In this document: one piece after another, positions 1-53,764 of the stretch
How positions within the stretch are numbered: the stretch's first letter is position 1
Layout of the letters: the number at the start of each line of letters is the position of its first letter
DNA from: Candidatus Woesearchaeota archaeon
GTDB taxonomy: Archaea; Nanobdellota; Nanobdellia; Woesearchaeales; CAZJJJ01
Assembly: GCA_046538795.1 (NCBI GenBank)
Contig: JBKHIF010000001.1
Location: 1-53,764 of the forward strand
Direction: 5' to 3'
DNA length: 53,764 nucleotides
Program-made: the position numbers and the translations under genes
The notes under the pieces: generated by a model
What the model was told of the DNA's origin: nothing
What the model saw: the letters and a program-made list of their open reading frames with translations, nothing else
The model's database searches: none

Positions 1-55
1 GGGGTATTGCTCCAAAGGAGTACCCTTTCAGGACAAACCCAAAATTTAGAAATAA
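1..55 (+). repeat. GC-rich intergenic element, copy A (5' part cut by window edge)
   Basis: About 90% identical over ~55 nt to 5724-5776 (GGGGT..GCTCCAAA.GAGTACCCTTTCAGG.CAAACCCAAAATTTAGAAATAAA). It lies ~80 nt upstream of the ATG at 136. Confidence 0.7.
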
Positions 56-135
56 AAAGATCAGGCTGATAATTCATCTTTTACAAGAATCGTAAAACAA
101 TAAATATTAAAAACATCAATTATTCATCTAATAAG

Positions 136-2886
136 ATGGATCCAAAAAAAGCAAGAAGCATAGCTCAGGGAGTCTTGATATCACTTATCATTTTAATTTT
201 CATATTTTCTTCAAGACTTGTAGTCATGATTACAGATTACATGTGGTTCAAGAGTTTATCCCTTGAATCAGTATTTCTCACAGAACTCAAAGCAAAGATA
301 CTGCTATTTGCGATTGCAGCAGGAGCATCATTTATATTCCTTGGAATAAACTTCCTAATATCAACAAAGATCAATAAGAGCGAAAACTTCATCTCAGGAA
401 AGATAAAAATATTTCTTGCTCTTGGAATAGCCATCATCGCAGGACTTATCTTCTCATCTCAGTGGATGACGACACTTCAATACATGAACCAGTCCTCATT
501 CAACCTTACTGAACCTGTGTTCAATCGTGATGTATCATTTTACATATTCAGCCTTCCTTTTTATAATGCTGCCCTTAATTTCATTTTCGGACTATTATTG
601 GTGACAGGTGTTATTGTTGCGCTTGATTATCTGCAGTCTATATTAAAAAATATCTTCAAGCCGCAATACACCCAGGATCCAAGTTCTATGCCTTCATACT
701 CTTTCAACATTAAAGCACTTAAGATAAAAAAGAAACCATTGACTCACCTGACAATTCTGGGCGCCTTGTTTTTCATCCTTCTTGCAGTAAGACACTATCT
801 TACTAGATTTTCCATAATGTATTCAGAAAAAGGAATAGTTGTGGGAGCAGGCTATACCGATGTGATGGTAACGCTTCCTATATTCAAAATAATGATGATA
901 CTTGCACTAGTTGTCACAGTCACATTTTTCCTATATTTATTCATAATATCAAAACAGCCAAAACTAAAAAAAAGGCACATTCTTCTCTACATCACAGGAT
1001 TATATGTCGTATTCGGATTTCTTGGCCCGACAGTGGTTCCTGAATTTTTCCAATCATTAAGAGTATCTCCAAACGAGATAAATCTTGAAAAGCCATACAT
1101 AGAAAATAATATAGAATTCACAAGGATAGCTTACGGACTCGATGATGTATCAGAAATAGATGTCCCTGTATACAACAATCTGTCAATGGATCTTCTTGAA
1201 CAAGAAAGTGAAACAGTCAAGAATATAAGAATACTTGACAGAAGACCATTAAGAGAAACTTACAAGCAGACACAGGAAATAAGGCTTTATTATGATCTAT
1301 CAGGGATAGACATTGACAGGTACTATATAAACGGCAATTATACATCTGTACTACTTGCACCAAGAGAGCTTGATCAAAACCAGATAACTGAAAACGCAAA
1401 GACATGGGTCAATCTGCATCTTGTATATACACACGGCTTTGGCATTGTGATGAGTCCTGTAAACAAGGTTACTGATCAGGGATTGCCAGATCATCTTATA
1501 AAAGACATCCCTCCAAAATATTCAGTTGAAGATGAAAGCATAAACATAATTGAACCAAGAGTATATTATGGAGAAAAAGATAATCAGTACATAATCGTTA
1601 ACACAGGAACAAGAGAATTTGATTACCCTAAAGGAAATGAAAATGAATATATCCATTACGATGGATTCGGAGGAATCAATCTGGATACATTCGGAAAAAA
1701 AATTCTTATGGCCTTGAGATTCGGAGACATAAAGCTACTTCTTTCTTCAGACATAAAACCTGAGAGCCGTATTAAATTTACGAGAAACATACTTAGCAGG
1801 GCAAGAAAAATCACACCATTCTTTGGTTTTGACTCTGACCCATATATAGTGATTTCAGAAGGAAGATTAAAATGGATTATTGATGCTTACACTGTATCAA
1901 ATTATTTCCCTTATTCTGAAAAGTATGGAAATATAAATTATATAAGAAATCCTGTCAAAATAGTTTTGGATGCATACAACGGAGATATCAATTATTATGT
2001 TATAGAACCTGAAGAGCCAATAATCCAGACGCTAGACAAGATATATCCTGAGCTGTTCAGCGATTATGAAGATATGCCTGAATCATTGAAAGATCATGTA
2101 AGATATCCAAAGGATCTCTTCAAGATACAGTCAAAGATATATCAGACATACCATATGACTGATCCAACTGTTTTCTACAACAAAGAAGATGCCTGGGAGA
2201 CACCTACAGAAATATATGGAGTCGGTCAGGAAGTGGAGGTTGATCCGTATCATATAATAATGAAGCTTCCTGGTGAAGATAAAGAAGAATTTATCCTTAT
2301 GTCAACCTTTACCCCTATAAGGAAGAATAATATGATCTCATGGATTGCAGCAAGATCAGACGGCGAAGATTACGGAAAGCTTCTGGTTTACAGGTTCCCG
2401 AAAGACAAGCTTGTATACGGACCTTTGCAGATTGAGGCAAAATTCGACCAGGATTCAGAAATCTCGCAGCAGCTAACACTCTGGTCTCAGCAGGGCTCAA
2501 GAGTAACAAGAGGAAATCTCATAATAATCCCTATAGAAAATAACATACTTTATGTTGAACCGTTATACATACAGGCAGAGACAGGGCAGCTCCCTGAATT
2601 AAAAAGAGTGCTTGTTTCAGACGGAGAACGTGTTGTAATGGAAGAAACCTTAGGAAAGGCATTTGTTGCCTTATTCGGAGGAGAGCTTCCTGATGAGATT
2701 GACGACAATGATGAAGATCAGGATGGTTTAAACAACCAGGAACTTATTGAGCAGGCAAACGATTATTATGACATGATACTTGATGCCATGAGAAACAATG
2801 ACTGGGGAAATATAGGAGTTAACTTCGACAGGCTTGGAAATATTCTTGGAAGACTTGGAAACCAACAGGAAAACAGCACAAGTTAA
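136..2886 (+). CDS. UPF0182 (COG1615) family multi-pass membrane protein
   Basis: 916-aa ORF with ATG start. The N-terminal third has about 7 hydrophobic helices, followed by a large soluble domain with the family-typical block LVYTHGFGIVMSPVN and an acidic C-terminus. Confidence 0.8.
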   Translation: MDPKKARSIAQGVLISLIILIFIFSSRLVVMITDYMWFKSLSLESVFLTELKAKILLFAIAAGASFIFLGINFLISTKINKSENFISGKIKIFLALGIAIIAGLIFSSQWMTTLQYMNQSSFNLTEPVFNRDVSFYIFSLPFYNAALNFIFGLLLVTGVIVALDYLQSILKNIFKPQYTQDPSSMPSYSFNIKALKIKKKPLTHLTILGALFFILLAVRHYLTRFSIMYSEKGIVVGAGYTDVMVTLPIFKIMMILALVVTVTFFLYLFIISKQPKLKKRHILLYITGLYVVFGFLGPTVVPEFFQSLRVSPNEINLEKPYIENNIEFTRIAYGLDDVSEIDVPVYNNLSMDLLEQESETVKNIRILDRRPLRETYKQTQEIRLYYDLSGIDIDRYYINGNYTSVLLAPRELDQNQITENAKTWVNLHLVYTHGFGIVMSPVNKVTDQGLPDHLIKDIPPKYSVEDESINIIEPRVYYGEKDNQYIIVNTGTREFDYPKGNENEYIHYDGFGGINLDTFGKKILMALRFGDIKLLLSSDIKPESRIKFTRNILSRARKITPFFGFDSDPYIVISEGRLKWIIDAYTVSNYFPYSEKYGNINYIRNPVKIVLDAYNGDINYYVIEPEEPIIQTLDKIYPELFSDYEDMPESLKDHVRYPKDLFKIQSKIYQTYHMTDPTVFYNKEDAWETPTEIYGVGQEVEVDPYHIIMKLPGEDKEEFILMSTFTPIRKNNMISWIAARSDGEDYGKLLVYRFPKDKLVYGPLQIEAKFDQDSEISQQLTLWSQQGSRVTRGNLIIIPIENNILYVEPLYIQAETGQLPELKRVLVSDGERVVMEETLGKAFVALFGGELPDEIDDNDEDQDGLNNQELIEQANDYYDMILDAMRNNDWGNIGVNFDRLGNILGRLGNQQENSTS

Positions 2887-4955
2887 GAAAGCTCTTTCAT
2901 CAACTCAAAAAATTCTTTTTTATTTTTTCTTAAATAATCAATAGGTATCTCAATACCTATGCGGTAATCTCCATTCTTTAAGGCATAAATCCTTTCTTTT
3001 TCATTCTCAAAACCATTTCGTTCTATGAAAACAATATCTATTGTCTCACAGGGAATTCCAAGATAAGTCATGTCCCAGCCTCCACGAAGGCATATTTCAA
3101 TATCTTCAGGAATATAAATATTATTCTCCTTAAAATCATCATCAACACTTGCGATGGCAGTAATCTTTTTTCCTGTTGATATTTCAAACTCATCTTTATA
3201 TCCAATATCCTTTTGGAATAAAGTATATGAGATATTAGAAGACAAATTTCTTAAAAATTCCATAGAATACGGATAAGAATCAAAATTGTCTGAAAAATTT
3301 GTAACCGTAAGATATACCTCAGTCAGTTTCGAAAGATCTTTTATGATATCCTTGTTTTCTTTTTGGCTCAAATTGATATAATCTATATCAAGCCTGACAA
3401 AATGGCTTGAAGTAATATTTTCTATTCTTGGAACATTCACTTTTTCAAGACATAATGAAGATGAAAGTCTGGAGTTTTCATATTTATCTATGACAATAAA
3501 ATTAAAACCATGTAACTTTCCGCAAGCCATTATATTATTTGAATCAACAAGATAATTGAGTTGTTTTTGATATTGATCAACACAAAAATCATCCATTTCA
3601 TGGCAAGGGTAGCCATAGACGTCCAACGCAAAAGAGGTGAAATTTCCAAGCATATAATCTATAAAAGTATATTCATAATTGGGTCCTGGCTTAAGGGTCG
3701 TTTTTGGATGATAAGGAAAAACAAAAGCAGAATTTGTAACCAGGATGTCTGAATTAGATATTGCATCTGTTATCGTCTTATCTATTTTGTAATTATCTCG
3801 AGTAAGATGAAAAGTATTTCCCAAAGACAGGATAATGATCAAAATGATGAAAAAATATAAAATCAATCTTTTCTTCGGCAAATTTTTGATAATTCTGAAA
3901 AAGGCCTCTCCTGATATAACATAGAACAAAAAAATGAATATCAAAGCATATCTCGAATCATATCTTGTAAGAAAGATGCAAAAATATATGAAATAAATAA
4001 ACGCAAATCCTATTATTTTTATTGTTGAAAAAAATTTTCCTGTCGTCTTATTTTTTTTCTGCTCAGAAACAAAATCCCTGATAATAAAGTAAACACCTAC
4101 GATAAACAAGATTAGAGGAACTGTTTCTGTGGTTGCCAACTGAAAAAAATAGCTTAAGAATGAAGAGTCCTTATAAAGCCATGATTGACTTGCAACTATA
4201 TTTGAAGCGCTCAACAAAGGAGTTGTCATTCTATCAACAAGCCCTCCATCATAATAGAAAAAGTTGAATAAAAAATAAGGAAGAATGCCTAACGAAAACC
4301 CGATTCCACATCTTAAGATATTCAGAAAAGTTTCTTTCAGATATGTTTTTTTGCTGAATAAATATTCAACTATAAGATAAATGATGAAAAACGGAAAGAC
4401 AAATGCAGCAGGAAACTTAAAAAGAAATCCAATTGCGACAAACAGTCCTCCTCTGAAAAAATGATTGGTAGAAAAATAGCTTATTCCAAGCAAAGCAAAA
4501 ACATATGCAAAAATATCCACTAAAACATATCCGCCATACAAAAGAATAGAAAAACCTGTCATGTAAAGAAAAAAAGAGATCATAGCAGGTTTTGCCCCAA
4601 AATGCCTTTTTGCCACATGATATACTATAAGTCCTGAACAGATTGCCAGAATCAAGCTAAATATCCTTGCAGCCATAAGAGAGTTTAATCCAGTAACCTG
4701 CAAAGGCGTAAGAAGAAAAGAAAGCATAAGAGGCCTGAAAATTTCAAAGATCCCATATTCTCCAAAAGAGGCAAAATATTGTGCGATGCCCATATATACT
4801 CCCTCATCAAAAAAAATCCGCCCCTTGGAAAATATGAGTAGTTTTAAGCTAAAATAATAAAGTGAAATCACAGATATGAGTGCTATTTTTTTTGTTCTGT
4901 CTGAAAATCTAAAATCTTTTTTTCTATGTGGTGAATCAATATAATTTAAAGCCAT
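2883..4955 (-). CDS. Polytopic membrane protein, GT-C fold (PMT/ArnT-like) glycosyltransferase candidate with a large C-terminal extracytoplasmic domain
   Basis: 690-aa ORF with at least 10 hydrophobic helices. An FFDEGVY (DE) motif follows the first helix, as in GT-C enzymes. Its stop overlaps the convergent stop of 136..2886 (TTAA at 2883-2886). Function is inferred only. Confidence 0.55.
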   Translation of the reverse strand: MALNYIDSPHRKKDFRFSDRTKKIALISVISLYYFSLKLLIFSKGRIFFDEGVYMGIAQYFASFGEYGIFEIFRPLMLSFLLTPLQVTGLNSLMAARIFSLILAICSGLIVYHVAKRHFGAKPAMISFFLYMTGFSILLYGGYVLVDIFAYVFALLGISYFSTNHFFRGGLFVAIGFLFKFPAAFVFPFFIIYLIVEYLFSKKTYLKETFLNILRCGIGFSLGILPYFLFNFFYYDGGLVDRMTTPLLSASNIVASQSWLYKDSSFLSYFFQLATTETVPLILFIVGVYFIIRDFVSEQKKNKTTGKFFSTIKIIGFAFIYFIYFCIFLTRYDSRYALIFIFLFYVISGEAFFRIIKNLPKKRLILYFFIILIIILSLGNTFHLTRDNYKIDKTITDAISNSDILVTNSAFVFPYHPKTTLKPGPNYEYTFIDYMLGNFTSFALDVYGYPCHEMDDFCVDQYQKQLNYLVDSNNIMACGKLHGFNFIVIDKYENSRLSSSLCLEKVNVPRIENITSSHFVRLDIDYINLSQKENKDIIKDLSKLTEVYLTVTNFSDNFDSYPYSMEFLRNLSSNISYTLFQKDIGYKDEFEISTGKKITAIASVDDDFKENNIYIPEDIEICLRGGWDMTYLGIPCETIDIVFIERNGFENEKERIYALKNGDYRIGIEIPIDYLRKNKKEFFELMKELS

Positions 4956-5077
4956 ATCAAATAATTATCATATCTTATATAAAAAATATAACATATTAAA
5001 GAAAAAAATTCTTTAGACTCCAACAAGGATATTTAACAACAGAAATATTTATAAAAAAAAGATTTATTTCCGGAAGC

Positions 5078-5548
5078 ATGGGTGAGGGGGATAAAATTTA
5101 CGAGAAATATCTGAAACTCCAGGAAAAGTACAATCTTCCTGATTATCACAGCATAAACAAAGAGTTTGAGATATCAAATCTTGATTCCAACAAGTTCATG
5201 CTAAGGCAGATAAGGAAAAAAATTCATTCAAAGCTTGATGATTACTGTGAAATTATTGAAGACCTTCTTCAGCCAAGTGCAACAATAAGCCAGATGCATG
5301 AGTACAGGTTCTTTTCTGAAACTGCAAAAAAAAGGATATATGACCTTTACAGGAAGCTCATGCACATGTCAAGGACGGCGACTGAACTCACAATACATAA
5401 CGATAAAGAAAAAGATATTGAGTTCATAAGAGAATTCTTTTCAAGTTTTGATTCTATAAAAAAAGAGATGGTCTCAATAACTTCGACCATGAAAAAATCA
5501 TGGAAAGAAGAGCTTGACAAAGATATCAAATTTGAATATTTCGGATAA
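5078..5548 (+). CDS. Hypothetical protein (helical, charged)
   Basis: 156-aa ORF with coding-like composition and no family recognised. The antisense ORF 5347..5562 looks spurious. Confidence 0.6.
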   Translation: MGEGDKIYEKYLKLQEKYNLPDYHSINKEFEISNLDSNKFMLRQIRKKIHSKLDDYCEIIEDLLQPSATISQMHEYRFFSETAKKRIYDLYRKLMHMSRTATELTIHNDKEKDIEFIREFFSSFDSIKKEMVSITSTMKKSWKEELDKDIKFEYFG

Positions 5549-5595
5549 ATAAAGAAAATCACTGCTCAAGCCTATTAGAAATTTAAAAAATTCCT

Positions 5596-5776
5596 AATCC
5601 CTAAAACTGAAAGTCTTAGATATCCCCACACTGAAGTGTAGGGTGTTACGGCTTTCGCAGCTGACGTGATTTTCTAATTTCAAAATTCACCTTGCTCAAA
5701 GAGTACCCACCGGGGCGAAAGGCGGGGTGCTCCAAATGAGTACCCTTTCAGGGCAAACCCAAAATTTAGAAATAAA
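5596..5776 (+). repeat. GC-rich hairpin-forming intergenic element, copy B (full length); possible small structured RNA
   Basis: A GC-rich island in AT-rich spacer. It contains the cores AATCCCTAAAACTGAAAG and GCTCAAAGAGTACCC, and the hairpin GAGTACCC-N16-GGGTGCTC. The 3' 55 nt match copy A, and the cores are shared with the inverted copy at 20821-20947. It lies ~95 nt upstream of adk. Confidence 0.65.
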
Positions 5777-5869
5777 GTAAAAGACCAAAACCAAAATTAT
5801 TTAATAAAGCCCTAAAATTCTTTTAGAAATATCAAATAATTAAAGACTAAATTTAGATGAGGTGTTTTA

Positions 5870-6472
5870 ATGAAAATTATTCTTGTAGGACCTCCTGGTT
5901 CTGGAAAAGGAACACAGGCAAAAAAAATAGCTGAAAAATATGATATCCCTCATATATCGACAGGAGATATATTCAGGGAGAACATAAAAAATCAAACTGA
6001 GCTTGGAAAAAAAGCAAAAGAGATAATGGACAGGGGAGAACTCGTTCCTGACGAAGTCACCATAAACATGGTAAAAGAAAGACTTGCTCAACCTGACTGC
6101 ACAAAAGGATACCTTCTTGATGGTTTCCCAAGGACAATACCTCAGGCAGAGGCTCTTGAAGATATAAGTCCTGCAGAAAAGGTTATAGATATAGAAGTTC
6201 CTGACGAAGAGATTGTATTAAGGATAACAGGACGAAGACAAGGACCTGACGGAACCATTTATCATATCAAGTATAATCCAGCTCCTGAAGGCATAAATGT
6301 CATCCAAAGAGACGACGATAAGGAAGAAGTCGTAAAGAACAGGCTAAGAGTATATCACGAACAGACAGAGCCTATAATAGCCTTCTATCACGGCAAAGGA
6401 AAAACTATCGAGATAGATGGAACAAAAACAATTGATGATGTTTTTGATTCAATCGTTAAAGTTCTTGGATGA
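5870..6472 (+). CDS. adk: Adenylate kinase
   Basis: P-loop GPPGSGKGTQ, TGD(I/L)FR, LLDGFPRT, and a lid region without Zn cysteines. 200 aa, TGA stop. Confidence 0.95.
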   Translation: MKIILVGPPGSGKGTQAKKIAEKYDIPHISTGDIFRENIKNQTELGKKAKEIMDRGELVPDEVTINMVKERLAQPDCTKGYLLDGFPRTIPQAEALEDISPAEKVIDIEVPDEEIVLRITGRRQGPDGTIYHIKYNPAPEGINVIQRDDDKEEVVKNRLRVYHEQTEPIIAFYHGKGKTIEIDGTKTIDDVFDSIVKVLG

Positions 6473-7441
6473 AAATATATGTTTGATAAGGGTTGTCGCA
6501 TAACAGCTCTTTTCAAGCCAGAAGTTTAAGATTATTTTTTTCTTATTTTTGTTTTTGTCATCAACAAATTCTTTTAATTCAAAATCATGCGGCTCTAAGA
6601 ATATCTTCCTGACTGTTCCATCAACGCTTAGTTCAGGAATTTGCCTTACTATAAAACTTCTTAAGTTCATGTTTTCTTCATTCAATATTTCATCATATAT
6701 CTCTTCGATTTTATGATCATTAAATTCAGAATCAAATCCAATTATAGGAAAATCAAAATTATTTGTATCTGGATTATTCTCAAGATATCTGTCAACTGCT
6801 TTATTCCAAAGATCGCTCTGAAAAGCATGTACATAGAATTTCTGTATGGTTTTTGGAAACTTCCTTATTGCTCCCACATAATCATTTGGGTTATTCTTAA
6901 GATGCTCTTTGATAATAGATAAATCATTTTCCCTTCCCTCCCTTATCAAAAAGACTGCATCTTTGAATTTGGATGTTAAAATATACTTTCCGATCAAGGA
7001 ATTATTCGTAGAAAATCTCTGCTCTCCAAAATAATTAGGTATTTTTGAAAGATCGATATCATCTGATAAAAAATCCTCTGAAACATCCCTTATGATTATC
7101 TTAAACCTGTTGCCCTTAAGATCTCCCAGATTAATCCTTTCATCAATCTGCCCGATATAATCCAGTTTGATATCCTTTAAGTTTATCTTTTTGATCTTTT
7201 CAGAAGAAACATCCATTATTGATATGAACTGTGTAGTTACCGCCCTTTTGTCTTTATTCCCTGCAAACCCTATAAATTTAGGAGGGATTTTAAGAGCATT
7301 TGCTATATGCTGTATAGCTCTCACAGTATCATAATTGACCTTTTTCATAGAAACAAGGGCAAAATTGCCACCCTCTGAGATAGTATGATAAGCTATCTCC
7401 TCTACGATAAAATCCTCTGGAATTGATTTAATCTTATACAT
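6449..7441 (-). CDS. truD: tRNA pseudouridine synthase D (TruD/Pus7 family)
   Basis: GNKDKRAVTTQ catalytic-Asp motif and the NYFGEQRF motif. 330 aa, TGA stop. Its 3' end overlaps adk by 24 nt (convergent). Confidence 0.85.
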   Translation of the reverse strand: MYKIKSIPEDFIVEEIAYHTISEGGNFALVSMKKVNYDTVRAIQHIANALKIPPKFIGFAGNKDKRAVTTQFISIMDVSSEKIKKINLKDIKLDYIGQIDERINLGDLKGNRFKIIIRDVSEDFLSDDIDLSKIPNYFGEQRFSTNNSLIGKYILTSKFKDAVFLIREGRENDLSIIKEHLKNNPNDYVGAIRKFPKTIQKFYVHAFQSDLWNKAVDRYLENNPDTNNFDFPIIGFDSEFNDHKIEEIYDEILNEENMNLRSFIVRQIPELSVDGTVRKIFLEPHDFELKEFVDDKNKNKKKIILNFWLEKSCYATTLIKHIFSSKNFND

Positions 7442-7497
7442 TTTGATGCAAAAATCGAAAACTTATTAAAAAACTTGCTGTCCTTTCCTAAAAAAGT

Positions 7498-7619
7498 GAG
7501 CCAGTGGCCTAGTCTGGATAGGGCGAGTGCCTCCTATTTTAAAGCAAGCTTTGAAATGCTTCATAAGCCTTGTTTAAGAAGTAAGCACTAGATCCGGGGT
7601 TCGAATCCTCGCTGGCTCG
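7498..7619 (+). tRNA. tRNA-Arg(CCU): tRNA-Arg (anticodon CCU) with a 47-nt intron at the canonical 37/38 position
   Basis: Hand-folded cloverleaf. Acceptor GAGCCAG/CTGGCTC, D stem GCCT/GGGC, anticodon stem AGTGC/GCACT. Loop is C-U-CCU-A, then the intron 7537-7583, then A38. Variable loop AGATC, T arm CGGGG-TTCGAAT-CCTCG, discriminator G. No encoded CCA. Confidence 0.85.
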
Positions 7620-7627
7620 TTTTTTTT
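7620..7627 (+). terminator. Oligo-T tract directly after the tRNA (archaeal-type terminator)
   Basis: Eight consecutive T residues immediately 3' of the discriminator base. Confidence 0.5.
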
Positions 7628-7787
7628 ATTTCGTAGGGTTTCTGATAAGAATATCCTACATGACTACTTTTGATAAAGCTTTTCGTAAAAGTTTTGTGGG
7701 AATCAACACTTTCTCGTTTTATTATTTCTAATATTTTAAAAAATCATACAACAAACTATTTAAACAAAGAAAAGCAATATAATTTCA

Positions 7788-8627
7788 ATGAAAAAGATTG
7801 CATTAGTATTTTCAGGGGGTGCTCTTAGAGGTTTTGCACAATTCGGATGTGTAAAAGCAATCGAAGAGTTCTGTAAAAAAGAATCTTTAGAGATAGATAC
7901 TGTTGTTGGCACCTCATTTGGCACAATTACATCTTCTTTGATTGCATTGGGTTACAGATCAAAAGAGATGATAGATTATTCTTTAAAAACCGGATTCAAC
8001 GTATCTAATCTAAGAGATATCATGCTATTCGGTCCTGCTGTACTTAAAGGCAAAAAGATAAACAGAGAACTTACTAAATTTATCGGATACAAGACTTTTG
8101 AAGAAACTAAGATAAACATAATCATAAACTCGGTCGATATATATTCGGGAAAAGAATATATTTTCACAAACAAAGGGATATTCACATCTGACAGAAAGAC
8201 ACATGTAGCATCAGGAATAAGAATATTGGATGGAATAAAGGCAAGTACAGCAATACCTCTTATATTCAAGCCTGTTAGGTTGGGAAAGTTATCTCTTGTC
8301 GATGGAGGGCTTGTATCTGCTATGGCACTTCATCTAATAGATCCTTATGACTTTGATATGGTAATTGCTGTTGATGTCTGCATGGCAAATTTTTCGTTCA
8401 TAGAAAAAAAACAAAATCTAAGAAGGCTTGACATGATAAAACAATCTATTTCAGTTATGCAAAGGCAGTTTCATTTCAGAGAAGTTGATGAGCACATGAA
8501 AAAATATGGCAATATAGTCCTGATAAGACCTAAAGTGGGACCTGCAAAGATTAAAAACAAAGGCGAGATGAAAAGGCTCATCAAAGTAGGATATACTGAA
8601 ACAAAAAAAGTTCTTGGGCAATTATGA
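7788..8627 (+). CDS. Patatin-like phospholipase
   Basis: Oxyanion SGGALRG, nucleophile elbow GTSFG and catalytic DGG (VDGGLVS). 279 aa. Confidence 0.85.
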   Translation: MKKIALVFSGGALRGFAQFGCVKAIEEFCKKESLEIDTVVGTSFGTITSSLIALGYRSKEMIDYSLKTGFNVSNLRDIMLFGPAVLKGKKINRELTKFIGYKTFEETKINIIINSVDIYSGKEYIFTNKGIFTSDRKTHVASGIRILDGIKASTAIPLIFKPVRLGKLSLVDGGLVSAMALHLIDPYDFDMVIAVDVCMANFSFIEKKQNLRRLDMIKQSISVMQRQFHFREVDEHMKKYGNIVLIRPKVGPAKIKNKGEMKRLIKVGYTETKKVLGQL

Positions 8628-9793
8628 TAGATTTCTCAACAACAAGAATTAAATATCTCCCCCGATTATATCAGGTTATGGACCTAACTCTTGCACATTT
8701 TACAGAAGGGAAAAAGATGCTCAAGCGAGCATTATCAAAAAAACCATTCAAGAAATATCCAGGAGATTCTGTTGCAATATGCCGCCAGATTGTAGATGAA
8801 TGCTGGAACGGAAACTATTTTCAGGTAAGTACAGGACACTTTGATTCTTTCTACATGAGAGATTTTGCTTTTTGTGCTGATGCACTTGTTAAGCTTGGAT
8901 ACAGGCACGAGGTTACTACTACACTACATTGGGCTCTTGAGATATACGAAAAATGGGATGTGCTTACAACAACCATAACAACAGACAAAAAACCAATACA
9001 TGTATTTGATTATGCAAGCGATACTCTTCCTCTTCTGTTAAGAACTATAAGAATAACAAAAGCAAAATTTCTGGCAAACCAATTTAAAGACTTCATCAAC
9101 AAACAGATAAGGTACTATTATGACAATGTACTTGACAAGCAGCTTGGACTGGTTGATCCGAACAAATCATTTTCTTCTATGAGAGATCATTACAACAGAA
9201 AAAGCTGCATGTATGACAATTCCATGATGGCAATGATACCTATAGAGCTCGAACATCTTAGAAAAATGGGAATAAAACTTGTAGATCCTTTCAGAAAATG
9301 GAATTTCAGCAAGGTCATAAGAGACCGTTTTTGGGTTGGAACCCATTTTCTTGATGATCTGACTCATGACCACCATATTGCAACAGATGCTAATGTTTTT
9401 CCATATTATTGCGGCATATTTAATGATAGCAAGATGATCTGGGATTCTGTCATGATGATAAAAAAATACAAGCTTGACAAACCTATCCCTGCAAAATATA
9501 CAGAAAAACAGCATAAATCAAAAGAAATGTTTCCGATCAACATGCTTGCTCCAAACTATGAAGGAGATACCTGTTGGGCTATGCTGGGATTGTTATTTCT
9601 TTATGTTATAAGGATGATAAGCAAGCACATGGTTGACTATTATCTTGATGTTTTCTCTGAAGCTATTGAAAAATACGGAACTTTTCTTGAACTTTATGAT
9701 GCAAAAGGAAAACCTTACAAAAAAACGTTCTACAAAACCGATGAAGGCATGCTATGGGCTGCAATGTATCTTGATCTTTATCTGAATAAATAG
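8624..9793 (+). CDS. Hypothetical protein, possibly (alpha/alpha)6-barrel glycosidase-like; function uncertain
   Basis: 389-aa ORF whose ATG overlaps the patatin stop (ATGA), implying co-translation. Trp/Tyr/Asp-rich helical repeats. No firm motif recognised. Confidence 0.6.
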   Translation: MIDFSTTRIKYLPRLYQVMDLTLAHFTEGKKMLKRALSKKPFKKYPGDSVAICRQIVDECWNGNYFQVSTGHFDSFYMRDFAFCADALVKLGYRHEVTTTLHWALEIYEKWDVLTTTITTDKKPIHVFDYASDTLPLLLRTIRITKAKFLANQFKDFINKQIRYYYDNVLDKQLGLVDPNKSFSSMRDHYNRKSCMYDNSMMAMIPIELEHLRKMGIKLVDPFRKWNFSKVIRDRFWVGTHFLDDLTHDHHIATDANVFPYYCGIFNDSKMIWDSVMMIKKYKLDKPIPAKYTEKQHKSKEMFPINMLAPNYEGDTCWAMLGLLFLYVIRMISKHMVDYYLDVFSEAIEKYGTFLELYDAKGKPYKKTFYKTDEGMLWAAMYLDLYLNK

Positions 9794-9842
9794 CAATACC
9801 TGTACAATTATTTTTATATATAATTTAATTACCAAATAAACT

Positions 9843-10133
9843 ATGGAATGCAGGCACATATTGATAAAGGGAAGAGTTCAGGGAGTAGGATTCAGGGCCA
9901 GCGCAAGCTCAAGAGCAAGATCTCTTGAAATCTATGGGACTGTAGAAAATCTAAACGATGGATCTGTCGAGATATATTGTTGTGGAGATAAAAAAAACTT
10001 AGACCCTTTCATAGATTATCTGAAAAACAATCCTGGATGGAGTTCTGTAAGCGACATAAATATCAACAAGATAAATGATAAAAATAAGGCAGAAAAAATC
10101 CTAAATTCCGGATCATTTAATATTCTTAGATAA
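9843..10133 (+). CDS. acyP: Acylphosphatase
   Basis: Signature GRVQGVGFR and ENLNDGSVE. 96 aa. Confidence 0.9.
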   Translation: MECRHILIKGRVQGVGFRASASSRARSLEIYGTVENLNDGSVEIYCCGDKKNLDPFIDYLKNNPGWSSVSDININKINDKNKAEKILNSGSFNILR

Positions 10134-10979
10134 TTTTCTTTTCTGTCTCTTTGGACCATTATTAATAAGATCGTTAAACCATTTTTTAAGTTGTTGATTC
10201 TTTTTTGCATTATTGACTGAAAATTTAAGCTTTTTAAGACTGTCTTTAAGTTCCTTTTTATCTTTCTTAGAATCATAATTTCCAAATTCATATTCAATCA
10301 CATCAGTATCAGTAATCTCGCCTATGAATGCCCTGTATAATTCAGAACGTATATTTCTTGTAATATACTTGAACACCCCTTCTTTTTCAATACGTCTTAC
10401 AGAAATATTGATGCTTACATTTTCAAGTATCCTGAACTTAGAGATCTTGGAAGCTCTTTTTACCATCTCAAAATCTTCCCCAAGTTTTATGCTTTCATCA
10501 AAACCGCCAAGACGAAAAAACAACCTTCTTGTCATCATCATAAAAGACCCAAGAGAAGATGGTTTTACATATTGCAACGTATGGTTAAAACTATTATATA
10601 GGTCAAAAAGAGCGCTATAGCTTCCATCATCAGAATCAGGGATATAGTCGCAGGTTGTTATCTCAAGATATCTTTTTTGGAACTCTTCGAAAGCTTTTTC
10701 AAGGAAATATTCATCTATAGAAACATCAGCATCAAAAAAAACAAAATAATCTCCTGATGCTGCTTCAGCTCCATTATTTCTTGCAGGACCAGGCATACCT
10801 CCTTTGATGACCTTACATCCAAAAGATTGTGCAATTTCTCGGGTCCTGTCAGTAGAATCTGCATCGGCTACAATGATCTCATAATCCTTAAATGTCTGAT
10901 CTTTTATATTCTGCAATAATCTTGGAAGAAGTTTTTCTTCATTTAATGTAGGTATTATTATTGATATCATGATGATCAT
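10113..10979 (-). CDS. Family 2 glycosyltransferase
   Basis: IIIPTLNEE...DYEIIVADADSTDRT and an FFDAD (DxD) motif. The start is trimmed from the track's 11108 to the ATG at 10979 (MIIMISIIIPT), which sits 2 nt after the gatE stop. The longer form would overlap gatE by 128 nt. Confidence 0.85.
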   Translation of the reverse strand: MIIMISIIIPTLNEEKLLPRLLQNIKDQTFKDYEIIVADADSTDRTREIAQSFGCKVIKGGMPGPARNNGAEAASGDYFVFFDADVSIDEYFLEKAFEEFQKRYLEITTCDYIPDSDDGSYSALFDLYNSFNHTLQYVKPSSLGSFMMMTRRLFFRLGGFDESIKLGEDFEMVKRASKISKFRILENVSINISVRRIEKEGVFKYITRNIRSELYRAFIGEITDTDVIEYEFGNYDSKKDKKELKDSLKKLKFSVNNAKKNQQLKKWFNDLINNGPKRQKRKLSKNIK

Positions 10980-10980
10980 C

Positions 10981-12852
10981 TTATTGATCTTTGATCTTCC
11001 TGATAATTTCAGAAACAACTTTTCCATCAACCTTTCCTTTGAATTCAGCCATGGCTTTTCCCATGAGTGCGCCAAAACTTGCACTCTTGTTCTTTTCTGC
11101 AATATCAATTATCTTATTTTCAATATCTTCTCTGGATATTGGTTTATATTTTGAGAAATCAACAGATTTACCCTTTGCAAGCTCTGAAAGTATATCAAGA
11201 AAAGCATCTTTGGTAATCTCATTTTTTACAAGTTTTTCTAGCAGAACAAATATGTGCTGATATATCTCTTCACTTTCTATCCCGAATCTCTTTTTCAGTT
11301 CTTTTGGTGTTGATATAATGGCTTCTGCAAGGAATATGGGTTTTATTTCAGGAAATATTTTCACAAGATCATCAAATGATACTATGTTATCATCTAGAGA
11401 CACTAAAGAATAATCAAACCTTGCTGCCTGCCTTGCCATCTCACTGCTTAGTTTATACTGATTCTGGAATCTTTTTTCCTTATCTTCTATCATCTCTGGA
11501 ATCTCAATGTTACCAATCAGATAAGAAGTTCTTATAGGAACGCAGTCTGTTTCAGGATACATCCTGGCTGCACCCGGCATGGGCCTCATGAACGTAGACG
11601 AGCCATCAGGATTGGCACGCCTTACCTCTTTTGGAATTCCTTTGAAAAGCTGCTCTGCTCTTTCTATAACAGCATCCAGTGCAATTTCCACCTTGAGCGG
11701 ATCATCTGCAATAAGGATGAAAGAATCACCCTTAGCTAACTTCAGGCTGTTTTTTATCTTTTTTAATTCTGCTTCGCTTATCGAATATTTTGAAAGTTTT
11801 TCATCAGAATGGAAAAGCCCTTTTACACCTGACTTTCGTTTAGCATAATCACTAAGTTCAGTTCCTACACGCTTGTTTGTCTGTATCTCAAATCCAAGCA
11901 GACCTTCAAATCCCTTAAATTTTACAGCCTTAACTATTCCTTTTTTCTTAAGTCCAGAAGATATTATCTTGCAGTTGGTTTTTTCAAATATATTTGAAAT
12001 ATCATGTTTTGTCTTGAGAACAGATGCCTTATTTTTAGAAAGATCATCTTTTAGATCAAGAAGATTTTTCTGCCTTATTACTTCCTGTTCAACCCATGTC
12101 TCGATCATCTTGAGATCCTGTGCTCCCTTAATCTCAACACGATTTCCTCCTGTAATACTTACATTAAGATCCTGCCTAATTGTTCCAAGACCTCTTTTTA
12201 CCTTTCCTGTAGATCGTAGTATCATGCCAATTCTTAAAGCAACATCATGAGCTTCTTTGGGTGTTTTTATATCTGGATCAGTCCCGATCTCTATAAGCGG
12301 AATTCCCAGCCTTGAAAGATTATATACAGATTTATCAGGATCCTGTTCAACAATTTTTCCAGCATCTTCTTCAATTATGATGGTAGGTATACCTATATTT
12401 CCTGATACAGTCTTCAAAGTGCCGTTTCTTCCGACAAGAGCTGTTCTCTGGAAACCTGTGGTATTACTACCATCAACAACAGTCTTTCTCATAACTTGTA
12501 TCTCATCGACAATCTCAGAATCAAGTATCTTTGAAACCTGAAGGACAACCTTTAAAGCATCCTGGTCCATTATCCTTGGAGGTTCTTCATCAAATTCGAT
12601 AGGACATGTCGTATCAGAATATCCATGATAGATTATCTTTTTCGATCTTAGTGATTCATGTGCGGCAGCTGAATCAATCTCGCCTGTCTCACCTACAACT
12701 GCCTTAAGCTTTCTTTCTATGATTACATCAGGATCATCATCTCTTATGATAGAGGGACAATTGCAAAAAAGCTTATGAGTATTCAGTTGCTGATGAATCT
12801 CGAGTCCGCATTTCATTCCAAGTTTTTTATAATCAAGTTTTTCTGTTACCAT
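10981..12852 (-). CDS. gatE: Glutamyl-tRNA(Gln) amidotransferase subunit E (archaeal)
   Basis: MKCGLEIHQQL N-terminus, GatB/E core and a C-terminal YqeY-like tail. 623 aa, directly downstream of gatD. Confidence 0.95.
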   Translation of the reverse strand: MVTEKLDYKKLGMKCGLEIHQQLNTHKLFCNCPSIIRDDDPDVIIERKLKAVVGETGEIDSAAAHESLRSKKIIYHGYSDTTCPIEFDEEPPRIMDQDALKVVLQVSKILDSEIVDEIQVMRKTVVDGSNTTGFQRTALVGRNGTLKTVSGNIGIPTIIIEEDAGKIVEQDPDKSVYNLSRLGIPLIEIGTDPDIKTPKEAHDVALRIGMILRSTGKVKRGLGTIRQDLNVSITGGNRVEIKGAQDLKMIETWVEQEVIRQKNLLDLKDDLSKNKASVLKTKHDISNIFEKTNCKIISSGLKKKGIVKAVKFKGFEGLLGFEIQTNKRVGTELSDYAKRKSGVKGLFHSDEKLSKYSISEAELKKIKNSLKLAKGDSFILIADDPLKVEIALDAVIERAEQLFKGIPKEVRRANPDGSSTFMRPMPGAARMYPETDCVPIRTSYLIGNIEIPEMIEDKEKRFQNQYKLSSEMARQAARFDYSLVSLDDNIVSFDDLVKIFPEIKPIFLAEAIISTPKELKKRFGIESEEIYQHIFVLLEKLVKNEITKDAFLDILSELAKGKSVDFSKYKPISREDIENKIIDIAEKNKSASFGALMGKAMAEFKGKVDGKVVSEIIRKIKDQ

Positions 12853-12854
12853 TT

Positions 12855-14144
12855 TTATGTCAGGAAAGCTCTTGGGTCCTGGTTTCTATTTATCTCTCCT
12901 GAATAATTTGTAAGCATCATTTCTTTTACTTTTTCAGAAGAATTGGTCTTTGAAAGAATCCAGCCAAGTTTAAGATAAGCAACCTCAGGAAGCATGTCTT
13001 CAGCAAAGACAACATCTTTTTCTATAGATAATTTTCTTAAAGGAGAATATACCAAAGGATCAACTCTCCCATACAAGCATTGTGTTGCGACAACAACAGG
13101 GACATTTTCCTTCTTTGCCCGATCCAGCTGTTTCATGATATTCTTTTTGCATGATGTAGGAACATGACCAAGAGCAGTTGCAGCCAAGACAATACCCCTG
13201 TACTCTTTGTCAAGATAATAATCAATAATTCCAGGATCCATTCCAGGATAGATTGTTATAAGGGCTGTCTTTTCTTCAAACGAAGCATCAAGTTCTGGTT
13301 TGCATTTTGATCTTTTAGTATAATTGTCGTGAATATATTCAATCTTATCTTTATTTGGAAATACTTTAGCTATTGGAAACTCATTGATGCTTCTGAATGC
13401 ATCTCTTCTTAAGGAATGCATCTTTCTTACCTTTGTCCCTTTATGGATATAGCAAAAATCATCAGATGATGAACCATGCATCACAAGAAAAACTCCAGCA
13501 CCATCAAATAAAGAAGCTGCCTTTACAGCGCATAGAAGATTCATAAATGCATCGCTTGAACCACGGTCAATTGACCTTTGCGCTGCTGTAAATATTACCG
13601 GCTTGTTTAATTTTTTTAAGAAAAATGATAATATTGCAGTTGAAAAATGAAGAGTATCTGTCCCTTGAGTAATTATTACAGCATCAGAATTCTTTAATTC
13701 CTTGAATGTTTCTTCTGCCATTTTTTTCCAATCACAGGGCAGAAAATCTTCGCTCATGAGAGACATGACTTTTCTTGCTTTTAAGTTGGCATAATCTCTT
13801 AATCTGGGTTCCATCGCAAGAAAATCTTCAGCAGTATAATCGGCGATAACTCCCCCTGTCTTGTAATCAACTTTTGAAGAGATAGTTCCTCCGAAAGAAA
13901 GTATAGAGACAGTTGGAAGCTTTGGATTATCTTTTATTTTTTCTTGTTTAGGTTTTTTAGGAGCAGAATATTTTTGTTCTGTTTTTATTTCAAGAATCTT
14001 TGATTTTTCAATGCCTATGTTATATCCATTTTCAAGTTTAAGGACTACATAATCGCCTTCAAGAATAGGTGGTCTTGGCATCAATGTTCCAAGAAAAGTC
14101 TCGCTTTTGGTCTTGATTCTTACCTTATCCCCTGCATCTGACAT
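12855..14144 (-). CDS. gatD: Glutamyl-tRNA(Gln) amidotransferase subunit D (archaeal)
   Basis: Asparaginase-type motifs SFGGTISS and TQGTDTL. 429 aa, with a 2-nt gap to gatE. Confidence 0.95.
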   Translation of the reverse strand: MSDAGDKVRIKTKSETFLGTLMPRPPILEGDYVVLKLENGYNIGIEKSKILEIKTEQKYSAPKKPKQEKIKDNPKLPTVSILSFGGTISSKVDYKTGGVIADYTAEDFLAMEPRLRDYANLKARKVMSLMSEDFLPCDWKKMAEETFKELKNSDAVIITQGTDTLHFSTAILSFFLKKLNKPVIFTAAQRSIDRGSSDAFMNLLCAVKAASLFDGAGVFLVMHGSSSDDFCYIHKGTKVRKMHSLRRDAFRSINEFPIAKVFPNKDKIEYIHDNYTKRSKCKPELDASFEEKTALITIYPGMDPGIIDYYLDKEYRGIVLAATALGHVPTSCKKNIMKQLDRAKKENVPVVVATQCLYGRVDPLVYSPLRKLSIEKDVVFAEDMLPEVAYLKLGWILSKTNSSEKVKEMMLTNYSGEINRNQDPRAFLT

Positions 14145-14194
14145 AAAGACATCAGAATAGATATGATTATTTAAAGGTTTTGGGTTGGTGAGAA

Positions 14195-15379
14195 TTACTT
14201 TTTTCCAACAACCAATTCGTTGCCATCAAACTTTACAGAAATATCATTAATATCGATTACTCCAATATAAATTTCACCAGGATTTTCAACAACTGCATCT
14301 GAATCAAACAACTCTACTTTCTTTCCTGATTCGATCCCCTGAATAATCTCTTTTGCACGTGGCGCAGATTCTTTAGGACAGATCAGAATTCCATCTTTTG
14401 TAGAAACAATCAAAATATCAGAAACAGAATCAATTTTTATCTTAATTCCATCATAGTTAAATACTGTATTGTTTTCTGAATCAACAAACTCAGCTGAACC
14501 TCGTGTTCGATTTGAATTTTCATCAGGAGAAAGATATTCTTCCAAAGCGATCCATCCGCCCACATCATTCCATTTAAGTTCTTTAGGTGCAGGAACAAGC
14601 AGCATGTTTGAAGCTTCCTTTTCCATGACAGCAAAATCTATTGAAATATTTTCACCTGCTTCTTTAATTTCAGAATAAACACGTTCAATATTTTCTAAGG
14701 ATATATCATCTTTGATTGAAGATAATTTTTCATATATCAAGGGTGCATCTTTTTTTGCTGCATCAAGGAGAGTTTTTATCTTAAATGCAAAAATTCCTGC
14801 ATTCCAATAATAATATCCTAAAGAAAGATATTCTTTCGCTGTCTCAAGATCAGGTTTTTCTTTAAACTCCTGAACATCCAATATGTCAGAAGAACCTGTT
14901 GTCTTGATATAACCATAGCCTGTTTCAGGTCTTGTTGGTTCAATTCCTATTGTAACAATTTTTCCGGAATCTGATGCAGTTAAAGTTGCTTTTAAAAATA
15001 TTTCCCTAAAAACAGAATCATCCATTATATGATCTGCCGGCATGAAAAAAAGAACTTTTTCAGGATCATCATCTTTTGAAAGAGAATAAAAACATCCCAG
15101 GATTATGGCAGCAGCAGTATTGCATCCGAAAGGTTCAGATAAACAATCAATTTTTCTCGAAACATCTTCAGCCTGAGACAGAATCTCATGTTCATATCGT
15201 GTCTCAGGTATTATTGATACAGAAAATTCTTCAGGAACACGCTGTATCGCTTCCTGCAAAAGAGTCTTTTCAGAAACAAGTGCCTGAAACTGCTTTGGAA
15301 GACGACCTTCCTTGGTTAATGATAACGGAGCAAGCCTTGTTCCTGATCCTCCGGCCATTATAAAAACTGAAACGTTCAT
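14195..15379 (-). CDS. Sugar-1-phosphate nucleotidyltransferase (mannose-1-phosphate guanylyltransferase-like)
   Basis: N-terminal AGGSGTRLAPLS motif. The start is placed at the ATG (MNVSVFIMAGG), because the track start at 15388 is a TTG. Confidence 0.8.
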   Translation of the reverse strand: MNVSVFIMAGGSGTRLAPLSLTKEGRLPKQFQALVSEKTLLQEAIQRVPEEFSVSIIPETRYEHEILSQAEDVSRKIDCLSEPFGCNTAAAIILGCFYSLSKDDDPEKVLFFMPADHIMDDSVFREIFLKATLTASDSGKIVTIGIEPTRPETGYGYIKTTGSSDILDVQEFKEKPDLETAKEYLSLGYYYWNAGIFAFKIKTLLDAAKKDAPLIYEKLSSIKDDISLENIERVYSEIKEAGENISIDFAVMEKEASNMLLVPAPKELKWNDVGGWIALEEYLSPDENSNRTRGSAEFVDSENNTVFNYDGIKIKIDSVSDILIVSTKDGILICPKESAPRAKEIIQGIESGKKVELFDSDAVVENPGEIYIGVIDINDISVKFDGNELVVGKK

Positions 15380-15411
15380 AAAAAGCAAAAAATGAGAAAT
15401 AATATATAAAA

Positions 15412-17682
15412 TTAGCCATAATAAGCAGGTTTATCTTTCTTCATCTCATTACTCTTTGCCTTTCTGAACTGCTCATACATGTTCTTATACATCTCCTCAA
15501 TCTCTTTTGATACAGAAGATGTAACCTTCTGAAGAGCAGTCTCAAAATGCTTCATCGTAACAGATTGAGAATTTATGTTTTCCCTTAAAGCAAACACTCC
15601 TGCTTCTTTACAAAGAAGATCAATATCTGCACCGACATAATTCTCAGTCTTATCTGCCAAAACATCCAAATCAACACCTGATAAAGGCATCTTTTTAGTG
15701 CAGACCTTAAGGATCTCAAGTCTTGCCTTCTTGTCAGGAACATCAGTATATATTATACGATCAAACCTTCCGGGACGAAGAAGTGCAGTATCAAGTATAT
15801 CAGGCCTGTTTGTAGAACCTATTATTACAATATGAGCCATTTCCTGCAACCCGTCAATCTCAGTCAATAGCTGGTTTACAACACGCTCTATGACCTTGTT
15901 GTCACCATCTCCGCCTCTTTTCGGAGCAATAGAATCCATCTCATCGAAAAATATTATGCACGGCGAAGTCTGCCTTGCTTTCTCAAATATTTTTCTTACA
16001 GCCTTTTCAGATTCACCAAGCCATTTTGAGAGCATCTCAGGACCCTTTATTACGATAAAGTTTGCATGAGATTCTGTTGCTACAGCTTTGGCTAAAAGAG
16101 TTTTTCCTGTTCCAGGAGGACCATAAAGAAGTATTCCTTTAGGAGGTTTTATTCCAAGTCTCTTGAATGCATCAGGATGTCTCAGCGGCCAGTCAACAGC
16201 TTCTACAAGCTCCTGCTTGACATTTTGAAGTCCTCCCACATCCTGCCAATTGACATTAGGAAGTTCAACCAAGACTTCTCTCATAGCACTTGGCCTTACG
16301 ACTTTTAGCGCTTCAAGAAAATCAGAATGGTTTATCTGAAGCTTATCTAATATTTCCTGAGATATTGTCTCATCTTCCTTAAGATCAAGTTCAGGAAGGA
16401 TCCTTCTTAGAACAGTCATCGCTGCCTCTTTTGAAAGAGATGCAAGATCAGCACCAACAAAACCATGAGTTATGTCAGCAAGTTTTTTGAGTTTTACATC
16501 TTCTGACAACGGCATGTTCCTGGTATGGATCTTAAGTATATTCAGCCGTCCTATCTTATCAGGGACTCCTATTTCAATTTCCCGATCAAATCTTCCAGGC
16601 CTTCTAAGAGCAGGATCAAGCGAATTAGGAATATTAGACGCAGCGATAACAACAACTTTCCCTCTTGATTTAAGTCCATCCATTATCGCAAGAAGCTGCG
16701 CAACAACACGTCTTTCGACCTCACCATGAGATTCTTCACGTTTTACAGCTATAGCATCAATCTCATCTATAAATATTATCGAAGGTGAATTCTTTTCTGC
16801 GTCTTCAAATTTTTTCCTTAAGTTCATCTCTGACTGGCCGTAATACTTGCTCATTATTTCAGGACCGTTTATCAGGATAAAATTAGCATTTGTCTCGTTT
16901 GCAACAGCTTTAGCAAGAAGCGTTTTTCCTGTTCCAGGAGGACCATGAAGAAGAACTCCTTTCGGAGGTTCAATACCTAATCTCTCAAATATTTCAGGAT
17001 GCTTCAAAGGAAGCTCAACCATCTCTCTTACCTTTGTAACTTCCTCACCCAATCCCCCTATGTCTTCATAAGTGACTTCAAGCATTCTCTGTTCTTTTAG
17101 TTCCATAGGTTCTGGATTGAATATGACTTCAGTAAGATCAGTTACAACAACTGCATCTTTAGGTATTGTATCAGCGACAACAAATTTTAGTTCACCAAGA
17201 CCAAAGCTTATAAGGCTGTCATCAAGCATGTTGAATACATCATCAAAGAATGGATTGTGAGAAAGCGTGTTTTTCCGTCTCCTGCTTCCGCCTAAAGAAA
17301 CTATATCTCCTTTAATCATAGCACGACCTAAAAGACCCTGCTTGAAAAGAGTCGGTGATGCTTTTACCATGATTCCCTGGCTCGCAGGAGAAATAATGAC
17401 TTTTTTTGCCTCTTTGACATCGCATTTGGCAATCTCTACAAAATCACCGAGTCCGGCCCTTGTATTCCTTCTTACCAGACCATCCATCCTGATTATATTA
17501 AGACCAATATCACCGGGATAAGCGCGATCTATTATGCCTACGCTTTTTCTTTCGCCCTTGATCTCTACAATATCTCCTGGACGAACATCTATCTCGTGCA
17601 TAAAACTTGAATCTATCCTCACTATGCCCTTATTAACATCATCCTGTATAGCTTCTGCAATCTTTAGTTTGATCGTTTTCAA
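15412..17682 (-). CDS. Cdc48/VCP-type AAA+ ATPase (two AAA domains)
   Basis: N-domain (KGIVRID, VEIKG) plus two GPPGTGKT Walker A modules with second-region-of-homology motifs. The start codon is TTG, and the conserved N-terminus requires it. Confidence 0.95.
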
Positions 17683-17793
17683 TTAAAACCCTCTCTGTTC
17701 TTGATTATATTACCTAAAAACCCTGCAATTTTGGGGGAGAAAATGAGCTTTATAAACGTTTTGACTAAATTAAAAAAATAAAACAAAAAAGGA

Positions 17794-18240
17794 TCATTCA
17801 GCAGATTTAGCTTCTCCACTATTTCCCTGCTGAGTTTGATTTGAAACTTTAGGAAGTGGTATAGGAGAAGGCAGATTCATTGTCTGGCTAAGAATAAGTG
17901 CCTGCACATTGCACTTATTAAGGATGCCGTTAAGGATTCCTGACATAACCTTCTGATCTATTTTCTTTTCCTTGTTCCATTTTTCGATTATTGCCTTAAT
18001 CTCGCTTTCTGTTGCAACAAACAAGACATCACCTGAAAGATAGATTTCTCCAAGTTCTGGCTCATACTTGCTTGTAAATTCAAACACAAACCTTGCTCCT
18101 TTTTGTTCTGAAGTTCCCAGGGAGAAATTTGCTTCCTCCACTGATTTAATAGAAACATTATTGCTTATGTTGATTTTGCCTTTTATAGCATTTTTCCGTT
18201 CTACATTGATTTTTGTGAAATTGGTTCCAACAATTGTCAT
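17794..18240 (-). CDS. Hypothetical protein
   Basis: 148-aa ORF with coding-like composition and no family recognised. Confidence 0.6.
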   Translation of the reverse strand: MTIVGTNFTKINVERKNAIKGKINISNNVSIKSVEEANFSLGTSEQKGARFVFEFTSKYEPELGEIYLSGDVLFVATESEIKAIIEKWNKEKKIDQKVMSGILNGILNKCNVQALILSQTMNLPSPIPLPKVSNQTQQGNSGEAKSAE

Positions 18241-18311
18241 ATAATCACCTAGTGCCGGGAATTCTACTTTTGTTTATAAATATTTTGATAAATAAAGGAA
18301 AAATTATGTTT

Positions 18312-18923
18312 CTAGTCCCAATCAAGGCCTTTTTTTCCGTGGAAAGGTTCTCCTCTTTTTTCAAACTGCCTAAGATCAAAGAAATCCTTAATTACAGCCT
18401 GGAATCTTGCTGCAAGTATCTCAGTTTGTTGCTTGTGCCAGGAAAACTCTTTTTTTATCGTCCTCAGCCTGAAAGATTTTGTAAATGAATCTAAAATAGT
18501 GCCGCCCGACCATTTTTTATCAGGGTCTAGGACAATATAAGGTGTGATAAAAACATTAATTTCACCATTTTGAAGTTTAACTTTTCTTCCTTCATACATG
18601 ATTTCTGTATTATCTATATGAAGACCTATAAAATCAATATTAAGTTTGTATTGCCACCACGCTGAGACAGGTTTTGCAACTCTCCACCATATGTTGAAAT
18701 CTTTTGCCTGGGTTCCTGGTTTTCTTCGTTCCCAGTAGAAAGTCTCAAAAGAATCTTTTTTATCTCCATTATAGTCTTTGAATCCAAATTCAAGAAGCCA
18801 GTCATGCATCATCTCATAGAGATTTTTGAAATTGAATATGTCTTTGTATATTACAACCAATTGATCGAGTTTTTTTTCCTGATACAATTGACCTTTATCC
18901 AGGTTTTCTCTAAGAGTCATCAA
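18312..18923 (-). CDS. Hypothetical protein (Trp-rich)
   Basis: 203-aa ORF with no family recognised. The antisense ORF 18234..18488 looks spurious. Confidence 0.6.
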   Translation of the reverse strand: MMTLRENLDKGQLYQEKKLDQLVVIYKDIFNFKNLYEMMHDWLLEFGFKDYNGDKKDSFETFYWERRKPGTQAKDFNIWWRVAKPVSAWWQYKLNIDFIGLHIDNTEIMYEGRKVKLQNGEINVFITPYIVLDPDKKWSGGTILDSFTKSFRLRTIKKEFSWHKQQTEILAARFQAVIKDFFDLRQFEKRGEPFHGKKGLDWD

Positions 18924-19013
18924 TAAATCATATAGAATAAGGCTTATTTAAAGCTTATGCTAAAATAACCTAAATAGAATAAGTAATAAAAAAATAAAAA
19001 AAACAGAAATTCT

Positions 19014-19580
19014 TTACTGCTCTTTCTTTTCTTCTTCCTTAGGCTCTTCAGCTGGTTCTTCAACTGGCTCAGAAGGTTCTTCAGAAGGTGCTTCTTCTTC
19101 CTTAGGCTCTTCAGCTGGTTCTTCTACAGGCTCAGAAGGTTCTTCAGAAGGTGCTTCTTCTTCCTTAGGCTCTTCAGCAGGCTCTTCAGCTGGTTCAGAA
19201 GGTTCTTCTGATGGAGTTTCTTCTGCATCTTCTTCACCAAAATCTTCTGTATCTTCCTTTGGTTCTTCTTCAACCTCTTCAGAAGATTCTGGCTGAGACA
19301 TTGCATCCTCTGGCTGTGCTTCTGGAGCAGAGGATTCTTGCGGTGCTCCCTGAGCTTCTCCTACAACTTCTCCAAAGCCCACTTTCTTCAATACTTTAGT
19401 CACTTTGACTCTTACGTGATCGCCCTGCTTTACACTAGGAACAAAGATCACGAAACCGTCTTTCTTGCAAACACCGTCTCCTTTCTCTCCTACTGCCTCG
19501 ACGACAGCATCAAACTCATCTCCTATCTTGACAGGAGCAAATCTTCGAGGTCTGAAACCTCCATCTCTATTTCCATACAT
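19014..19580 (-). CDS. TRAM-domain RNA-binding protein with an acidic repetitive C-terminal tail
   Basis: TRAM core GDEFDAVVEAVGEKGDGVCKKDGFVIFVPSVKQGDHVRVKVTKV, followed by ~110 aa of E/P/S-rich repeats. Confidence 0.85.
   Translation of the reverse strand: MYGNRDGGFRPRRFAPVKIGDEFDAVVEAVGEKGDGVCKKDGFVIFVPSVKQGDHVRVKVTKVLKKVGFGEVVGEAQGAPQESSAPEAQPEDAMSQPESSEEVEEEPKEDTEDFGEEDAEETPSEEPSEPAEEPAEEPKEEEAPSEEPSEPVEEPAEEPKEEEAPSEEPSEPVEEPAEEPKEEEKKEQ
19045..19215 (-). repeat. Tandem 63-nt (21-codon) repeat inside the TRAM gene
   Basis: Units 19045-19107 and 19108-19170 differ at 3 positions. A third, diverged unit starts at 19171. They encode (A)PSEEPSEPVEEPAEEPKEEE. Confidence 0.9.
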
Positions 19581-19698
19581 ACTCTATTTCACCTATCTAA
19601 ACTATTTTTAATGGCTTTCTGATAAAAAGCTAAGAATAAAAAAACAACACTAATTTAAAAAAATTTCCTTTAGAGATGCTTTTTGGAAAAATCAAAGA

Positions 19699-20754
19699 TC
19701 AAATATCTTTCAATCCGCCTGTTTCAACTATGAAAGCAACCTCTGCTTCTGGAAGGTTTGGACTGTCAACAAGCTTTGCGACACGGGACCCTTTTTTTCC
19801 TTTCCTCAAATATATTCTAAAAGTAGATGCGTGTGCAACAATGTGGCCTCCTATGGCAGCAGTCGGATCTCCAAAAAACATATCCGGCTTTGCCATGACC
19901 TGATTTGTCACATATACACAAACATTGTACTGGTCAGCTATTTTCAGAAGACCATGCATGTGCTTGTTCAATTTTTGCTGCCTTTCAGCCAAAGTTCCTC
20001 GCCCTACAAACTCTGCCCTGAAATGAGCTGTAAGCGAATCAACTATGATAACTTTTACTTTCAGGTTCTGCTTGTTGATAAGATCCTCAACTTTCTCGAC
20101 AAGAAGCATCTGATGATCAGAATTGTATGCTCTTGCAACTTTTATTTGAGAAAGAACTTTCTCAACATCCTGTCCGCTGGCTTCTGCAAGCTGCTTGATT
20201 CTTTCTGGTCTGAAAGTATTTTCAGTATCAATATAAACAGCATAAGAATCTGGATCCTGATTCTGGCAGTTAACAGCCAGAAGATGAGCAATCTGTGTCT
20301 TTCCTGAACCGAATTCACCAAAGCATTCGGTTATTGCACCAGTCTCAAATCCGCCTCCCAAAAGAGCATTAAAGCTATCGCTTCCTGAATTTATTTTCTT
20401 AACAGTTTCTCTTTTCTTAAGGACATCAAGGCCAGATTCAAATCCCATGTTCATGGATTCCCTTGCAAAATTTATCATCTTTCTTGCAGCAGATTCTGAA
20501 ACACCTACAAGATCTACAATCTCGCCCGGTGTTGCAACAGCTATGCTCATCACATTGTCATAGCCTGAAAGCCTAAGTTTTTCTGCAGTCGCAGCACCCA
20601 CACCCGGAAGGTTTTCGATCTCTACCTTTTTCTCTTCCTTTTTTGCAGGCTCTTCAACTAAAGCATCATTTTCTTTTATCTCTTCCACATTTTCCATATC
20701 TTCTGAATTATTATCAATCATCATATCATCACTTTTCTTTGCTATTGCAACCAT
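19699..20754 (-). CDS. radA: DNA repair and recombination protein RadA
   Basis: HhH N-domain (PGVGAATAEKL) and Walker A GEFGSGKTQ, archaeal RadA-like throughout. The start is set at ATG 20754, preceded by GGTGAT. The track start at 20763 is GTG. Confidence 0.95.
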   Translation of the reverse strand: MVAIAKKSDDMMIDNNSEDMENVEEIKENDALVEEPAKKEEKKVEIENLPGVGAATAEKLRLSGYDNVMSIAVATPGEIVDLVGVSESAARKMINFARESMNMGFESGLDVLKKRETVKKINSGSDSFNALLGGGFETGAITECFGEFGSGKTQIAHLLAVNCQNQDPDSYAVYIDTENTFRPERIKQLAEASGQDVEKVLSQIKVARAYNSDHQMLLVEKVEDLINKQNLKVKVIIVDSLTAHFRAEFVGRGTLAERQQKLNKHMHGLLKIADQYNVCVYVTNQVMAKPDMFFGDPTAAIGGHIVAHASTFRIYLRKGKKGSRVAKLVDSPNLPEAEVAFIVETGGLKDI

Positions 20755-20820
20755 TACTATCACCTTCGCATTTTATCTGCATATATAAAACTTGTGAATA
20801 ACTCAAACCGATGGCTATTC

Positions 20821-20947
20821 CCCTACCTGCTCGAAGAGTACCCTTGCAAGGCAAAGGACAGGGCACCCCACAGGGGTACTCTTTGAGCACATCATTGGTG
20901 CATTTTGCTTTCGGTTTGAGGGATTGAAAATTTCATGCGAAATTTTC
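20821..20947 (-). repeat. GC-rich hairpin-forming intergenic element, copy C (inverted relative to A/B)
   Basis: On the minus strand it reads a perfect 9-bp hairpin GAAAATTTC-GCAT-GAAATTTTC, then AATCCCTCAAACCGAAAG, then GCTCAAAGAGTACCC..GGGGTGCC..GGGTACTC (an 8-bp outer stem). It lies ~65 nt upstream of the radA ATG. Confidence 0.6.
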
Positions 20948-20950
20948 AAT

Positions 20951-20965
20951 AAAAAAATAAAAAAA
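20951..20965 (-). terminator. T-rich tract after the PC4-like gene
   Basis: The minus strand reads CTTTTTTTATTTTTTTATT about 10 nt after the TAG stop at 20976. Confidence 0.4.
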
Positions 20966-20975
20966 GAATTTGGTT

Positions 20976-21266
20976 CTAGTTTTCAGCCATATTTATGTAC
21001 TCATATGCTTTATTTAGAACCAAAGAAGCCTTTGGAATGTCATTTATCCTGAGACTGCTCGTCGGTTTCCAGTTTCCATCCTTATCCCTGTAATTTCTCT
21101 CGAAACTCACAGTCCTGTAAGAAACAGGCTGTCCGTCTTTATTAGTTGTCTCATTCTTCCAGACTGTCGCGCTTATTCCGCCAATCTGAAATTTCTTCTC
21201 AGGAAGATTTGATGAGGCACCCCCTGTACCTATGTTCTGGTTCTGATTTTGGTTTATTACTTCCAT
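20976..21266 (-). CDS. Small ssDNA-binding protein candidate (PC4/YdbC-like fold)
   Basis: RTVSFERNYRDKDGNWKPTSSLRINDIPKASLVLNKAYEYI resembles the PC4-type beta-sheet plus C-terminal helix. The start is trimmed to ATG 21266, which has a strong AGGAGG 8 nt upstream. The family call is tentative. Confidence 0.5.
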   Translation of the reverse strand: MEVINQNQNQNIGTGGASSNLPEKKFQIGGISATVWKNETTNKDGQPVSYRTVSFERNYRDKDGNWKPTSSLRINDIPKASLVLNKAYEYINMAEN

Positions 21267-21395
21267 TTTGCTTACCTCCTTGCTTGTCGCATTTTGTTTC
21301 AAACCACATTTCCATGCAGCCGGATCAAAAAGAAGTAAGAAAAAATCGTTTAAAAACCTCACACGCACAAATGTCCAGTGTCCAGTGAGAAAAAA

Positions 21396-22406
21396 TCATA
21401 AATTAATTATCTCATAATCTTTCTTGCCAAGACCGATCTGTTCTGCATACTCAACCTGATGATATTTATCAATTGAATTCATCTTATCAAGAACACCCTG
21501 AGAATTTTTCTCTGCAATATCAAGAGAAGCCATATCAATAGCGCAAGGATCATATCCCATAAGTATTCCTACATCTTCCATGAGAGGTTCCTGAGCTGAA
21601 CCCATGCAATCGCATCCAGGAGTTATCTTTTCAAGTATATTTATGAAAATGCATCTGTTTTCAGGTATTTTCTCAAAGACTGCCTTTGAATAATCAGCAA
21701 TCTTTTTCTGAAGTTCTTTATTTGTTGAAGTTTCCCAGGGTATCTGAACAGCGCCTGTTGGACACACTGCGATGCACATGGCGCATCCAGCACATTTCTC
21801 ATCATCAATCACAAGAACATTGTCTTTTTTGTTGATAGCATCAAAATCACATCCGTCAACACAAGACATGCAGTCTATGCATTTTTCTGTATTTATCTTT
21901 GGAGCAACAGTTGCATGCATATGAAGCTTTCCCGCCCTGCTTCCAAAACCCATTCCAAGATTTTTGAATGCTGCCCCGTATCCTGAAGCTATGTGTCCTT
22001 TGAAATGTGAAATCACAATTAAGGAATCATAGTTCTCAATACCTTTGCCAAGCTTAGCAGAATCTACAAAACAATTTTCTAAAGGAACCTCAATGAAATC
22101 ATCACCTTTCTCTCCGTCCATAATATCTATCGGGGCAAAGTCAAAACCATGTTCAAGAGCGGTTTTCTTATGATCTGTTGCATTTGTCCTTGATCCTTTG
22201 TAAAGAACATTTGTTTCAATTAACTTTGCACCTTTTCCAAGGGAATAAACCTTTTCATAAACGGCCTTTACTATCTTTGGATCCATATACGTGGTGCATC
22301 CATTTTCACCAAAATGAACTTTTATCCCGACATTTTCTCCAAGCCTTGAAAAATCAGCTTTTTCGATTATCTTTTGTATTGTTTTAGAAAAATATATTTG
22401 TGCCAT
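21396..22406 (-). CDS. DUF362-family protein with an inserted 2x[4Fe-4S] ferredoxin domain
   Basis: CIDCMSCVDGC and CAGCAMCIAVCP cluster motifs, embedded in a DUF362-like scaffold (GIKVHFGE). Confidence 0.75.
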   Translation of the reverse strand: MAQIYFSKTIQKIIEKADFSRLGENVGIKVHFGENGCTTYMDPKIVKAVYEKVYSLGKGAKLIETNVLYKGSRTNATDHKKTALEHGFDFAPIDIMDGEKGDDFIEVPLENCFVDSAKLGKGIENYDSLIVISHFKGHIASGYGAAFKNLGMGFGSRAGKLHMHATVAPKINTEKCIDCMSCVDGCDFDAINKKDNVLVIDDEKCAGCAMCIAVCPTGAVQIPWETSTNKELQKKIADYSKAVFEKIPENRCIFINILEKITPGCDCMGSAQEPLMEDVGILMGYDPCAIDMASLDIAEKNSQGVLDKMNSIDKYHQVEYAEQIGLGKKDYEIINL

Positions 22407-22452
22407 ATTAATGAAAAAATTAGAATTAGTATATAAAAATTATTATTGAAAA

Positions 22453-23979
22453 TCATTTAAGATTTTCATCATCTTCAAAAAACTCTTCATCGATATTCCC
22501 TATATCTTCAAGCTCATCAAGACCGTCTAAAGAATTTTCTGAAGAAGGACTCTGCTCATCCTCTTTATTTTCTTCAGTCTCTGAACCATCTATTGCCAAA
22601 GAATTTTCCTGTGTTTTTGATTCTTCTGTTTTTTCAGAAGTTCCGGTTGTTTCATTCACAGCATCCACATCACTTGAAAAGTCCTTCTTTTCCTGTTCTT
22701 GCTCTTCAGTTTCAGAAACGCTATCAACATCATCCAATGAACTTACGTCTTCAAGATCAGAATCATCTTCCAAAGCAGAAGATGACATAGAATTATCATC
22801 AATATCATCCATCGACATCGCAGATTCCTGAGATTCTTCTTTTGCTTGTGCCTGTTCTGAATCAGTTTTATTATTTACTGCGCTTACAATGCCTACTGAA
22901 GCTTGGGAAGAAACATCCTTTTTTTCAGGCTCAACAGAAGGATTTTCTTTATTTACAGAATTCACGCTGTTTCCAAGATTACCACCAGCACCATCTTTCT
23001 TCAGCCTGTTGATCTCATCCTGTGGATCAGGATCGGTTATTATCATGTTTGAAACTATTTCAAGTCTGTTAAACATCTCATTATTGACGACACGACCGCG
23101 AATCTTTACAATATGTCCTAAGAGATCATGCTTCACATCTTCAAATTGCTCTGGGTTTGTCCTGTATTGAAGTATCTGAGAAGTATCTTTGTTTAGAAGA
23201 TTCTCAAGCTGGTTCTTAAAACATACAACTCTTATGTTAGAGCTACCATCATCTATGAAAATATTAGATACAAAAGAGTAATCAGGGGTTACTTCTTCAC
23301 CTTGTTGGTTGTAGAATTTTCCATCATCATTTGGCTTAATCCTTCTCTTTGTATCAGGATCAACCTCAAAAAACCTTATATCAAAAACCTGAACAATAGT
23401 TCCAAGAACCTCTACATTGCTGTCTTCTGACGTAAGATCGCTTATGTTTTTCCGATTAATTTCAGGCCTTTTAACCTCACCTACATTTGCGCCTTCAGGA
23501 TTTATGCTTACCTTGCTTGAATCATTTAGATGTATTTCTTTTCGTCCGTTGTTATCTCTAGAATATGCATTTTCAATCTTCAGGACATCACCCTGATTCA
23601 GTTTTTCCATAAGCTCAACCTGATCATTCCAAAGAACAATCCTTATGACACCACTGTCATCTCCTAAAAGAAAAGAGCCTACTTTTCCAGGACCTCTTGC
23701 AGAATTAAACTCTCTTACTTCATATATCTGCTGGACTTTTCCCAATGTCTGGACATTTCGCATACCTGCAGGAATCTGGTTTATCTTCATAGGCTCGCCT
23801 TCTTTTGGAAGAAGGCTTACATTAAGCTCATTTGCAATTATGTGCGCAGCTCCCTCCTTGCTAACAAGACCAGAAAGCTGATTTAACTTATCATTGACTT
23901 TAGCAGTTATCTCCTCCTGAGACAACCCTGTTTTCTCCTGTATCATCTTAAGAATTTCATTATATGGAAGATTTATCAT
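22453..23979 (-). CDS. Replication protein A-like ssDNA-binding protein (OB folds) with a long acidic tail
   Basis: An N-terminal helical domain and OB-fold signatures (VGSFLLGDDSGVIRIVLWNDQ, and a second OB near IFIDDGSSNIRVVCF). The C-terminal ~170 aa are D/E/S-rich. Confidence 0.8.
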   Translation of the reverse strand: MINLPYNEILKMIQEKTGLSQEEITAKVNDKLNQLSGLVSKEGAAHIIANELNVSLLPKEGEPMKINQIPAGMRNVQTLGKVQQIYEVREFNSARGPGKVGSFLLGDDSGVIRIVLWNDQVELMEKLNQGDVLKIENAYSRDNNGRKEIHLNDSSKVSINPEGANVGEVKRPEINRKNISDLTSEDSNVEVLGTIVQVFDIRFFEVDPDTKRRIKPNDDGKFYNQQGEEVTPDYSFVSNIFIDDGSSNIRVVCFKNQLENLLNKDTSQILQYRTNPEQFEDVKHDLLGHIVKIRGRVVNNEMFNRLEIVSNMIITDPDPQDEINRLKKDGAGGNLGNSVNSVNKENPSVEPEKKDVSSQASVGIVSAVNNKTDSEQAQAKEESQESAMSMDDIDDNSMSSSALEDDSDLEDVSSLDDVDSVSETEEQEQEKKDFSSDVDAVNETTGTSEKTEESKTQENSLAIDGSETEENKEDEQSPSSENSLDGLDELEDIGNIDEEFFEDDENLK

Positions 23980-24000
23980 GAAAAACGTGAACTATTGAAT

Positions 24001-24010
24001 ATTTATATAA
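24001..24010 (-). promoter_or_regulatory. TATA-box-like element upstream of the RPA-like gene
   Basis: TTATATAAAT on the minus strand, 22-31 nt upstream of ATG 23979. The spacing fits a leaderless or short-leader archaeal mRNA. Confidence 0.35.
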
Positions 24011-24042
24011 TTTGTTATGATAAAGAATCATATTCCAAAATC

Positions 24043-26745
24043 TTATTCTAATGGAACAAAATTCGGATCAAGAGAAAACCTTACAAGATTTTCTGCAGAT
24101 TCATAATCTTCAGGATTGCTAAGGCTGTTTATTACCCGCCCTTCTCCTCTTTCCGCCAGTACACCAAAGCAATATTTTCCACCATCATTAACATATCTTC
24201 CAAGTATTATATTGATAGAAGTCTCTTCAACATTATCATAGCTTCTGTACCTCATCATATTTTTGCCTACACCTGAAACATCGCAGGCCCCCATCTCATC
24301 TCCTTCATATTCGTAATAAAGTATCGTATAGCTTTCTGGTTCATCCAACAAATCCAGCTCTTCTCCATTTTCATAGGTCTGAGGGGGCATCCATGATAAA
24401 GTATCTCCTGTAAATGCAACCATAGAAACAGGCCCGTATTCCAGATCGTCTTTTATGATGTTTGAATTAAGCTCTTCAATCGTTATCATCTCATCAAGAG
24501 AATTAGAAAGCTTATTTCCGTTGCTGTCAACACCAACAATACCTATGAGATATTCTGTATCTTTTTGCAAAGGAAGCGAATAGAGATATTTTCCTGAATT
24601 TTCAAAAGAGTATGCAAGATCATCTTCAAAAGTCATCCCTTCAAATCTTGTATTTTCTGGATTAACCGGATACATGCAAATCATGTTTTCATAATCAAAA
24701 TCACAGTCAAATGAATAAGGCATGGATAAAAGAGCATTTTCTTCTGCTGATGAAAATTGTATGGTGACTTTATTAACATAATCTGAATAATCCATCTCAG
24801 TTGTACTCATCTCATTAAGATATTTAAGATTACCATCATCCAGCGTATTTCTCATAAGTTCTTCGACCATATCAACATCCTGATAATATATATCATAATG
24901 ATCAATATCTTCTGCAGGACTCTTGTCAAACATTATTATTGCAGAATCAGAATCCTTAGGCTTGTCGTAGAACCGTACTCCGGTTATCTTAGGCGGAGGA
25001 TCATCCCTGAAATAAAGAGCAAACTTATATTTTACAGGTTCATAAGCTGCCATATATTCTTCTCTTCCAAAAAGATATTCTGTAGAGAATAGTTCCTGAG
25101 AACTTTCTACGCAGAACCTATGAAAAAGCCTTTGTGATGAGCATTGGAGATCAGTCCTATCAACAACAGGATTGTTTTCTGAATCAGCTGGAGCAAAGCA
25201 CAGCGTCCCTGAATCAATCTTATAAAGCTTGTTCAAGAGAGGTCTTCGTCCAAACTGAGGGATCGATATTTCTCCATTAGAATTTCTGAGTATTATCTCA
25301 TCTGCATCAGTTACATATTCATCTTCTGCTCCGAAAAATTCTGCAAACCCACCCCTATTCCTGAAATAACACAGGTTAAGATTTCCTGAAGGATTAACGA
25401 TTTCTTTAGAAAATATATTTCCATCTCGTTCATATCTTAGGCGGATCATATCATTTCCAAACTTAGTGCCTTTCTCAAGAATAATCTCAGAATCTTCAGG
25501 AAGATTGTCTAAAGAAAGCCTGCAAAAACAAGATTCGCTCTGTTTGTCTGAATCAAGGCACAGCATGAAATCCTCGTAAAGCGTTTCAAGATATTCCTCA
25601 TCACTATTACATGAACCATAGTTCCATCTGTAATTGTAATCTGTATGTGGTTCGTCATCTGGATGTGCAGAAGGTATTTCATAAGAGCCAAATTCTTCGA
25701 TCATATCATCTATGCATATGTCAAGGTCTGGTTTTCCTGAACATTCCTCAACAAGGGCTTCTGCATCTTGTATTATTTGTTCATATTCGCTCAAGTCATA
25801 ATCAAGATATACTGAAAATGAAGGATTTATCTTATAAAGGCCAAACTGGCTTACGATGTCAGAGTATGAAGGTGATTCTCCTAGAATCTTTTTCGCCCAG
25901 AAAGAATAGAAAAGCTCAGATTTCTCAAGTATGGATTTCATATCTTCATATATATCAACATTCATTATGCCTTCCTGATGGATAAGCTTTCTTGAATACT
26001 CATCAAGATGAGATTCCCCATTGTTTAAGATCCGTTCCATATTTATGCTCCTTCTTTTAGGAAGATCATAAAGAATCTTGTCAGAAGTATCTTTGTCAGA
26101 AAAAAAAGCCGTGGTTATAAGGTAAAGATTTCCGTGATACTCTGAATAAAGACTCATCACATATCTTGCAGCAACCTCTATATTCTTTTCAGGATCAAAC
26201 CGGTCATCATATTCATCTGATTCAGGTTCTGGAGAACATCCCGGCTCAAAAGAACAGTCACCCTCTCTTTTTCCATTGGGAGAACAGCAAGAAACAATCT
26301 TTCCGAAAACATCACCAAATCTTTCTCTTTGGGAAATCTCCTCACTTAAGGGTATTATTCCTGCCCGTCCTATGTGTGAGATATAATCTTCATTGCCTTC
26401 TGAAGAAACAGATATAAATGTCTTTAGAAGATATATACATTCAGAACGCTCGTCAGGAGACGTGACAGCATCTGAACAAGAAGATGCTATAAGAGGACTG
26501 TATCTTTCTATCTCCTGCCTGGTTTCAACGCTCAGACCAAGGTCTTCCATTGTAGGTATCTCACTTACAGCATGCCCTGTAAGAAGGCTTCTTGAAAATC
26601 TATCAAGGTTCATATTTGAAAAAAGAGAAAATTCTCCTGCAACCATGAAAAAAAGGACAAGAGTAACTAAAAGATTAAAAGCAAAAACAATCTTTCCTGC
26701 TTTATTCCTTTTTTCCTCTTCTTTATTTATCCTTTTTAATCTCAT
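24043..26745 (-). CDS. Pilin-signal-anchored 900-aa surface protein with an SLT (GH23)-like lytic transglycosylase segment
   Basis: N-terminus MRLKRINKEEEKRNKAG-KIVFAFNLLVTLVLFFMV. Residues ~95-215 read VSSEGNEDYISHIGRAGIIPL ... DPEKNIEVAARYVMSLYSEYHGNLYLITTAFF, which resembles the SLT pattern ES..(S)..GA.GLMQ ... N...G..YL..L...Y.G. The rest is unrecognised. Confidence 0.6.
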   Translation of the reverse strand: MRLKRINKEEEKRNKAGKIVFAFNLLVTLVLFFMVAGEFSLFSNMNLDRFSRSLLTGHAVSEIPTMEDLGLSVETRQEIERYSPLIASSCSDAVTSPDERSECIYLLKTFISVSSEGNEDYISHIGRAGIIPLSEEISQRERFGDVFGKIVSCCSPNGKREGDCSFEPGCSPEPESDEYDDRFDPEKNIEVAARYVMSLYSEYHGNLYLITTAFFSDKDTSDKILYDLPKRRSINMERILNNGESHLDEYSRKLIHQEGIMNVDIYEDMKSILEKSELFYSFWAKKILGESPSYSDIVSQFGLYKINPSFSVYLDYDLSEYEQIIQDAEALVEECSGKPDLDICIDDMIEEFGSYEIPSAHPDDEPHTDYNYRWNYGSCNSDEEYLETLYEDFMLCLDSDKQSESCFCRLSLDNLPEDSEIILEKGTKFGNDMIRLRYERDGNIFSKEIVNPSGNLNLCYFRNRGGFAEFFGAEDEYVTDADEIILRNSNGEISIPQFGRRPLLNKLYKIDSGTLCFAPADSENNPVVDRTDLQCSSQRLFHRFCVESSQELFSTEYLFGREEYMAAYEPVKYKFALYFRDDPPPKITGVRFYDKPKDSDSAIIMFDKSPAEDIDHYDIYYQDVDMVEELMRNTLDDGNLKYLNEMSTTEMDYSDYVNKVTIQFSSAEENALLSMPYSFDCDFDYENMICMYPVNPENTRFEGMTFEDDLAYSFENSGKYLYSLPLQKDTEYLIGIVGVDSNGNKLSNSLDEMITIEELNSNIIKDDLEYGPVSMVAFTGDTLSWMPPQTYENGEELDLLDEPESYTILYYEYEGDEMGACDVSGVGKNMMRYRSYDNVEETSINIILGRYVNDGGKYCFGVLAERGEGRVINSLSNPEDYESAENLVRFSLDPNFVPLE

Positions 26746-26757
26746 CTCAAAACATCT

Positions 26758-27819
26758 CTACTTTTTTAGCAACCTGAATATTTTTTGTATGTTTTCTCTC
26801 GTATATCCCAGCTGCATCATATAACCGGATATCTGGTCTTTTGTATATCCTTGTCTGAAAAGCCCATCAACGTATCTGATCACAGGATCATCAAATATCT
26901 TCCTGCTTTGTTTTGAAAACATATAGCTTCCGCTTACAAAAAGCAGAGCAACTGAAAGTATGAACAAAAATATAAGCGCAAAATCAGAATAATCAGGACC
27001 ATAATCAACCTCTTCATAATGATAGGAACGCTTATAAGCAATTTTTTCTGCATCCTCTTTATTTTCAGGATTATCCCTTTCTTCTGCTTCTTCAAGAAGG
27101 ATCGCATCATTATCATTTTCTTCAGACACACATCTGCCTATGCAGCATTTTGTTCCAAAATCATCTGAGTATATATTTTCACCATCACATTCCTGATATA
27201 TAGTGCAGGGTTTTCCTCCCAAAGAATTGCATGAAATAAGATCATCTTCTTCTAAAAGAGAAATGCAGTCTTCATCACACCCACAATCAATATCTTTTTC
27301 CTCGCAATCAGGATCACATATCCCATCATCCTCTAGATCGCAATAATTATCACTTTCACCAGAATCACAGTCATCGCATGATGCAAAACTTTCTGAAAGA
27401 CTGCACCCAGAATCACTGCATGGCTCGCATATTCCGTCATTATCGCACAAATTTATCAACCTATAATCGCCAGAAAAACCATAACCTGTCCTGAAGTAAT
27501 AGATATCTGAAGAACTCTCATCGACATGAAATACCACTCTTCCTGAATCATCAATCTTTTCCGAGGAAATTAGCTCTTTTGAATCATCATAAAGAAGAAC
27601 AGGAATCCCTGTATTCAAAGAGTCTCCTTTGTAAAACTCCCGACTATAAAATTCATTCCAGCTAAAAGCATAATATTTCTCAACGTTCATATCAGAATCA
27701 AATTCAATGAATATATCAAGAGCAGAAGAAAAAGGAATAACCAACATCACAAGAGCAAGAGCTATTAAATAAAAACGGTTTTTATTTCTTTTAAATATTA
27801 AAAAAATTTTGTCTCTCAT
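26758..27819 (-). CDS. Cys/Asp-rich secreted protein with a C-terminal TM anchor and a small basic cytoplasmic domain
   Basis: N-terminal signal/anchor (YLIALALVMLVIPFSSA), a Cys/Asp cluster (CDNDGICEPCSDSGC...CDLEDDGICDPDCEEKDIDCGCDEDC), then the TM FALIFLFILSVALLFVSGSYMF and a ~55-aa tail. Confidence 0.7.
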   Translation of the reverse strand: MRDKIFLIFKRNKNRFYLIALALVMLVIPFSSALDIFIEFDSDMNVEKYYAFSWNEFYSREFYKGDSLNTGIPVLLYDDSKELISSEKIDDSGRVVFHVDESSSDIYYFRTGYGFSGDYRLINLCDNDGICEPCSDSGCSLSESFASCDDCDSGESDNYCDLEDDGICDPDCEEKDIDCGCDEDCISLLEEDDLISCNSLGGKPCTIYQECDGENIYSDDFGTKCCIGRCVSEENDNDAILLEEAEERDNPENKEDAEKIAYKRSYHYEEVDYGPDYSDFALIFLFILSVALLFVSGSYMFSKQSRKIFDDPVIRYVDGLFRQGYTKDQISGYMMQLGYTRENIQKIFRLLKK

Positions 27820-27844
27820 TTTGTCTTATTTTTTGTGTTTAGCC

Positions 27845-29806
27845 CTAACCTATTTCAAGGATATTTTCAATAGCAGATTCATAATATTCTCTCGAGCTAA
27901 GATCTTCTATGTCTGAATTATCTATAGCATTCTTAGAAAAAATTATCTCTGGAGTGAATCGCCTGAATTCAGCATCATAATAAAATTCCAGAGGATCAAC
28001 TGCTTTTTTCACAGGACCCACAACCCAGTCATAGCACCTGCTTCCCATAATTTTCTCATTATCTGAACCATCCTTGTGAATTTCAAAATAAAATGCCCCT
28101 ATATCTGTTCCTGGAAAAACACCAGCCTCAGCAATCCTTCTTCCAGAAAGAATTATTTCTCCTGGTTCGACAAATATATTTTCTGCAAAATAATATCTTG
28201 ATACAAATCCATTATTATGATCTATCTCTATGATATTTGCCTGAGCATATTTTTCATCTATTTCAGCGCCCTCATATGTCAGTGATTCTTCTCCTGCACG
28301 AATGACCCTTCCTCCGGAAACTGCATATATATTATCCCCCACATCTGAACCAAGCATCAAACCTGGAAAAAATTCAAGATCATTTCCTGAATTCCCGCAC
28401 CTTGTCATGCCAAAAAGATTTATTACATTAAGATGAGATTGTTTCATTGAATCCAGAGGATAATATGATACCCAGTTATTATTTTCATTCTCAAGAAGAA
28501 CGCCTTTGTAAGGATCAAAGTCCGGATCAAACACTCTTCCTTTTATCTTAATGATAATTCCTCCTCTCTTCTGCCAGGCAGGTTCAAGAAGATCTCTTGA
28601 AAGAATTATATTATTTCCCACATCATTTGATGCCCCCTTTGTATAAGGATCATTTGCGATAACATAATTTTCTCCTGCATAAAGAATCACCAGATAATGT
28701 CCTCCTGTACAGTATGTCCTGTCAAGAACATCAATATCTTCTTCACACAAGCCAGCAAGCTCCTGATTTTGCAAAAGCAACACAGGACCCTGAGAAACTG
28801 CATATATCAAATCATCCCATGCCACATCATGGCTAACTTCTGCAACAAGATTTTTGCTTTCTGCAAATTTCTGCAATGTATCAGGATCATATCCATCTTT
28901 AGAGAAACAAGTGCCGTCCCCATTCTTGTTAAAAAAAAACCAGTTATCAGCAGGCACTCCGTAATATTCTAAAACCATGTTCATCGCTGTAGGTCCGCAG
29001 CCAGAAGAGCATAATGTTCCTACTTCATCTGTATCGCATGAAACCTCATATTCCTTTACATCAGAATCACCGCATTGATTAATAAAAGGCACAAGAGGCA
29101 CACCGTTCATCAAGGCATCTTCAGGACATGGGCCTCTGCAACATGAACCACTGCATTCATATCCATCCTGATCACGCACTTCATCTGCAATTAAATTACA
29201 GTAATTGCAAAGATTGCTTGTTTTTCCGCTCATGCCCGCTCCTTTGTTCCTTCCAATATCATATTCCATATCAGAATCAGTTGTTCCTATGACCTTGAGC
29301 TTATCTCCTGTATCTATGACAGAATAATCAAACCTTGCAGGCATATCCCTGTTGTATGCAATCGAATATTTGTAAATGATTGAATTAATCTGCGCCCTGA
29401 AATTATCGTCAAAATTATCTAATGGGTCGCAGGTCTTTTCCTGATCTTTTAAGATGTTGTAATCAAGATATTTTCCGCAAGGGGAATCATCTGCAAAGCC
29501 GCTTTTTTCTGCAAGGGAAAGAAAAGATTGCGCTGCTGAATATTTCACAGACTGATCAAGATAAAAAAGATCCTGTTCAGCCCTGTTTGAAGTAAGGATA
29601 AGATTAATCTGCTTTTCTCCTATATAAAGCGCAGGATCTATTGTTGATTTTTCTCTTTCGCTCCATTGCTTGAACATTGAGTAAGACATAAGTCCTGCAA
29701 TAAGCGAAAAAAGCATGAAAAGAGACAATGTCATGAGCATATTATCTCCTTTTTTATTTCCAAACATTCTCTTTTTTGTTTCAAACATCTTATACATTTT
29801 AATCAT
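27845..29806 (-). CDS. Pilin-signal protein with a papain-like (Peptidase_C39_2-type) domain and a degenerate M23/LytM-like domain
   Basis: N-terminus ..MFGNKKG-DNMLMTLSLFMLFSLIAGLM. C39-like motifs are CGPTAMNMVLEYYG, TGGHYLVILYAG and IANDP. An M23-like beta-core (IIEIDHNNGFVSRYYFAENIFVEPGEII) lacks the expected HxxxD and HxH metal ligands (FPGLML and FYFEIH instead). Confidence 0.65.
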   Translation of the reverse strand: MIKMYKMFETKKRMFGNKKGDNMLMTLSLFMLFSLIAGLMSYSMFKQWSEREKSTIDPALYIGEKQINLILTSNRAEQDLFYLDQSVKYSAAQSFLSLAEKSGFADDSPCGKYLDYNILKDQEKTCDPLDNFDDNFRAQINSIIYKYSIAYNRDMPARFDYSVIDTGDKLKVIGTTDSDMEYDIGRNKGAGMSGKTSNLCNYCNLIADEVRDQDGYECSGSCCRGPCPEDALMNGVPLVPFINQCGDSDVKEYEVSCDTDEVGTLCSSGCGPTAMNMVLEYYGVPADNWFFFNKNGDGTCFSKDGYDPDTLQKFAESKNLVAEVSHDVAWDDLIYAVSQGPVLLLQNQELAGLCEEDIDVLDRTYCTGGHYLVILYAGENYVIANDPYTKGASNDVGNNIILSRDLLEPAWQKRGGIIIKIKGRVFDPDFDPYKGVLLENENNNWVSYYPLDSMKQSHLNVINLFGMTRCGNSGNDLEFFPGLMLGSDVGDNIYAVSGGRVIRAGEESLTYEGAEIDEKYAQANIIEIDHNNGFVSRYYFAENIFVEPGEIILSGRRIAEAGVFPGTDIGAFYFEIHKDGSDNEKIMGSRCYDWVVGPVKKAVDPLEFYYDAEFRRFTPEIIFSKNAIDNSDIEDLSSREYYESAIENILEIG

Positions 29807-29841
29807 TTATCATGTTAATTTTTTATCATATTAAGATCGTA

Positions 29842-30456
29842 TTATTCTGACGCCATGTCAACCCCATAAAGTTGTATGATAAATGTTTTTTCATGTGGTG
29901 ATGGTATTATCTGGCTTGCAAGAATCCCTGATGAACGCCTCTTCGCTTTCCTAAGATCATTTTCATCAAAAGGAGATATATAGACAATATTGCTGTCATC
30001 ATCAATCCTTATGTCTGCTGCAGTTCCTGAAAGTATGGCAAGAGAAATATCTCTTCCACGCACCGCAGTCACCTTGATATACCATGATTTCTGTCCATAA
30101 GACAATGATTCGTCAAAATAATCTACTGTCTTTCGTATAAATTCATCATAATATTCTGGCCTCTCATAAGATGGATTTTCGACCCCGCGTATATTCTTTC
30201 CTATAAGATAAAAATTTGACATAGCGATATAATCCGCATAGTTCATGTCATCTTTGAATCTGCTCCTGAGATAATTCAGCAAGAACAATTCCTTATCTAT
30301 TCTATCAAGCTTTGAATCAACATTTATATCTGCCTGAACAGTCTTTATCTTCTGCACCACAAAAGCAGCCAGAAATATTACAAGCATTATTACAACAACC
30401 CCCACAAAAATCCAAATTTCTGCAAGTCCTGCTTTTTTTGACCTTGAATATCTCAT
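29842..30456 (-). CDS. Pilin-like (class III signal) protein, 204 aa
   Basis: MRYSRSKKAG-LAEIWIFVGVVVIMLVIFLAAFVV. The ATG overlaps the upstream stop (ATGA). Confidence 0.7.
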   Translation of the reverse strand: MRYSRSKKAGLAEIWIFVGVVVIMLVIFLAAFVVQKIKTVQADINVDSKLDRIDKELFLLNYLRSRFKDDMNYADYIAMSNFYLIGKNIRGVENPSYERPEYYDEFIRKTVDYFDESLSYGQKSWYIKVTAVRGRDISLAILSGTAADIRIDDDSNIVYISPFDENDLRKAKRRSSGILASQIIPSPHEKTFIIQLYGVDMASE

Positions 30457-31004
30457 TTTGCCTCAAAATAACCTTCTGTCGTATCTAAATTTACTGTTAC
30501 TGATTTTACCTCGATAATAAATTTTCCTTCTGCAGGTGATGATGGATCATCATCAATCAAAAGTACCTTTATCACTGGCCTCTGATTTATTTCCTGAGAG
30601 CTCTTATTCCAGTTTGAAGTTGAAAGTTCTATCCTTTGATCAAGAGTTTCTGAAACAAGCGATATCCTGAATGCATAATTAACAGAATCCAGCCTGAAAC
30701 ATTCATCAAGGTTTTGTTGGTTAAATTTATCAAGATCTATTATTCCTGGATATGCCCTGTTAACCTCATCACGATATACGAAACACGAAGGAGAAGATAT
30801 AAGCCTCTGCGAAAGTATGCTTTCCTCTACATCTTCATTCATCTTATATTTTTCACCAGTATCTACAGATACAAGAACTACAAACATGGCTGCTGTTATG
30901 CTTAAAGATAAAAAAAGAAATATTATGTGCATAGTGTCTTCTGCAATAGTTCCTTTTTTATTACTAAATACAGACTTCCTGAAAATTAGACTAATTCCGC
31001 TCAC
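30453..31004 (-). CDS. Pilin-like (class III signal) protein, 183 aa
   Basis: ..FSNKKG-TIAEDTMHIIFLFLSLSITAAMFVVLV. The only start that retains the signal is GTG at 31004. It overlaps the upstream gene by 14 nt. Confidence 0.65.
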   Translation of the reverse strand: MSGISLIFRKSVFSNKKGTIAEDTMHIIFLFLSLSITAAMFVVLVSVDTGEKYKMNEDVEESILSQRLISSPSCFVYRDEVNRAYPGIIDLDKFNQQNLDECFRLDSVNYAFRISLVSETLDQRIELSTSNWNKSSQEINQRPVIKVLLIDDDPSSPAEGKFIIEVKSVTVNLDTTEGYFEAK

Positions 31005-32001
31005 CTGATTCTCCCATCACTGCTTTGTATATTTTTTCTGCAACTTCACCGTACCTGAAATAAAGATTGTCAGAATATTGTGAATTTATATTTCCTAATT
31101 CAAGAACAATAACATTCGTCCCATAAGACATCGGATAAAGTTCGCTTTCTTCAGATATCCTTGATCGGTCCACAAATTTAAGCGCAGATTTGGTTACATA
31201 ATCCAGTTCACCTGCACTTTCTGCAATGTTGCATGCAAGATTACGAGTTTCATCGCCTCCTGAATAAACATAAACCTCATTTGACATAAAATCGTTTTGT
31301 GAACCAAAACGAAGCACAATAGTAAGATCATAATTCTCTGCAAGATTCCTGTAGTCTGATTCAAAGATAGTTGAACCATCAATCATCCTTGCATTTATTT
31401 CATCTCTTGAAAAAAGACCAAACAAATATTCAGATATTTCTTCTGTATATGATTTTTCTGACACAGATATTGCATTTTCCTCAGGATCTGCTATGACTGC
31501 ATCCTTGTTATCAGAAGACACAAGCAAAATATTTTCCAGGACAACATTATGTCTTGAGCATGAAGGTGTGTTCTTGAAATCTTCCTGGCCTTCGCTGTAA
31601 TATATCTTTCCTGACTGTTTTGTTATGAATATCGTATCAAGTTCAGAAAAAAATGCATCTATATCTTCTCTGTCCTGGCCATAGGCATATCTAACTTCAG
31701 TATCCTCTTCTGGATCAACAATGACCCAGCCAGATCCAATATTGATAAAATAATTCCCTACATCTTCCTTATATGTCATTATAGCGTTTCCCGGAACAGA
31801 ATAAAGAGCATCATTGATTAATGCAAGTTCTCTTGCAACATACATTTTCTGGAATATTTCGCCTGTTGCATATTCCTTTCCCACGCTTATGAAAAGAAAA
31901 GATATAAGGACACCAAGCAGGAAAGAAGCTATGGTAAGTATTACCATCCTGGGACCTGAAAGAGCGCTTGCTCTTTTTTGTTTAAGAAAATAAACACACA
32001 T
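30991..32001 (-). CDS. N-terminally anchored (pilin-like) protein, 336 aa
   Basis: MCVYFLKQKRAS-ALSGPRMVILTIASFLLGVLISFLF. ATG start. Confidence 0.65.
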   Translation of the reverse strand: MCVYFLKQKRASALSGPRMVILTIASFLLGVLISFLFISVGKEYATGEIFQKMYVARELALINDALYSVPGNAIMTYKEDVGNYFINIGSGWVIVDPEEDTEVRYAYGQDREDIDAFFSELDTIFITKQSGKIYYSEGQEDFKNTPSCSRHNVVLENILLVSSDNKDAVIADPEENAISVSEKSYTEEISEYLFGLFSRDEINARMIDGSTIFESDYRNLAENYDLTIVLRFGSQNDFMSNEVYVYSGGDETRNLACNIAESAGELDYVTKSALKFVDRSRISEESELYPMSYGTNVIVLELGNINSQYSDNLYFRYGEVAEKIYKAVMGESGERN

Positions 32002-32087
32002 AGAGTATTTTTAGAGAAACGTGTTTATAAAATTAATGCCTTTGAAAAAAATAATCATCTAAAATATCCTGTAATTGTAGCAAAATA

Positions 32088-32870
32088 CTAATCTTCTTCA
32101 TCAGGGGATAAGACGATATTTTCATCTTCATCCCAGTACATATCCTGAAAATTCCTGCACGCGTCATAATCAGGACAGATAAACACTTCATTGCCATGCT
32201 TGTATATCGAAACTGAAAATGCACCACCTGAATTTCCATTGGTTATTCCTGAATCAATAACAACTCCTTTCTGCTGTTCATCGTCAATAGTAAATATATT
32301 GACTGGAGGATTAGTAATATTAATCTCATCTTGGAGCTGGCTGCATTCTCTTACTGAATATTTTGATCTGCAGTTCCTGTTCCCGCCTTCAATAAGCCTT
32401 GAAAGAGGAAACCCTCTTGTCTCTGTTACAAGAAAATTTTTAAGTTCGCATGATATCTTGTTGAACTTTTTTTCTCTTTCATCATAATCTCTCATGAGGC
32501 ATGCGCATGTCTTTGTCATGTCTAAATTGCAGTTTTCCGGCCTTTCAAAAGTTATCAAATGGTTGCCTTCATTTCTGAAAAATCTAAGTTCAAGAATGTC
32601 TGTCCCTGAATTGAAAAAAACAAGCGCACTTTTGTCCACAAGAATAATTGAACCTGAATCCAATTGATCTTGGGATAAAGAATCAAGTTTTGAAAGAAGA
32701 CTGTTATAGCTGCTTATGCTTTTTTGATCAGTTTGATAACCAACATATTTGAATACTCCAAAAACTATTGAAATAAATACAACTACTGAAAGTATAAAAA
32801 CCACAAGATTTTCAAGAACCAAAATAGTTCCTTTTTTCGATTTATTGAAAGTGCTTAATCCATACTCCAT
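32088..32870 (-). CDS. Pilin-like (class III signal) protein, ~260 aa
   Basis: MEYGLSTFNKSKKG-TILVLENLVVFILSVVVFISIVF. ATG at 32870 is preferred over the TTG at 32888. Confidence 0.7.
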   Translation of the reverse strand: MEYGLSTFNKSKKGTILVLENLVVFILSVVVFISIVFGVFKYVGYQTDQKSISSYNSLLSKLDSLSQDQLDSGSIILVDKSALVFFNSGTDILELRFFRNEGNHLITFERPENCNLDMTKTCACLMRDYDEREKKFNKISCELKNFLVTETRGFPLSRLIEGGNRNCRSKYSVRECSQLQDEINITNPPVNIFTIDDEQQKGVVIDSGITNGNSGGAFSVSIYKHGNEVFICPDYDACRNFQDMYWDEDENIVLSPDEED

Positions 32871-33124
32871 TTGCCTGCACCAGGACAATCAGGATTGTCA
32901 ACCTGTTGTTCTTTAGGAGGATTTGGGCCCTTGCAGGGATCTATAAGATCAACCACATTATCCCCATCCTTGTCTTTTGCATTGTTTATACTGTTTTGAA
33001 ATTCATCTGTTCCGTCCCCCATTCCACGAATAAAAATTACAAGAAGAACAGTCATTACAATCAAAAGTAATGCTGCTGAAACGATTATCGGCATTGTCAT
33101 CTCAAATCCTTTTTTTGATTTCAT
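32855..33124 (-). CDS. Small pilin-like protein (~89 aa) with a TSP3-like Ca-binding loop
   Basis: MKSKKG-FEMTMPIIVSAALLLIVMTVLLVIF. GGTGAT lies 5 nt upstream of ATG 33124. The C-terminal part DKDGDNVVDLIDPC resembles a thrombospondin type-3 repeat. Confidence 0.75.
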   Translation of the reverse strand: MKSKKGFEMTMPIIVSAALLLIVMTVLLVIFIRGMGDGTDEFQNSINNAKDKDGDNVVDLIDPCKGPNPPKEQQVDNPDCPGAGKWSMD

Positions 33125-33143
33125 GAATATCACCATCTAAATT

Positions 33144-34934
33144 TTAATTCAATATGCTTGTAAAAAAACTTTTCTGATTTTCTGAACATAATCTGTTCTC
33201 AAGATATGGACCAAGTTCTGAAAATTCAATGCCCGGCCATAATTGCGGCACAGGAGAAACTGAATAACTGTCAGATTCTTTGCGTATAACATAAAGAGAT
33301 TTCCCCTGAAGACTTCCTTCAAAATAATCCTCAAACCATGCAACATTATTTCCTCCCCCTGCCTTATTTGCCGGAGAAACTTTATTCTGCATTGCAAATG
33401 TTCTTTTCTCTATATGATGGCATCCTTCAACAGTAAATGCAAAACTAAATTCATCTTCCCAGGGAAGAGCAATCCTAAAACGATTCTCAAGAGCAAAATA
33501 ATCTTTCATCTCATTGCCCTTTGCATATATCAGATTATTTCCTGAAGGAAGCATTGTGTTGAATCCGACATTATCACAGCCAGAACCATCATTATTGATA
33601 TAGATGTGTTCGTTTCCTGTTTCGATTACCGGAAGAGAATCATGAACAAAAATACACCACTCACCATTTTCTAAAGAATTTACTTTATGATCTGCACCAA
33701 AATTATCAATAAATTCAAGGCTTGTTAAGCTTTGTACATTTTCAATAAACTGCTTTATTTCATCTTTCAGAGTATAACATGTTCCATCATCTAAATTCCA
33801 GACACATTCAAACCCAGCATCAGAGAATGTGCCATTAAGCCTTTGACAAGTATCTTCAGAAAGGGCATCTTCACAGGAATTCTGATCAAGCTCGATCATA
33901 TAGCAGCCTTCTTCCTCATCCCATGCGCAGATCTCTTTGCTGGTTTCTATAAAACCACAATAGTTCTCATTTAGAACTGCCTTGCAGATATTGTCATATA
34001 TTCCTGAAGACATTCTGATAAATGGAGATATATCCAATCCCTCCATATCAACAAGTCCTGAATCATCGCAAAGATCAAACTCTTCTCTCGATATAGTATC
34101 CCTGAATAGGTTCAGATCTGCATTATCGATGTCAAACGATGAAAGTCCTGCTTCATATATCACTGAAATATCTTGGGAAAAATCAAGATCATCGATTATT
34201 TTGTCTGTTACAAAAAAATTAATATCTCCCTGAGAATCATAGTATATTGGTATCCAGGGAATCATATATCGATTTCTCGATGCAAACATGCCAGATATTC
34301 TCATAAGAAAATAATCCTCTCCGTCAATCCTTATGTTATATGTCGGTTTTCCTGAAAAATAGGAGGCATAATGAATGTTAGAAACATCTACTCTTGAAGG
34401 GGTCAAGAAGAAATTTTTTGTGTCAGAATCAATGTCTGAAGCAAGATCATACATATATCTTCCATCATTTTTTGACCCTGGTCTGAAAAGATTAAATTTT
34501 CTTGAAAATGATTCGACCTGAGGATTCTGCGATCCAATGATTGTAATAATTGTTCTTCTACTGTTCTTTGTTATCTCATAAGAATATTCACTGTCAGAAA
34601 AATCAGGAATAAAAGCTATGCAATTTCTGTAATTATTTTCATTTTCAAAAACATCAAACAATATGCTCTTTGCCTCATCGAAATCCAATCCCGGATCGGA
34701 GTCATCCTGAAGAGCCTCTTCATATTCTCGATCCACAAGATGACGCTCTTTCATCGCATCCTGGAAATCTTTATCTGCTTTTTCATTAAAAGATACAATA
34801 AGCTCATTCAAAGCTCCTGATCCAAAAACCATAATTACAATAACAACTGTAAACACAAGTATAGCAGCAATTACAGGGGTGAGTACATAGGAAACACCTT
34901 TCTTATTATATATACTATTATCCATGATTTTCAT
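33144..34934 (-). CDS. Large pilin-like protein (~596 aa)
   Basis: MKIMDNSIYNKKG-VSYVLTPVIAAILVFTVVIVIMVF, which resembles the archaeal pilin N-terminal motif (G-VSPVIATVLL). It has a Cys-rich central region. The track start at 34946 is TTG, so ATG 34934 is used. Confidence 0.75.
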   Translation of the reverse strand: MKIMDNSIYNKKGVSYVLTPVIAAILVFTVVIVIMVFGSGALNELIVSFNEKADKDFQDAMKERHLVDREYEEALQDDSDPGLDFDEAKSILFDVFENENNYRNCIAFIPDFSDSEYSYEITKNSRRTIITIIGSQNPQVESFSRKFNLFRPGSKNDGRYMYDLASDIDSDTKNFFLTPSRVDVSNIHYASYFSGKPTYNIRIDGEDYFLMRISGMFASRNRYMIPWIPIYYDSQGDINFFVTDKIIDDLDFSQDISVIYEAGLSSFDIDNADLNLFRDTISREEFDLCDDSGLVDMEGLDISPFIRMSSGIYDNICKAVLNENYCGFIETSKEICAWDEEEGCYMIELDQNSCEDALSEDTCQRLNGTFSDAGFECVWNLDDGTCYTLKDEIKQFIENVQSLTSLEFIDNFGADHKVNSLENGEWCIFVHDSLPVIETGNEHIYINNDGSGCDNVGFNTMLPSGNNLIYAKGNEMKDYFALENRFRIALPWEDEFSFAFTVEGCHHIEKRTFAMQNKVSPANKAGGGNNVAWFEDYFEGSLQGKSLYVIRKESDSYSVSPVPQLWPGIEFSELGPYLENRLCSENQKSFFTSILN

Positions 34935-34939
34935 CTCAA

Positions 34940-35095
34940 TTACCAAATCCTGAAAAATGCTTTGACTTTATCAAAAAGGCTTGTTCCAAAAATAGACAAT
35001 ATTATTATTCCTATGGTTAAAGCAAAAAGTATCAATATTATCTTTCCGAGATTCTCCATGATAAAATTTCCTTTTTTGGATTTTATTGTTTTCAT
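34940..35095 (-). CDS. Mini pilin-like protein, 51 aa (not in the ORF track)
   Basis: Hand-translated: MKTIKSKKGNFIMENLGKIILILFALTIGIIILSIFGTSLFDKVKAFFRIW. It has the same KSKKG-hydrophobic N-terminus as its neighbours and fills the gap between 34934 and 35106. Confidence 0.6.
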   Translation of the reverse strand: MKTIKSKKGNFIMENLGKIILILFALTIGIIILSIFGTSLFDKVKAFFRIW

Positions 35096-35105
35096 CTTTA
35101 CCATT

Positions 35106-36194
35106 TCAACCTTTCATACGTATTACTTCACATTCGTTTTCAATATCTTCAAGCTTCCCAATCATTATAAGAGACGACTTTGGATCTTCAGGATCAAACT
35201 CAAAATCCTTCAAAGCATCTTCATTCATGCCGTATGGATTATACTGGTTATAAAGATTAGCGCTTGACTCGCTTAATGGTTCAGGTATCCTTATTGCAAT
35301 CGCATATTGTGTTCCGCTATTAAAACCCTGATTTCCCACATTCTGGACAAGAAGGAGACCATCTTCATATCCATGTTCAGCTACATATTCAAAATATGTA
35401 TACGACTTATCTTTTTTAACACAGCACACATCATCTTTATCGCAAGTAAATTCAAAAGAACTTGTGTATTTTCTAAGGCCGTCAGGGCAATTATCTCCCT
35501 TGGATATGCATTCCCCCCCATTCATCTCACAGTTGTTTCGTCTTACATAATCCAACCCTGAAGAGCAATCTGGATCTTCTGAATCGATATATCCGTCATC
35601 GTCATCATCTATACCATTATTGCAGTAAGACTCCCTTAATTCAGGCTCAACCATATAAAGATTCTCGTACAGAAAAAGCTGAAGTGAAGAATGATCAAAT
35701 ATAGTATCGCCAGATCTTTTATAACCTGGCTGGCCGTAATTGCTCTCCTCGATTGATTTAGCTATGCCCGCATCATCTATGGTGAATATATAGCAGACAT
35801 GGCATTCATCTCCCCAATAATCTTTAAGCGTATCTTCATACAATCCCTCGCCAAACATATACCAGCACTTGACAGCATAATCACCTATGTTTCCCATTAT
35901 GCCTTCTATACTCATTTCATGAAGATCATCAGGTATTTCTCGTTCATAGCTGAAGCACTGAAGAGGGACTATCTTTTGTTCTCCTATAAGTCCGCCCGGC
36001 TTGCCGGGATCAATAGTATATTCATCTCTTGCAAAGACACTTACCCTGCATATTTCCTCCTGGCCTTTTTCCTGGACATTATCAGTAGTAAATATGGCAA
36101 ACCCTGACAAGACAAACATACTGCCAAGTATGAGAATTATAGTTACAAGTTTCTTAAGCGTCATATCTCCTTTCTTATTAGGGAAGCATAGCAT
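35106..36194 (-). CDS. Pilin-like protein (362 aa) with a MopE-like Asp-rich motif and a C-terminal CExxGGxC Cys module
   Basis: MLCFPNKKG-DMTLKKLVTIILILGSMFVLSGF. Motifs YCNNGIDDDDDGYIDSEDPDC and NCEMNGGECISKGDNCPDG...CDKDDVCC. Confidence 0.7.
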   Translation of the reverse strand: MLCFPNKKGDMTLKKLVTIILILGSMFVLSGFAIFTTDNVQEKGQEEICRVSVFARDEYTIDPGKPGGLIGEQKIVPLQCFSYEREIPDDLHEMSIEGIMGNIGDYAVKCWYMFGEGLYEDTLKDYWGDECHVCYIFTIDDAGIAKSIEESNYGQPGYKRSGDTIFDHSSLQLFLYENLYMVEPELRESYCNNGIDDDDDGYIDSEDPDCSSGLDYVRRNNCEMNGGECISKGDNCPDGLRKYTSSFEFTCDKDDVCCVKKDKSYTYFEYVAEHGYEDGLLLVQNVGNQGFNSGTQYAIAIRIPEPLSESSANLYNQYNPYGMNEDALKDFEFDPEDPKSSLIMIGKLEDIENECEVIRMKG

Positions 36195-36291
36195 TTTTTA
36201 TCTTGATATAAAGAACTGCAAAGGCAACACCGACTGTTATAAGTGTTAATATCAGTATAGCTATAAACTTAATATCTGCCTTCTTGTTCAT
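36178..36291 (-). CDS. Mini pilin-like / single-TM peptide, 37 aa (not in the ORF track)
   Basis: Hand-translated: MNKKADIKFIAILILTLITVGVAFAVLYIKIKNAMLP. Its N-terminus MNKKAD matches the neighbour's MNNKKAD. It overlaps the start of 35106..36194 by 17 nt in another frame. Confidence 0.45.
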   Translation of the reverse strand: MNKKADIKFIAILILTLITVGVAFAVLYIKIKNAMLP

Positions 36292-36355
36292 GAGAAATTA
36301 TATAAGAAGTTGGGTATATAAAGTTTTTGAAAGAAAAAGATAAGAAAAACAAGAT

Positions 36356-36634
36356 TTAGCCGTCGCTTTCTTGGTTATCATCTTTATTCAGATTTATGCA
36401 GCAAACAGGTGTTGCATCACTGCATTCTGCGTTTATCTTGACAGAGGGCCAATCACAGGTTGCTTCACTCTGGCATGTTCCGCCTCTTGCTTCACAGCTA
36501 TCCTGCTCATTACTGAAGTTGAGCATCTTCTGTCCAAATATCGCAATAAGTATGATCATGACAAGAAGAGCAACAGCTGCAACAACAATTATATTTATGC
36601 TCATGCCCTGTGCTTTCTTATCTTTCATATTCAT
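36356..36634 (-). CDS. Small Cys-rich pilin-like protein (~92 aa), paralog of 36639..36935
   Basis: MNMKDKKAQG-MSINIIVVAAVALLVMIILIAIF, then SCEARGGTCQSEATC...C..VCC. The start is trimmed to ATG 36634, 4 nt after the upstream stop. Confidence 0.75.
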   Translation of the reverse strand: MNMKDKKAQGMSINIIVVAAVALLVMIILIAIFGQKMLNFSNEQDSCEARGGTCQSEATCDWPSVKINAECSDATPVCCINLNKDDNQESDG

Positions 36635-36638
36635 CAAC

Positions 36639-36935
36639 CTAGACAATGATGCAGCACTGCTCGTCATCATTAGGTTCGCCATTCATCCTGTAACAGACCA
36701 GATCATTTCGTCTCCTTCCTGTTGAAGATGGGCCATTTTCACTCTTTGCAATTGCATCGCACGAACCTCTTCCCAGATCAAAGCACTGCCCTCCTGCAGA
36801 TTCACAGGATTTTGCTTGAATATTAAATATGTTAAGCCTCCCCATAAAAATCAATGAGACTGTAACAAGAACAAGCAATGCAAGCGCTGCAATAATGATA
36901 AAATTCATGCTTAAATCAGCTTTCTTATTATTCAT
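36639..36935 (-). CDS. Small Cys-rich pilin-like protein (~98 aa); major-pilin candidate
   Basis: MNNKKAD-LSMNFIIIAALALLVLVTVSLIF, then SCESAGGQCFDLGRGSC...QCC. GAGGTG lies 7 nt upstream of ATG 36935. The track start at 36944 is GTG. Confidence 0.75.
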   Translation of the reverse strand: MNNKKADLSMNFIIIAALALLVLVTVSLIFMGRLNIFNIQAKSCESAGGQCFDLGRGSCDAIAKSENGPSSTGRRRNDLVCYRMNGEPNDDEQCCIIV

Positions 36936-36984
36936 GAAAGACACCTCTTGATGATGATTATCAAGTAGATAATTATCTTACTCC

Positions 36985-36993
36985 TATATAAAA
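36985..36993 (-). promoter_or_regulatory. TATA-box-like element in the only sizeable intergenic gap of the pilin array
   Basis: The minus strand reads TTTTATATA, ~50 nt upstream of ATG 36935, within the 119-nt gap 36936-37054. Confidence 0.35.
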
Positions 36994-37054
36994 TTTTTCA
37001 TATGGCAAGCGTAGTAAAAACAGTTTTTGATAAATGTTCTGACGTTGTGTGCTA

Positions 37055-37606
37055 TCAGTTGCATATCCAGGTCTCTATCACAAGAGTATTAGGATACAAA
37101 GGAAGAGGATGCCTATCCACCTTTCTTTCCTGCATAGGACACAAATCATCTACTGACTGCTGATCTGATGATGCAAACATCAAATCAGGTATCATATCTC
37201 CGTTTACAGACATGTTTATGAAATATTTTCTGTTCCAGACGCGAAGAGTATCTTCAAGTATCAGGTTTATGGTTTGGGAAGCGTACAAGCAGGAACTTTC
37301 GCCATTTTCACAATTTATCCTTGGATCATCAGGGTTTTTTGCGCAATCGACCAATAGATCTCCTATGTCAAGGTCATTGCAGTCTCTGGTCCTTGTGTTT
37401 ATTATTGCATTTATAGTATTACTTGCAAGCTCTGATTTCTGATAGCTCTGCCTTATTTCAGTTGGCCTGTTGTCAAGTTCTGATTTTATTACAAGAACCA
37501 ATGCGACAGATATAAGCATGACTATAAAAAGAAGTCCAAATACTTCTGCCTGAGCCTTTCTGCTTTTCTCTTCTTTTTTAAGCTGTTTGGTATTTTTTTT
37601 CGCCAT
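37055..37606 (-). CDS. Pilin-like (class III signal) protein, 183 aa
   Basis: ..KKEEKSRKAQ-AEVFGLLFIVMLISVALVLV, with 6 Cys in the mature part. Confidence 0.7.
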   Translation of the reverse strand: MAKKNTKQLKKEEKSRKAQAEVFGLLFIVMLISVALVLVIKSELDNRPTEIRQSYQKSELASNTINAIINTRTRDCNDLDIGDLLVDCAKNPDDPRINCENGESSCLYASQTINLILEDTLRVWNRKYFINMSVNGDMIPDLMFASSDQQSVDDLCPMQERKVDRHPLPLYPNTLVIETWICN

Positions 37607-37624
37607 GTTGAATATCTGAATATC

Positions 37625-38155
37625 TCACACTATACTTTTTCCAGGTTCATAATATAGGACTTCCATGTATCCAAAATAATAAGCCTTTTCTCTTGAATCA
37701 TATACAGATAATGGGAGCTGGATTGCGATTTGCGAAGTCTCTTCAAGCTCATTTTCATATAAAATCCAGGATCTTTGGTTTGGATATACTTCAGTAATAG
37801 TAATCATGCTATACCTGAAATAAGGATAATAATATTCCTGATTTTGTCTTAATATATCTTCAGCAGCTTCAACTTTCAGGAAATCAACGCAATTTTCTTT
37901 TTTTACATTATTGAAGCTGCATGCAACCTCAGGCAGGGTTGAAAAAATCTGGGCAAGCTGGACAGTCTCCCTGCTTGTCTGTTCTGACTGTATGTTCTGT
38001 ACATTGCCTTTTTGCCATCTCACATAAAAAACAAGACCAAATATAAGAAGGATAAGAAATATAAAAAGCACCATTATGGTCTCGCCCATCTTGATGTCCT
38101 GTGCTTTTTTACTGATGTTGAATATTTTATAATGATCTTTTTTCATCCATATCAT
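37625..38155 (-). CDS. Pilin-like (class III signal) protein, 176 aa
   Basis: ..FNISKKAQ-DIKMGETIMVLFIFLILLIFGLVF. Confidence 0.7.
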   Translation of the reverse strand: MIWMKKDHYKIFNISKKAQDIKMGETIMVLFIFLILLIFGLVFYVRWQKGNVQNIQSEQTSRETVQLAQIFSTLPEVACSFNNVKKENCVDFLKVEAAEDILRQNQEYYYPYFRYSMITITEVYPNQRSWILYENELEETSQIAIQLPLSVYDSREKAYYFGYMEVLYYEPGKSIV

Positions 38156-38159
38156 CTTC

Positions 38160-39260
38160 TCAATAGATTACATCACAGCTTTTTATCTGTGCTTCCTGGT
38201 TCTGATCTTTTAAGCTTTCTGCATAGCTTATCATGTTTGCATATTCATCCATATAATCTCCTGAATTCATGATTTCATAAGAAGATTCATTTATATCCCT
38301 GAATATGTTTCGTGCAGCACTATATACGCTTGAACACGCAGGATCATGCTCTATTGTACGATAATATACCTGCATATCTATTATTTTTTCCCAAAATACA
38401 TTGTTTATGTAATTAAGCCTCCTGAAAGCCTTTCTCATATTGCAGTCATAATACTCTTTTGTATCTGAAAATACTGCCCCGAAAAGCGATGCAGAACCCA
38501 GGTAATATGATTCAGCAAAAGCATTTGATCCAGAATCTATTATTTCCGCTTCATAAAATCTCAACTCTCCGTTTTCATAAGGCGCATCAGAAAAAAAGGG
38601 AATGATCGAAATCGCTGATACCTTATTTCCCTTATCAAGAAACTCCTCTCTCAAAAAAGCAAGATCATTTGCTTGAACACCCATGCTAAGATAAATGACC
38701 CGTGTATTCATGTCATTCAAATTATAGATATCTCCAATATCAGTATAATAATCAGCAGTAAAATGATTTGGAATAGTATCATTGATATATTCCTTCAAAA
38801 CCACTGACCCAGCATTACCTTCATCATACAAGAAAATATAACGTGATTGTGTTGACGAGATAAATAGAAAATTCATGATGCTGTACGGAAGATTCCAGTT
38901 ATATGACCAGGTGACAAGATTCTGACCTTTAAGTTCCATAGGAGCAAAAGTAACATCTGACGATATCTGTGTTGTAAGTCCTGACACCTCATAGACAGAA
39001 TATCCTGAATCTTCACATATAAAATTAATTTCTATGTCAGAAGTCCTTATGAGTGAAGAAGTGCCTGAACCCAGCCTTGCTCCTTCAAATATAGATGCAA
39101 GGTTTTCTTTCACTCTTGCATTTATCGCAACAGTTGCAGAAGATTTTTGCCTTACTGCCATCATTGTAAAAAAACCAAGTATCACAGCACCGGCTACAAG
39201 AATGAATATCCAATTAAACTGCACAGTTATCTGAGCTTTTTTTCTTGATTCAAAGATCAT
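38160..39260 (-). CDS. Pilin-like (class III signal) protein, 366 aa
   Basis: MIFESRKKAQ-ITVQFNWIFILVAGAVILGFFTMMAV. Confidence 0.7.
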   Translation of the reverse strand: MIFESRKKAQITVQFNWIFILVAGAVILGFFTMMAVRQKSSATVAINARVKENLASIFEGARLGSGTSSLIRTSDIEINFICEDSGYSVYEVSGLTTQISSDVTFAPMELKGQNLVTWSYNWNLPYSIMNFLFISSTQSRYIFLYDEGNAGSVVLKEYINDTIPNHFTADYYTDIGDIYNLNDMNTRVIYLSMGVQANDLAFLREEFLDKGNKVSAISIIPFFSDAPYENGELRFYEAEIIDSGSNAFAESYYLGSASLFGAVFSDTKEYYDCNMRKAFRRLNYINNVFWEKIIDMQVYYRTIEHDPACSSVYSAARNIFRDINESSYEIMNSGDYMDEYANMISYAESLKDQNQEAQIKSCDVIY

Positions 39261-39279
39261 GGTAAAATCACACGATTAA

Positions 39280-39804
39280 TCAGGAAAAGCTTATGATTGC
39301 CTTGTTGCCTCTTCCTTCAGCCCAAAATACAACCCTCGAGCGCTTCTCATCAATACACACATATCCACCCTCAATCTCAATCTTATCTACATGAAAAGAT
39401 GCACCTGCATATCTGTCAACAAGAAATACATTTCTTCCTTCAGGACCCATCCACCCCTGTGAATCTTTCCAGTAATTATAGATCACAGGATATTTGCTTT
39501 TAAAAGAAGTATCAGATATCTCATCAGGATGTTTTCCAAGATCTATTATGCATAACTTGTCAAAATTTCCCGGCATCAAAAGGTTTATCTCTTTTCTTGA
39601 TCTGTATTCCTGGGTTATAGCATCAATCTCATTTTGAAGAGTATTTTTAAATTTCACATAATTGATATCGTTTCCCTGTTTCATGACTCCGCCGATTATT
39701 TTTGAACCAAAAAAAACGACAAAACCGATCATAAATAAAGTCATCACCATCATAAGAACATGAGACTGCGGCTGTCCTTTCCTGTTTTTAAATAAAAGCA
39801 TCAT
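39280..39804 (-). CDS. Pilin-like (class III signal) protein, 174 aa
   Basis: MMLLFKNRKGQ-PQSHVLMMVMTLFMIGFVVFF. The ATG overlaps the TGA stop of the 2063-aa gene (ATGA), implying translational coupling. Confidence 0.7.
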   Translation of the reverse strand: MMLLFKNRKGQPQSHVLMMVMTLFMIGFVVFFGSKIIGGVMKQGNDINYVKFKNTLQNEIDAITQEYRSRKEINLLMPGNFDKLCIIDLGKHPDEISDTSFKSKYPVIYNYWKDSQGWMGPEGRNVFLVDRYAGASFHVDKIEIEGGYVCIDEKRSRVVFWAEGRGNKAIISFS

Positions 39805-42800
39805 TTACGTCCACCTTTTGAAGACTGGCTTGATTGTTTCTTTCTGTTTTGGGTCTTATTTGAAATCTGTTTTTTTGATGAATCAGCTTTTGAAGCAGAT
39901 GGTCTGGTTCCCATATCTCCTATATCATCAAAAAGACCATTTATATCTTTTTCTGAAACATGTTTTATTTTGTCTGTCTGTTGTTCTTTTTGAGCGATGT
40001 CTTTTTTTAGCATCTTAGTGAAATCTTCTGAAGAAATTTCAGCAGGATTATCTGTTTCTTTAGATTGAAGTTTCTTTTCTTCTTCCATCTCTTTTTTTAT
40101 ATCTTCATCAAATCCGCTCATGTCAAAAACATCTTTTCTATCCTTATTCTGAGAATTCTTGCTATTATCAGTAAAACCATTATTCTGGGATGCTTGTTTC
40201 AAAAAAGTGTCCTGTGTATTTTCAGAATCTTTTTTCTGCATATTTTTTTGCATGTTTTCAGCAGGAATTTGTATTGATTGGATGTTCTTTTTTAGTGTTT
40301 CAGAAGCTGATCCTGGCTTTTTATCTTTAACTTCTGTTGATTTATCTGAAACCTTGCTCTTATTGTTGTCAAAAGATGACATTGCATTTTTTGAAGCATT
40401 TCCTGAAAATGGTTTCTGTCCTTGAGTTTTTGCAGAACTATTTTTGTCAGAACCAGATAATTTCAAATCATCTTTGGAAATATCCTTTGAATTGTCATTT
40501 GATGTATCTAATATATTTGACCCATAATCATTTGAAAACGATGAGAAAATATCATCTCTTTTTTTCTTTGACTGCTTTGTCCTGAAATTTTTCAGAAGAT
40601 TTTGACCAGGCGTCTTGTTGCTCAATCCCAGATCATCTTTCTTACCAAGACCCAGCGCGTTTCCGATTCCATGACCAATGTTCTGCATGGCATCAGAAAA
40701 TCCTCCCCAAGCTCCCTGAGGCTGGCTTGCAACCTCAGATTTTGCGTCCATTGACTGAGATGCGTCAGACATTCTGTTTCCATCCAGATCAAGACCTGTT
40801 CTGCCAGGATCTTTTGGAAGCCAGGAACCCGGGGTATAATGAGGTATCTCAATATTTGCTTTCCTGAAGAAATCTCTTACCCCCTTATCATCAAGGAACT
40901 GGTCAAATTCAGTCATCCACTTATCTACATAAGGCATTATCTCATAACGCTTCCAGTAAACTACATATCCTCCGCCGCCAAGAAGGAGAAGTATTATCAA
41001 AATTATTATTATCCATGTCCATGGAGAACCAGGCTTGTCATCAGGATCAAGATTGTTTCTCTCTTCCCAACGATCAGTCATTCCATCATTGTCACGGTCA
41101 CTGTCCCTTCCTGAAGAACCAGACTCATCTTCAGGATCATCTTCTTCAGGTTCAGGATTCGTATAGCCAGAACCATCTGATCTTTTGCACCTATCCCGCA
41201 TGCAATTATTTGTCTTGCAATCAGAATCTTCTTCGCAGTCTGAATCAACCTCACAGGCAGGACATGAACCGCCACAATCTATGTCGCTTTCATCATTATT
41301 CTTAATTTCATCTGTGCAGGTTTCAGGAAGAGCTATGCATGTATTAGTCGAATCATCACAAAGCCCAGAACTACAGTCAGCATCCCTTGTGCAATCCATG
41401 TCAAGTTCACACTGTTCACAGCTTCCGCCGCAGTCAACATCGGTTTCATCATTATTCTTAACTCCATCAGAACAAGTATCAGGCATCTCAATGCATGTCA
41501 ATCCTAAAGGATCACATGAAGCTGAAATGCAGTCTCCAGAATCAAGGCAGTCCTCTCCTATGTCACACCCAGGACACGTTGGTCCGCCGCAGTCAGTATC
41601 TGATTCAAAACCATTGCTAATACCATCATCACATGTAGGAAGAGGAGCGCGGCATTTATTTTCATCAGGATCGCAATTTCCTGATATACAGTCTGAATCA
41701 TCCTCGCATCTGTCTCCGCTTGAACATTTTCCGCAATTTCCACCGCAATCAACATCAGTCTCATCGCCATTTTGTATGCCATCATTGCACGGATCAGAGA
41801 GGCATTTTAACAAGGTATCATGACAGAGATTATTTACACAGTCAGAATCAACAGAACAATTTAATCCTGTGCTGCATGGAGAACATGAGCCGCCGCAGTC
41901 AACATCGGTTTCATCATTATTCTTAACTCCATCTGAGCAGGATTCATCCAATTCGACCCTGCAAGTTCCATCTACGCAATCATAATTATGACAATCTGTA
42001 TTTACAAGACAAGATAGCCCGGGATCACATCTCTGAAAATCAGGAGATGATTTGCATGAGCCGCCGCAGTCAACATCGGTCTCATCGCCATTTTGTATGC
42101 CATCATCGCATGAGGGGGTTGCACACATATCAGTAGAATTGCAAAAACCATTTGCACAATCAGAATCTGATGTGCAGTTCAAACCATCTTGGCATTTAAG
42201 ACAGCTTCCGCCGCAGTCAACATCGCTTTCATCCTGATTCTTAACGCCATCAGAACACGTTTGAGGAATTACCTGACAGGTATCTGAAGATCCGCATATC
42301 ATTCCATTCTGGCAATCTTCATCTTCATTGCAGTTCTTGCCTGAACCGCATCCTGAACAAGAACCTCCACAATCAACATCGGTCTCAAGACCGTTTCTTT
42401 TTCCATCAGAGCATGTAGGTTTTGCGCAAAAACCTGCATCAGAATCACAATATAATCCTGTTTTGCAATCATTTCCAGTGCTGCAATTCTGGCCTTCATC
42501 GCATCTTCCACACTCACCACCGCAGTCTATATCTGTTTCTCCATAATCTGGATTGTAATCTCCGTTCTGGCAGTAAGGAGGAATTGTCAAAACTCCGCAT
42601 ATTCCTGTGTCAAGACAGGTTCCGCTCATACAGTCAGAATCAAGATTGCAGTCATCTCCATTTTCACAATTCTTGCATGGTCCTCCGCAGTCAATATCGC
42701 TTTCTCCTGAATTCAATTCTCCATTTGAGCATGATTCTTCAATACAATTTCCTGTGACTGGATCACAGATCTCTGACCAGCAATCAGAATCAACAGAACA

Positions 42801-45800
42801 ATTAAGACCATCTGGACAAGCTCCGCATTCTTCACCGCCGCAATCAACATCGGTCTCAAGACCATCAATAACTTCATTAGAACATGTATCAGGAACCTCT
42901 TCAGCACAGGAAATTCCATCAACACAATTATAATTTTCGCAGTCAGTATTCACTTTGCATGATTCACCTGATGCACACCTCTGGAAATGAGGATAAGATT
43001 TGCATGTGTTTCCACCGCAGTCAACATCGGTCTCAAGACCATTTTGCACCTCATCAGAGCATGTTGGTGATGTGCAAAATCCTAAAGCATTGCAAAAATT
43101 GCTTCTGCAGTCTGAATCTGAATCACATTCCATCTGATTTTCACATGCTAAACAACTTCCACCGCAGTCAACATCGGTTTCATCATTATTCTTAACTCCA
43201 TCAGAACAAGTTGCTGGAATAACCTGACATGTTCCTGAAGAATCGCAGTGAAGTCCTGATGAGCAATCTGAATCAAAATTACATCTCTTGTTTAGACCGC
43301 ATTGATCGCAATTTCCTCCGCAGTCAATATCTGTTTCAAGACCATTTTCTCTATTATCATTGCAAGAAGGTCTTGAACATACCTCATTTGTACAAAATAA
43401 TCCTGTATAACAATCTGAATCAGAAGTGCAGTTCTTTCCTTCAGGGCATCCCGGACAATCTCCACCGCAATCAATATCAGCCTCCCCTGATTCAAAGATG
43501 CCGTTTTCACATTGTGCCAAAACAGGCTCATCATGGCACCTGCCATTATAACACTCTCCGGAAATGCAGTCACTGTCTATTTCGCAATAATTTCCATCTT
43601 CACATGGTCCACATATTCCGCCGCAATCAACATCAGTCTCGCCATCATCAATCACATCATTAGTACAAGGATCTTCAACACATAATCCTGAATCACATAT
43701 GTTTGACTGGCAGTCTGAATCTGAATTGCATGATTTGCCATTAGCACACGCTCCACAGGTTGTTCCACCGCAATCAACATCACTTTCAGTGCCATCTTTC
43801 TCATCATTGCTGCATGTTGCCGGAGTTTCCTGACAAAGTCCATCACTGCAAAGATAGCTTTGACAGTCAGTATTTACCTTGCAGTTATCTCCGCCTTCAC
43901 ATCTCAAATAATGAGGATAAGATTTGCAGTTTTCACCCCCGCAATCCTCATCTGTTTCTTTGTTATTTACAAAACCATCGTAGCATGTAGCTTCAGCGCA
44001 ATAACCAAATTCATCTCCATCATTGTCAGGATGACAAAACAGGCCGCTAAGGCAATCTGAATCTTCTCTGCATTGTTCCCCTTCTGTACATTTCCAGCAG
44101 TTTCCGCCGCAGTCAATATCGCTTTCCTCTCCGTTAAGTATATTGTCATCACATTCAGGATCCTTTTCTCCACACACATTATTTTCTGATCTGCATATGT
44201 ATATAGGACCCTGACAGTCTGAATCATATTCACAATTTTTTCCAGGACTACATGGACCGCATGAGCCTCCGCAGTCAACATCAGTCTCATCTCCATTCTG
44301 CCTGTTGTCATCACATCTAGGAACAGCGCAGACATCATTTGAATTGCAGTAAAGCTCGCTTGTGCAGTCGGAATCCTCTTCACACCCTGCACCCTCAGTA
44401 CATCTTGCGCAGCTTCCACCGCAGTCTGTACCAGTCTCATCTCCGTCAATCACACCATTATGGCAAAATACACCCGGATCTTCACACTTTCCAAAGATGC
44501 AAGGCATTGAGTCACAGTCAGAGTAAGAATTACACATCTGTCCATGACCGCATTTCAAATTACAATCTCCACCGCAGTCAACATCAGATTCAGAAGATAA
44601 AGAAGAAATCTCTCCATCAGAACACAATGCTTCAAAACTTTGGCATATTCCTTCTCCGCAAAAAAGACCATACTGGCAGTCATCTTCTGATATGCATCCT
44701 TCTCCCAAAGGACATCCCGGACAATCTCCGCCGCAGTCGATATTTCCATCAAGAGAACCAGTTTCGCCATCCCTTGCTCTTATTACTCCATCTATGCAAT
44801 GGCCAGGAGGATCAGAACATACACCGCCATCGCAATATCCGCTCTGGCAGTCTGTATGTTCATTGCATGATCTGCCTTCAGCACAAAGTATGCCCTCTTC
44901 TCTGCAGGTTCCGCCGCAGTCAAGGTCAGTTTCCCCATAATTTTGAATCTCATCATTGCAATGATCAAGAACAGAACTATCTACTGTCACCCCATCACTT
45001 GACATGACTGTGCTTTCTTTTCCCGCAAAATCTATTGCAAGAACCCTTACATCATATGTAATTCCATTATTTAGTGAAAGTCCTTCTATATCTAATTCAC
45101 ATTCAGCAGAACCATCATTATCATCAGATTCACAATAAGGACTCTCTGAAACCACGATCGTTCTCGCATTTCCCATGGCTGCATCCTGCACATGGTACTT
45201 GAAACCATAAATACCTGATGTTGCATCCTGCCCTGAAAATTTTACATGAAGCTTGTCAGGAAAAGGGCTTGTCTCAGGATAATCCGGATCTATAGTTGTA
45301 TCATCAACTTCTATCATAGAAGGACTGTCTGTATCTATTATAGGATCTATCACCAAAGGAAATGAATCGCTTACAATGCCTTCTGCCTCGCTCCTGCACA
45401 CAATTTTCACAGGAGTTTCAGCTATTCTGGAAAAGGCTATCTGAAATCTGTTTTCCCCACTCGCATCATTCAAAGTATATGACATGTCATCAAAATCAGT
45501 AGTGCTGCCTTCTCCGCCTGATGCTCTGCATTCTGCTTCTCTGTTTGTCTCAACTATGATATCAAAATTCATATCCTGAACAAAATGAGATACTGGTTCT
45601 ATCGGAGTTATGGAAGTTGTCCCAAGATCTACCATGAAATAGAAATTGTCTGTTGTACCGCCAACATGTCCTGCATCATCAATCGCTGTAACACGAAACC
45701 AGTAGCGGTGAAATTCAATTAAAGGATCATCAGATCTGAAATAAAATGTCTGATTATCATCTTCTTTTGATTCAAGATGCAAAGGAACATCCTGATCATC

Positions 45801-45992
45801 TTCATTTCTCAAAAAATAGGTGCTTAATCGCACAGGTTCATTGAATACGACCTGTATTATGGGATGAAAATCATCCATGCATCTGTAATTTTCTTCTTCG
45901 ACGCACAAAAGATAATCTGCAGAAACAGAACTTAAACTGCTTAAAAGAAATAAAACTACAAAAATCAACAATACCTCTTTTTTCATATTCAT
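39801..45992 (-). CDS. Giant (2063 aa) type-I membrane protein: Sec signal, Ig/FN3-like N-domains, 24 Cys-rich DCGG modules, TSP3-like motif, TM helix, ~385-aa low-complexity cytoplasmic tail
   Basis: Signal MNMKKEVLLIFVVLFLLSSLSSVSA. The repeat consensus is C-x-[DN]-x(3-5)-[DE]-[ET]-[ST]-D-[VI]-D-C-G-G-x-C-x2-C-x2-G-x2-C-x3-[SD]-D-C-x-[SNT]-x2-C. Then DSDRDNDGMTDRWEE, the TM WTWIIIILIILLLLGGGGYVVYW followed by KRYE, and a K/S/N/Q/D-rich tail. Confidence 0.85.
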   Translation of the reverse strand: MNMKKEVLLIFVVLFLLSSLSSVSADYLLCVEEENYRCMDDFHPIIQVVFNEPVRLSTYFLRNEDDQDVPLHLESKEDDNQTFYFRSDDPLIEFHRYWFRVTAIDDAGHVGGTTDNFYFMVDLGTTSITPIEPVSHFVQDMNFDIIVETNREAECRASGGEGSTTDFDDMSYTLNDASGENRFQIAFSRIAETPVKIVCRSEAEGIVSDSFPLVIDPIIDTDSPSMIEVDDTTIDPDYPETSPFPDKLHVKFSGQDATSGIYGFKYHVQDAAMGNARTIVVSESPYCESDDNDGSAECELDIEGLSLNNGITYDVRVLAIDFAGKESTVMSSDGVTVDSSVLDHCNDEIQNYGETDLDCGGTCREEGILCAEGRSCNEHTDCQSGYCDGGVCSDPPGHCIDGVIRARDGETGSLDGNIDCGGDCPGCPLGEGCISEDDCQYGLFCGEGICQSFEALCSDGEISSLSSESDVDCGGDCNLKCGHGQMCNSYSDCDSMPCIFGKCEDPGVFCHNGVIDGDETGTDCGGSCARCTEGAGCEEDSDCTSELYCNSNDVCAVPRCDDNRQNGDETDVDCGGSCGPCSPGKNCEYDSDCQGPIYICRSENNVCGEKDPECDDNILNGEESDIDCGGNCWKCTEGEQCREDSDCLSGLFCHPDNDGDEFGYCAEATCYDGFVNNKETDEDCGGENCKSYPHYLRCEGGDNCKVNTDCQSYLCSDGLCQETPATCSNDEKDGTESDVDCGGTTCGACANGKSCNSDSDCQSNICDSGLCVEDPCTNDVIDDGETDVDCGGICGPCEDGNYCEIDSDCISGECYNGRCHDEPVLAQCENGIFESGEADIDCGGDCPGCPEGKNCTSDSDCYTGLFCTNEVCSRPSCNDNRENGLETDIDCGGNCDQCGLNKRCNFDSDCSSGLHCDSSGTCQVIPATCSDGVKNNDETDVDCGGSCLACENQMECDSDSDCRSNFCNALGFCTSPTCSDEVQNGLETDVDCGGNTCKSYPHFQRCASGESCKVNTDCENYNCVDGISCAEEVPDTCSNEVIDGLETDVDCGGEECGACPDGLNCSVDSDCWSEICDPVTGNCIEESCSNGELNSGESDIDCGGPCKNCENGDDCNLDSDCMSGTCLDTGICGVLTIPPYCQNGDYNPDYGETDIDCGGECGRCDEGQNCSTGNDCKTGLYCDSDAGFCAKPTCSDGKRNGLETDVDCGGSCSGCGSGKNCNEDEDCQNGMICGSSDTCQVIPQTCSDGVKNQDESDVDCGGSCLKCQDGLNCTSDSDCANGFCNSTDMCATPSCDDGIQNGDETDVDCGGSCKSSPDFQRCDPGLSCLVNTDCHNYDCVDGTCRVELDESCSDGVKNNDETDVDCGGSCSPCSTGLNCSVDSDCVNNLCHDTLLKCLSDPCNDGIQNGDETDVDCGGNCGKCSSGDRCEDDSDCISGNCDPDENKCRAPLPTCDDGISNGFESDTDCGGPTCPGCDIGEDCLDSGDCISASCDPLGLTCIEMPDTCSDGVKNNDETDVDCGGSCEQCELDMDCTRDADCSSGLCDDSTNTCIALPETCTDEIKNNDESDIDCGGSCPACEVDSDCEEDSDCKTNNCMRDRCKRSDGSGYTNPEPEEDDPEDESGSSGRDSDRDNDGMTDRWEERNNLDPDDKPGSPWTWIIIILIILLLLGGGGYVVYWKRYEIMPYVDKWMTEFDQFLDDKGVRDFFRKANIEIPHYTPGSWLPKDPGRTGLDLDGNRMSDASQSMDAKSEVASQPQGAWGGFSDAMQNIGHGIGNALGLGKKDDLGLSNKTPGQNLLKNFRTKQSKKKRDDIFSSFSNDYGSNILDTSNDNSKDISKDDLKLSGSDKNSSAKTQGQKPFSGNASKNAMSSFDNNKSKVSDKSTEVKDKKPGSASETLKKNIQSIQIPAENMQKNMQKKDSENTQDTFLKQASQNNGFTDNSKNSQNKDRKDVFDMSGFDEDIKKEMEEEKKLQSKETDNPAEISSEDFTKMLKKDIAQKEQQTDKIKHVSEKDINGLFDDIGDMGTRPSASKADSSKKQISNKTQNRKKQSSQSSKGGRK
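41185..44960 (-). repeat. Array of 24 tandem ~43-codon Cys-rich modules with a 6-module super-repeat
   Basis: 24 occurrences of D-x-D-C-G-G counted in the translation. The variant module CGG..CKS(Y/S)P(H/D)(Y/F)(L/Q)RC...C(K/L)VNTDC.(S/N)Y.C recurs as modules 7, 13 and 19. DNA segments of 45-50 nt are near-identical at 41425, 41890 and 43159. Confidence 0.9.
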
Positions 45993-46045
45993 CTTTGATC
46001 TTGTTATAATGAATGCCTAAAAAAGCAAAATTAAAATTAAGACAA

Positions 46046-49000
46046 TTATCTGTTTAGGAAGTACTGGCTTCTCAAAAGATAAATCTCTGGCACAGGAGGT
46101 TCAAAGTCGATATAATCAATAGCAAACTCTATATCTTCTGAAGCACCACCTATTCCTGATGCATCGCAGTCCACTCTGAATGTATAATTTTGCTGCATAT
46201 CAAGACCTGATGCAATATCTTCAGGAATATCTCCTGAATCAGAATCAAGACCTGAAAGAAGAGCAGAATGTCTGAAATAACCACCCATATCCTCTGATTC
46301 AAGTTCTGAATGTTCTGCAAATACGTTATTTATGAAATCAAAGATAAACGCAAAAATACCATCAGATTCCTTGATATATGTTGCTGTGCATTCTGCTTTT
46401 CTGTATGTGTTTACACTAAGCTCTGGATTAAGAGTCCTGATAGTTCCTGTTGGTTCAGGATCAAATATTATAACATCATGATCAAGATCAATCTCGATAT
46501 CGAATCTTCCTGACCTTGATTCCTGCATTGCTTTATCCTTGCATCTTATATAAACAGGAGTTGAAGCTCCTTCTTCCATGTGTATAGCTATCCTTGGATG
46601 AAGAAGATACATATCATGATCATCTGAAAAATATCTCATCTCATCATACGATGCATCATTATAATCCCACTTGCATTTTACAAATTCATCTGCATTGACA
46701 GTGATCATGGCAACAGGATGTTTTACGATAAGATAGCTTCCATCTTCCTCAAGATGACCTTCCACATCTATTGATCTTATCTCAGGATCACGTGAATCAA
46801 CCTTGATCTCTTCTGTAATTTTTGCTACATTTCTTGCCTTATCCCTGCAAATAACTCTTATTATAGCTGTTCCAGATGCATCTGTATATATGCTGTTTTC
46901 AATATCAAGCTTGTGCTCTTTCCTGAAGTAAGGATTGTCCCCATTATTGAACAATTCAGAGACAAGATTGCCATCAGAATCAAAGTATTCGGCAGAACAA
47001 TGAGCATCCTCATCTGTATCTATCCTTATAGGCTCGGTTGTATCTTCAACATCAAGAGGATGAAGAGTTATCTCAGGAGCAGCATCATCACGCACTATCT
47101 TTACATATCTTGGACTTGCTGAATCCACATAAAGATAATAATGGTTTTCTCCATAGTCAAGACCTGTTATTGTTCTTGTTCCTGAACCGCTTCCTATGTT
47201 AAGAGAAATTTCCTCTTGTACATCATATAACCTTACCCGCTGTGATTCTGAAGACGAAAATCTAAGTTCAACAAAAGAATCTTTTGTATAATATTCATCT
47301 GAACCCGATGGAACCTCTATTGCTCCATCAATCGTTGTTATCTCAGCATCAGGATTTCCAAAAGAAACCTCAAAAGGCAAGTTATACGTTGATGAAGGAT
47401 TTCCTGAATTATCAATTGCAATCACATTAAGAACATAGCTGCCTGAACTAAGACTTCCTAAGATAATCTTGTTCTGATCTAAGATGACGCCTTCAGAATC
47501 TACCATCACATCAGGATCTTCTTCTGATGAACTTACAGAATAGCTATATCCTTTAAGACCGCTTCCTTCTTCTTCAACACTAACATCGAATATCAACAGG
47601 TTATTTGGATTTCTTGAAATCGAATTGATAACAGGAGCAGTATTATCATAATAGAATTCTTGTGGATCTGCTGGCCGGGTGACGATTTTTGTTGTATCAT
47701 CTTCATCAAAACATCTCACCCAATAACCAAAGAGCCCTTCATCTCTATCTGATATTTCAATCCTGTGCGTAAGTCCTGTGGACAAGTCTTCATCATAATC
47801 TTCATAACTGTTTCCACGAACTCCTTTTCTGAAAAGAGCATATTCGCATCCATAATAATTATTAGTCTTTGCTTCCAGAGTAAAAGAATCTCCATTCACA
47901 TATCCGCTTGGACTTATATTTAGTATGTCAAGCCTGCTTTTTCCATTCACCCTGAATACAAGATTATCTGCATAAGCTTTGTTTCCTGCCCTGTCCTGAC
48001 AAGCTATGTCAATATAATAGTCTCCTGCAGGAGCAGGAATTCCCCTGAAATCAAAAGATCTTTCCTGATTCCTCTGGAAATCACTGTTTCCAAAGAAATC
48101 ATCCTCAAAAGGACAAACTGAATTAGGGCTTCTGCATTCAAATCTACATACAATATCATCTGGATCAAGGCTTGCATCAGATACAGTTATTCTTGGATTT
48201 ATCTCTGTCTCATCCCCTGAGAACACATCAAGGAAATATTCCTGTATGCCTGGCTGGGTTTCCACATTAAGTTCTCCGGAACTGCTTTTAAGAAGAAGCT
48301 TGGGAATCTTTGTATCTATTATGAAATCAAACGCTTCCATATATTCCTGGCCTGTTGCAACACCGACACATTTTACACTAAATCCATAATCACCATCTAT
48401 AAAGTATTCTTCAAGAAGATATTCATGGATTCGTCCATTCTCGCTTGCAATCATAGGCTCAAAATCACTGTCAACTGAATTGTTTCCATCATCATCCATG
48501 TCAAGACGAAAATAACATTCAGAATTATCTGTTGTCCTGAAAGTATGCAGCGAATTCCTGTTTTGGTTTGTATATCTTGAAGAGATCTGTTCAATATTCA
48601 CAGGTTCATCAGGATTTGGAACAATATTAAAATCAAAGCGCTCTCTTGCATTAAAACCAAATTTGTCTTTTGCTGAAACAACAAGGGAATAATTTCCGAC
48701 CCTGTAATCATAAAGACCTGAATCATCCATGTTTGGAACAATCTCATCTGAAAAATCAAGATCAGTTAAAGGATCTTCCGGATTGGCAAAAGAGTATATT
48801 ATGTGAGGGTCCATTGAGATGCATGGTCCTGAATTGCACTCTATCCTTATATCAACAGATTGAAGTTCATGAGACCAGTTCACATCAGAAATACGTACTG
48901 ACACTGAAAAAGGATCCTTATAATATATCTCTGAACCGGTTATGCTGCCAGTATCTTCTATAAGAGGAGGAGCATCATCATAATGTATGTTTATTATGGT

Positions 49001-52000
49001 TTCATTGATGTTTCCCACACCATCCTCTGCATATATTCTAAGGGCATATCTTGTATCGTCCATCCCCAATGTTTCAAGGTTCCAGTTTCTGGAAAAAGGA
49101 TAGATGCCTCCGCTCAGACTTTCAATAGGGAAATTAGTCCTCATCCTGTTTTGTTTATTCCATATTTCTGCATATAATGAAACAAGACTATTGCTTTCAA
49201 CAACATTTCCTGAAAGCTGAATAATATTAGATGTAGTAATAAAATCATATTCATTTTCATTTTCAGTTGAAATAAGAGAAGATTCTTCAGGAAGATCCAT
49301 ATTGATTACAGGAGCAGAAAGATCAGCCACTATATCTATGCATTTTACTTCTTCAAAATTTCCACCATTATCAATTCCATGGAAACAGACTTTTCTAACA
49401 GTATCTATCAAAAGCCCTTCAGCAGGAAGATCATAAGCATTAAGATTAGGATCGCAGGAATCATCGCCTATGTTTGTTACGCAGTATCTGACATCATCAT
49501 CTTCACATCCAAATACATAAGAAGGATTTCCCTCTATAGGAGAATCGTCACAACCAAAAGTAACTAAAGCCCCGCTGTTTATATTCATATGGCCGCTTTC
49601 TTCAAAAATTAGTTCTTCCTGACCCTCGACATTTACAATAGCTCTTGAAACAGGCGGTAAGAAATCTGTAGAAAATCTTGCTTCCTTTACCATCTCTTCG
49701 CCTGTAAGCTCATCTACACATCTTGCATAGAATTCTCCATCAAGATAAAGCTTGTTTCTTTGAAGCTCTGGCCAACCCGAAGGAAAATCAAGATAAAAGT
49801 GTTTATTAGCCTCAAAATGATCTTCTGAGTAATTCGGATCAAGCAGGAACTGGACATATCGTTCATTTGCCGGATCGCGCGCATCATAGAAACTGCATTC
49901 TGCATTTTCTTCTGTTGTAATGAAAAACTGCGGAGTAAGCGTACCTACAGTTCCTGGAGGAAGAGAAGGCATAGTGAAATTTATGCTCATGTATGCATCA
50001 ACAACAATATTGTGATCCCTATTTGAAGTATCATAATAATCATTGAAATTTCTAAATTGATCATAACAAAACATCTTCAAGTGATAAGGTCCATCAGGCA
50101 GTTTTGTAAATTGCAGCTGAAATTCTCTTTTTTCAGATTCATATTGATTTTCAGGCGCATATAGATAATCATCTCCCAGATTAGGAGGATCTGTTTCAGG
50201 TGTTCCGGGAGGCATATATCTTCCTTCATGTCTTAAGTAGAATTCACATGTGGAAGTCTCATTCATTATGATGTCCAGAGTAAGATCAGAAAGAATCTCA
50301 TCTTCTGTGCTACTTGCATTTTCATGAACTTCATAACTCAAAAATTCAATTCCTGGCGGAGTATCATCAAGATAAATTTCCATTGATTCAAGCTTTGCAA
50401 AATTCAGATGTTCATCAGCTGCGATATATCTTAGATAATAAAAACCCTCATGACGATATACTCTATTATTTCCATTATATCTTGCACCCGGCGTAAAAGT
50501 AACTTTCCTTAAATTTTCTCCTCCGATGATTATATCTGTTGAAAAAGAAGGTGAACAAGTATTTGTCCTATCTATGCAATACATAAATCCAGCCATATCT
50601 CCAAAATTATTTGCCAATGGCTCTGATGCATAAAATTCAAAATCAACAGATCTCCTGTTGCCATCTTCTCCATAAATATAAAAACCGGTTTCAATCCCTA
50701 CGCCCCTTAATGTTACTGGAACAGTATCGTTTTGACAATTGATTCCATTTGCTCCGGCTTCAGAACAATCAGGTTCATCATTATCATTACCATCTTTGAT
50801 GCAATATCCGCCATTCCTGTGAGTTTCATCTGAAATCCACTTGCAAAAATTCTTTGAGCAAGGATCCGCACTGTAGGTTGCAACATCACCCAAAGCAGTA
50901 TAGCTTCCTGACTTTATATCTGCAATTGAGGAAGACAATGAAAATTCCTGACCTCCTGTGCAAGAGTATTCTGTTGTATAATCTGAACACGCATCATTTT
51001 CCTTGCAGGAAATGCAGCTGTCTCCATCAGAATAGCAGTAACCTATGAATTCGCAAAGTTCTGGAGTACAGCCCATATTTGAATTAAAAGGCGAGTTTTC
51101 CTTTGAACAAAGATTGCAGTTGCTGTCATCTTCAGGATCTGCCCTTTCATATTCTACACAGAAACCTTCTCCAAAACTCGAAAACCCTAATCCTATTGCA
51201 GGTATTTTTGAAAAATCAAGAGTTCCTGACGTTGTCTCAGAATCACGACCGTCGCCTGCAATCCAAACACAAGGAGACCCGCCGCCTACCATGCAATTGT
51301 CTATTTCACATGCTCCTTTTGTAGTGTAATCAGAACATCTATCATATTGCATGCAAGAAACACATCTATCAACAACAATTCCTTTTTCCATTGTGCAATA
51401 ATTATAATACCTGTTTCCATCGACATTTGATGCCTCGCCTGTAAGGAGATTTCCATAACAGTCTTCAGAGCTATAATAAAGTCCAAAAGGATCTGCCTCA
51501 AGAGTATCTATGTCGCATGCGCTCTGTTGTCTGCAGAAAGTATTTCCAAATTCATTGGGTCCTGAACAGACAAATCTTGGACCATAATCAGAACAATCCC
51601 AAAATGCCCTTCCTTCAGAATTATCTGTTTTTCCATATTCTTTAAAATTATTTTCGTTGCATTGATATCTATATATTGGAACAGCTGATGAGCCCATGCC
51701 GAAAAATTCCTCTGAACTGCAAAATTCTTGATTGCCATTTGAGAAGCTTTTGTCTTTGCATATGGCATCGCCTGTCCTGAATGTGACATTCGGAAACATT
51801 TCATGATCAAACTCAGCATAGATAGAACCTATAGATGTAAGTCCCTGAGAAGGTTGAGGCCTTCTTCCGTTTGCATAAAGAGGAACAACAGTATAATCAT
51901 ATTCCTGATCCCATTCATCAGATTGAGGATCTACAAAAGAATAAGTATTTGCAGGCACAGAACCAATTTTCCTGTATTCATCATCTCCATTAAGATCTCT

Positions 52001-53638
52001 TCTGAAAATATCAAAAGAGATAAGCTCATCGCACATCATAGGCTTCCATGAGAGCATTAGTTCAGGCTTGCCCTGTTGAGCTGCCCTTGCGCTTAGAAGT
52101 TCAACAACTGCCATTTCTTCAAGGCCGGTATTTTCATCGACAGAATCAAGCACGCATTCTGAGATGACTGGCGGCATGTATATATCTCCAAGATCAATAT
52201 CAAATGTATGGTCATTGATCCTGAAAAAAATTTCTGAACCATAATTTCCTTCCAGAGGATTTTCAATTACAACATAATCTCCTGAATCAACATCATTATA
52301 GACAAAATCAACCTCATCAGAACCTACAAGTGTTTGTACGTTTGATCCTGCATAATTATCATAAGGGACTACAGGAACAGAACCATGTCCAGAACTCATC
52401 ACAAATATATAATAATCCAAAACCCCATAATCTCCTGAATTAGATATAGGGAATGCTCTTTCGAAAACACCATTTGAATCTGTATTATATGCTTTTGATC
52501 TCCCTGTCTCGCTGTCTTTTACAACGACTATAGCCCCTTGTATAGGCTCAAGGGTTATATTGTCATAGACAGTTAGCCTGATGTTCCTTGTCTCAAGAGG
52601 TGTACAAGGAAGGACACTAAAATAATCATTGTCAAGTCCTCCATCGCAACAGTATCCATCCTGATTTGTATATTTTATTTCGCTTCCGCACATGCAGTAC
52701 TCTTCACCGCTGTTTGATCTTAAGGTGCCGTCAGGATTGCAGTAGACAGGTTCATCACAAACTGAATCGCATCCCACCATATTCTGAAAACGCCTGCAAT
52801 CATTATCTTCATTGATAACATTTCCCGGACAAAAATCCTCTGCAATACAACAGTCAACAGCTTCGGTAAGACATGCTGTAGCAGTATCTGAACCGCTGCA
52901 ATATATGCCTGTTCCATCAGCACCGCACCTTGCACTATTTCCGATGATCCTTTCATCATTCTCATTCTGGCAGCCCAAAGCGCAGCAGACATAATTTCCA
53001 TCATTTTTTTGAAGTTCAAGCTCAAAAATCCCTGTATTTATTATTGCTTCAGAAGAATCATCAGTATCAGGTATAGTAAATGTTAAACTTACAGGAATCC
53101 TATCTGGAGCAGTTATGGTAGCTTCATATATACCCGAAGGAATTTCAGTTATCTCAAAAAAACCTTCGCTGTTTGTGGTTCCTTCAATTCTTGAATTATC
53201 ATTCTGGCCAGCAGGTATAACAACATCTGCTCCCTGGATTGCACTATTGGGAACCTCTTCTGTATAGACAGATCCTCTTATTGTACCTATGCCCAAAGAT
53301 GCTTCTGTTTCCTGTAAAAGGTTTATGGTTTGTTCTGTTGGTCCTGAAACTGAAACCGTAATGCTCTTATCCTGGTAGCCTGGTCTTGATACAGAAATTG
53401 TGTATGTTCCTGAACCTATATCTCCGTCAGAATCATCTCCTATGAAATAATAGCCTGATCCTGAAGATGAAGTCACAGTCTTTGAACCTATGCATTCACT
53501 ACATCCAGAAGGAGGGGTGACTGTTATCTGAGCATTTCCTAAAGGAGTTGCGCTTGATGAATCCCTTATGTATCCATAGAGTACAGATTTTTCTTCGCAG
53601 ATTGATTCGCACTCTGAAAAATCGTCTATCTGGCTCAT
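46046..53638 (-). CDS. Giant (at least 2530 aa) adhesin-like surface protein; N-terminus probably incomplete
   Basis: Three CarboxypepD_reg-like beta-sandwich segments (e.g. GYIRDSSSATPLGNAQITV...YTISVSRPGYQ). An FN3-like segment and Cys-rich regions. At least 8 Ig-like modules opening with D-x-x-[AP]-P-x-I (DDTPPGIEF, DLSAPVINM, DDAPPLIED, DNTAPVINS, DDAAPEITL, DSRDPEIRS ...). No signal peptide follows the annotated Met. Confidence 0.8.
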   Translation of the reverse strand: MSQIDDFSECESICEEKSVLYGYIRDSSSATPLGNAQITVTPPSGCSECIGSKTVTSSSGSGYYFIGDDSDGDIGSGTYTISVSRPGYQDKSITVSVSGPTEQTINLLQETEASLGIGTIRGSVYTEEVPNSAIQGADVVIPAGQNDNSRIEGTTNSEGFFEITEIPSGIYEATITAPDRIPVSLTFTIPDTDDSSEAIINTGIFELELQKNDGNYVCCALGCQNENDERIIGNSARCGADGTGIYCSGSDTATACLTEAVDCCIAEDFCPGNVINEDNDCRRFQNMVGCDSVCDEPVYCNPDGTLRSNSGEEYCMCGSEIKYTNQDGYCCDGGLDNDYFSVLPCTPLETRNIRLTVYDNITLEPIQGAIVVVKDSETGRSKAYNTDSNGVFERAFPISNSGDYGVLDYYIFVMSSGHGSVPVVPYDNYAGSNVQTLVGSDEVDFVYNDVDSGDYVVIENPLEGNYGSEIFFRINDHTFDIDLGDIYMPPVISECVLDSVDENTGLEEMAVVELLSARAAQQGKPELMLSWKPMMCDELISFDIFRRDLNGDDEYRKIGSVPANTYSFVDPQSDEWDQEYDYTVVPLYANGRRPQPSQGLTSIGSIYAEFDHEMFPNVTFRTGDAICKDKSFSNGNQEFCSSEEFFGMGSSAVPIYRYQCNENNFKEYGKTDNSEGRAFWDCSDYGPRFVCSGPNEFGNTFCRQQSACDIDTLEADPFGLYYSSEDCYGNLLTGEASNVDGNRYYNYCTMEKGIVVDRCVSCMQYDRCSDYTTKGACEIDNCMVGGGSPCVWIAGDGRDSETTSGTLDFSKIPAIGLGFSSFGEGFCVEYERADPEDDSNCNLCSKENSPFNSNMGCTPELCEFIGYCYSDGDSCISCKENDACSDYTTEYSCTGGQEFSLSSSIADIKSGSYTALGDVATYSADPCSKNFCKWISDETHRNGGYCIKDGNDNDEPDCSEAGANGINCQNDTVPVTLRGVGIETGFYIYGEDGNRRSVDFEFYASEPLANNFGDMAGFMYCIDRTNTCSPSFSTDIIIGGENLRKVTFTPGARYNGNNRVYRHEGFYYLRYIAADEHLNFAKLESMEIYLDDTPPGIEFLSYEVHENASSTEDEILSDLTLDIIMNETSTCEFYLRHEGRYMPPGTPETDPPNLGDDYLYAPENQYESEKREFQLQFTKLPDGPYHLKMFCYDQFRNFNDYYDTSNRDHNIVVDAYMSINFTMPSLPPGTVGTLTPQFFITTEENAECSFYDARDPANERYVQFLLDPNYSEDHFEANKHFYLDFPSGWPELQRNKLYLDGEFYARCVDELTGEEMVKEARFSTDFLPPVSRAIVNVEGQEELIFEESGHMNINSGALVTFGCDDSPIEGNPSYVFGCEDDDVRYCVTNIGDDSCDPNLNAYDLPAEGLLIDTVRKVCFHGIDNGGNFEEVKCIDIVADLSAPVINMDLPEESSLISTENENEYDFITTSNIIQLSGNVVESNSLVSLYAEIWNKQNRMRTNFPIESLSGGIYPFSRNWNLETLGMDDTRYALRIYAEDGVGNINETIINIHYDDAPPLIEDTGSITGSEIYYKDPFSVSVRISDVNWSHELQSVDIRIECNSGPCISMDPHIIYSFANPEDPLTDLDFSDEIVPNMDDSGLYDYRVGNYSLVVSAKDKFGFNARERFDFNIVPNPDEPVNIEQISSRYTNQNRNSLHTFRTTDNSECYFRLDMDDDGNNSVDSDFEPMIASENGRIHEYLLEEYFIDGDYGFSVKCVGVATGQEYMEAFDFIIDTKIPKLLLKSSSGELNVETQPGIQEYFLDVFSGDETEINPRITVSDASLDPDDIVCRFECRSPNSVCPFEDDFFGNSDFQRNQERSFDFRGIPAPAGDYYIDIACQDRAGNKAYADNLVFRVNGKSRLDILNISPSGYVNGDSFTLEAKTNNYYGCEYALFRKGVRGNSYEDYDEDLSTGLTHRIEISDRDEGLFGYWVRCFDEDDTTKIVTRPADPQEFYYDNTAPVINSISRNPNNLLIFDVSVEEEGSGLKGYSYSVSSSEEDPDVMVDSEGVILDQNKIILGSLSSGSYVLNVIAIDNSGNPSSTYNLPFEVSFGNPDAEITTIDGAIEVPSGSDEYYTKDSFVELRFSSSESQRVRLYDVQEEISLNIGSGSGTRTITGLDYGENHYYLYVDSASPRYVKIVRDDAAPEITLHPLDVEDTTEPIRIDTDEDAHCSAEYFDSDGNLVSELFNNGDNPYFRKEHKLDIENSIYTDASGTAIIRVICRDKARNVAKITEEIKVDSRDPEIRSIDVEGHLEEDGSYLIVKHPVAMITVNADEFVKCKWDYNDASYDEMRYFSDDHDMYLLHPRIAIHMEEGASTPVYIRCKDKAMQESRSGRFDIEIDLDHDVIIFDPEPTGTIRTLNPELSVNTYRKAECTATYIKESDGIFAFIFDFINNVFAEHSELESEDMGGYFRHSALLSGLDSDSGDIPEDIASGLDMQQNYTFRVDCDASGIGGASEDIEFAIDYIDFEPPVPEIYLLRSQYFLNR

Positions 53639-53686
53639 GAACGTATTTTGAGAATATTCATTGCAAGTTGCTTCTGAAGAAAGCTG

Positions 53687-53764
53687 TCAATCAATACCTG
53701 AACCCAAAGAAAATATGCAGCAGCCGAATCTGCATTCTGCTGTCTGGTTACAGTCAATATCAAA
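53687..53764 (-). CDS. Partial ORF running off the window (3' end only), in the same frame as 46046..53638
   Basis: Hand-translated: ...FDIDCNQTAECRFGCCIFSLGSGID-TGA. Then 16 sense codons (QLSSEATCNEYSQNTF) lead into the Met at 53638. Confidence 0.3.
   Translation of the reverse strand, partial: FDIDCNQTAECRFGCCIFSLGSGID

What the first reader, a model, noticed from the sequence alone, without database searches (positions are those of the whole stretch)
24043..53764. 30-kb co-directional surface-apparatus locus: two giant adhesin-like proteins, 17 pilin-signal proteins and murein-hydrolase-like enzymes in an archaeal genome
Seen in sequence:
- From 53764 down to 24043 every gene is on the minus strand, with junctions ranging from a 17-nt overlap to a ~120-nt gap.
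- Transcription order: a giant ORF of at least 2530 aa (CarboxypepD_reg-like plus Ig-like modules); a 2063-aa type-I membrane protein with 24 Cys-rich modules; 15 consecutive ORFs whose N-termini all read basic residues, then G/A, then 18-25 hydrophobic residues; a 653-aa pilin-signal protein with C39-like and degenerate LytM-like domains; a 353-aa Cys/Asp-rich membrane protein; and a 900-aa pilin-signal protein with an SLT-like segment.
- A TATA-like element at 24001-24010 suggests the next gene (RPA) is a separate transcription unit.

Established knowledge:
- Class III signals are processed by PibD/FlaK/EppA-type prepilin peptidases. They mark archaeal pilins, archaellins and the Sulfolobus bindosome substrate-binding proteins.
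- SLT and M23 domains act on peptidoglycan.

Inference:
- The locus encodes a pilus- or bindosome-like surface machine that displays adhesins and wall-degrading enzymes. It would plausibly serve attachment to, or penetration of, a host cell by an episymbiotic archaeon.
- No assembly ATPase (PilB/ArlI), platform protein (PilC/ArlJ) or prepilin peptidase is in the window. The assembly module is therefore either elsewhere or unconventional.
Basis: partly seen in the sequence, partly recalled or inferred. Interest (0 to 1): 0.9.

Follow-up and report, generated by a model that had tools for sequence, protein, structure and literature searches.

The report
Woesearchaeal pilin-like array with wall-hydrolase payload
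A tiny uncultured archaeon (Woesearchaeota) carries a ~37-kb gene cluster, conserved gene for gene in hundreds of related species, that encodes giant adhesin-like proteins, about 16 different pilin-like proteins and a final pilin-like protein fused to bacterial-cell-wall-targeting domains. It looks like a pilus-derived device for gripping and opening bacterial cells.

Summary
Window 24043-53764 is one co-directional block:
- a giant adhesin-like gene;
- a 2063-aa protein with 24 Cys-rich modules;
- 15 consecutive ORFs with an N-terminal [NS]-K-K-[G/A] plus hydrophobic helix;
- a 653-aa protein with the same N-terminus plus C39-like and degenerate LytM domains;
- a 353-aa membrane protein;
- a 900-aa SLT-like protein.

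The window is a whole contig of a Woesearchaeota MAG. A 99.9%-identical 87-kb contig extends the locus 7.4 kb upstream, to about 37 kb.

New here:
- The array is conserved one-to-one in two lineages at 25-60% identity, and in order across 80 species-level genomes; 239 encode the p02 marker.
- 91% of assigned ORFs keep the motif, and 57% of those have Gln at +1, as EppA-type prepilin signals do.
- The slot after the 15th pilin-like gene (p15) holds interchangeable peptidoglycan domains: VanY/M15, Amidase_2, or C39+dLytM.

Corrections:
- The SLT protein's signal is not conserved.
- Its catalytic Glu is Ser.
- The LytM is EnvC-like and inactive.
- The giant gene carries an in-frame TGA.

No ATPase, platform or peptidase lies within ±10 kb of p02 in any of the 80 genomes. 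I read it as a type-IV-filament-derived surface apparatus aimed at bacterial walls: a new variant of a known kind.

The parts
46046..53764 (-). Giant adhesin-like surface protein gene. The ORF from ATG 53638 gives 2530 aa. The upstream in-frame fragment 53690-53764 belongs to the same gene in sister assemblies, where it encodes 2630 aa.
   Evidence: for the ORF. Pfam finds CarboxypepD_reg, Big_13, Big_3_4 and Y_Y_Y. P0014 and P0016 are 2630 and 2611 aa, with N-terminus MIEKRGLFLTTGIFIFLLF. It is 33% identical to the L008 ortholog.
53687..53689 (-). In-frame TGA that interrupts the giant gene. The 99.9%-identical 87-kb contig reads TGC (Cys) here.
   Evidence: The mismatch is at window 53687.
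39801..45992 (-). 2063-aa type I membrane protein. It has a Sec signal, an Ig-like N-terminal region, 24 Cys-rich ~50-aa modules (ETDVDCGGxCxxC...DSDC), an HPGSPW-TM-GGGGY anchor and a K/S-rich cytoplasmic tail.
   Evidence: Orthologs have 3 and at least 6 modules with TSP3 repeats. The gene is present in 60 of 80 related loci.
39280..39804 (-). p01, a 174-aa pilin-like protein (NRKG|QPQSHVLMMVMTLF).
   Evidence: It is 56-57% identical to its orthologs and found in 65 of 80 loci.
38160..39260 (-). p02, a 366-aa pilin-like protein (RKKA|QITVQFNWIFILVAG). It served as the marker of the array.
   Evidence: AF2 gives pLDDT 90.8, with helix 15-63 followed by beta-sheet. There are 33 homologs, and 239 GTDB species genomes encode a relative. 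Foldseek finds no PDB match.
37625..38155 (-). p03, a 176-aa pilin-like protein (SKKA|QDIKMGETIMVLFIF).
   Evidence: The mature N-terminus QDIKMGETIM is identical in three lineages. Found in 74 of 80 loci.
37055..37606 (-). p04, a 183-aa pilin-like protein (SRKA|QAEVFGLLFIVMLIS).
   Evidence: Found in 67 of 80 loci.
36639..36944 (-). p05, a small 101-aa pilin-like protein with a 6-Cys head. It is a candidate major subunit.
   Evidence: It is a paralog of p06. Alignments A2 and A6. The family occurs in 1-5 copies per locus in relatives. A TATA-like box lies upstream.
36356..36682 (-). p06, a small pilin-like protein. The likely start is ATG 36634, giving 92 aa (DKKA|QGMSINIIVVAAVALLVM). The head follows C-x6-C-x5-C-x10-C-x6-CC.
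   Evidence: Weak beta-defensin-type hits.
36178..36291 (-). p07, a 37-aa mini pilin-like ORF (MNKKA|DIKFIAILIL...KNAMLP).
   Evidence: Orthologs in L008, L009 and L011 end in NAMLP, AMNPA or KTKLP. TTTATATA lies at -31.
35106..36194 (-). p08, a 362-aa pilin-like protein (NKKG|DMTLKKLVTIILIL) with an acidic double-disulfide repeat.
   Evidence: Found in 37 of 80 loci.
34940..35104 (-). p09, a 54-aa mini pilin-like ORF (SKKG|NFIMENLGKIILILF).
33144..34946 (-). p10, a 600-aa pilin-like protein (NKKG|VSYVLTPVIAAILVF). It is the least conserved member.
32855..33136 (-). p11, a 93-aa pilin-like protein (SKKG|FEMTMPIIVSAALLL) with a DxDxDG...DPC head.
   Evidence: Found in 21 of 80 loci.
32088..32888 (-). 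p12, a 266-aa pilin-like protein (SKKG|TILVLENLVVFIL).
30991..32001 (-). p13, a 336-aa pilin-like protein (QKRA|SALSGPRMVILTIASF, with EYATGEI conserved).
   Evidence: TTTATAAA lies at -30.
30453..31004 (-). p14, a 183-aa pilin-like protein (NKKG|TIAEDTMHIIFLF).
   Evidence: It is 49% identical to its orthologs. Found in 22 of 80 loci.
29842..30456 (-). p15, a 204-aa pilin-like protein (SKKA|GLAEIWIFVGVVV).
27845..29806 (-). Payload protein of 653 aa. It has a pilin-like N-terminus (NKKG|DNMLMTLSLF), an 'YIGEKQINL' N-module, a C39-like Cys peptidase domain (nt 28643-29092) and an EnvC-like degenerate LytM domain (nt 28064-28363).
   Evidence: Pfam. The best PDB matches are EnvC. SGCGPT, GGHY and NDP are conserved, and FPGLML and FYFEIH replace the Zn ligands. 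Other genomes hold VanY or Amidase_2 in the same slot.
26758..27819 (-). 353-aa Cys/Asp-rich membrane protein with an N-terminal signal, a C-terminal TM helix and a short cytoplasmic tail. It has no K-[G/A] site.
   Evidence: Orthologs are found only in the window clade.
24043..26745 (-). 900-aa protein with an N-terminal TM anchor, a helical SLT-like domain (about nt 26056-26448) that has Ser at the catalytic Glu position, a conserved 'YSIxPSF' core, and FnIII-like beta-sandwiches.
   Evidence: Pfam SLT. 162 homologs. AF2 pLDDT 86.2. Foldseek returns tandem FnIII. Catalytic column. Orthologs lack K-[G/A].
24001..24010 (-). TATA-like box TTATATAAAT about 26 nt upstream of the RPA start codon. 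It marks the downstream boundary of the locus.
   Evidence: RPA follows the array in relatives too.

Best explanation
The locus encodes the structural parts of a type-IV-filament-derived surface apparatus specific to Woesearchaeota (Nanoarchaeia). I name the 15 consecutive pilin-like ORFs p01-p15 in transcription order.

Shown:
- About 16-17 proteins begin with a short basic leader that ends in K/R-K/R-[G/A/S], often followed by Gln. A ~20-residue hydrophobic segment follows, which in p02 is modelled as a 49-residue N-terminal helix leading into a beta-sheet domain.
- Each of these proteins has its own ortholog, in fixed order, across many species.
- Large Sec-dependent adhesin-like proteins are encoded immediately upstream.
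- The last pilin-like gene is a modular protein whose C-terminal domain is exchangeable among peptidoglycan-active or peptidoglycan-binding domains.

Inferred:
- A prepilin peptidase of the EppA/PibD type, encoded elsewhere, cleaves after the G/A/S.
- A TFF (type IV filament) ATPase and platform, also encoded elsewhere, assemble the hydrophobic N-terminal helices into a filament or short pseudopilus.
- The small, multi-copy p05/p06 family is the bulk subunit. The highly conserved p01-p04 form a priming or tip complex. The remaining members are low-copy subunits.
- The structure carries the giant adhesins and the wall-directed module to the surface of a bacterial partner or prey. There the module binds murein and, in clades with intact VanY or amidase domains, cuts it.
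- In this window's clade the C39-like cysteine peptidase is the only plausibly active centre. The dLytM and SLT-like domains more likely serve as murein-binding modules.
For: Signal and pilin-like character:
- The motif is conserved in orthologs at 25-60% identity, after start-codon correction.
- Invariant residues make up 38% of the first 30 mature positions against 23% of the rest. For p02, p03, p05 and p06 the figures are 60-73% against 19-45%.
- Gln occupies +1 in 301 of 525 motif ORFs. This is the EppA determinant (PMC4390842).
- DPANN (the ultrasmall-archaea superphylum that includes Woesearchaeota) are reported to carry System 1, Epd-like TFF machineries (bioRxiv 10.64898/2026.04.22.720090).
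- The AF2 model of p02 shows helix 15-63 followed by a beta-sheet, at pLDDT 90.8.

Conservation:
- One-to-one synteny holds in L005/L009, L006/L008 and L011.
- The order is kept across 80 GTDB species, and 239 genomes encode p02.

Payload:
- The payload slot holds VanY/M15 in 8 genomes, Amidase_2 in 1 (100 bits) and C39_2+dLytM in the window clade. All sit behind the same N-terminus and 'IGExQ' module.
- The L011 VanY keeps SxHxxGxAxD and EWWHW.

Literature:
- Large SLT proteins in Pacearchaeota and Woesearchaeota have been proposed to bind or degrade bacterial walls (PMC8204110; PMC9723730).
- Pilins fused to functional modules are established in Streptococcus sanguinis (PMC8179133).
Against: - No assembly ATPase, platform protein or prepilin peptidase is linked to the array in the 87-kb contig or in any of 80 genomes. 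Their presence elsewhere in these genomes was not testable.
- No Pfam or NCBIfam pilin family matches any member.
- The strict FlaFind pattern fits only 3 of 16, because polar residues follow the putative cleavage site.
- The confident p02 model has no Foldseek match to any solved pilin. Profile searches of the small family give only insignificant pilin or archaellin hits.
- In this window the LytM and SLT domains lack catalytic residues.
- The SLT-like domain is membrane-proximal on an N-terminal anchor, an odd geometry for reaching another cell.
- Fifteen distinct conserved pilin-like subunits far exceed any characterised type IV filament.
Confidence: 0.55

Rival explanations
1. A bindosome-like or pseudopilus-like envelope complex rather than an extended pilus. 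The class III signals are processed, but the subunits form a short, cell-bound scaffold, or a type-II-secretion-like piston. This scaffold anchors or exports the adhesins and wall-active proteins through the archaeon's own envelope.
For: - Archaeal class III signals are used for non-filament surface proteins such as substrate-binding proteins (PMC3047682; bioRxiv 10.64898/2026.04.22.720090).
- Fifteen stoichiometrically distinct, one-to-one conserved subunits look more like a defined complex than a homopolymer.
- The two mini-subunits p07 and p09 would be little more than single TM helices.
- The enzyme-bearing member resembles a cargo.
Against: - The small p05/p06 family occurs in 1-5 copies with a very conserved N-terminal helix, as major pilins do.
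- No BasEF-like or any other linked ATPase or membrane component was found.
- None of the proteins contains a substrate-binding domain.
Confidence: 0.25
2. Ordinary uncleaved N-terminal signal anchors. The K-K-G/A is only a positive-inside feature, and the locus is a set of membrane-tethered envelope and scavenging proteins. They digest free peptidoglycan debris for nutrients, with no filament and no dedicated machine.
For: - The strict FlaFind pattern is met by only 3 of 16.
- An unrelated polytopic protein in the window, UPF0182, also starts MDPKKA followed by a TM helix.
- No pilin family hit was found.
- No linked assembly genes were found.
- The SLT protein and its orthologs clearly use a plain anchor.
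Against: - The positive-inside rule does not explain the small residue found at -1 in the window's 17 sites and its orthologs. The 80-genome screen itself required G/A/S at -1, so it cannot test this point.
- It also does not explain Gln at +1 in 57% of sites, or K/R at -3 in 81%. The screen did not impose either of these.
- Sec-type proteins of the same locus (Cys-rich, 1226-aa, 353-aa) lack the motif.
- The mature N-termini of p02, p03, p05 and p06 are far more conserved than the rest of those proteins.
Confidence: 0.12
3. The wall-active modules act on the archaeon's own envelope. They would open a murein-like or pseudomurein-like sacculus for assembly of the apparatus, as specialised lytic transglycosylases do for bacterial pili and secretion systems.
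For: - From my own knowledge and not tested here, bacterial type IV pilus and secretion loci often include a dedicated SLT enzyme.
- The SLT-like domain is membrane-proximal in the model.
Against: - No peptidoglycan or pseudomurein synthesis genes occur in the window or in the stretches of the 87-kb contig that were read.
- VanY and Amidase_2 domains are specific for D-Ala and MurNAc chemistry of bacterial murein (Pfam definitions).
- Published genome surveys treat these enzymes as directed at bacteria (PMC8204110; PMC9723730).
Confidence: 0.05
4. An assembly chimera or a mis-binned bacterial fragment.
For: The window ends inside the giant gene, which carries an in-frame stop.
Against: - The same order appears in an independent 87-kb contig with 12 mismatches in 17.7 kb.
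- It also appears in three divergent lineages and 80 species genomes, flanked by the archaeal PolC-DP2 and RPA, RadA, CDC48 and GatDE genes.
Confidence: 0.01

Closest known systems
Epd pili of Methanococcus maripaludis (archaeal TFF 'System 1', EppA-processed pilins)
   Same: - Leaders end in K-K-G/A with Gln at +1.
- Several different pilins and accessory genes sit in one co-directional cluster.
- Some pilin genes lie away from the machinery.
- System 1 is reported in DPANN.
   Different: - This cluster contains 15-17 pilin-like genes but no ATPase, no split platform genes and no peptidase.
- There is no sequence or Pfam similarity to Epd pilins.
- It has giant adhesins and a peptidoglycan-directed module.
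Modular type IV pilins (Streptococcus sanguinis PilB/PilC; PMC8179133, PMC9934059)
   Same: A pilin N-terminal module is fused to a functional C-terminal module that the filament displays. The payload proteins here have that architecture.
   Different: - Those pilins are bacterial, with G|F-type signals, and carry adhesion or lectin modules.
- Here the domain is archaeal and the modules are murein peptidase, amidase or binding domains.
- Incorporation into a filament has not been shown.
DPANN 'dark-matter islands' of diverse predicted pilins (Makarova, Wolf & Koonin 2019, PMC6393860)
   Same: Runs of unannotated small secreted proteins with pilin-type signals in DPANN genomes, interpreted as divergent pilins.
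   Different: - Those islands were recognised by adjacent FlaI/TadC genes, whereas this array never has them.
- Fixed 1:1 orthology, wide distribution in Woesearchaeota and the hydrolase slot are not described there.
Large murein-lytic-transglycosylase-domain proteins of Pacearchaeota and Woesearchaeota (Castelle 2021, PMC8204110, module 98/fam00969; Vigneron 2022, PMC9723730)
   Same: The 900-aa protein belongs to a 162-member family, part of which carries canonical SLT domains. Both papers propose a role in contact with bacteria.
   Different: - Neither paper mentions pilins or this gene order (0 occurrences of 'pili' or 'pilin').
- In the window clade the catalytic Glu is replaced.
Sulfolobus bindosome (class III-signal sugar-binding proteins plus BasABC/EF)
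   Same: Non-pilin functional proteins carry class III signals and depend on a TFF-like system.
   Different: There are no substrate-binding domains, no Bas-like ATPase or membrane pair, different lineages and different cargo.
Type IV pili of Saccharibacteria (CPR) used for episymbiosis (PMC9894109, PMC11623550)
   Same: Ultrasmall, host-dependent cells use pilin-based filaments to find and bind a bacterial host.
   Different: That system is bacterial with complete linked machinery. It has no enzyme-bearing pilins and is experimentally demonstrated.

Membership tests
Archaeal type IV pilin-like proteins (class III signal peptide proteins) | A short basic leader ending in [K/R]-[G/A], directly followed by a ~20-residue hydrophobic segment | tested here: met
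   16 window ORFs and the upstream 1157-aa protein carry it. It is conserved in orthologs and in 525 of 579 ORFs from 80 genomes. The strict FlaFind regex fits only 3 of 16, because 2-9 partly polar residues precede the hydrophobic core.
Archaeal type IV pilin-like proteins (class III signal peptide proteins) | Cleavage by an A24-family prepilin peptidase (PibD/FlaK/EppA) | not testable with these tools
   No peptidase gene lies in the window, in the read parts of the 87-kb contig or in the 80 loci. The rest of the genomes could not be read. Gln at +1 (57%) fits EppA specificity.
Archaeal type IV pilin-like proteins (class III signal peptide proteins) | Pilin fold: an N-terminal alpha-helix of ~50 residues packed on a beta-sheet | tested here: inconclusive
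   The p02 model has helix 15-63 followed by a beta-sheet, at pLDDT 90.8. Foldseek finds no significant match to any solved structure. The other members were not modelled.
Archaeal type IV pilin-like proteins (class III signal peptide proteins) | Match to curated pilin or archaellin families (Pfam, NCBIfam) | tested here: not met
   No pilin family was hit, even at E up to 10 on the N-termini.
Type IV filament (TFF) system | ATPase, platform protein and peptidase encoded with the pilins, or at least in the genome | tested here: not met
   Linkage was tested. None is found in record 10121-83866 of the 87-kb contig. None is found within ±10 kb of p02 in 80 genomes: no VirB11-type Walker A ORF and no recurrent polytopic protein. 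Genome-wide presence could not be tested.
Peptidase M23 (LytM) metallo-endopeptidases | Zn ligands HxxxD and HxH | tested here: not met
   The Pfam hit is 39.6 bits, but FPGLML and FYFEIH replace the ligand motifs in all three orthologs. The best PDB relatives are the EnvC activator domains. This is a degenerate LytM.
SLT / GH23 lytic transglycosylases | Catalytic Glu of the E-S motif and the G-L-M-Q segment | tested here: not met
   The partial Pfam hit is 23.5 bits against a 21.3 cut-off. The catalytic column holds Ser114 in the window, Ala or Ser in the orthologs and Thr in the subfamily. More distant family members keep ES...GLMQ.
Peptidase_C39_2 (papain-like Cys peptidases, PF13529) | Family match with conserved Cys and His | tested here: met
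   The hit is 38.9 bits against a 24 cut-off. SGCGPT, GGHY and NDP are invariant in three orthologs. Substrate and activity were not tested.
VanY / Peptidase_M15 (LAS metallopeptidases), for the payload of related loci | Family match above cut-off with the H-x6-D and E-x2-H motifs | tested here: met
   L011 scores 42.8 and 38.7 bits and keeps SSHQTGGAVDV and EWWHWEY. Seven further genomes match. This domain is not present in the window itself.
Sulfolobus-type bindosome | Substrate-binding proteins with class III signals plus the BasEF ATPase and membrane pair | tested here: not met
   No substrate-binding domain and no linked ATPase or membrane pair were found.

The most novel reading that the evidence does not exclude
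Woesearchaeota possess a lineage-wide, pilus-derived 'grapple-and-open' organelle.
- It would be built from about 15 dedicated pilin-like subunits.
- Its terminal subunit would be an exchangeable murein-cutting or murein-binding enzyme.
- Its bulk subunit would carry a beta-defensin-like head.
- It would be assembled by an unlinked or unconventional machine.

This would be the first archaeal filament whose subunits are weapons or tools against bacterial cell walls. It would also give a direct molecular basis for cross-domain archaeon-on-bacterium episymbiosis or predation.
Probability: 0.35. Interest if true: 0.85.

Novelty: new variant of a known kind. Interest (0 to 1): 0.7.

Why it matters
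Woesearchaeota are among the most abundant uncultured archaea, yet their partners and the way they make contact are unknown. This cluster gives a concrete, widely conserved candidate for the contact apparatus.

- It ties the previously noted 'large SLT proteins' to a defined set of pilin-like genes.
- Its interchangeable murein-specific domains (VanY, amidase, C39/dLytM, SLT) point to bacteria, not archaea, as the targets.
- It yields testable reagents: the p02 marker, the p05/p06 candidate major subunit, and payload domains for sacculus assays.
- It raises a mechanistic puzzle. Fifteen one-to-one conserved pilin-like subunits never sit next to an ATPase, platform or peptidase.

Tried and rejected
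Look-ups and homolog searches:
- Exact look-ups of three window proteins in the contig index found nothing. Ids from cluster look-ups worked instead.
- A single search with 17 proteins concatenated returned nothing, not even the 900-aa protein that is in the collection. That result is uninformative and cost one search.
- The 653-aa protein alone found only itself.

Family and structure searches:
- Pfam and NCBIfam on all pilin-like ORFs and on isolated N-termini gave only noise.
- The strict FlaFind regex fits 3 of 16, so I used a relaxed motif with strand and orthology controls.
- PDB profile searches of the small pilin family gave only insignificant hits to TM helices, geopilin, archaellin or PilA.
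- Foldseek of p02 found no match.
- Foldseek of the whole 900-aa model was dominated by FnIII repeats, so the SLT-like domain could not be compared on its own.
- A PDB sequence search with the 900-aa protein found nothing.

Other:
- The sigma-70 promoter and terminator scan is not meaningful for an archaeon and showed no enrichment.
- All-against-all BLAST found paralogy only among p05, p06 and p11, so the array is not a recent tandem expansion.
- I rejected the chimera explanation and the single-operon claim.

Full report
**1. Source and setting**

The window is archaeal and low in G+C, at 32-42%. Outside the locus it encodes RadA, RPA, CDC48, GatD/GatE, TruD and adenylate kinase.

Exact-sequence look-ups show that it is an entire 53,764-bp contig of a 'Candidatus Woesearchaeota archaeon' MAG, with locus tags ACLFUO_. 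An 87,024-bp contig from another assembly, CAZMYC010000001.1, differs at 12 of 17,719 aligned bases. I used it to look beyond the window's end.

**2. The observation**

Every ORF from 24043 to the window end is on the minus strand. I name the 15 consecutive pilin-like ORFs p01-p15 in transcription order.

- A giant ORF with CarboxypepD_reg and Ig-like hits.
- A 2063-aa protein with a Sec-type signal, 24 'DCGG' modules, 198 Cys, a transmembrane (TM) helix and a long K/S-rich tail.
- 15 consecutive ORFs, two of them only 37 and 54 aa. Aligned on the last K/R-G/A before the hydrophobic core, their N-termini read [N/S]-K-K-[G/A].
- A 653-aa protein with the same N-terminus plus Peptidase_C39_2 and Peptidase_M23.
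- A 353-aa Cys/Asp-rich membrane protein.
- A 900-aa protein with a partial SLT hit.

The motif is present in 17 of 20 locus ORFs against 1 of 20 other window ORFs (p = 4e-7). TTATATAAAT sits about 26 nt before the RPA start codon.

Corrections:
- The giant gene is broken by the contig end and by TGA at 53687-53689. The sister contig reads TGC there and encodes 2630 aa with an N-terminal signal.
- The locus continues upstream with a 1157-aa protein that has a textbook class III start (MGKRG|QVTVFIITGVAILF) and a 1226-aa Sec-signal protein. PolC-DP2 follows further upstream. The complete locus is about 37 kb.

**3. Conservation**

An exhaustive HMMER search with the 900-aa protein found 162 relatives, including two full-length orthologs at 41% identity. 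Their contigs have the same gene order as the window, gene for gene. One is a Logan assembly and one a JGI metagenome.

The shared order runs as follows:
- giant protein, then Cys-rich protein;
- p01 to p15;
- the C39/M23 protein, the ~350-aa membrane protein and the SLT-like protein;
- then RPA, DUF362 and RadA.

Locus proteins are 25-62% identical to these orthologs. Flanking housekeeping proteins are 58-84% identical.

After correcting start codons, the K/R-K/R-[G/A] site is present in all three lineages for p01-p15 and for the C39/M23 protein. The mature N-termini are often the best conserved part. For example, QDIKMGETIM of p03 is identical in all three. Invariant positions reach 60-73% in the first 30 mature residues of p02, p03, p05 and p06, against 19-45% elsewhere.

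The SLT-like protein is the exception. Its orthologs start MRKEIFF or MKKELFF with no small residue, so it is most likely a plain signal-anchor protein.

**4. Breadth**

A profile of p02 found 33 full-length homologs, all unannotated and all from Nanoarchaeota or Woesearchaeota.

A scan of one genome per GTDB species found 239 genomes that encode a relative. I fetched 80 loci. Several of their records are titled 'uncultured Methanosarcinales', but their content is clearly Woesearchaeal.

HMMs built from the window clade recover a consistent order across these genomes:
- Cys-rich protein, then p01, p02, p03, p04;
- p05/p06, in 1-5 copies;
- p08, p11, p12, p13, p14, p15;
- the payload gene, then the SLT-core gene.

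Of 579 assigned pilin-like ORFs, 525 carry [K/R]-[G/A/S] followed by a hydrophobic stretch. The residue at -1 is Ala in 221, Gly in 163 and Ser in 141. My screen required those residues, along with K/R at -2. K/R at -3 (81%) and Gln at +1 (301 of 525) were not imposed by the screen.

A +1 Gln is reported as essential for the pilin-specific peptidase EppA of Methanococcus (PMC4390842). The recent TFF (type IV filament) census places Epd-like 'System 1' in DPANN, the superphylum that includes Woesearchaeota.

Motif-bearing ORFs are twelve-fold denser on the array strand than on the opposite strand of the same loci.

**5. The payload slot**

In a more distant relative, L011 (p02 32% identical), the array is again complete. 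It includes orthologs of the upstream 1226-aa and 1157-aa proteins and the mini-ORF p07.

There, the gene after p15 encodes a 366-aa protein with three parts:
- a K-K-S plus TM N-terminus;
- the same 'xIGExQ' N-module as the window's 653-aa protein;
- an apparently intact VanY/Peptidase_M15 domain (SSHQTGGAVDV, EWWHWEY).

Across the 80 loci the slot holds:
- VanY/M15 in eight genomes;
- Amidase_2 in one, at 100 bits;
- a weak 3D-domain hit in one;
- unassigned domains in a few.

All of these are murein-specific enzyme families. The same carrier holding interchangeable wall-directed domains is the strongest argument that the apparatus deals with peptidoglycan.

**6. The enzymes of this window**

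*The M23 domain.* It aligns best with EnvC, the catalytically dead amidase activator. FPGLML replaces HxxxD and FYFEIH replaces HxH, in all three orthologs.

*The SLT-like segment.* It is homologous to canonical SLT domains present in distant family members (ES...GLMQ). In the window protein, however, the catalytic column holds Ser114. The two orthologs have Ala or Ser, and the subfamily has Thr.

*The C39-like domain.* It keeps SGCGPT, GGHY and NDP.

*The 900-aa model.* At pLDDT 86 it shows a TM helix, a helical domain at residues 73-350, and then beta-sandwiches that Foldseek matches to tandem FnIII domains.

In this clade, then, murein recognition is more likely than murein glycan cleavage, with the Cys peptidase as the only candidate active site.

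**7. Are they pilins?**

For:
- The signal.
- The conserved hydrophobic N-termini.
- A small multi-copy family, p05/p06, with the consensus KKxQGLSxNxIIIAAIALxVLVVLxxIFTGR followed by a 6-Cys head.
- The p02 model, with a 49-residue N-terminal helix followed by a sheet.

Against:
- No pilin family hit at any threshold.
- No structural match for p02.
- Only 3 of 16 pass the strict FlaFind pattern.
- No ATPase, platform or peptidase near the array in any of 80 genomes. There is no VirB11-type Walker A ORF, the few P-loop proteins are unrelated, and the eight polytopic ORFs are non-recurrent.

Unlinked pilin genes are normal in Methanococcus and Haloferax (PMC4858521). Absence of linkage therefore lowers confidence but does not exclude the model.

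**8. Mechanism**

I consider the following the most likely account, at about 0.55. Section 7 gives what is shown; every step below is inferred.
- An EppA/PibD-type peptidase encoded elsewhere removes the leaders.
- A TFF ATPase and platform, also encoded elsewhere, assemble the subunits.
- p05/p06 form the shaft. p01-p04 form a priming or tip complex. The others are minor subunits.
- The last subunit is a modular pilin that presents a murein-binding or murein-cutting domain.
- The giant Ig-like and Cys-rich proteins act as associated adhesins.
- The target is the wall of a bacterial partner.

The rivals are a short bindosome-like or secretion-type pseudopilus (0.25), uncleaved anchors on scavenging enzymes (0.12), remodelling of the archaeon's own wall (0.05), and an artefact (0.01, refuted by synteny).

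**9. Relation to the literature**

- Large SLT-domain proteins of Pacearchaeota and Woesearchaeota, and a 51-family co-occurring module, were reported without any mention of pilins (PMC8204110).
- 'Vampiristic' Woesearchaeota with GH23 genes were proposed in PMC9723730.
- Islands of divergent pilins in DPANN were noted next to FlaI/TadC (PMC6393860).
- Class III signals on non-pilin proteins, and adhesins in TFF loci, are reviewed in the 2026 census.
- Modular pilins are established in Streptococcus.

In the searchable library I found no description of this fixed 15-gene array, of its spread across Woesearchaeota, or of pilin-type signals on murein hydrolases. I therefore file it as a new variant of a known kind. 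It is not a proven member of any characterised TFF system.

**10. Transcription**

Most junctions are overlaps or gaps under 35 nt. The three largest internal gaps, upstream of p05, p07 and p13, each carry TTTATATA or TTTATAAA. In two of them the box lies about 30 nt before the start codon. Several transcription units are likely, one of them starting at the candidate major subunits.

Noticed in passing
window 53687-53689 (minus strand): An in-frame TGA interrupts the giant adhesin gene 17 codons upstream of the annotated ATG. The 99.9%-identical 87-kb contig reads TGC (Cys) here. The first 61 aa of the gene sit on another contig of the same MAG (P0015). This is a strain-level nonsense mutation or a consensus error near the contig end.
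   Followed up: yes
window 36356-36944; alignment A6 (84 sequences from L013-L081): The head of the small pilin-like family follows the Cys spacing C-x6-C-x5-C-x10-C-x6-CC, close to the beta-defensin pattern.
- Members give weak hits to Inhibitor_I68 (best E 2.6e-6), AtDEF-like (9 members), Defensin_beta and Defensin_big.
- The profile also hits PDB 2k2z at E 0.14.

The similarity is suggestive but not established.
   Followed up: partly
window 39801-45992; L008:4626-6890; L009:2-2836: The Cys-rich 'DCGG' module number differs widely between orthologs: 24 in the window, 3 in one relative and at least 6 in another, where the modules are interleaved with TSP3-type Ca-binding repeats. The HPGSPW-TM-GGGGY anchor and the K/S-rich cytoplasmic tail are conserved.
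   Followed up: partly
window 26550-26600 (protein residues ~50-65 of the 900-aa protein); P0024-P0095: Most members of the SLT-core family have a conserved 'ITG[F/A/Y][A/V]' motif 8-15 residues after the N-terminal TM helix. The window protein reads LLTGHAV there. This may be a processing site for an unknown protease.
   Followed up: no
L002:786-2150 and L002:2204-2575 (upstream of the locus in the 87-kb contig): Two adjacent ORFs of 454 and 123 aa share a 98%-identical 122-aa N-terminus with His-rich HGTHS/HGSHS repeats. This is either a local duplication or an assembly artefact. Neither has a Pfam match.
   Followed up: no
window 36292-36355, 32002-32087, 36945-37054: TATA-like boxes (TTTATATA or TTTATAAA) lie about 30 nt upstream of p07 and p13 and about 48 nt upstream of p05. 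This suggests that the 30-kb block is several transcription units.
   Followed up: partly
L012:7557-8494 and 12475-16342: In one Nanoarchaeota genome (GCA_022564635.1) the array is interrupted by an oppositely oriented nucleotidyltransferase (toxin-antitoxin-like) pair and by DDE transposases. The array can therefore decay.
   Followed up: no
L014, L018, L021-L024 and others (record titles): Many GTDB records that carry this Woesearchaeal array are titled 'uncultured Methanosarcinales archaeon' (one even 'Dehalococcoidales bacterium'). These appear to be placeholder or wrong taxonomy labels in the submissions.
   Followed up: no
window 136-2886 (+): A 916-aa UPF0182 family membrane protein (Pfam E 2.4e-277) starts MDPKKA followed by a TM helix. 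It is a chance look-alike of the class III motif and served as a caution for motif-only calls.
   Followed up: partly

Follow-up and report, generated by a model that had tools for sequence, protein, structure and literature searches.

A Woesearchaeota surface protein with an SLT-fold head that lacks the catalytic glutamate

Can an archaeal surface protein that resembles a lytic transglycosylase still cut the cell walls of other organisms, or is its wall-degrading head kept for another purpose? The question is raised by a gene at positions 24043..26745 (minus strand, as are all features of its product described below) of a 53,764-nucleotide stretch of contig JBKHIF010000001.1 from a Candidatus Woesearchaeota archaeon, hereafter called the window. 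An initial annotation had described the product as a murein glycosidase on a pilin-like protein; its open reading frame, coordinates and quoted peptide are all correct, and the gene encodes 900 amino acids plus a stop. The identical protein is present on four independent contigs, which come from two NCBI MAGs and two Logan assemblies. NCBI already has a name for the protein and labels it Candidatus Woesearchaeota, and the flanks consist of archaeal housekeeping genes (an RPA-like OB-fold protein, DUF362/ferredoxin, RadA, CDC48, GatD and GatE), which together support the archaeal origin of this SLT-fold gene. Its positively charged N-terminus, single transmembrane helix and 20 cysteines are extracytoplasmic features.

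SLT/GH23 proteins of Woesearchaeota and Pacearchaeota have been described before and were read as factors for wall degradation or host attachment (PMC8204110, PMC9723730; also cited in PMC12352652). In the passages used here, PMC8204110 (2021) presents fam00969 as large extracellular SLT-domain proteins of DPANN; Vigneron et al. 2022 (PMC9723730) is a second such source, and the earlier work of Rinke 2013 and Castelle 2015 is cited there. For both groups, a role of these proteins against the walls of other organisms has already been proposed in print (PMC8204110, PMC9723730). The same passages infer peptidoglycan degradation from domain annotation and do not discuss catalytic residues.

Homology and fold of the SLT-like head

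The SLT/GH23 resemblance proposed in the initial annotation reflects genuine homology rather than chance. Pfam PF01464 matches the protein just above its cut-off of 21.3 bits (23.5 bits, E=4.2e-5), with partial coverage of residues 177-213, equivalent to profile positions 57-93. Much stronger signals come from a profile of 32 relatives (alignment A1), which matches MltC (1.3e-21), Slt70 (6.8e-15), MltE (1e-12) and phage T7 gp16, and 30 of these 32 sequences have individual Pfam SLT matches, the best at 3.5e-31. On the basis of Pfam and the profile comparisons, residues 97-232 (26050..26457) form the SLT/GH23 core, which has MltC, Slt70 and MltE as homologues. It is embedded in an all-helical SLT-fold domain with flanking helices, which spans residues 60-300 (25846..26568) according to alignment, AlphaFold model and fold search.

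The structural prediction for this region agrees with the profiles. The AlphaFold (AF2) model of residues 60-300 has a pLDDT of 96.4 and a pTM of 0.92, and all of the best 49 Foldseek matches in the PDB are family-1 lytic transglycosylases, with probabilities mostly at 1.0 (overall 0.85-1.00) and TMq values of 0.38-0.51. The predicted structure and these matches bear out the expected lysozyme-like fold. We conclude that the head is a true homologue of the family-1 lytic transglycosylases (SLT/GH23), sharing with E. coli MltC, Slt70 and MltE and with P. aeruginosa Slt, MltF and MltD the same fold and a profile-level homology. A phmmer search of PDB sequences with the full protein and with residues 68-289 found nothing relevant, and a scan of the window in six-frame translation with an SLT-core HMM revealed no further SLT domain.

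To define the set of homologues, HMMER was run exhaustively against 1.84 billion representatives; this yielded 162 relatives, about 48 of them sharing the N-terminal region. A word-index homologue search returned no match except the protein itself, and NCBIfam gave no match to the target protein.

The catalytic column and the Glu-less clade

The initial annotation had placed a catalytic E-S pair in this head, but that reading was out of register. The local sequence is V113-S114-S115-E116-G117, and in three independent alignments it is Ser114 (codon 26404..26406) that stands opposite the catalytic Glu. MAFFT alignment A1 sets canonical "..W-E-S-x-G.." against "..V-S-S-E-G.." without a gap; BLASTP against the canonical relative P0006 pairs S114 with E745; and hhalign, comparing separately built profiles of 15 Glu-less and 17 canonical sequences (prob 99.86, E 5.5e-31), puts "SvTS~G" opposite "~~ES~G". 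We identify this column as the catalytic one because 'IESSFNP' of MltC and 'TQSSFNP' of 4cfo, an E-to-Q mutant entry, align there. In the predicted structure, helix 97-113 stops just ahead of S114, at the usual site of the catalytic Glu. A serine rather than an acidic residue therefore occupies the catalytic position, an outcome that the initial annotation itself had named as refuting its reading, and Ser114 is not a sequencing error because the identical protein is present in four assemblies; a frameshift at codon 114 is ruled out in the same way.

The other two sugar-contacting motifs are altered as well. In comparison with the family-1 enzymes, E has become S114, GLMQ of motif II reads G129-I-I-P-L, and AYNAG of motif III reads A-F-F-S-D. 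The Gln of motif II is replaced by Pro throughout the Glu-less clade, in which motif III takes the form AY[FYLI][AGS]. What remains of the family-1 pattern is the Ser that follows the catalytic residue, the motif II Gly, the helix DDRFDPEKNIE and Y-x-G-N. Further differences are the archaeal origin of the protein, its FN3-like tail and a Cys-rich insert (CCSPNGKREGDCSFEPGC), which the alignment places at residues ~146-178 (26212..26310), between motif II and the DDRFDPEKNIE helix. This insert is also present in canonical DPANN relatives and is missing from a sub-clade named 'TS', and a Y-x-F-W helix at the C-terminal side of the SLT-fold domain is restricted to the Glu-less clade.

Could the head nevertheless be an active lytic transglycosylase that works on murein from bacterial hosts or prey, with E116 or another acidic residue as general acid? 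The firm SLT fold and homology would suit such an enzyme, as would the canonical near relatives that are fused to Amidase_3, NlpC/P60, VanY and YkuD. Acidic E116 lies two positions past the catalytic column, and some pseudoenzymes do relocate catalytic residues. However, E116 is not conserved, which makes a relocated acid unlikely at this position: the 41%-identical orthologues have Leu or Lys in its place (P0003 reads 'SISMLRN', P0002 'TYAYKHN'), and the position varies across the 'TS' clade. Serine in the Glu column, together with the missing Gln of motif II and Asn of motif III, also stands against activity, and to our knowledge all GH23 enzymes characterised so far act through this Glu. 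We consider an active enzyme very unlikely.

Given the loss of Glu, motif II Gln and motif III Asn, murein cutting by this head, as proposed in the initial annotation, is most likely absent, judging from the comparison of sequence and fold. We do not count the protein among the active lytic transglycosylases because their defining feature, the catalytic Glu, is missing. Loss of the Gln and the Asn may impair glycan binding in addition to catalysis. We found no specific account of Glu-less SLT pseudoenzymes in a search of the literature.

The absence of Glu is a property of a clade. In a neighbour-joining tree drawn without support values, 12 Glu-less representatives form a single group placed within some 30 canonical relatives that have the Glu, and the sister of this group is a Glu-bearing sequence. 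The group comprises the target protein, its two orthologues and nine sequences of the type "V-T-S-x-G / GL[IV]P[LM] / AY[FY]xG"; Glu has been lost independently in two further sequences outside it. Pro132 and a [DE]-C pair are specific to the clade and fixed in all 12 representatives. Among the orthologues, the SLT core is 38-48% identical, and the other domains that follow the N-terminal region are 35-43% identical; because it is conserved as well as the rest, the core is maintained rather than decaying. We infer the taxonomic spread of the clade from the source name that NCBI gives for the identical protein and from the archaeal flanks of three relatives; a search of GTDB genomes with patterns from alignment A3 matched 85 stretches, 0 of which were confirmed.

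Anchor, C-terminal modules and the split locus

A basic N-terminus (MRLKRINKEEEKRNKAGK) and one hydrophobic helix (~19-37) together form a signal anchor at residues 1-37 (26635..26745), which is followed by L-T-G-H-A at residues 55-59 (26569..26583), a version of the conserved post-helix motif [ILV]TG[x][AV]. The initial annotation had compared this start (RNKAG) to pilin-like proteins, and K15-A16-G17-K18, which precedes the hydrophobic helix, does resemble a class III site. Lys at +1/+2 is atypical for archaeal class III signals, and [KR][GA] ahead of the helix is missing in both orthologues, P0002 and P0003. Because K15-A16-G17 is absent from the orthologues, the case for a pilin signal in this protein is weak.

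The relatives with an N-terminal helix, 132 in number, fall into two nearly exclusive classes. The [ILV]TG[x][AV] motif follows the helix in 62 of them, including the target protein (L55-T56-G57), its orthologues and most short relatives. The other class (39 of 132) has a class-III-like "KK[GA] + helix + YIGExQ...AEKALFYxDQSAK" start and takes in the canonical multi-hydrolase relatives and the 653-aa neighbour in the window; seven relatives match both under a lax pattern. The target protein therefore differs from its canonical relatives, which carry the class-III-like signal, and its membership of the transmembrane-plus-[ILV]TG class speaks against a filament-borne protein with a pilin signal. 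The pilin-like genes upstream are real: class III signals occur in 13 consecutive genes at 27845-39804. A 2026 preprint on archaeal type-4 filaments (TFF) does not mention wall-hydrolase pilins.

The C-terminal two thirds of the protein are built from modules of a different kind. An alpha/beta Cys-containing module (G-x-Y-x-I-N-P-S-F ... D-Y-D-L) at residues ~301-410 (25516..25845) is followed by a beta-sandwich region with FN3-like domains at residues ~411-900 (24046..25515), the latter assigned from the model and a fold search. The AF2 model of residues 290-900, based on an alignment of 39 relatives, has a pLDDT of 82.3 and a pTM of 0.76, and the best PDB matches of the C-terminal region in Foldseek are tandem FN3 arrays (LAR, fibronectin, gp130) at E~1e-8. 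Pfam fn3 gives a sub-threshold match in a single relative, P0010.

The SLT head may be a structural relic, that is, a folded spacer without a ligand, carried by a surface-layer or sheath-like protein whose function resides in the C-terminal module and the FN3-like array. Most of the 162 relatives match residues 300-430 and 535-780 only and have no SLT domain; a typical relative has ~600 aa, in which an N-terminal helix is followed by the C-terminal modules alone, the alpha/beta Cys module being found in such SLT-less proteins too. The SLT-less relatives share the same 'TM + ITG' N-terminus, and all three sugar-contacting motifs are altered in the head. Yet the head is no less conserved among the orthologues than the C-terminus, and the fixation of Pro132 and the [DE]-C pair is a pattern that fits a functional surface better than a spacer. 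We therefore regard a relic as unlikely.

The neighbouring genes give a further view of the history of this protein. A membrane protein of 353 aa, rich in acidic residues and Cys (26758..27819, minus strand), separates the target gene from a functionally linked gene for a 653-aa protein (27845..29806, minus strand) in which a class-III-like signal and YIGExQ module are combined with a domain like Peptidase_C39_2 and a degenerate M23/LytM domain. The best matches of this M23 domain are the degenerate LytM factors EnvC, DipM and SpoIIQ, and it reads F-Y-F in place of the H-x-H of active enzymes. A PDB sequence search with the C39-like region was uninformative. The gene order, including the position of the intervening membrane protein, is kept in an orthologue locus with 41% identity (L005) and in a locus of the 'TS' clade (L006), there minus the M23 domain.

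Two other loci (L007 and L008) have in the same position one fused protein of 1452 aa, which combines a class-III-like signal, C39_2, NAGPA, a canonical SLT domain and the same C-terminal modules, and which occupies the same RPA-RadA-linked position. The 653-aa neighbour aligns to residues 1-436 of this fused protein, P0006 (1e-22), and the target protein to residues 692-1384 (4e-34). Because they align to its two parts, the target and its neighbour represent a multi-domain wall-hydrolase protein in split form, of which P0006 is the fused version. In other relatives, the SLT domain is combined with VanY, with M23, or with NlpC/P60, Amidase_3, YkuD and a polysaccharide deacetylase.

The SLT head invites comparison with the degenerate LytM (dLytM) factors EnvC, NlpD, DipM and SpoIIQ, in which a wall-hydrolase fold without catalytic residues acts by binding or activation. 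By analogy with EnvC and NlpD, the dead SLT head could be a docking pseudoenzyme that positions the C39-like cysteine peptidase of the neighbour and so replaces the covalent link of the fused relative. The correspondence of the two genes to the N- and C-terminal parts of P0006, their continued adjacency in L005 and L006, and the similarity of the neighbour's M23 domain to degenerate activators would fit such a role. On the other hand, the activity of the C39-like domain is putative, its Cys and His having been picked by eye, and the dLytM fold differs from that of the SLT head, for which it would serve as an analogy. We hold this arrangement to be improbable.

A possible role at the cell surface

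Taken jointly, the data lead us to favour, as the probable reading, an anchored surface protein whose non-lytic SLT head is kept for binding or docking in an attachment apparatus. The protein is a Woesearchaeote extracytoplasmic surface protein held by one N-terminal helix. In its lineage, an ancestral wall-degrading protein would have been split, and the SLT head would have been retained under constraint as a non-catalytic module that binds a putative glycan ligand or a partner. Encoded together with the adjacent cluster of 13 pilin-like genes, the protein would serve a cell-surface attachment apparatus and would not be a lysin.

A bolder and rather doubtful version makes the Glu-less head a lysin-derived lectin. 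It would recognise, but leave uncut, the wall glycan of a host, either the murein of a bacterium or the pseudomurein of a methanogen, and would be displayed with the 13 adjacent class-III-signal proteins as a conserved attachment apparatus of Woesearchaeota. In sister lineages, the same locus encodes a pilin-signal protein with an entire suite of wall hydrolase domains. If the lectin reading were true, switching of the locus between 'cut' and 'hold' would track changes between a predatory and an episymbiotic way of life.

With its Woesearchaeota origin, large secreted product and SLT domain, the target protein fits the description of fam00969-type proteins (PMC8204110), with which it was compared by description; as far as the cited passages go, the likeness extends to the phylum-level host, an SLT/GH23-type domain and a large extracytoplasmic protein. 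The canonical relatives P0006, P0024 and P0056 are evidently of the published DPANN SLT kind. From these published proteins, the target and its clade differ by the absence of the catalytic Glu, the motif II Gln and the motif III Asn. SLT proteins of Woesearchaeota are themselves known already, and what is new here is the Glu-less, split variant anchored by a transmembrane helix with an ITG motif.

Claims of predation and lysis by Woesearchaeota rest largely on SLT/GH23 annotations, as far as they are set out in the passages used here (PMC8204110, PMC9723730). Because a whole annotated clade lacks Glu and the neighbouring M23 domain is degenerate, domain presence alone overstates lytic potential. 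The locus adjoining RPA-RadA, which occurs in 'armed' and 'disarmed' forms, offers a concrete marker for the comparison of lifestyles across DPANN genomes.

Class-III-signal genes on the minus strand

Beyond about 10 kb, the rest of the window (10000-53764) has all of its long open reading frames on the minus strand, and its GC skew is uniformly negative. It includes 13 consecutive genes (27845-39804, minus strand) with a class-III/prepilin-like signal, in which [KR][KR][GA] directly precedes an N-terminal hydrophobic helix. None of the 13 proteins had a significant Pfam family match, and neither a pilus ATPase nor a platform protein or prepilin peptidase was found within the window. The cluster is syntenic at the locus of a 41%-identical orthologue of the SLT-like protein (L005), at a Glu-less 'TS'-clade locus (L006) and at a locus with a single fused 1452-aa protein (L007), with RPA...RadA adjoining in every case. 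Two overlapping small genes with this signal (36356-36944, minus strand) encode proteins of 101 and 108 aa with Cys-rich C-termini, whose size fits that of candidate major filament subunits.

Giant surface proteins and Cys-rich repeats

A 2063-aa protein with 198 Cys (39801-45992, minus strand) consists of many ~40-aa 'E-T-D-V-D-C-G-G-x-C-x-x-C' repeats, followed towards the C-terminus by a transmembrane helix and a long low-complexity tail; it matched no Pfam family. The gene at 35106-36194 contains a comparable acidic double-disulfide repeat, for which NCBIfam model NF033662 scored below threshold (31.9 bits against a cut-off of 41). Immediately upstream of the pilin-like cluster lies a further giant surface protein of 2530 aa (46046-53638, minus strand), with CarboxypepD_reg, Big_13 and Y_Y_Y-like beta-sandwich domains.

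Neighbours of the SLT-like gene

The 653-aa neighbour (27845-29806, minus strand) combines a class-III-like signal with a Peptidase_C39_2-like and an M23 domain. Inspection by eye showed that the former retains the Cys in 'GCGPTA' and the His in 'GGHYLV'. The M23 domain reads AFYFEIHKDG at the Zn-ligand motif, and its top PDB/NCBIfam matches are the degenerate LytM factors EnvC, NlpD, ActS, DipM and SpoIIQ; with these features, both 'murein hydrolase' annotations of the locus (SLT-like and M23) look catalytically dead. Between the C39-like and SLT-like genes, a position kept in L005 and L006, lies a 353-aa protein (26758-27819, minus strand). It has a signal or anchor at the N-terminus, is acidic and rich in Cys in its middle part (CDDCDSGESDNYCDLEDDGICDPDC...), and carries a transmembrane helix and a short tail at the C-terminus.

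N-termini and domain combinations of the relatives

The SLT-like protein carries an [ILV]-T-G-[x]-[AV] motif (26569-26583, minus strand) that is conserved in its relatives (P0002-P0143), 62 of 132 having it 5-30 residues past the N-terminal helix. Among them, this motif and the class-III-like signal are nearly mutually exclusive. To our knowledge, the motif has not been described; it could be a site for signal peptidase, or else a signal, so far unrecognised, for the sorting or processing of surface proteins in DPANN archaea.

Several wall-enzyme domains are united on one chain in four relatives (loci L007 and L008): P0056 (NlpC/P60, Amidase_3, YkuD, Polysacc_deac_1 and SLT), P0024 (VanY and SLT), P0006 (C39_2, NAGPA and SLT) and P0004 (SLT and M23). 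The first three begin with class-III-like signals, unlike P0004, which has an ordinary hydrophobic signal at its N-terminus. These four proteins are candidate filament-borne 'toolkits' for wall degradation.

Follow-up and report, generated by a model that had tools for sequence, protein, structure and literature searches.

A predicted surface-displayed murein peptidase with a degenerate LytM domain in a Woesearchaeota archaeon

A chromosomal gene of Candidatus Woesearchaeota archaeon, a member of the DPANN archaea, encodes a modular protein of 653 amino acids, composed of an N-terminal module (N-module), a Cys-rich C39-like domain, a degenerate LytM/M23 domain and an acidic tail (Table 1). On balance, we favour the reading that this is a predicted surface-displayed murein peptidase, in which the C39_2-like domain is the sole catalytic module and the dead LytM domain has been kept for binding or regulation. 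The window referred to below is the whole stretch of DNA that was analysed, with a length of 53,764 nucleotides (53.8 kb). A previous sequence-only reading had located the open reading frame and its main motifs, and all of them were found in the same places when the sequence was re-checked.

In NCBI the product is recorded as MFP4111383.1, where it is called as 647 aa, and copies of the protein, identical or nearly so, are present in Woesearchaeota MAGs. In the database it goes by the name "peptidoglycan DD-metalloendopeptidase family protein", which misleads, because the metal site of its M23 domain has been lost. The sole close relative, found in L007, differs by one amino-acid change and no synonymous changes across 650 codons. 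Word-indexed homology searches with the full protein, with a four-sequence profile and with a fragment from a third lineage (L003) recovered only the proteins' own clusters, and scanning genome and metagenome contigs with back-translated patterns gave no confirmed further relatives containing both C39 and M23 domains. The C39+M23 proteins compared here are, therefore, those of the query cluster, the positional orthologue P0005 and the L003 fragment. The AF2 model of the full-length protein has a pTM of 0.34 and is poor between the domains and in the C39 region; Foldseek searches with this model returned matches to the M23 domain only and none to the N-module.

Table 1. Features of the gene and its surroundings (residue numbers refer to the 653-aa protein)
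Feature	Position (nt)	Strand	Residues and basis
Whole gene, modular protein	27845..29806	(-)	653 aa from first ATG; ORF list, Pfam
GNKKG, candidate class III (prepilin-type) cleavage site	29747..29761	(-)	aa 16-20; K-K-G just ahead of helix
Hydrophobic N-terminal helix	29684..29740	(-)	aa 23-41
N-module, globular part	29237..29683	(-)	aa 42-190; IGEKQ..AEQDLFYLDQSVKYSA..CG..C.P
Cys-rich extension and C39_2-like papain-fold domain	28532..29221	(-)	aa 196-425
Gln244, putative oxyanion-hole Gln (NQC motif)	29075..29077	(-)	Q in 34/36 family segments
Cys270, predicted nucleophile (GC/GPTA, helix N-terminus)	28997..28999	(-)	C in 35/36 segments
CGPTAMNMVLEYYG			aa 270-283
TGGHYLVILYAG			aa 367-378
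His370, predicted catalytic His (GGHY)	28697..28699	(-)	H in 36/36; invariant in alignment A2
IANDP			aa 383-387
Asp386, predicted third triad member (NDP)	28649..28651	(-)	D in 34/36, E in 2
FPGLML			aa 480-485
F480-P-G-L-M484, where HxxxD zinc ligands are expected	28355..28369	(-)	Alignments
Degenerate LytM/M23 core	28064..28363	(-)	aa 482-581; PF01551; pLDDT 81-96
NIYAVSGGRVIRAG			aa 492-505
IIEIDHNN...			aa 525-552
F540, replacing catalytic His	28187..28189	(-)	Alignments
AFYFEIHKDG			aa 571-580
F572-Y-F574, replacing HxH	28085..28093	(-)	Alignments
C-terminal insertion and acidic tail	27848..28063	(-)	aa 582-653
353-aa Cys- and acidic-rich protein	26758..27819	(-)	Signal-like N-terminus, C-terminal membrane helix
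900-aa SLT-like protein, syntenic	24043..26745	(-)	PF01464 partial, 23.5 bits vs 21.3
Upstream run of [KR]K[GA] + hydrophobic helix genes (pilin-like cluster)	29842..39804	(-)	Motif and helix scan

The C39_2-like domain

The presence of a papain-like triad in a domain of the C39_2 type, as read earlier from the motifs, is confirmed by the profile search. Pfam calls were judged against the curated gathering thresholds, and both domains for which hmmscan had been suggested score above them, with 38.9 bits for PF13529 (Peptidase_C39_2, clan CA; cut-off 24) and 39.6 bits for PF01551 (cut-off 28.7). The match to PF13529 runs from aa 239 to 388 and covers profile positions 3-143 of 143. The set of Gln, Cys, His and Asp is intact, and the single family segment out of 36 that lacks the Cys at position 270 is that of P0005, where a Ser is found. 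The structural check of these residues gave the same picture, given that the domain modelled alone by AF2 adopts a papain fold (pLDDT 85.4, pTM 0.86) with a helix that begins at C270. The near-invariance of the four catalytic residues argues that catalysis has been retained, and the domain looks catalytically active as predicted from these intact residues. What had been described as a Cys-rich linker turned out not to be one: it is a near-invariant extension of the C39-like domain (CxYC..C..CC...CP..QC), modelled at pLDDT 88-96. Because C245 and C266 co-vary, the inserted loop of the domain is probably bridged by a disulfide between them.

The best Foldseek match for this domain is 3erv, a putative C39-like peptidase from Bacillus anthracis that belongs to the same Pfam family (E 3.6e-7, TM 0.52/0.61, 21% identity), from which the archaeal domain differs by its inserted loop and by a Cys-rich extension, about 50 aa long, at the N-terminus. 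Along with 3erv, PCAT1, ComA, staphopain and papain are matched at probability 0.98-1.00. The viral structural neighbours (BFVD) are endolysins, Lysin A, phi29-type wall hydrolases and tape-measure lytic domains, and the domains that accompany the C39-like family are Glucosaminidase, NAGPA, SLT, Amidase_3, CHAP and M15_4. As the phage-lysin domains of similar structure do, the disulfide-rich C39_2-like domain would most likely cut a peptide or amide bond in the stem peptides or cross-links of bacterial murein. C39_2 has been listed among the enzymatic domains of phage lysins (10.1101/2021.02.23.432618), and one archaeal C39-like protein has been described as a weak glycosidase with peptidase activity absent (PMC13642728). 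The literature search did not return a well-characterised murein-cleaving member of C39_2, and gave nothing usable on the function of YvpB, 3erv or BtrH.

The structural matches also include the peptidase domains of PCAT1, LahT and ComA (TM 0.44-0.49), which, together with the many secreted proteins encoded close by, would fit a protease that matures nearby secreted proteins, Cys-rich or pilin-like, and does not act on murein. We consider this very unlikely, given that the profile of the canonical C39 bacteriocin-processing peptidase (PF03412) stays at 12.8 bits, below its cut-off of 22, that no ABC transporter domain was found in the protein or its neighbours, that the nearest structure is the C39_2-type 3erv with lysins as viral neighbours, and that the partner domains of the family are murein enzymes. 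The pseudomurein endoisopeptidase PeiR ranks second and third in the same search (E 2e-5 and 4e-5), and a target in the wall of a methanogen host, instead of bacterial murein, could be envisaged from it. This is the most improbable of the assignments considered, since the TM values for PeiR are modest (0.44-0.46) with 14-16% identity, the Pei-type Pfam families were unmatched at E <= 1, and the associated domains (SLT, Amidase_2/3, M15, M23, M74, NlpC/P60, YkuD) all belong to families of bacterial murein enzymes.

The LytM/M23 domain and its relatives

The M23-like core that had been recognised in the sequence is supported by the PF01551 score and by its fold. Foldseek places the LytM domain of EnvC first and matches EnvC, LytM, lysostaphin and ShyA at probability 1.00, and the closest solved relatives are the degenerate LytM domains of EnvC and DipM. 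The five catalytic and zinc-binding positions of the domain correspond to F480, M484, F540, F572 and F574, and all are substituted. The degeneracy proposed earlier thus stands, with the ligands absent in two independent alignments. In the HMMER search against PDB sequences, the LytM domains of EnvC came first, and FPGLML pairs with WKGMVI and AFYFEI with SLYFEI. In the MAFFT alignment, made with intact archaeal relatives, a LytM sequence and the EnvC fragment from the PDB match, F480 and M484 fall on HxxxD, F540 falls on the catalytic His, the position of H260 in LytM, and F572 and F574 fall on HxH. By way of P0005, H247 of a solved M23 peptidase (6jn1, an H247A mutant) falls on the first His of HxH. 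The residues H530 and H577 were considered as replacement metal ligands and dismissed because they are not conserved in L003, which has Q and Y at these positions.

The positional orthologue P0005 displays the opposite pattern. Its M23 domain is intact, with the motifs HYGVD, YLH and HLHFE kept and aligning with solved active M23 enzymes, and the Cys of its C39 domain is replaced by Ser. The third lineage, L003, has a dead M23 domain as well, at 35% identity. The motifs conserved between these two dead domains are PG, GD.xY, IEI, RY, Y.EI, AVDPL.FY and FTPE; Cys591 and Cys470 are both kept in L003, as are the tail motifs AVDPLEFYY and FTPE. Judging from the residues, a two-headed C39+M23 enzyme may have undergone reciprocal inactivation in sister lineages, with a change of Cys to Ser in one and the loss of all zinc ligands in the other. 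The dead LytM domain has been preserved as a whole in at least two lineages that diverged deeply, which makes a binding or regulatory role the most likely. This pseudoenzyme would most likely target the fused peptidase by binding peptide stems, or regulate it.

The N-module and the gene neighbourhood

The GNKKG motif followed by a hydrophobic helix at the N-terminus, also pointed out in the sequence-only reading, is present. The segment aa 23-41 has the highest Kyte-Doolittle mean of any 19-aa window (2.04) and lies within a helix modelled from residue 19 to 53. Archaeal class III signals consist of a basic residue and a Gly or Ala ahead of a hydrophobic segment some 20 aa long, and in this protein NKKG and aa 23-41 have this form. 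A KKG-type motif with a hydrophobic helix is found in 12 of 16 consecutive genes at the locus. The N-module that follows, with about 150 aa and modelled at pLDDT of about 90, occurs in at least 120 protein clusters at 50% identity (120 of 149 among the matches listed, with the query's own cluster excluded), and among these matches 105 of the 120 proteins carry [NSG]KK[AGS] ahead of the helix. Its profile had no matches in Pfam or among PDB sequences.

The C-terminal domains carried by N-module proteins are almost exclusively peptidoglycan enzymes: in 59 proteins, the partners are SLT (13), M15/VanY (11), M23 (5), M74 (4), NlpC/P60 (3), YkuD (2) and Amidase_2 (1). In this lineage the module would be the standard carrier of peptidoglycan-hydrolase domains. 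The KK-G motif, the helix and the module would place the protein outside the cell, anchored to the membrane or to a filament, either after class III (prepilin-type) processing or with the helix serving as a signal anchor. The earlier suggestion of delivery by the pilin pathway draws on the signal motif; genes for a prepilin peptidase (PibD/EppA type), an assembly ATPase and a platform protein are all absent from the 53.8-kb window. Class III signals are known from cargo such as the sugar-binding proteins of the bindosome and minor pilins (10.64898/2026.04.22.720090). The present protein resembles these in having a basic and a small residue ahead of the helix, in its large ectodomain and in being encoded within a run of pilin-like genes. 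It differs in that its cargo consists of wall-hydrolase domains, that assembly genes are absent nearby and that the residues past the putative cleavage site (G/DNML) appear atypical when judged by eye.

The arrangement of pilin-like genes upstream recurs in L001, L002, L004 and L007, and giant Cys-rich surface proteins are encoded beside this cluster. The core of the 353-aa neighbour is 51% identical to its counterpart in L001, and the gene is also found downstream in L003. The 900-aa SLT-like protein is 27% identical to an SLT+M23 protein of L001, and the linkage to an SLT-type gene, for which co-occurrence across genomes had been proposed as a check, is kept in L001 and L002. In the motif alignment, the catalytic Glu is present in L001, L002, P0035, P0041, P0023 and Slt70; in the SLT-like protein of this genome the position is occupied by Ser114 (nt 26404-26406), with GIIP instead of GLMQ and AFFSD instead of AYNAG. 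The nearby E116 is unlikely to stand in for the lost Glu, because its position is variable in active relatives (E/S/K/G/R). Of the wall-processing pair that had been proposed for the two genes, the synteny across genomes is upheld, but the loss of the catalytic Glu makes an enzymatic pair doubtful in this genome.

Degenerate LytM (dLytM) activators of bacteria turn on a cognate partner, an amidase or lytic transglycosylase that is autoinhibited, and have as accessory modules a coiled coil with FtsEX, or LysM; DipM acts on lytic transglycosylases. The present domain is like those of EnvC, NlpD, ActS and DipM in its LytM fold and in the replacement of all zinc ligands and of the catalytic His, and the substitutions in EnvC are close to those found here (FPGLM versus WKGMV, FYFE versus LYFE). 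An activator of this type, with the dead LytM domain docking on a separate hydrolase, either the SLT-like neighbour or an amidase encoded elsewhere, would be consistent with the ranking of the EnvC and DipM domains among the best sequence and fold matches, with the weak NCBIfam matches to ActS, NlpD, DipM and EnvC, and with the SLT linkage conserved in L001 and L002. Nonetheless, this role is unlikely. In the SLT-like neighbour, the catalytic Glu and the GLMQ and AYNAG motifs are missing; Amidase_3 and Amidase_2 genes are absent from the 53.8-kb window, in which the regulatory role assigned by analogy with EnvC and NlpD is, for this reason, left without an amidase or other partner; and the NCBIfam matches score 17-26 bits, which falls far short of the 270-740 required at equivalog level. 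Furthermore, no coiled coil or LysM domain, such as EnvC and NlpD have, was detected by Pfam in the 653-aa protein, and the FtsEX context is missing. The M23 domain is intact in the L001 orthologue, meaning that the ancestral role was catalytic. Differently from the bacterial factors, the present domain is archaeal, shares its polypeptide with a pilin-type N-module and a cysteine peptidase that appears active, and stems from a family in which the M23 domain has stayed active in the other members.

Given that the M23 and SLT domains of the locus are both degenerate, the locus could have moved from hydrolysis towards binding. In its extreme form, the protein would be a pseudoenzyme adhesin, a lectin-like surface attachment factor that binds the wall of a host or prey and in which the cysteine peptidase is at most accessory. 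Two of the three murein-type domains of the locus are degenerate, the locus sits in a pilin-like cluster and adjoins the giant Cys-rich surface proteins, and DPANN archaea are typically episymbionts (PMC9723730), all of which would suit such a factor. It is rather improbable, however, given that the C39-like domain retains all four catalytic residues, which are near-invariant in the family. The reading of a surface peptidase with a non-catalytic LytM module is, therefore, the one that we prefer.

Relation to known wall hydrolases and significance

Bifunctional endolysins and autolysins combine a cysteine peptidase with an M23 or amidase domain, and one of the two domains is often silent. The present protein likewise joins a papain-fold peptidase to an M23 domain in a modular way, and phage lysins are the structural neighbours of its C39-like domain. 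In contrast to them, it is encoded in an archaeal chromosome within a conserved pilin-like locus and has no classical wall-binding domain; one of its domains is dead by sequence and not merely weak, and the orthologue is inactivated in the opposite way.

Peptidoglycan hydrolases of archaea that act on bacteria, including haloarchaeal enzymes that kill them, and murein transglycosylases of Woesearchaeota have been described (PMC12352652, PMC9723730), and M23 homologues have been reported in Nanoarchaeia (PMC12352652). The archaeal enzymes described carry a Sec or a Tat signal along with PG_binding_1 domains, and in 68% no signal was recognised. Woldo and Danwoldo of Halogranum and the "large lytic murein transglycosylases" of Woesearchaeota are similar to the present protein in that murein hydrolase domains of bacterial origin are found in archaea, with bacteria as their proposed targets. 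The difference lies in the KK[GA]-helix N-module, the C39_2-like domain and the dead M23 domain, none of which is mentioned in these two studies (PMC12352652, PMC9723730).

Tentatively, and as a broader proposal that we regard as possible without being probable, the KK[GA] motif, the helix and the novel domain of about 150 aa would constitute a dedicated and previously undescribed delivery module for murein hydrolases, and reciprocal inactivation of a C39+M23 enzyme would have given rise to the first archaeal dLytM. Such a module may mount SLT, M15, M23, M74, NlpC/P60, YkuD, amidase and C39-like domains either on a type IV-like filament or directly on the surface of the cell, this arsenal may serve to breach or grip the bacterial partners of Woesearchaeota and Nanoarchaeia, and the archaeal dLytM may provide targeting or regulation within the same molecule.

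The locus touches on two questions about DPANN archaea, namely by what physical means they engage their partners and whether there are bacterial predators among them. For one lineage it suggests an answer to the question of secretion, with a shared pilin-type N-module that bears many kinds of murein enzymes. A two-headed hydrolase in which either head has been inactivated is also a natural experiment that could reveal the function of a dead LytM domain in the absence of an amidase partner.

Gene model, modules and synteny

The DNA of the window is archaeal and contains GatD/GatE, Cdc48, TruD, RPA and RadA. The ORF list gives 653 aa from the first ATG of the C39/M23 gene, and NCBI calls the same gene as a 647-aa protein (MFP4111383.1, "peptidoglycan DD-metalloendopeptidase family protein", Candidatus Woesearchaeota MAG). 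This PGAP name implies a metal-dependent activity that the sequence cannot support. The motifs quoted from the protein in the sequence-only reading were each found at the position given for them, and its two domain calls are borne out by scores above the curated Pfam cut-offs, with 38.9 bits versus 24 for Peptidase_C39_2 (aa 239-388) and 39.6 bits versus 28.7 for Peptidase_M23 (aa 482-581).

An exhaustive HMMER search against 1.84 billion cluster representatives returned 348 relatives, which divide the protein into three separable modules. Among the matches listed, the two-headed C39+M23 architecture occurs in only three lineages, namely the window protein, its positional orthologue P0005 (the only full-length homologue) and a fragment on the 1.3-kb contig L003. 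Open to the edge of its contig, the L003 ORF starts at the helix that closes the C39-like domain (SREYLEAAW), leaving the nucleophile position off the contig; the JGI label of this fragment is 'MepM / activator NlpD'. The locus is also present, almost base for base, in a second assembly (GCA_964570475.1, CAZMYC010000001.1), whose 650-aa protein differs at one amino acid and whose 900-aa protein is identical, indicating that the same population was sampled twice.

The 939-kb contig of P0005 (L001) has the same gene order as the window. On contig L004 the corresponding place ahead of RPA and RadA is taken by a protein with the N-module and the C39-like domain (P0008); on L002 a protein of the same composition (P0006) is directly followed by an SLT protein. 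The Cys- and Asp/Glu-rich neighbour adjoins the C39/M23 gene in each case (window, L001 and L003, where it lies downstream); it contains CDNDGICEPC...YCDLE.DGICDPDC, has no Pfam match and, besides a small cytoplasmic tail, carries a membrane helix at its C-terminus.

Features of the window and of related contigs
Feature	Location	Description
C39/M23 gene	window 27845-29806 (-)	
N-module	window 29237-29779 (-); aa about 10-195	about 150 aa, unannotated; KK[GA] + helix + globular part
C39-like module	aa 196-425	
M23 module + tail	aa 437-653	
Cys- and Asp/Glu-rich neighbour	window 26758-27819 (-); L001 12037-13386; L003 754-1293	conserved
SLT-like protein	window 24043-26745 (-)	900 aa; residue 114 at nt 26404-26406
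Giant predicted surface protein	window 39801-45992 (-)	2063 aa, 198 Cys, signal peptide
Giant predicted surface protein	window 46046-53638 (-)	2530 aa, CarboxypepD_reg + Big_13-type domains
L001, order 1		small pilin-like genes
L001, order 2	L001 10001-11983	P0005, 660 aa
L001, order 3		Cys- and acidic-rich membrane protein; core 51% identical to window counterpart
L001, order 4		~1000-aa SLT protein; 27% identity to window counterpart
L001, order 5		RPA, DUF362/ferredoxin, RadA, TRAM

Upstream of the pilin-like cluster come the two giant proteins of the table, both predicted to be at the surface; the 2063-aa one has no Pfam match. The KKG-helix protein at 35106-36194 (-) scores 31.9 bits with the NCBIfam 'acidic double-disulfide repeat', short of the required 41, and acidic repeats rich in disulfides seem to characterise the locus as a whole. 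A patatin-like phospholipase (7788-8627, +) is weakly similar to CBASS/anti-phage phospholipase models, far below their cut-offs. The GC skew is persistently negative from 10000 to 53764 (-0.09 to -0.25), in step with the minus-strand orientation of nearly all genes.

State of the two peptidase domains

When the M23 region was searched with HMMER against PDB sequences, EnvC LytM domains were among the best matches, with FPGLML falling on WKGMVI, YYFAEN on YGYNQS and AFYFEI on SLYFEI. In a MAFFT alignment with archaeal relatives whose active site is retained, the EnvC fragment from the PDB-sequence match and a LytM sequence, F480 and M484 fall at the HxxxD positions, F540 at the catalytic His and F572 and F574 at HxH. 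The degeneracy proposed earlier is thus upheld by both alignments, all zinc-ligand and catalytic His positions being replaced and no ligand being recovered, and judged by these residues the M23 domain is dead. H530 and H577 were rejected as substitute metal ligands, given that they are off the ligand positions and not kept in the L003 copy. That copy, 35% identical to the window protein, is also dead (SPGIL / YHD / LYLE). The AF2 model of the region (pLDDT 81-96) has the EnvC LytM domain as its best PDB fold match, followed by DipM, LytM, lysostaphin and ShyA.

The C39-like domain looks catalytically alive from its conserved residues. Across 36 family segments, His370 is kept in all, the Cys270 position is Cys in 35, and the putative oxyanion Gln244 and Asp386 are each retained in 34. 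What had been described as a Cys-rich linker is rather a nearly invariant extension of this domain (CxYC..C..CC...CP..QC), modelled at pLDDT 88-96. The joint loss of Cys245 and Cys266 in four homologues suggests a disulfide between them.

The sole segment with Ser at the nucleophile position belongs to P0005, where it is fused to intact M23 motifs (HYGVD / YLH / HLHFE) that match solved active M23 peptidases residue for residue, including the His mutated in H247A structures. The window protein has the reverse, its C39 set being intact and its M23 dead. Inactivation would thus be reciprocal between the positional orthologues, a pattern only, as it comes from two full-length proteins.

Bacteria are well known to have degenerate LytM regulators; in the literature searched, no description was found of such a domain in archaea or of a C39_2+M23 fusion.

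Predicted role at the cell surface

The C39-like model is good (pLDDT 85.4, pTM 0.86). Its PDB structural neighbours are a Bacillus anthracis C39-like peptidase (3erv), the pseudomurein endoisopeptidase PeiR and the peptidase domains of PCAT1, LahT and ComA, and its neighbours among viral models are endolysins, mycobacteriophage Lysin A, phi29-type wall hydrolases and tape-measure lytic domains. Peptidase_C39_2 is among the enzymatic domains listed for phage lysins (10.1101/2021.02.23.432618). The most likely reading, held with moderate confidence, is that of a surface-displayed murein peptidase. Motif and family suggest that it would be exported and anchored through the KKG-helix N-module; the C39-like Cys peptidase would hydrolyse, to judge from its intact residues, fold, lysin neighbours and domain company; and the dead LytM domain may bind or regulate, given its retention in two lineages only 35% identical and the role of degenerate LytM domains in bacteria. 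Rival readings are a pure adhesin, to be weighed against the intact residues, a maturation protease, to be weighed against the lysin neighbours, and pseudomurein as the target, with PeiR among the fold matches.

A wall-processing pair with the SLT-like protein had also been proposed. The synteny stands, since the SLT gene is found likewise in L001 and L002, but the window copy has Ser114 at the catalytic Glu position, GIIP for GLMQ and AFFSD for AYNAG. That position is E-S in the SLT sequences of L001, L002, P0035, P0041, P0023 and Slt70; in the L001 counterpart the Glu is retained and an extra intact M23 is present. By these substitutions the SLT-like neighbour in the window genome is degenerate. 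An EnvC/DipM-type trans-activator of a separate hydrolase is therefore less likely than the murein peptidase, given this compromised neighbour and that no amidase was found in the window.

The N-module as a probable carrier

Near the N-terminus of the protein, GNKKG leads straight into a hydrophobic helix (aa 23-41). The [KR]K[GA]-plus-helix N-terminus recurs in 12 of the 16 successive genes between 24043 and 39804 and, among the matches listed, in 105 of 120 N-module relatives (consensus [NSG]-K-K-[A/G/S]), most of the others looking like mis-called starts. The arrangement is consistent with a class III (prepilin-type) signal of archaea, which is known on cargo other than pilins (10.64898/2026.04.22.720090); a plain signal anchor is a possible reading of the same residues.

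The globular part carries the motif IGExQ..AEK.LFYIDQSAKYSA..GGF..CG.Y.GY..W..C.P and gives a confident AF2 model, with no sequence match in Pfam or PDB. Besides the window protein, the N-module occurs in at least 120 related protein clusters (within P0005-P0153, among the matches listed). The C-terminal domains of 59 longer members are SLT (13), Peptidase_M15/VanY (11), M23 (5), M74 (4), NlpC/P60 (3), M15_4 (3), YkuD (2), phage lysozyme (2) and Amidase_2 (1), further partners being C39-like, Amidase_3, CHAP, Glucosaminidase and NAGPA. At least 10 peptidoglycan-enzyme families are carried by the module in Woesearchaeota/Nanoarchaeia, to which most named family members belong; P0017, a C39-like protein without the N-module, is annotated as a candidate division KSB1 bacterium.

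Earlier work describes peptidoglycan hydrolases of archaea and transglycosylases of Woesearchaeota (PMC12352652, PMC9723730); no description of the N-module as a murein hydrolase carrier was found in the literature searched. Its partners suggest that the N-module is a lineage-specific carrier of murein hydrolase domains. A PLoS Biology study reported that 68% of archaeal hydrolases have no recognised signal, and the N-module may explain some of these.

Follow-up and report, generated by a model that had tools for sequence, protein, structure and literature searches.

The gene array at positions 29842 to 39804 of the window (the whole stretch of DNA that was analysed, 53,764 nucleotides) is best read as an operon that encodes the subunits of a lineage-specific type IV filament of the Woesearchaeota, a pilus or pseudopilus. 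This filament would be assembled in trans, be coupled to adhesins and murein hydrolases and serve in interaction with bacteria; we consider this reading somewhat better than evenly probable. The operon's probable product in this tiny, uncultured archaeon is a filament with which bacteria are gripped and breached. Its assignment to the pilins is supported but not proven, as it draws on the signal motif and the predicted architecture of the proteins and not on homology.

Organization of the gene array

All 15 open reading frames of the array were confirmed. They all lie on the minus strand, arranged head to tail from 39804 to 29842, with intergenic spacings of -44 to +110 nt and a TATA-like box upstream of g5 (Table 1). 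An earlier note on this DNA had described 15 consecutive pilin-like genes, all of which proved real and were recovered in place with the N-termini that it quoted; the run is longer, however, as the following gene, g16, shares the N-terminus type. The mature sizes, given there as ~25 to ~580 aa, are predicted here as 32 to 583 aa. GC content is ~35%, base composition is even throughout, and the region is flanked by housekeeping genes.

Several array members are related to each other. g3 and g4 are paralogues (hhalign probability 99.6% over 144 columns), g5 aligns with g11 (hhalign E 2.8e-39), and g8 is akin to g5/11 via its C-terminal part (hhalign). g14 is a possible distant paralogue of g3 (hhalign 81.9%, 156 columns). 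For g6, a weak defensin-like Pfam match stays below threshold, as does an acidic double-disulfide repeat match of g8 below the NCBIfam cutoff.

Two giant proteins are encoded upstream. The 2063-aa protein adjoining g1 contains 9.6% Cys and two hydrophobic segments, an N-terminal signal-like one and a TM at ~residue 1654 that is followed by a Lys/Ser-rich tail. It has no match in Pfam or NCBIfam, and its repeats match the upstream giants of loci L001 and L004 (BLAST). In 43 of 44 loci, the start of g1 coincides with the end of an ORF that measures 800 aa or more. In L003, a giant comparable to the 2530-aa protein also precedes the array.

Table 1. Features of the operon in transcription order. 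A slash marks the putative cleavage site.
Feature	Coordinates	Strand	Length (aa)	N-terminus	Remarks
Giant surface protein	46046..53638	-	2530		Pfam CarboxypepD_reg, Big_13, Big_3_4
Giant Cys-rich repeat protein	39801..45992	-	2063		stop overlaps g1 start
g1, pilin-like	39280..39804	-	174	NRKG/QPQSHVLMMVM	first of invariant quartet
g2, large pilin-like	38160..39260	-	366	KKA/QITVQFNWIFIL	
g3, pilin-like	37625..38155	-	176	SKKA/QDIKMGETIMVLFIF	
g4, pilin-like	37055..37606	-	183	SRKA/QAEVFGLLFIV	g3 paralogue
g5, small pilin-like	36639..36944	-	101	NKKA/DLSMNFIIIAALALL	Cys-rich head
g6, small pilin-like	36356..36682	-		MNMKDKKA/QGMSINIIVVAA	Cys-rich head; probable start 36634
g7, headless (helix-only) pilin-like peptide	36178..36291	-	37	MNKKA/DIKFIAILILTLI	
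g8, large pilin-like	35106..36194	-	362		Cys-rich acidic C-terminal part
g9, headless pilin-like peptide	34940..35104	-	54	SKKG/NFIMENLGKIILIL	
g10, largest pilin-like	33144..34946	-	600	NKKG/VSYVLTPVIAAIL	
g11, small pilin-like	32855..33136	-	93	SKKG/FEMTMPIIVSAALL	
g12, pilin-like	32088..32888	-	266	SKKG/TILVLENLVVFIL	probable ATG start 32870
g13, pilin-like	30991..32001	-	336	KQKRA/SALSGPRMVILTIA	
g14, pilin-like	30453..31004	-	183	NKKG/TIAEDTMHIIFLFL	GTG start
g15, pilin-like	29842..30456	-	204	SKKAG/LAEIWIFVGVVV	
g16, class-III-like N-terminus with C39-like and M23 domains	27845..29806	-	653	MFGNKKG-DNMLMTLSLFML	
Cys-rich acidic protein	26758..27819	-	353		N-terminal signal-like segment, C-terminal TM
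Large extracellular lytic-transglycosylase-like protein	24043..26745	-	900	RNKAG-KIVFAF	Pfam SLT 4.2e-5, above cutoff

N-terminal motif

Each array protein takes on the same topology, with a basic leader, a small residue (G/A/S) and one hydrophobic segment of ~20 residues that is found at the N-terminus only. A motif detector that requires a basic residue followed by G/A/S and next by a hydrophobic stretch matched 15/15 array genes versus 3/24 other window proteins. Two of these three matches are the genes immediately downstream, and the background among unrelated proteins is 1/22. Leader, small -1 residue and hydrophobic segment are kept across ~66 loci, and the small residue follows the basic cluster in 370 of 538 family members (~69%).

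The families are further characterized by conserved polar residues at +1 and at +3 to +6 (g1 Q1, Q/E5; g2 Q5; g3 Q1, E6; g4 Q1, E3; small pilin-like proteins Q1, N6). A +1 Gln is present in all 35 members of the g3 family, which also has a conserved Glu, in 29/31 of the g1 family (motif [KR][AGS]/Q..[GS]Q[IV]F[IV]YIL) and in most of the g4 family (motif /QMEIMGL). It is less frequent in g2 (19/34) and in the small pilin-like family g5/6/11 (49/77), whose N-terminus reads KKAQG[ILM]S[ILM]N[VT]IIIAA[IL]AL, and the +1 residue is variable in g8 to g16. Between the putative cleavage site and the hydrophobic core, many members carry 4-13 partly polar residues. This spacer is longer than that of canonical pilins and counts against the filament reading.

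Within the window, the first seven genes use a K-[AG]-[QD] junction and the later ones mostly K-K-G, just as the two motif classes had been described. Across orthologues only the conserved +1 Gln survives; the A-versus-G split dissolves because the -1 residue flips freely. g8 has KKG here and KKAQ in L003, g14 has KKG here, RKAQ in L004 and KKAQ in L001, and g15 has KKAG here and KKAQ in L003. The D at +1 in g5 and g7 is a local deviation of this window. The suggestions that the classes reflect core versus tip subunits or two peptidases are plausible, and the tip or priming idea fits since the invariant g1-g4 adjoins the giant adhesin gene.

Conservation of the operon

A collinear array is found in 66 loci from Woesearchaeota-type genomes and metagenomes (35 + 31). 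Collinear orthologues are present in L001, L003 and L004, in 32 GTDB species loci and in 31 metagenome loci. The conserved order begins with the giant surface protein and g1-g4; small genes of the Cys-rich and headless kinds follow together with g8, then g12-g15, and a peptidoglycan hydrolase comes last. Orthologue identities are 25-60%. Intact loci hold ~13-17 pilin-like genes, the two headless genes counted. The array had been called unusually long and heterogeneous, which is borne out by comparison with the Methanococcus Epd locus, the best-studied archaeal comparator in the literature consulted, an 11-gene cluster that includes the peptidase and accessory proteins (10.64898/2026.04.22.720090). 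In some species the giant gene and g1-g4 stand alone at this locus. As in the window, RPA adjoins the operon in L001.

The families differ in breadth and copy number. By HMM, g1 is found in 32 loci and g2 in 35; the 17 word-indexed homologues of g2 are all hypothetical, and the g3 profile collects 1358 representatives among 1.84 billion proteins. The g5/6/11 family has 1-5 copies per locus and g8 has 1-2. Class-III-like ORFs of 35-65 aa, comparable to g7 and g9, occupy equivalent array positions in 40/66 loci. g12 is fixed just before g13 in 16 + about 17 loci, g13 orthologues reach 620-707 aa in some loci, and the g15 orthologue in L016 has an extra DUF2272 domain. The g10 family is narrow, with two loci and 26% identity to the L004 orthologue.

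Predicted structure and homology

AlphaFold2 models cover g2 and g3 (2/15 proteins) and were read as secondary structure. The g2 model (pLDDT 88.2) starts with a helix at residues 5-63, followed by a beta-sheet (68-144), an alpha/beta domain and a C-terminal three-helix bundle. In g3 (pLDDT 90.6), a disordered leader (1-18) precedes a helix (19-72), after which come strands, a pair of short helices and four long strands. Both proteins are thus predicted with high confidence to have an N-terminal helix of 54-59 residues that leads into beta-sheet, which corresponds to a pilin-like architecture.

Foldseek comparison of the two models with solved structures matched no pilin (best E-values 0.016 and 0.039; TM-scores at most 0.29 query-normalised and 0.38 target-normalised). 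No pilin, archaellin or class-III-signal model of Pfam or NCBIfam matches any array member at E up to 1, and sequence searches of the PDB with the array proteins gave no match. The pilin-like nature proposed in the earlier note is supported, though not proven, by the motif conserved in ~66 loci and by the predicted architecture of g2 and g3; homology to pilins and linked machinery were not found. Neither a secretion-ATPase Walker A motif nor a polytopic platform-like protein nor a GxGD-type peptidase is encoded within 10 kb in any of the 66 loci, nor anywhere in the window of 53.8 kb. In archaea, the genes for pilins are often located apart from ATPase/TadC loci, ATPases can serve several pilin sets, and a nanoarchaeal ATPase clade is without identified pilins (PMC4858521).

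Alternative explanations

A non-filament surface or envelope complex is unlikely but carries appreciable weight. The N-terminus would then be an export and anchoring signal only, be it an uncleaved type II signal anchor or a class III signal that tags proteins for secretion in general, and the ~16 membrane proteins would form a scaffold round the giant adhesins and hydrolases, like the Sulfolobus substrate-binding proteins that bear class III signals. Non-pilin proteins with such signals are known (10.64898/2026.04.22.720090). The array proteins show no homology to known pilins, their mature domains are highly heterogeneous (up to 583 aa), many carry the polar spacer, and ATPase, platform and peptidase are absent in cis from the 66 loci. 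A plain anchor, however, needs no small -1, invariant +1 Gln or polar residue at +3 to +6, and these residues are kept between species at 25-40% overall identity. Nor do the predicted 54-59-residue helices, which run into beta-sheet, look like a 20-residue anchor with a linker. The headless g7 and g9 (mature 32-42 aa) are conserved yet have no domain to anchor, and for bindosome proteins, too, the current view has them insert into a pilus-like structure.

Improbable in our view is a secretion pseudopilus, a short non-extended fibre that acts as piston or conduit and not as an attachment pilus. It would push the giants and hydrolases through the cell's own S-layer, the hydrolases digesting environmental murein as food and not a host wall. 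Woesearchaeota are predicted scavengers (PMC9723730), and the many different "minor" subunits, the lack of an obviously dominant major pilin and the co-encoded hydrolases and adhesin-like proteins agree with such a device. Archaea, however, have no outer membrane that needs a type II secretion piston, the giants are themselves equipped with a Sec-type signal and a TM anchor, and the small Cys-rich pilin-like genes occur in several copies, as is often the case for major pilins. An artefact is barely conceivable and is effectively refuted by the conservation data, whether one supposes that AT-rich DNA has produced a run of hydrophobic N-termini by chance or that a virus or mobile element has inserted. 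Low GC (~35%) does favour Lys, Ile and Phe codons, and two ORFs span no more than 37 and 54 aa. Chance is nevertheless dismissed by the contrast in the motif detector and by the recurrence of families and order in 35 + 31 independent loci, at 25-60% identity and with the short ORFs kept. Also against an artefact, base composition is uniform, the flanks are housekeeping genes, and RPA adjoins the operon in L001 too.

Proposed assembly and comparison with known systems

In the favoured reading, a lineage-specific type IV filament, a class III (prepilin-type) signal peptidase would cut after G/A/S, which in g1-g6 would leave an N-terminal Gln, as in Methanococcus EppA substrates. A secretion ATPase and a platform protein encoded elsewhere would polymerise g5/g6/g11 or g7/g9 into the fibre. 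The g1-g4 quartet may act as a priming or tip complex tied to the giant adhesin, by analogy with FimU-PilVWX and PilY1 or with GspHIJK, and large pilin-like members of the array, together with the hydrolase fusion, may be carried on or beside the fibre as modular pilins. Such an organelle would attach the archaeon to bacterial cells and locally cut their murein.

The closest archaeal parallel is the Methanococcus maripaludis Epd pilus (archaeal TFF "System 1"), a type reported in some DPANN archaea (10.64898/2026.04.22.720090, PMC4858521). Both are multi-pilin operons that include several minor pilins and share a Gln at +1 of the cleavage site (in the EppA-processed pilins there, in the first gene families here), adhesin-like proteins in the locus and a headless major-pilin type, the Epd major pilin being described without a globular domain (10.64898/2026.04.22.720090). 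Unlike Epd, the array has about three times as many pilin-like genes, is linked with Cys-rich giants and with murein hydrolases, and lacks EppA peptidase, ATPase and the two platform genes. A PF04021/QXSXEXXXL match (Pfam) is absent from its proteins, and every family is without Pfam or NCBIfam assignment.

The bacterial type IVa pilus is primed and tipped by four minor pilins plus PilY1 (PMC7541494). Like FimU-PilVWX with PilY1, GspH-I-J-K and ComGD-GG, g1-g4 form a fixed foursome of invariant order in which one member (g2) is much larger, and they directly adjoin a very large adhesin-like gene (PMC7541494, PMC7248040). The analogy comes from gene organisation only, with no sequence or fold similarity detected, and the giant protein, unlike PilY1, is membrane-anchored by its own C-terminal TM. 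The Sulfolobus bindosome likewise has large non-pilin domains on class III-type N-termini and type IV machinery presumably encoded elsewhere (10.64898/2026.04.22.720090). It differs in that its genes are scattered beside transporter genes, whereas the array is one operon, in and around which substrate-binding and ABC-transporter domains are absent.

Hydrolases at the operon end

g16 matches Peptidase_C39_2 (1.6e-9) and Peptidase_M23 (6e-10) in Pfam; in NCBIfam, models of peptidoglycan hydrolases and of the M23 family are matched weakly and below cutoff. It is a candidate for a "modular pilin" hydrolase. Pilins of the modular type bear functional modules (PMC8179133), and g16 resembles Streptococcus sanguinis PilB in combining a pilin-type N-terminus with such modules (PMC8179133). 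Its modules are peptidoglycan hydrolases, however, and not adhesion domains, its host is an archaeon without murein, and its incorporation into a fibre is putative. The last gene or genes of the operon join an array-type N-terminus to peptidoglycan-hydrolase domains. The g16 slot is taken by M15/VanY, M15_4+SLT or M23 in orthologous loci; the 3'-end hydrolase domains are replaced non-orthologously between species.

The 353-aa Cys-rich protein (hydrophobic segments at residues 16 and 277) is window-specific, with HMM matches in this locus only and no match in Pfam or NCBIfam. The family of the 900-aa protein stands at the operon end in other loci too, with a clear SLT domain in L006. Woesearchaeota encode large murein transglycosylases that are read as tools against bacteria (PMC8204110, PMC9723730), and the 900-aa protein and the operon-end hydrolases fit this Woesearchaeota/Pacearchaeota theme of murein-like lytic transglycosylases, described by Castelle 2021 as "Module 98" and by Vigneron 2022 (PMC8204110, PMC9723730). 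Unlike here, the enzymes in those studies are linked neither to class III-type N-termini nor to an operon of pilin-like genes, and a survey of archaeal peptidoglycan hydrolases lists Sec and Tat signals only, as predicted by SignalP 6.0 (PMC12352652). A class-III-like N-terminus is present in 4/13 orthologues of the 900-aa protein and is thus not conserved in this family.

Architecture of the array and its N-terminal motifs

The 15 minus-strand open reading frames (ORFs) g1 to g15, numbered in the direction of transcription, were all confirmed in the ORF list, with N-termini exactly as quoted in the earlier note. The run of 15 pilin-like genes described there is longer than claimed, as the next gene, g16, encodes an N-terminus of the same type (MFGNKKG-DNMLMTLSLFML). 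The genes follow one another closely, head to tail, at intergenic distances of -44 to +110 nt. All 15 products and g16 show the elements of a type IV pilin or class III leader (basic leader, G/A/S at -1, hydrophobic N-terminus), here in the form of a leader rich in Lys/Arg, then G or A, and one N-terminal hydrophobic segment, and a second membrane segment is absent from every array product. In many members, 4-13 partly polar residues lie between the motif and the hydrophobic core. The predicted mature proteins range from 32 to 583 aa, assuming cleavage after the small residue.

A motif detector recognized 15/15 array genes and 3/24 other long ORFs of the window, namely g16, one polytopic UPF0182 protein, and a 900-aa protein encoded by the second gene beyond g16 (N-terminus RNKAG-KIVFAF). 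The latter was rejected as a 17th pilin-like protein, because its N-terminus is kept in only 4 of 13 orthologues. In a crude, unbiased tally, a G/A/S follows the basic cluster in 370 of 538 family members, a count that is noisy at -1 since ORFs were taken from stop to stop and residues 5′ of the true start intrude. The three largest gaps of the array contain TATA-like elements (TTTATATA or TTTTATAA) that, read by eye, precede the starts of g5, g7, and g13. They may be archaeal TATA boxes that delimit sub-operons, which hints at separate expression of the small pilin-like genes.

Positions of the features in the window and in related genomic or metagenomic loci (L numbers) that carry the same operon
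Locus	Position	Strand	Feature	Description
Window	136-2886	+	UPF0182 membrane protein	E 2.4e-277
Window	7788-8627	+	Patatin-like phospholipase	
Window	10113-11108 and 10981-12852	-	Glycosyltransferase-2 ORF (TTG start) and GatE	128-nt overlap at the GatE 3′ end
Window	24043-26745	-	900-aa protein	SLT lytic-transglycosylase domain
Window	26758-27819	-	353-aa protein	Acidic, Cys-rich; signal-like N-terminus, C-terminal TM; between two hydrolase genes
Window	27845-29806	-	g16, 653 aa	Peptidase_C39_2 + Peptidase_M23
Window	29842-39804	-	g1-g15	Pilin-like array
Window	32002-32087		Array gap	TATA-like element
Window	36178-36291	-	37-aa ORF	Member of the array
Window	36292-36355		Array gap	TATA-like element
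Window	36945-37054		Array gap	TATA-like element
Window	39801-45992	-	Giant protein, 2063 aa	9.6% Cys; signal-like N-terminus; TM at about residue 1654
Window	46046-53638	-	Giant protein, 2530 aa	CarboxypepD_reg + Big domains
L001	96-620		Extra pilin-like protein	Class-III-like N-terminus MSKKAVISNLYKSIAILFIIVL
L001	3349-4599		Extra pilin-like protein	Class-III-like N-terminus MVKIYTKSQLTIMIIIGIVIF
L016	17511-18683		g15 orthologue	DUF2272 added
L017	8748-10868		g13 orthologue	Extended

Inside this window, the two junction classes of the earlier note, K-[AG]-[QD] in the first seven genes and K-K-G in most of the following ones, are described accurately. As a class marker, however, the A-versus-G split at -1 dissolves once orthologues are compared, and it was rejected because the residue flips between them. 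The junction of g8 is KKG in the window, KKAQ in L003, and KRG in L001; that of g14 is KKG in the window, RKAQ in L004, and KKAQ in L001; that of g15 is KKAG in the window, KKG in L004, and KKAQ in L003; and the G of g9, g11, and g12 is an A in L004. The feature that is conserved across orthologues, in some families only, is a Gln at +1. This residue, a feature of EppA-dependent, Epd-type pilins, is found in g1, g3, and most of g4, and in part of the g2 and g5/g6/g11 families. The A-D junctions of g5 and g7 in the window are local departures from A-Q. The +1 residue is variable in the g8 and g12-g16 families, and the +1 Gln signature does not extend to g8-g16. The N-terminal patterns are kept within each family despite an overall identity of only 25-40%.

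N-terminal signatures of the families with a Gln at +1 (a slash marks the junction)
Family	Gln at +1	N-terminal pattern	Conserved positions
g1	29/31	[KR][AGS]/Q..[GS]Q[IV]F[IV]YIL	Q +1, Q/E +5
g2	19/34	/Q...QFNWIFIL	Q +5
g3	35/35	[AS]/QIKMGETIAVLF	Q1 (35/35), E +6
g4	Most members	/QMEIMGL	E +3
g5/g6/g11	49/77	KKA/QG[ILM]S[ILM]N[VT]IIIAA[IL]AL	Q +1, N +6

Conservation of the operon

All 16 window genes map one-to-one onto L004 by BLAST (26-61% identity), and most of them also have BLAST counterparts in L003 and L001. For g2, 17 relatives were detectable, and their contigs show the same gene order. A GTDB scan of one genome per species with a pattern from the g3 alignment yielded 32 loci, and a metagenome scan yielded 80 further loci, 31 of them with a length of 9 kb or more. 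Iterative HMMs built from the window proteins were mapped onto the loci and revealed a single collinear architecture in 66 loci. It starts with a giant gene, which is followed by the nearly invariant g1-g2-g3-g4, by one to five copies of the small Cys-rich-headed g5/g6/g11 family and one or two copies of g8 in either order, by g12-g13-g14-(g15), by a hydrolase in the g16 slot, and often by a protein resembling the 900-aa protein of the window. In 40 of the 66 loci, equivalent places inside the array hold ORFs of only 35-65 aa whose N-termini follow this pattern, so the tiny g7 and g9 are real genes.

A profile of the g3 family matches 1358 cluster representatives in a set of 1.84 billion proteins (for 458 of these matches, E ≤ 1e-30), and 0/80 indexed g3 homologues carry a Pfam domain or an informative name. 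The profile search was used instead of the single-sequence homologue search, which gave only five matches for g3 because its word index limits sensitivity. An exact-sequence look-up of g2 returned no record. The homologues come only from MAGs of ‘Candidatus Woesearchaeota’/Nanobdellota or from unlabelled metagenome contigs. Several operon-bearing GTDB species-representative MAGs (among L005-L031) are titled ‘uncultured Methanosarcinales archaeon’, and the operon-bearing L012 (JAFCCF010000001.1) is titled ‘Candidatus Aminicenantes bacterium’; these titles probably reflect mislabelling or bin contamination.

L001 (GCA_964602245.1) encodes two extra proteins with class-III-like N-termini upstream of the giant gene; therefore, the pilin-like set can extend in the 5′ direction in some species. 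Additional C-terminal modules were acquired by some orthologues; the g13 orthologues in L010, L017, and L018 measure 620-707 aa compared to 336 aa in the window, and their extension has no Pfam match.

Predicted structures and the pilin assignment

AlphaFold2 models of g2 and g3 were calculated from alignments of 16 and 80 homologues, respectively, and were read as secondary structure. The g2 model (pLDDT 88.2, pTM 0.82) consists of a helix (residues 5-63), β-strands (68-144), an α/β domain, and a C-terminal three-helix bundle. In the g3 model (pLDDT 90.6), a disordered leader (1-18) precedes a helix (19-72) that starts two residues past the predicted cleavage point; after it come two strands, a pair of short helices, and four long strands. 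Type IV pilins are built in this way, with an antiparallel sheet after a helix of about 54 residues. At the level of secondary structure, the helix-then-sheet order of the lollipop fold is present in g2 and g3, the two of the 15 proteins that were modelled; g7 and g9 are headless.

None of the searches detected homology to established pilin or archaellin families or to pilins of solved structure. No pilin, archaellin, or class-III-signal model matched any member in Pfam and NCBIfam at E up to 1 or in a second NCBIfam scan at 0.1, and the permissive scans of all 15 genes returned sub-threshold noise only (e.g., PilO, TatA, and a defensin-like model). Foldseek searches against the PDB retrieved no pilins (best E 0.016 for g2 and 0.039 for g3); the matches are spurious ribosomal, methyltransferase, or isomerase structures with low TM-scores (at most 0.29 query-normalised and 0.38 target-normalised). 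PDB sequence searches with two profiles and with g6 gave nothing meaningful. Among the families themselves, g3 and g4 are paralogues (hhalign 99.6% over 144 columns), and g5, g11, and g8 are mutually related by hhalign. From the alignment of its profile, g14 may be a distant relative of g3 (81.9%).

The pilin assignment is based on motif, architecture, and gene clustering rather than on homology. Were the N-terminal helices plain membrane anchors, neither the small residue at -1 nor the family-specific conserved N-terminal positions would be needed. An array of bindosome components was rejected, because neither the array nor its neighbours contain SBP (solute-binding) or ABC domains. A mobile-element or viral origin is opposed by the uniform composition of the window (GC about 35%) and by the housekeeping flanks, and was likewise rejected; the window, which belongs to an archaeon, also encodes GatD/GatE, RadA, CDC48, an RPA-like protein, and TruD. 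On balance, we incline toward reading the array as a set of type IV filament subunits.

Regarding the two N-terminal classes, the earlier note had offered two processing specificities or a core and a tip subcomplex as explanations. A Gln at +1 is the hallmark of EppA-processed Methanococcus pilins, so the +1-Gln and the variable sets may be processed with different specificities; this would require genomes that encode two peptidases. EppA specificity has been summarised (PMC4858521). The core-versus-tip explanation fits the gene organisation, in which the invariant g1-g4 are joined to an adhesin gene.

Giant surface proteins and the g1-g4 quartet

Two giant surface proteins are encoded upstream of the array. 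In 43 of the 44 loci with enough upstream sequence, the start of g1 coincides with the end of an ORF of at least 800 aa, and the order of g1-g4 is constant in nearly every locus that has all four, with a single g3/g4 inversion in L006. Four ordered pilin-like genes beside a large adhesin, the arrangement of a tip or priming quartet, are therefore found here. L024 and L031 contain only the giant gene and the quartet at this locus, as a minimal module. This is probably also true for L014 and L028, although one or two quartet genes that HMM mapping had detected there were missed by the simple gene model. In bacterial type IV filaments generally, minor-pilin quartets prime and cap the fibre, and PilY1 joins the quartet in the type IVa pilus (PMC7541494, PMC7248040). 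The likeness of g1-g4 plus adhesin to these tip complexes is one of gene organisation only, and no GspHIJK/FimU-PilVWX-type proteins were among the Foldseek or PDB matches.

The 2063-aa protein has no Pfam or NCBIfam match and is built from dozens of ‘D.D.DCGG.C..C..G..C..D.DC.S..C’ modules. Beyond its TM segment, about 400 residues form a Lys/Ser-rich tail that is presumably cytoplasmic, which is unusual for an adhesin. The ORF of the 2530-aa protein starts near the window end, and no N-terminal signal or hydrophobic segment was detected in it as called.

Peptidoglycan hydrolases at the 3′ end

The 3′ slot of the operon is always occupied by a predicted peptidoglycan hydrolase, the catalytic domain of which varies between species. 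The domains are C39-like plus M23 in this window and L004, M23 in L023, M15/VanY in L001, L003, and L030, M15_4 plus SLT in L016, and SLT in L006, as in the 900-aa protein of the window. DUF2272 is added to a g15 orthologue in L016. That non-orthologous domains replace one another while their place in the operon stays fixed argues for murein cleavage as part of what the system does. g16 joins a class-III-like N-terminus to its two peptidase domains, and the G/A/S motif is found in 11 of the 17 members of its family; it fits the concept of modular pilins (PMC8179133). The HMM of the 353-aa Cys-rich protein finds no counterpart in the other loci.

These archaea are presumably devoid of murein, as archaea generally are. 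The operon hydrolases belong to a known Woesearchaeal theme, as earlier work described large murein transglycosylases in both Woesearchaeota and Pacearchaeota and proposed that bacteria are attached to or attacked (PMC8204110, PMC9723730). Castelle et al. described a module of 51 families, most of them uncharacterised, that is specific to the two lineages (PMC8204110), among which the pilin-like families may be found. A survey of archaeal peptidoglycan hydrolases lists only Sec/Tat signals, and 32% of the enzymes had a signal that was recognised (PMC12352652).

Assembly machinery and comparison with the Epd pilus

A cognate secretion ATPase and TadC/FlaJ platform were not found at the locus. 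The 35 + 31 loci, inspected up to 10 kb on each side, contain no T2SSE/FlaI-type Walker A motif (G..GSGK[ST]T) and no TadC/FlaJ-type platform-like polytopic protein. No prepilin peptidase gene of the PibD/FlaK/EppA type is present in the window or within 10 kb in the 66 loci, across which no GxGD-type polytopic peptidase candidate was detected, and all three components are absent from the whole 53.8-kb window. The polytopic proteins that do occur near the arrays are unrelated (SpoIIM in L031; PMT_2 and UPF0182 in the window).

Among known systems, the archaeal Epd/System 1 pilus comes closest. It has in common with the array the +1 Gln, adhesin-like proteins, several minor pilins, and a major pilin of the headless type. 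Its defining PF04021 motif and its EppA, ATPase, and platform genes are missing at the array locus. PF04021 (Class_IIIsignal, formerly DUF361) describes the motif QXSXEXXXL, and no match to it was found at E up to 1; the array families instead carry QxxGQ[IV]F, QxxxQFNW, QIKMGET, QMEIMGL, and QG[ILM]S[ILM]N.

The absence of linked machinery is the main gap in the filament argument. Archaeal pilin genes often lie outside ATPase/TadC operons and archaeal secretion ATPases can serve several pilin sets (PMC4858521), so assembly in trans is compatible with the locus. One nanoarchaeal ATPase clade is without identified pilins (PMC4858521), and archaellin-type genes are strongly expressed in Woesearchaeota (PMC11606122).

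Proposed mechanism and implications

A conserved class-III-like operon linked to giant surface proteins and murein-hydrolase genes is established, as is a pilin-like predicted architecture for two of its members. In the proposed mechanism, a class III signal peptidase would cleave the leaders, and the small-headed g5/g6/g11 or the headless g7/g9 would polymerise into a fibre, powered by an ATPase and platform encoded in trans. g1-g4 would form a complex that primes the fibre or makes up its tip, in association with the giant adhesin, and the large subunits g2, g8, g10, and g12-g15 would serve as minor or modular pilins. Hydrolases of the g16 type would be modular pilins that carry an enzyme and cut the wall of a bacterium once it is bound.

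A bolder proposal, which we consider speculative and rather unlikely, is a ‘grapple-and-drill’ composite type IV filament organelle for attaching to and breaching bacterial hosts or prey. It would comprise about 15 different subunits, with the giant Cys-rich adhesin docked by the tip quartet g1-g4, with modular pilins as the form in which peptidoglycan hydrolases are delivered, and with separate processing or assembly of the +1-Gln and variable +1 subunit sets. If this is true, the organelle would be the first apparatus described with which archaea parasitise bacteria.

Few uncultured archaea are as abundant as the Woesearchaeota, and the locus bears on the question of whom they live on, as it ties murein hydrolases and giant surface proteins to about 16 conserved hypothetical pilin-like proteins. 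If the filament reading is true, it would provide a concrete, testable host-contact machine and, for the annotation of DPANN genomes, family profiles that are conserved in over 1000 sequence clusters. It would also extend modular pilins, or ‘functionalised’ type IV filaments, to cell-wall-degrading enzymes. Furthermore, it would supply candidate pilins for a nanoarchaeal lineage in which an earlier census detected a secretion ATPase but no cognate pilins (PMC4858521) and an export route for archaeal peptidoglycan hydrolases without a recognised Sec/Tat signal (PMC12352652). A literature search found no published description of this operon. What appears to be new is the operon itself, its set of roughly 16 pilin-like families without Pfam or NCBIfam assignment, and the strict way in which these are linked to giant adhesins and to murein hydrolases that are swappable.

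Other genes of the window

The UPF0182 and patatin-like families are mainly bacterial, and their presence in the window would be in line with the bacterial genes reported from Woesearchaeota. The glycosyltransferase-2 ORF that overlaps GatE probably has its true start further downstream than listed.
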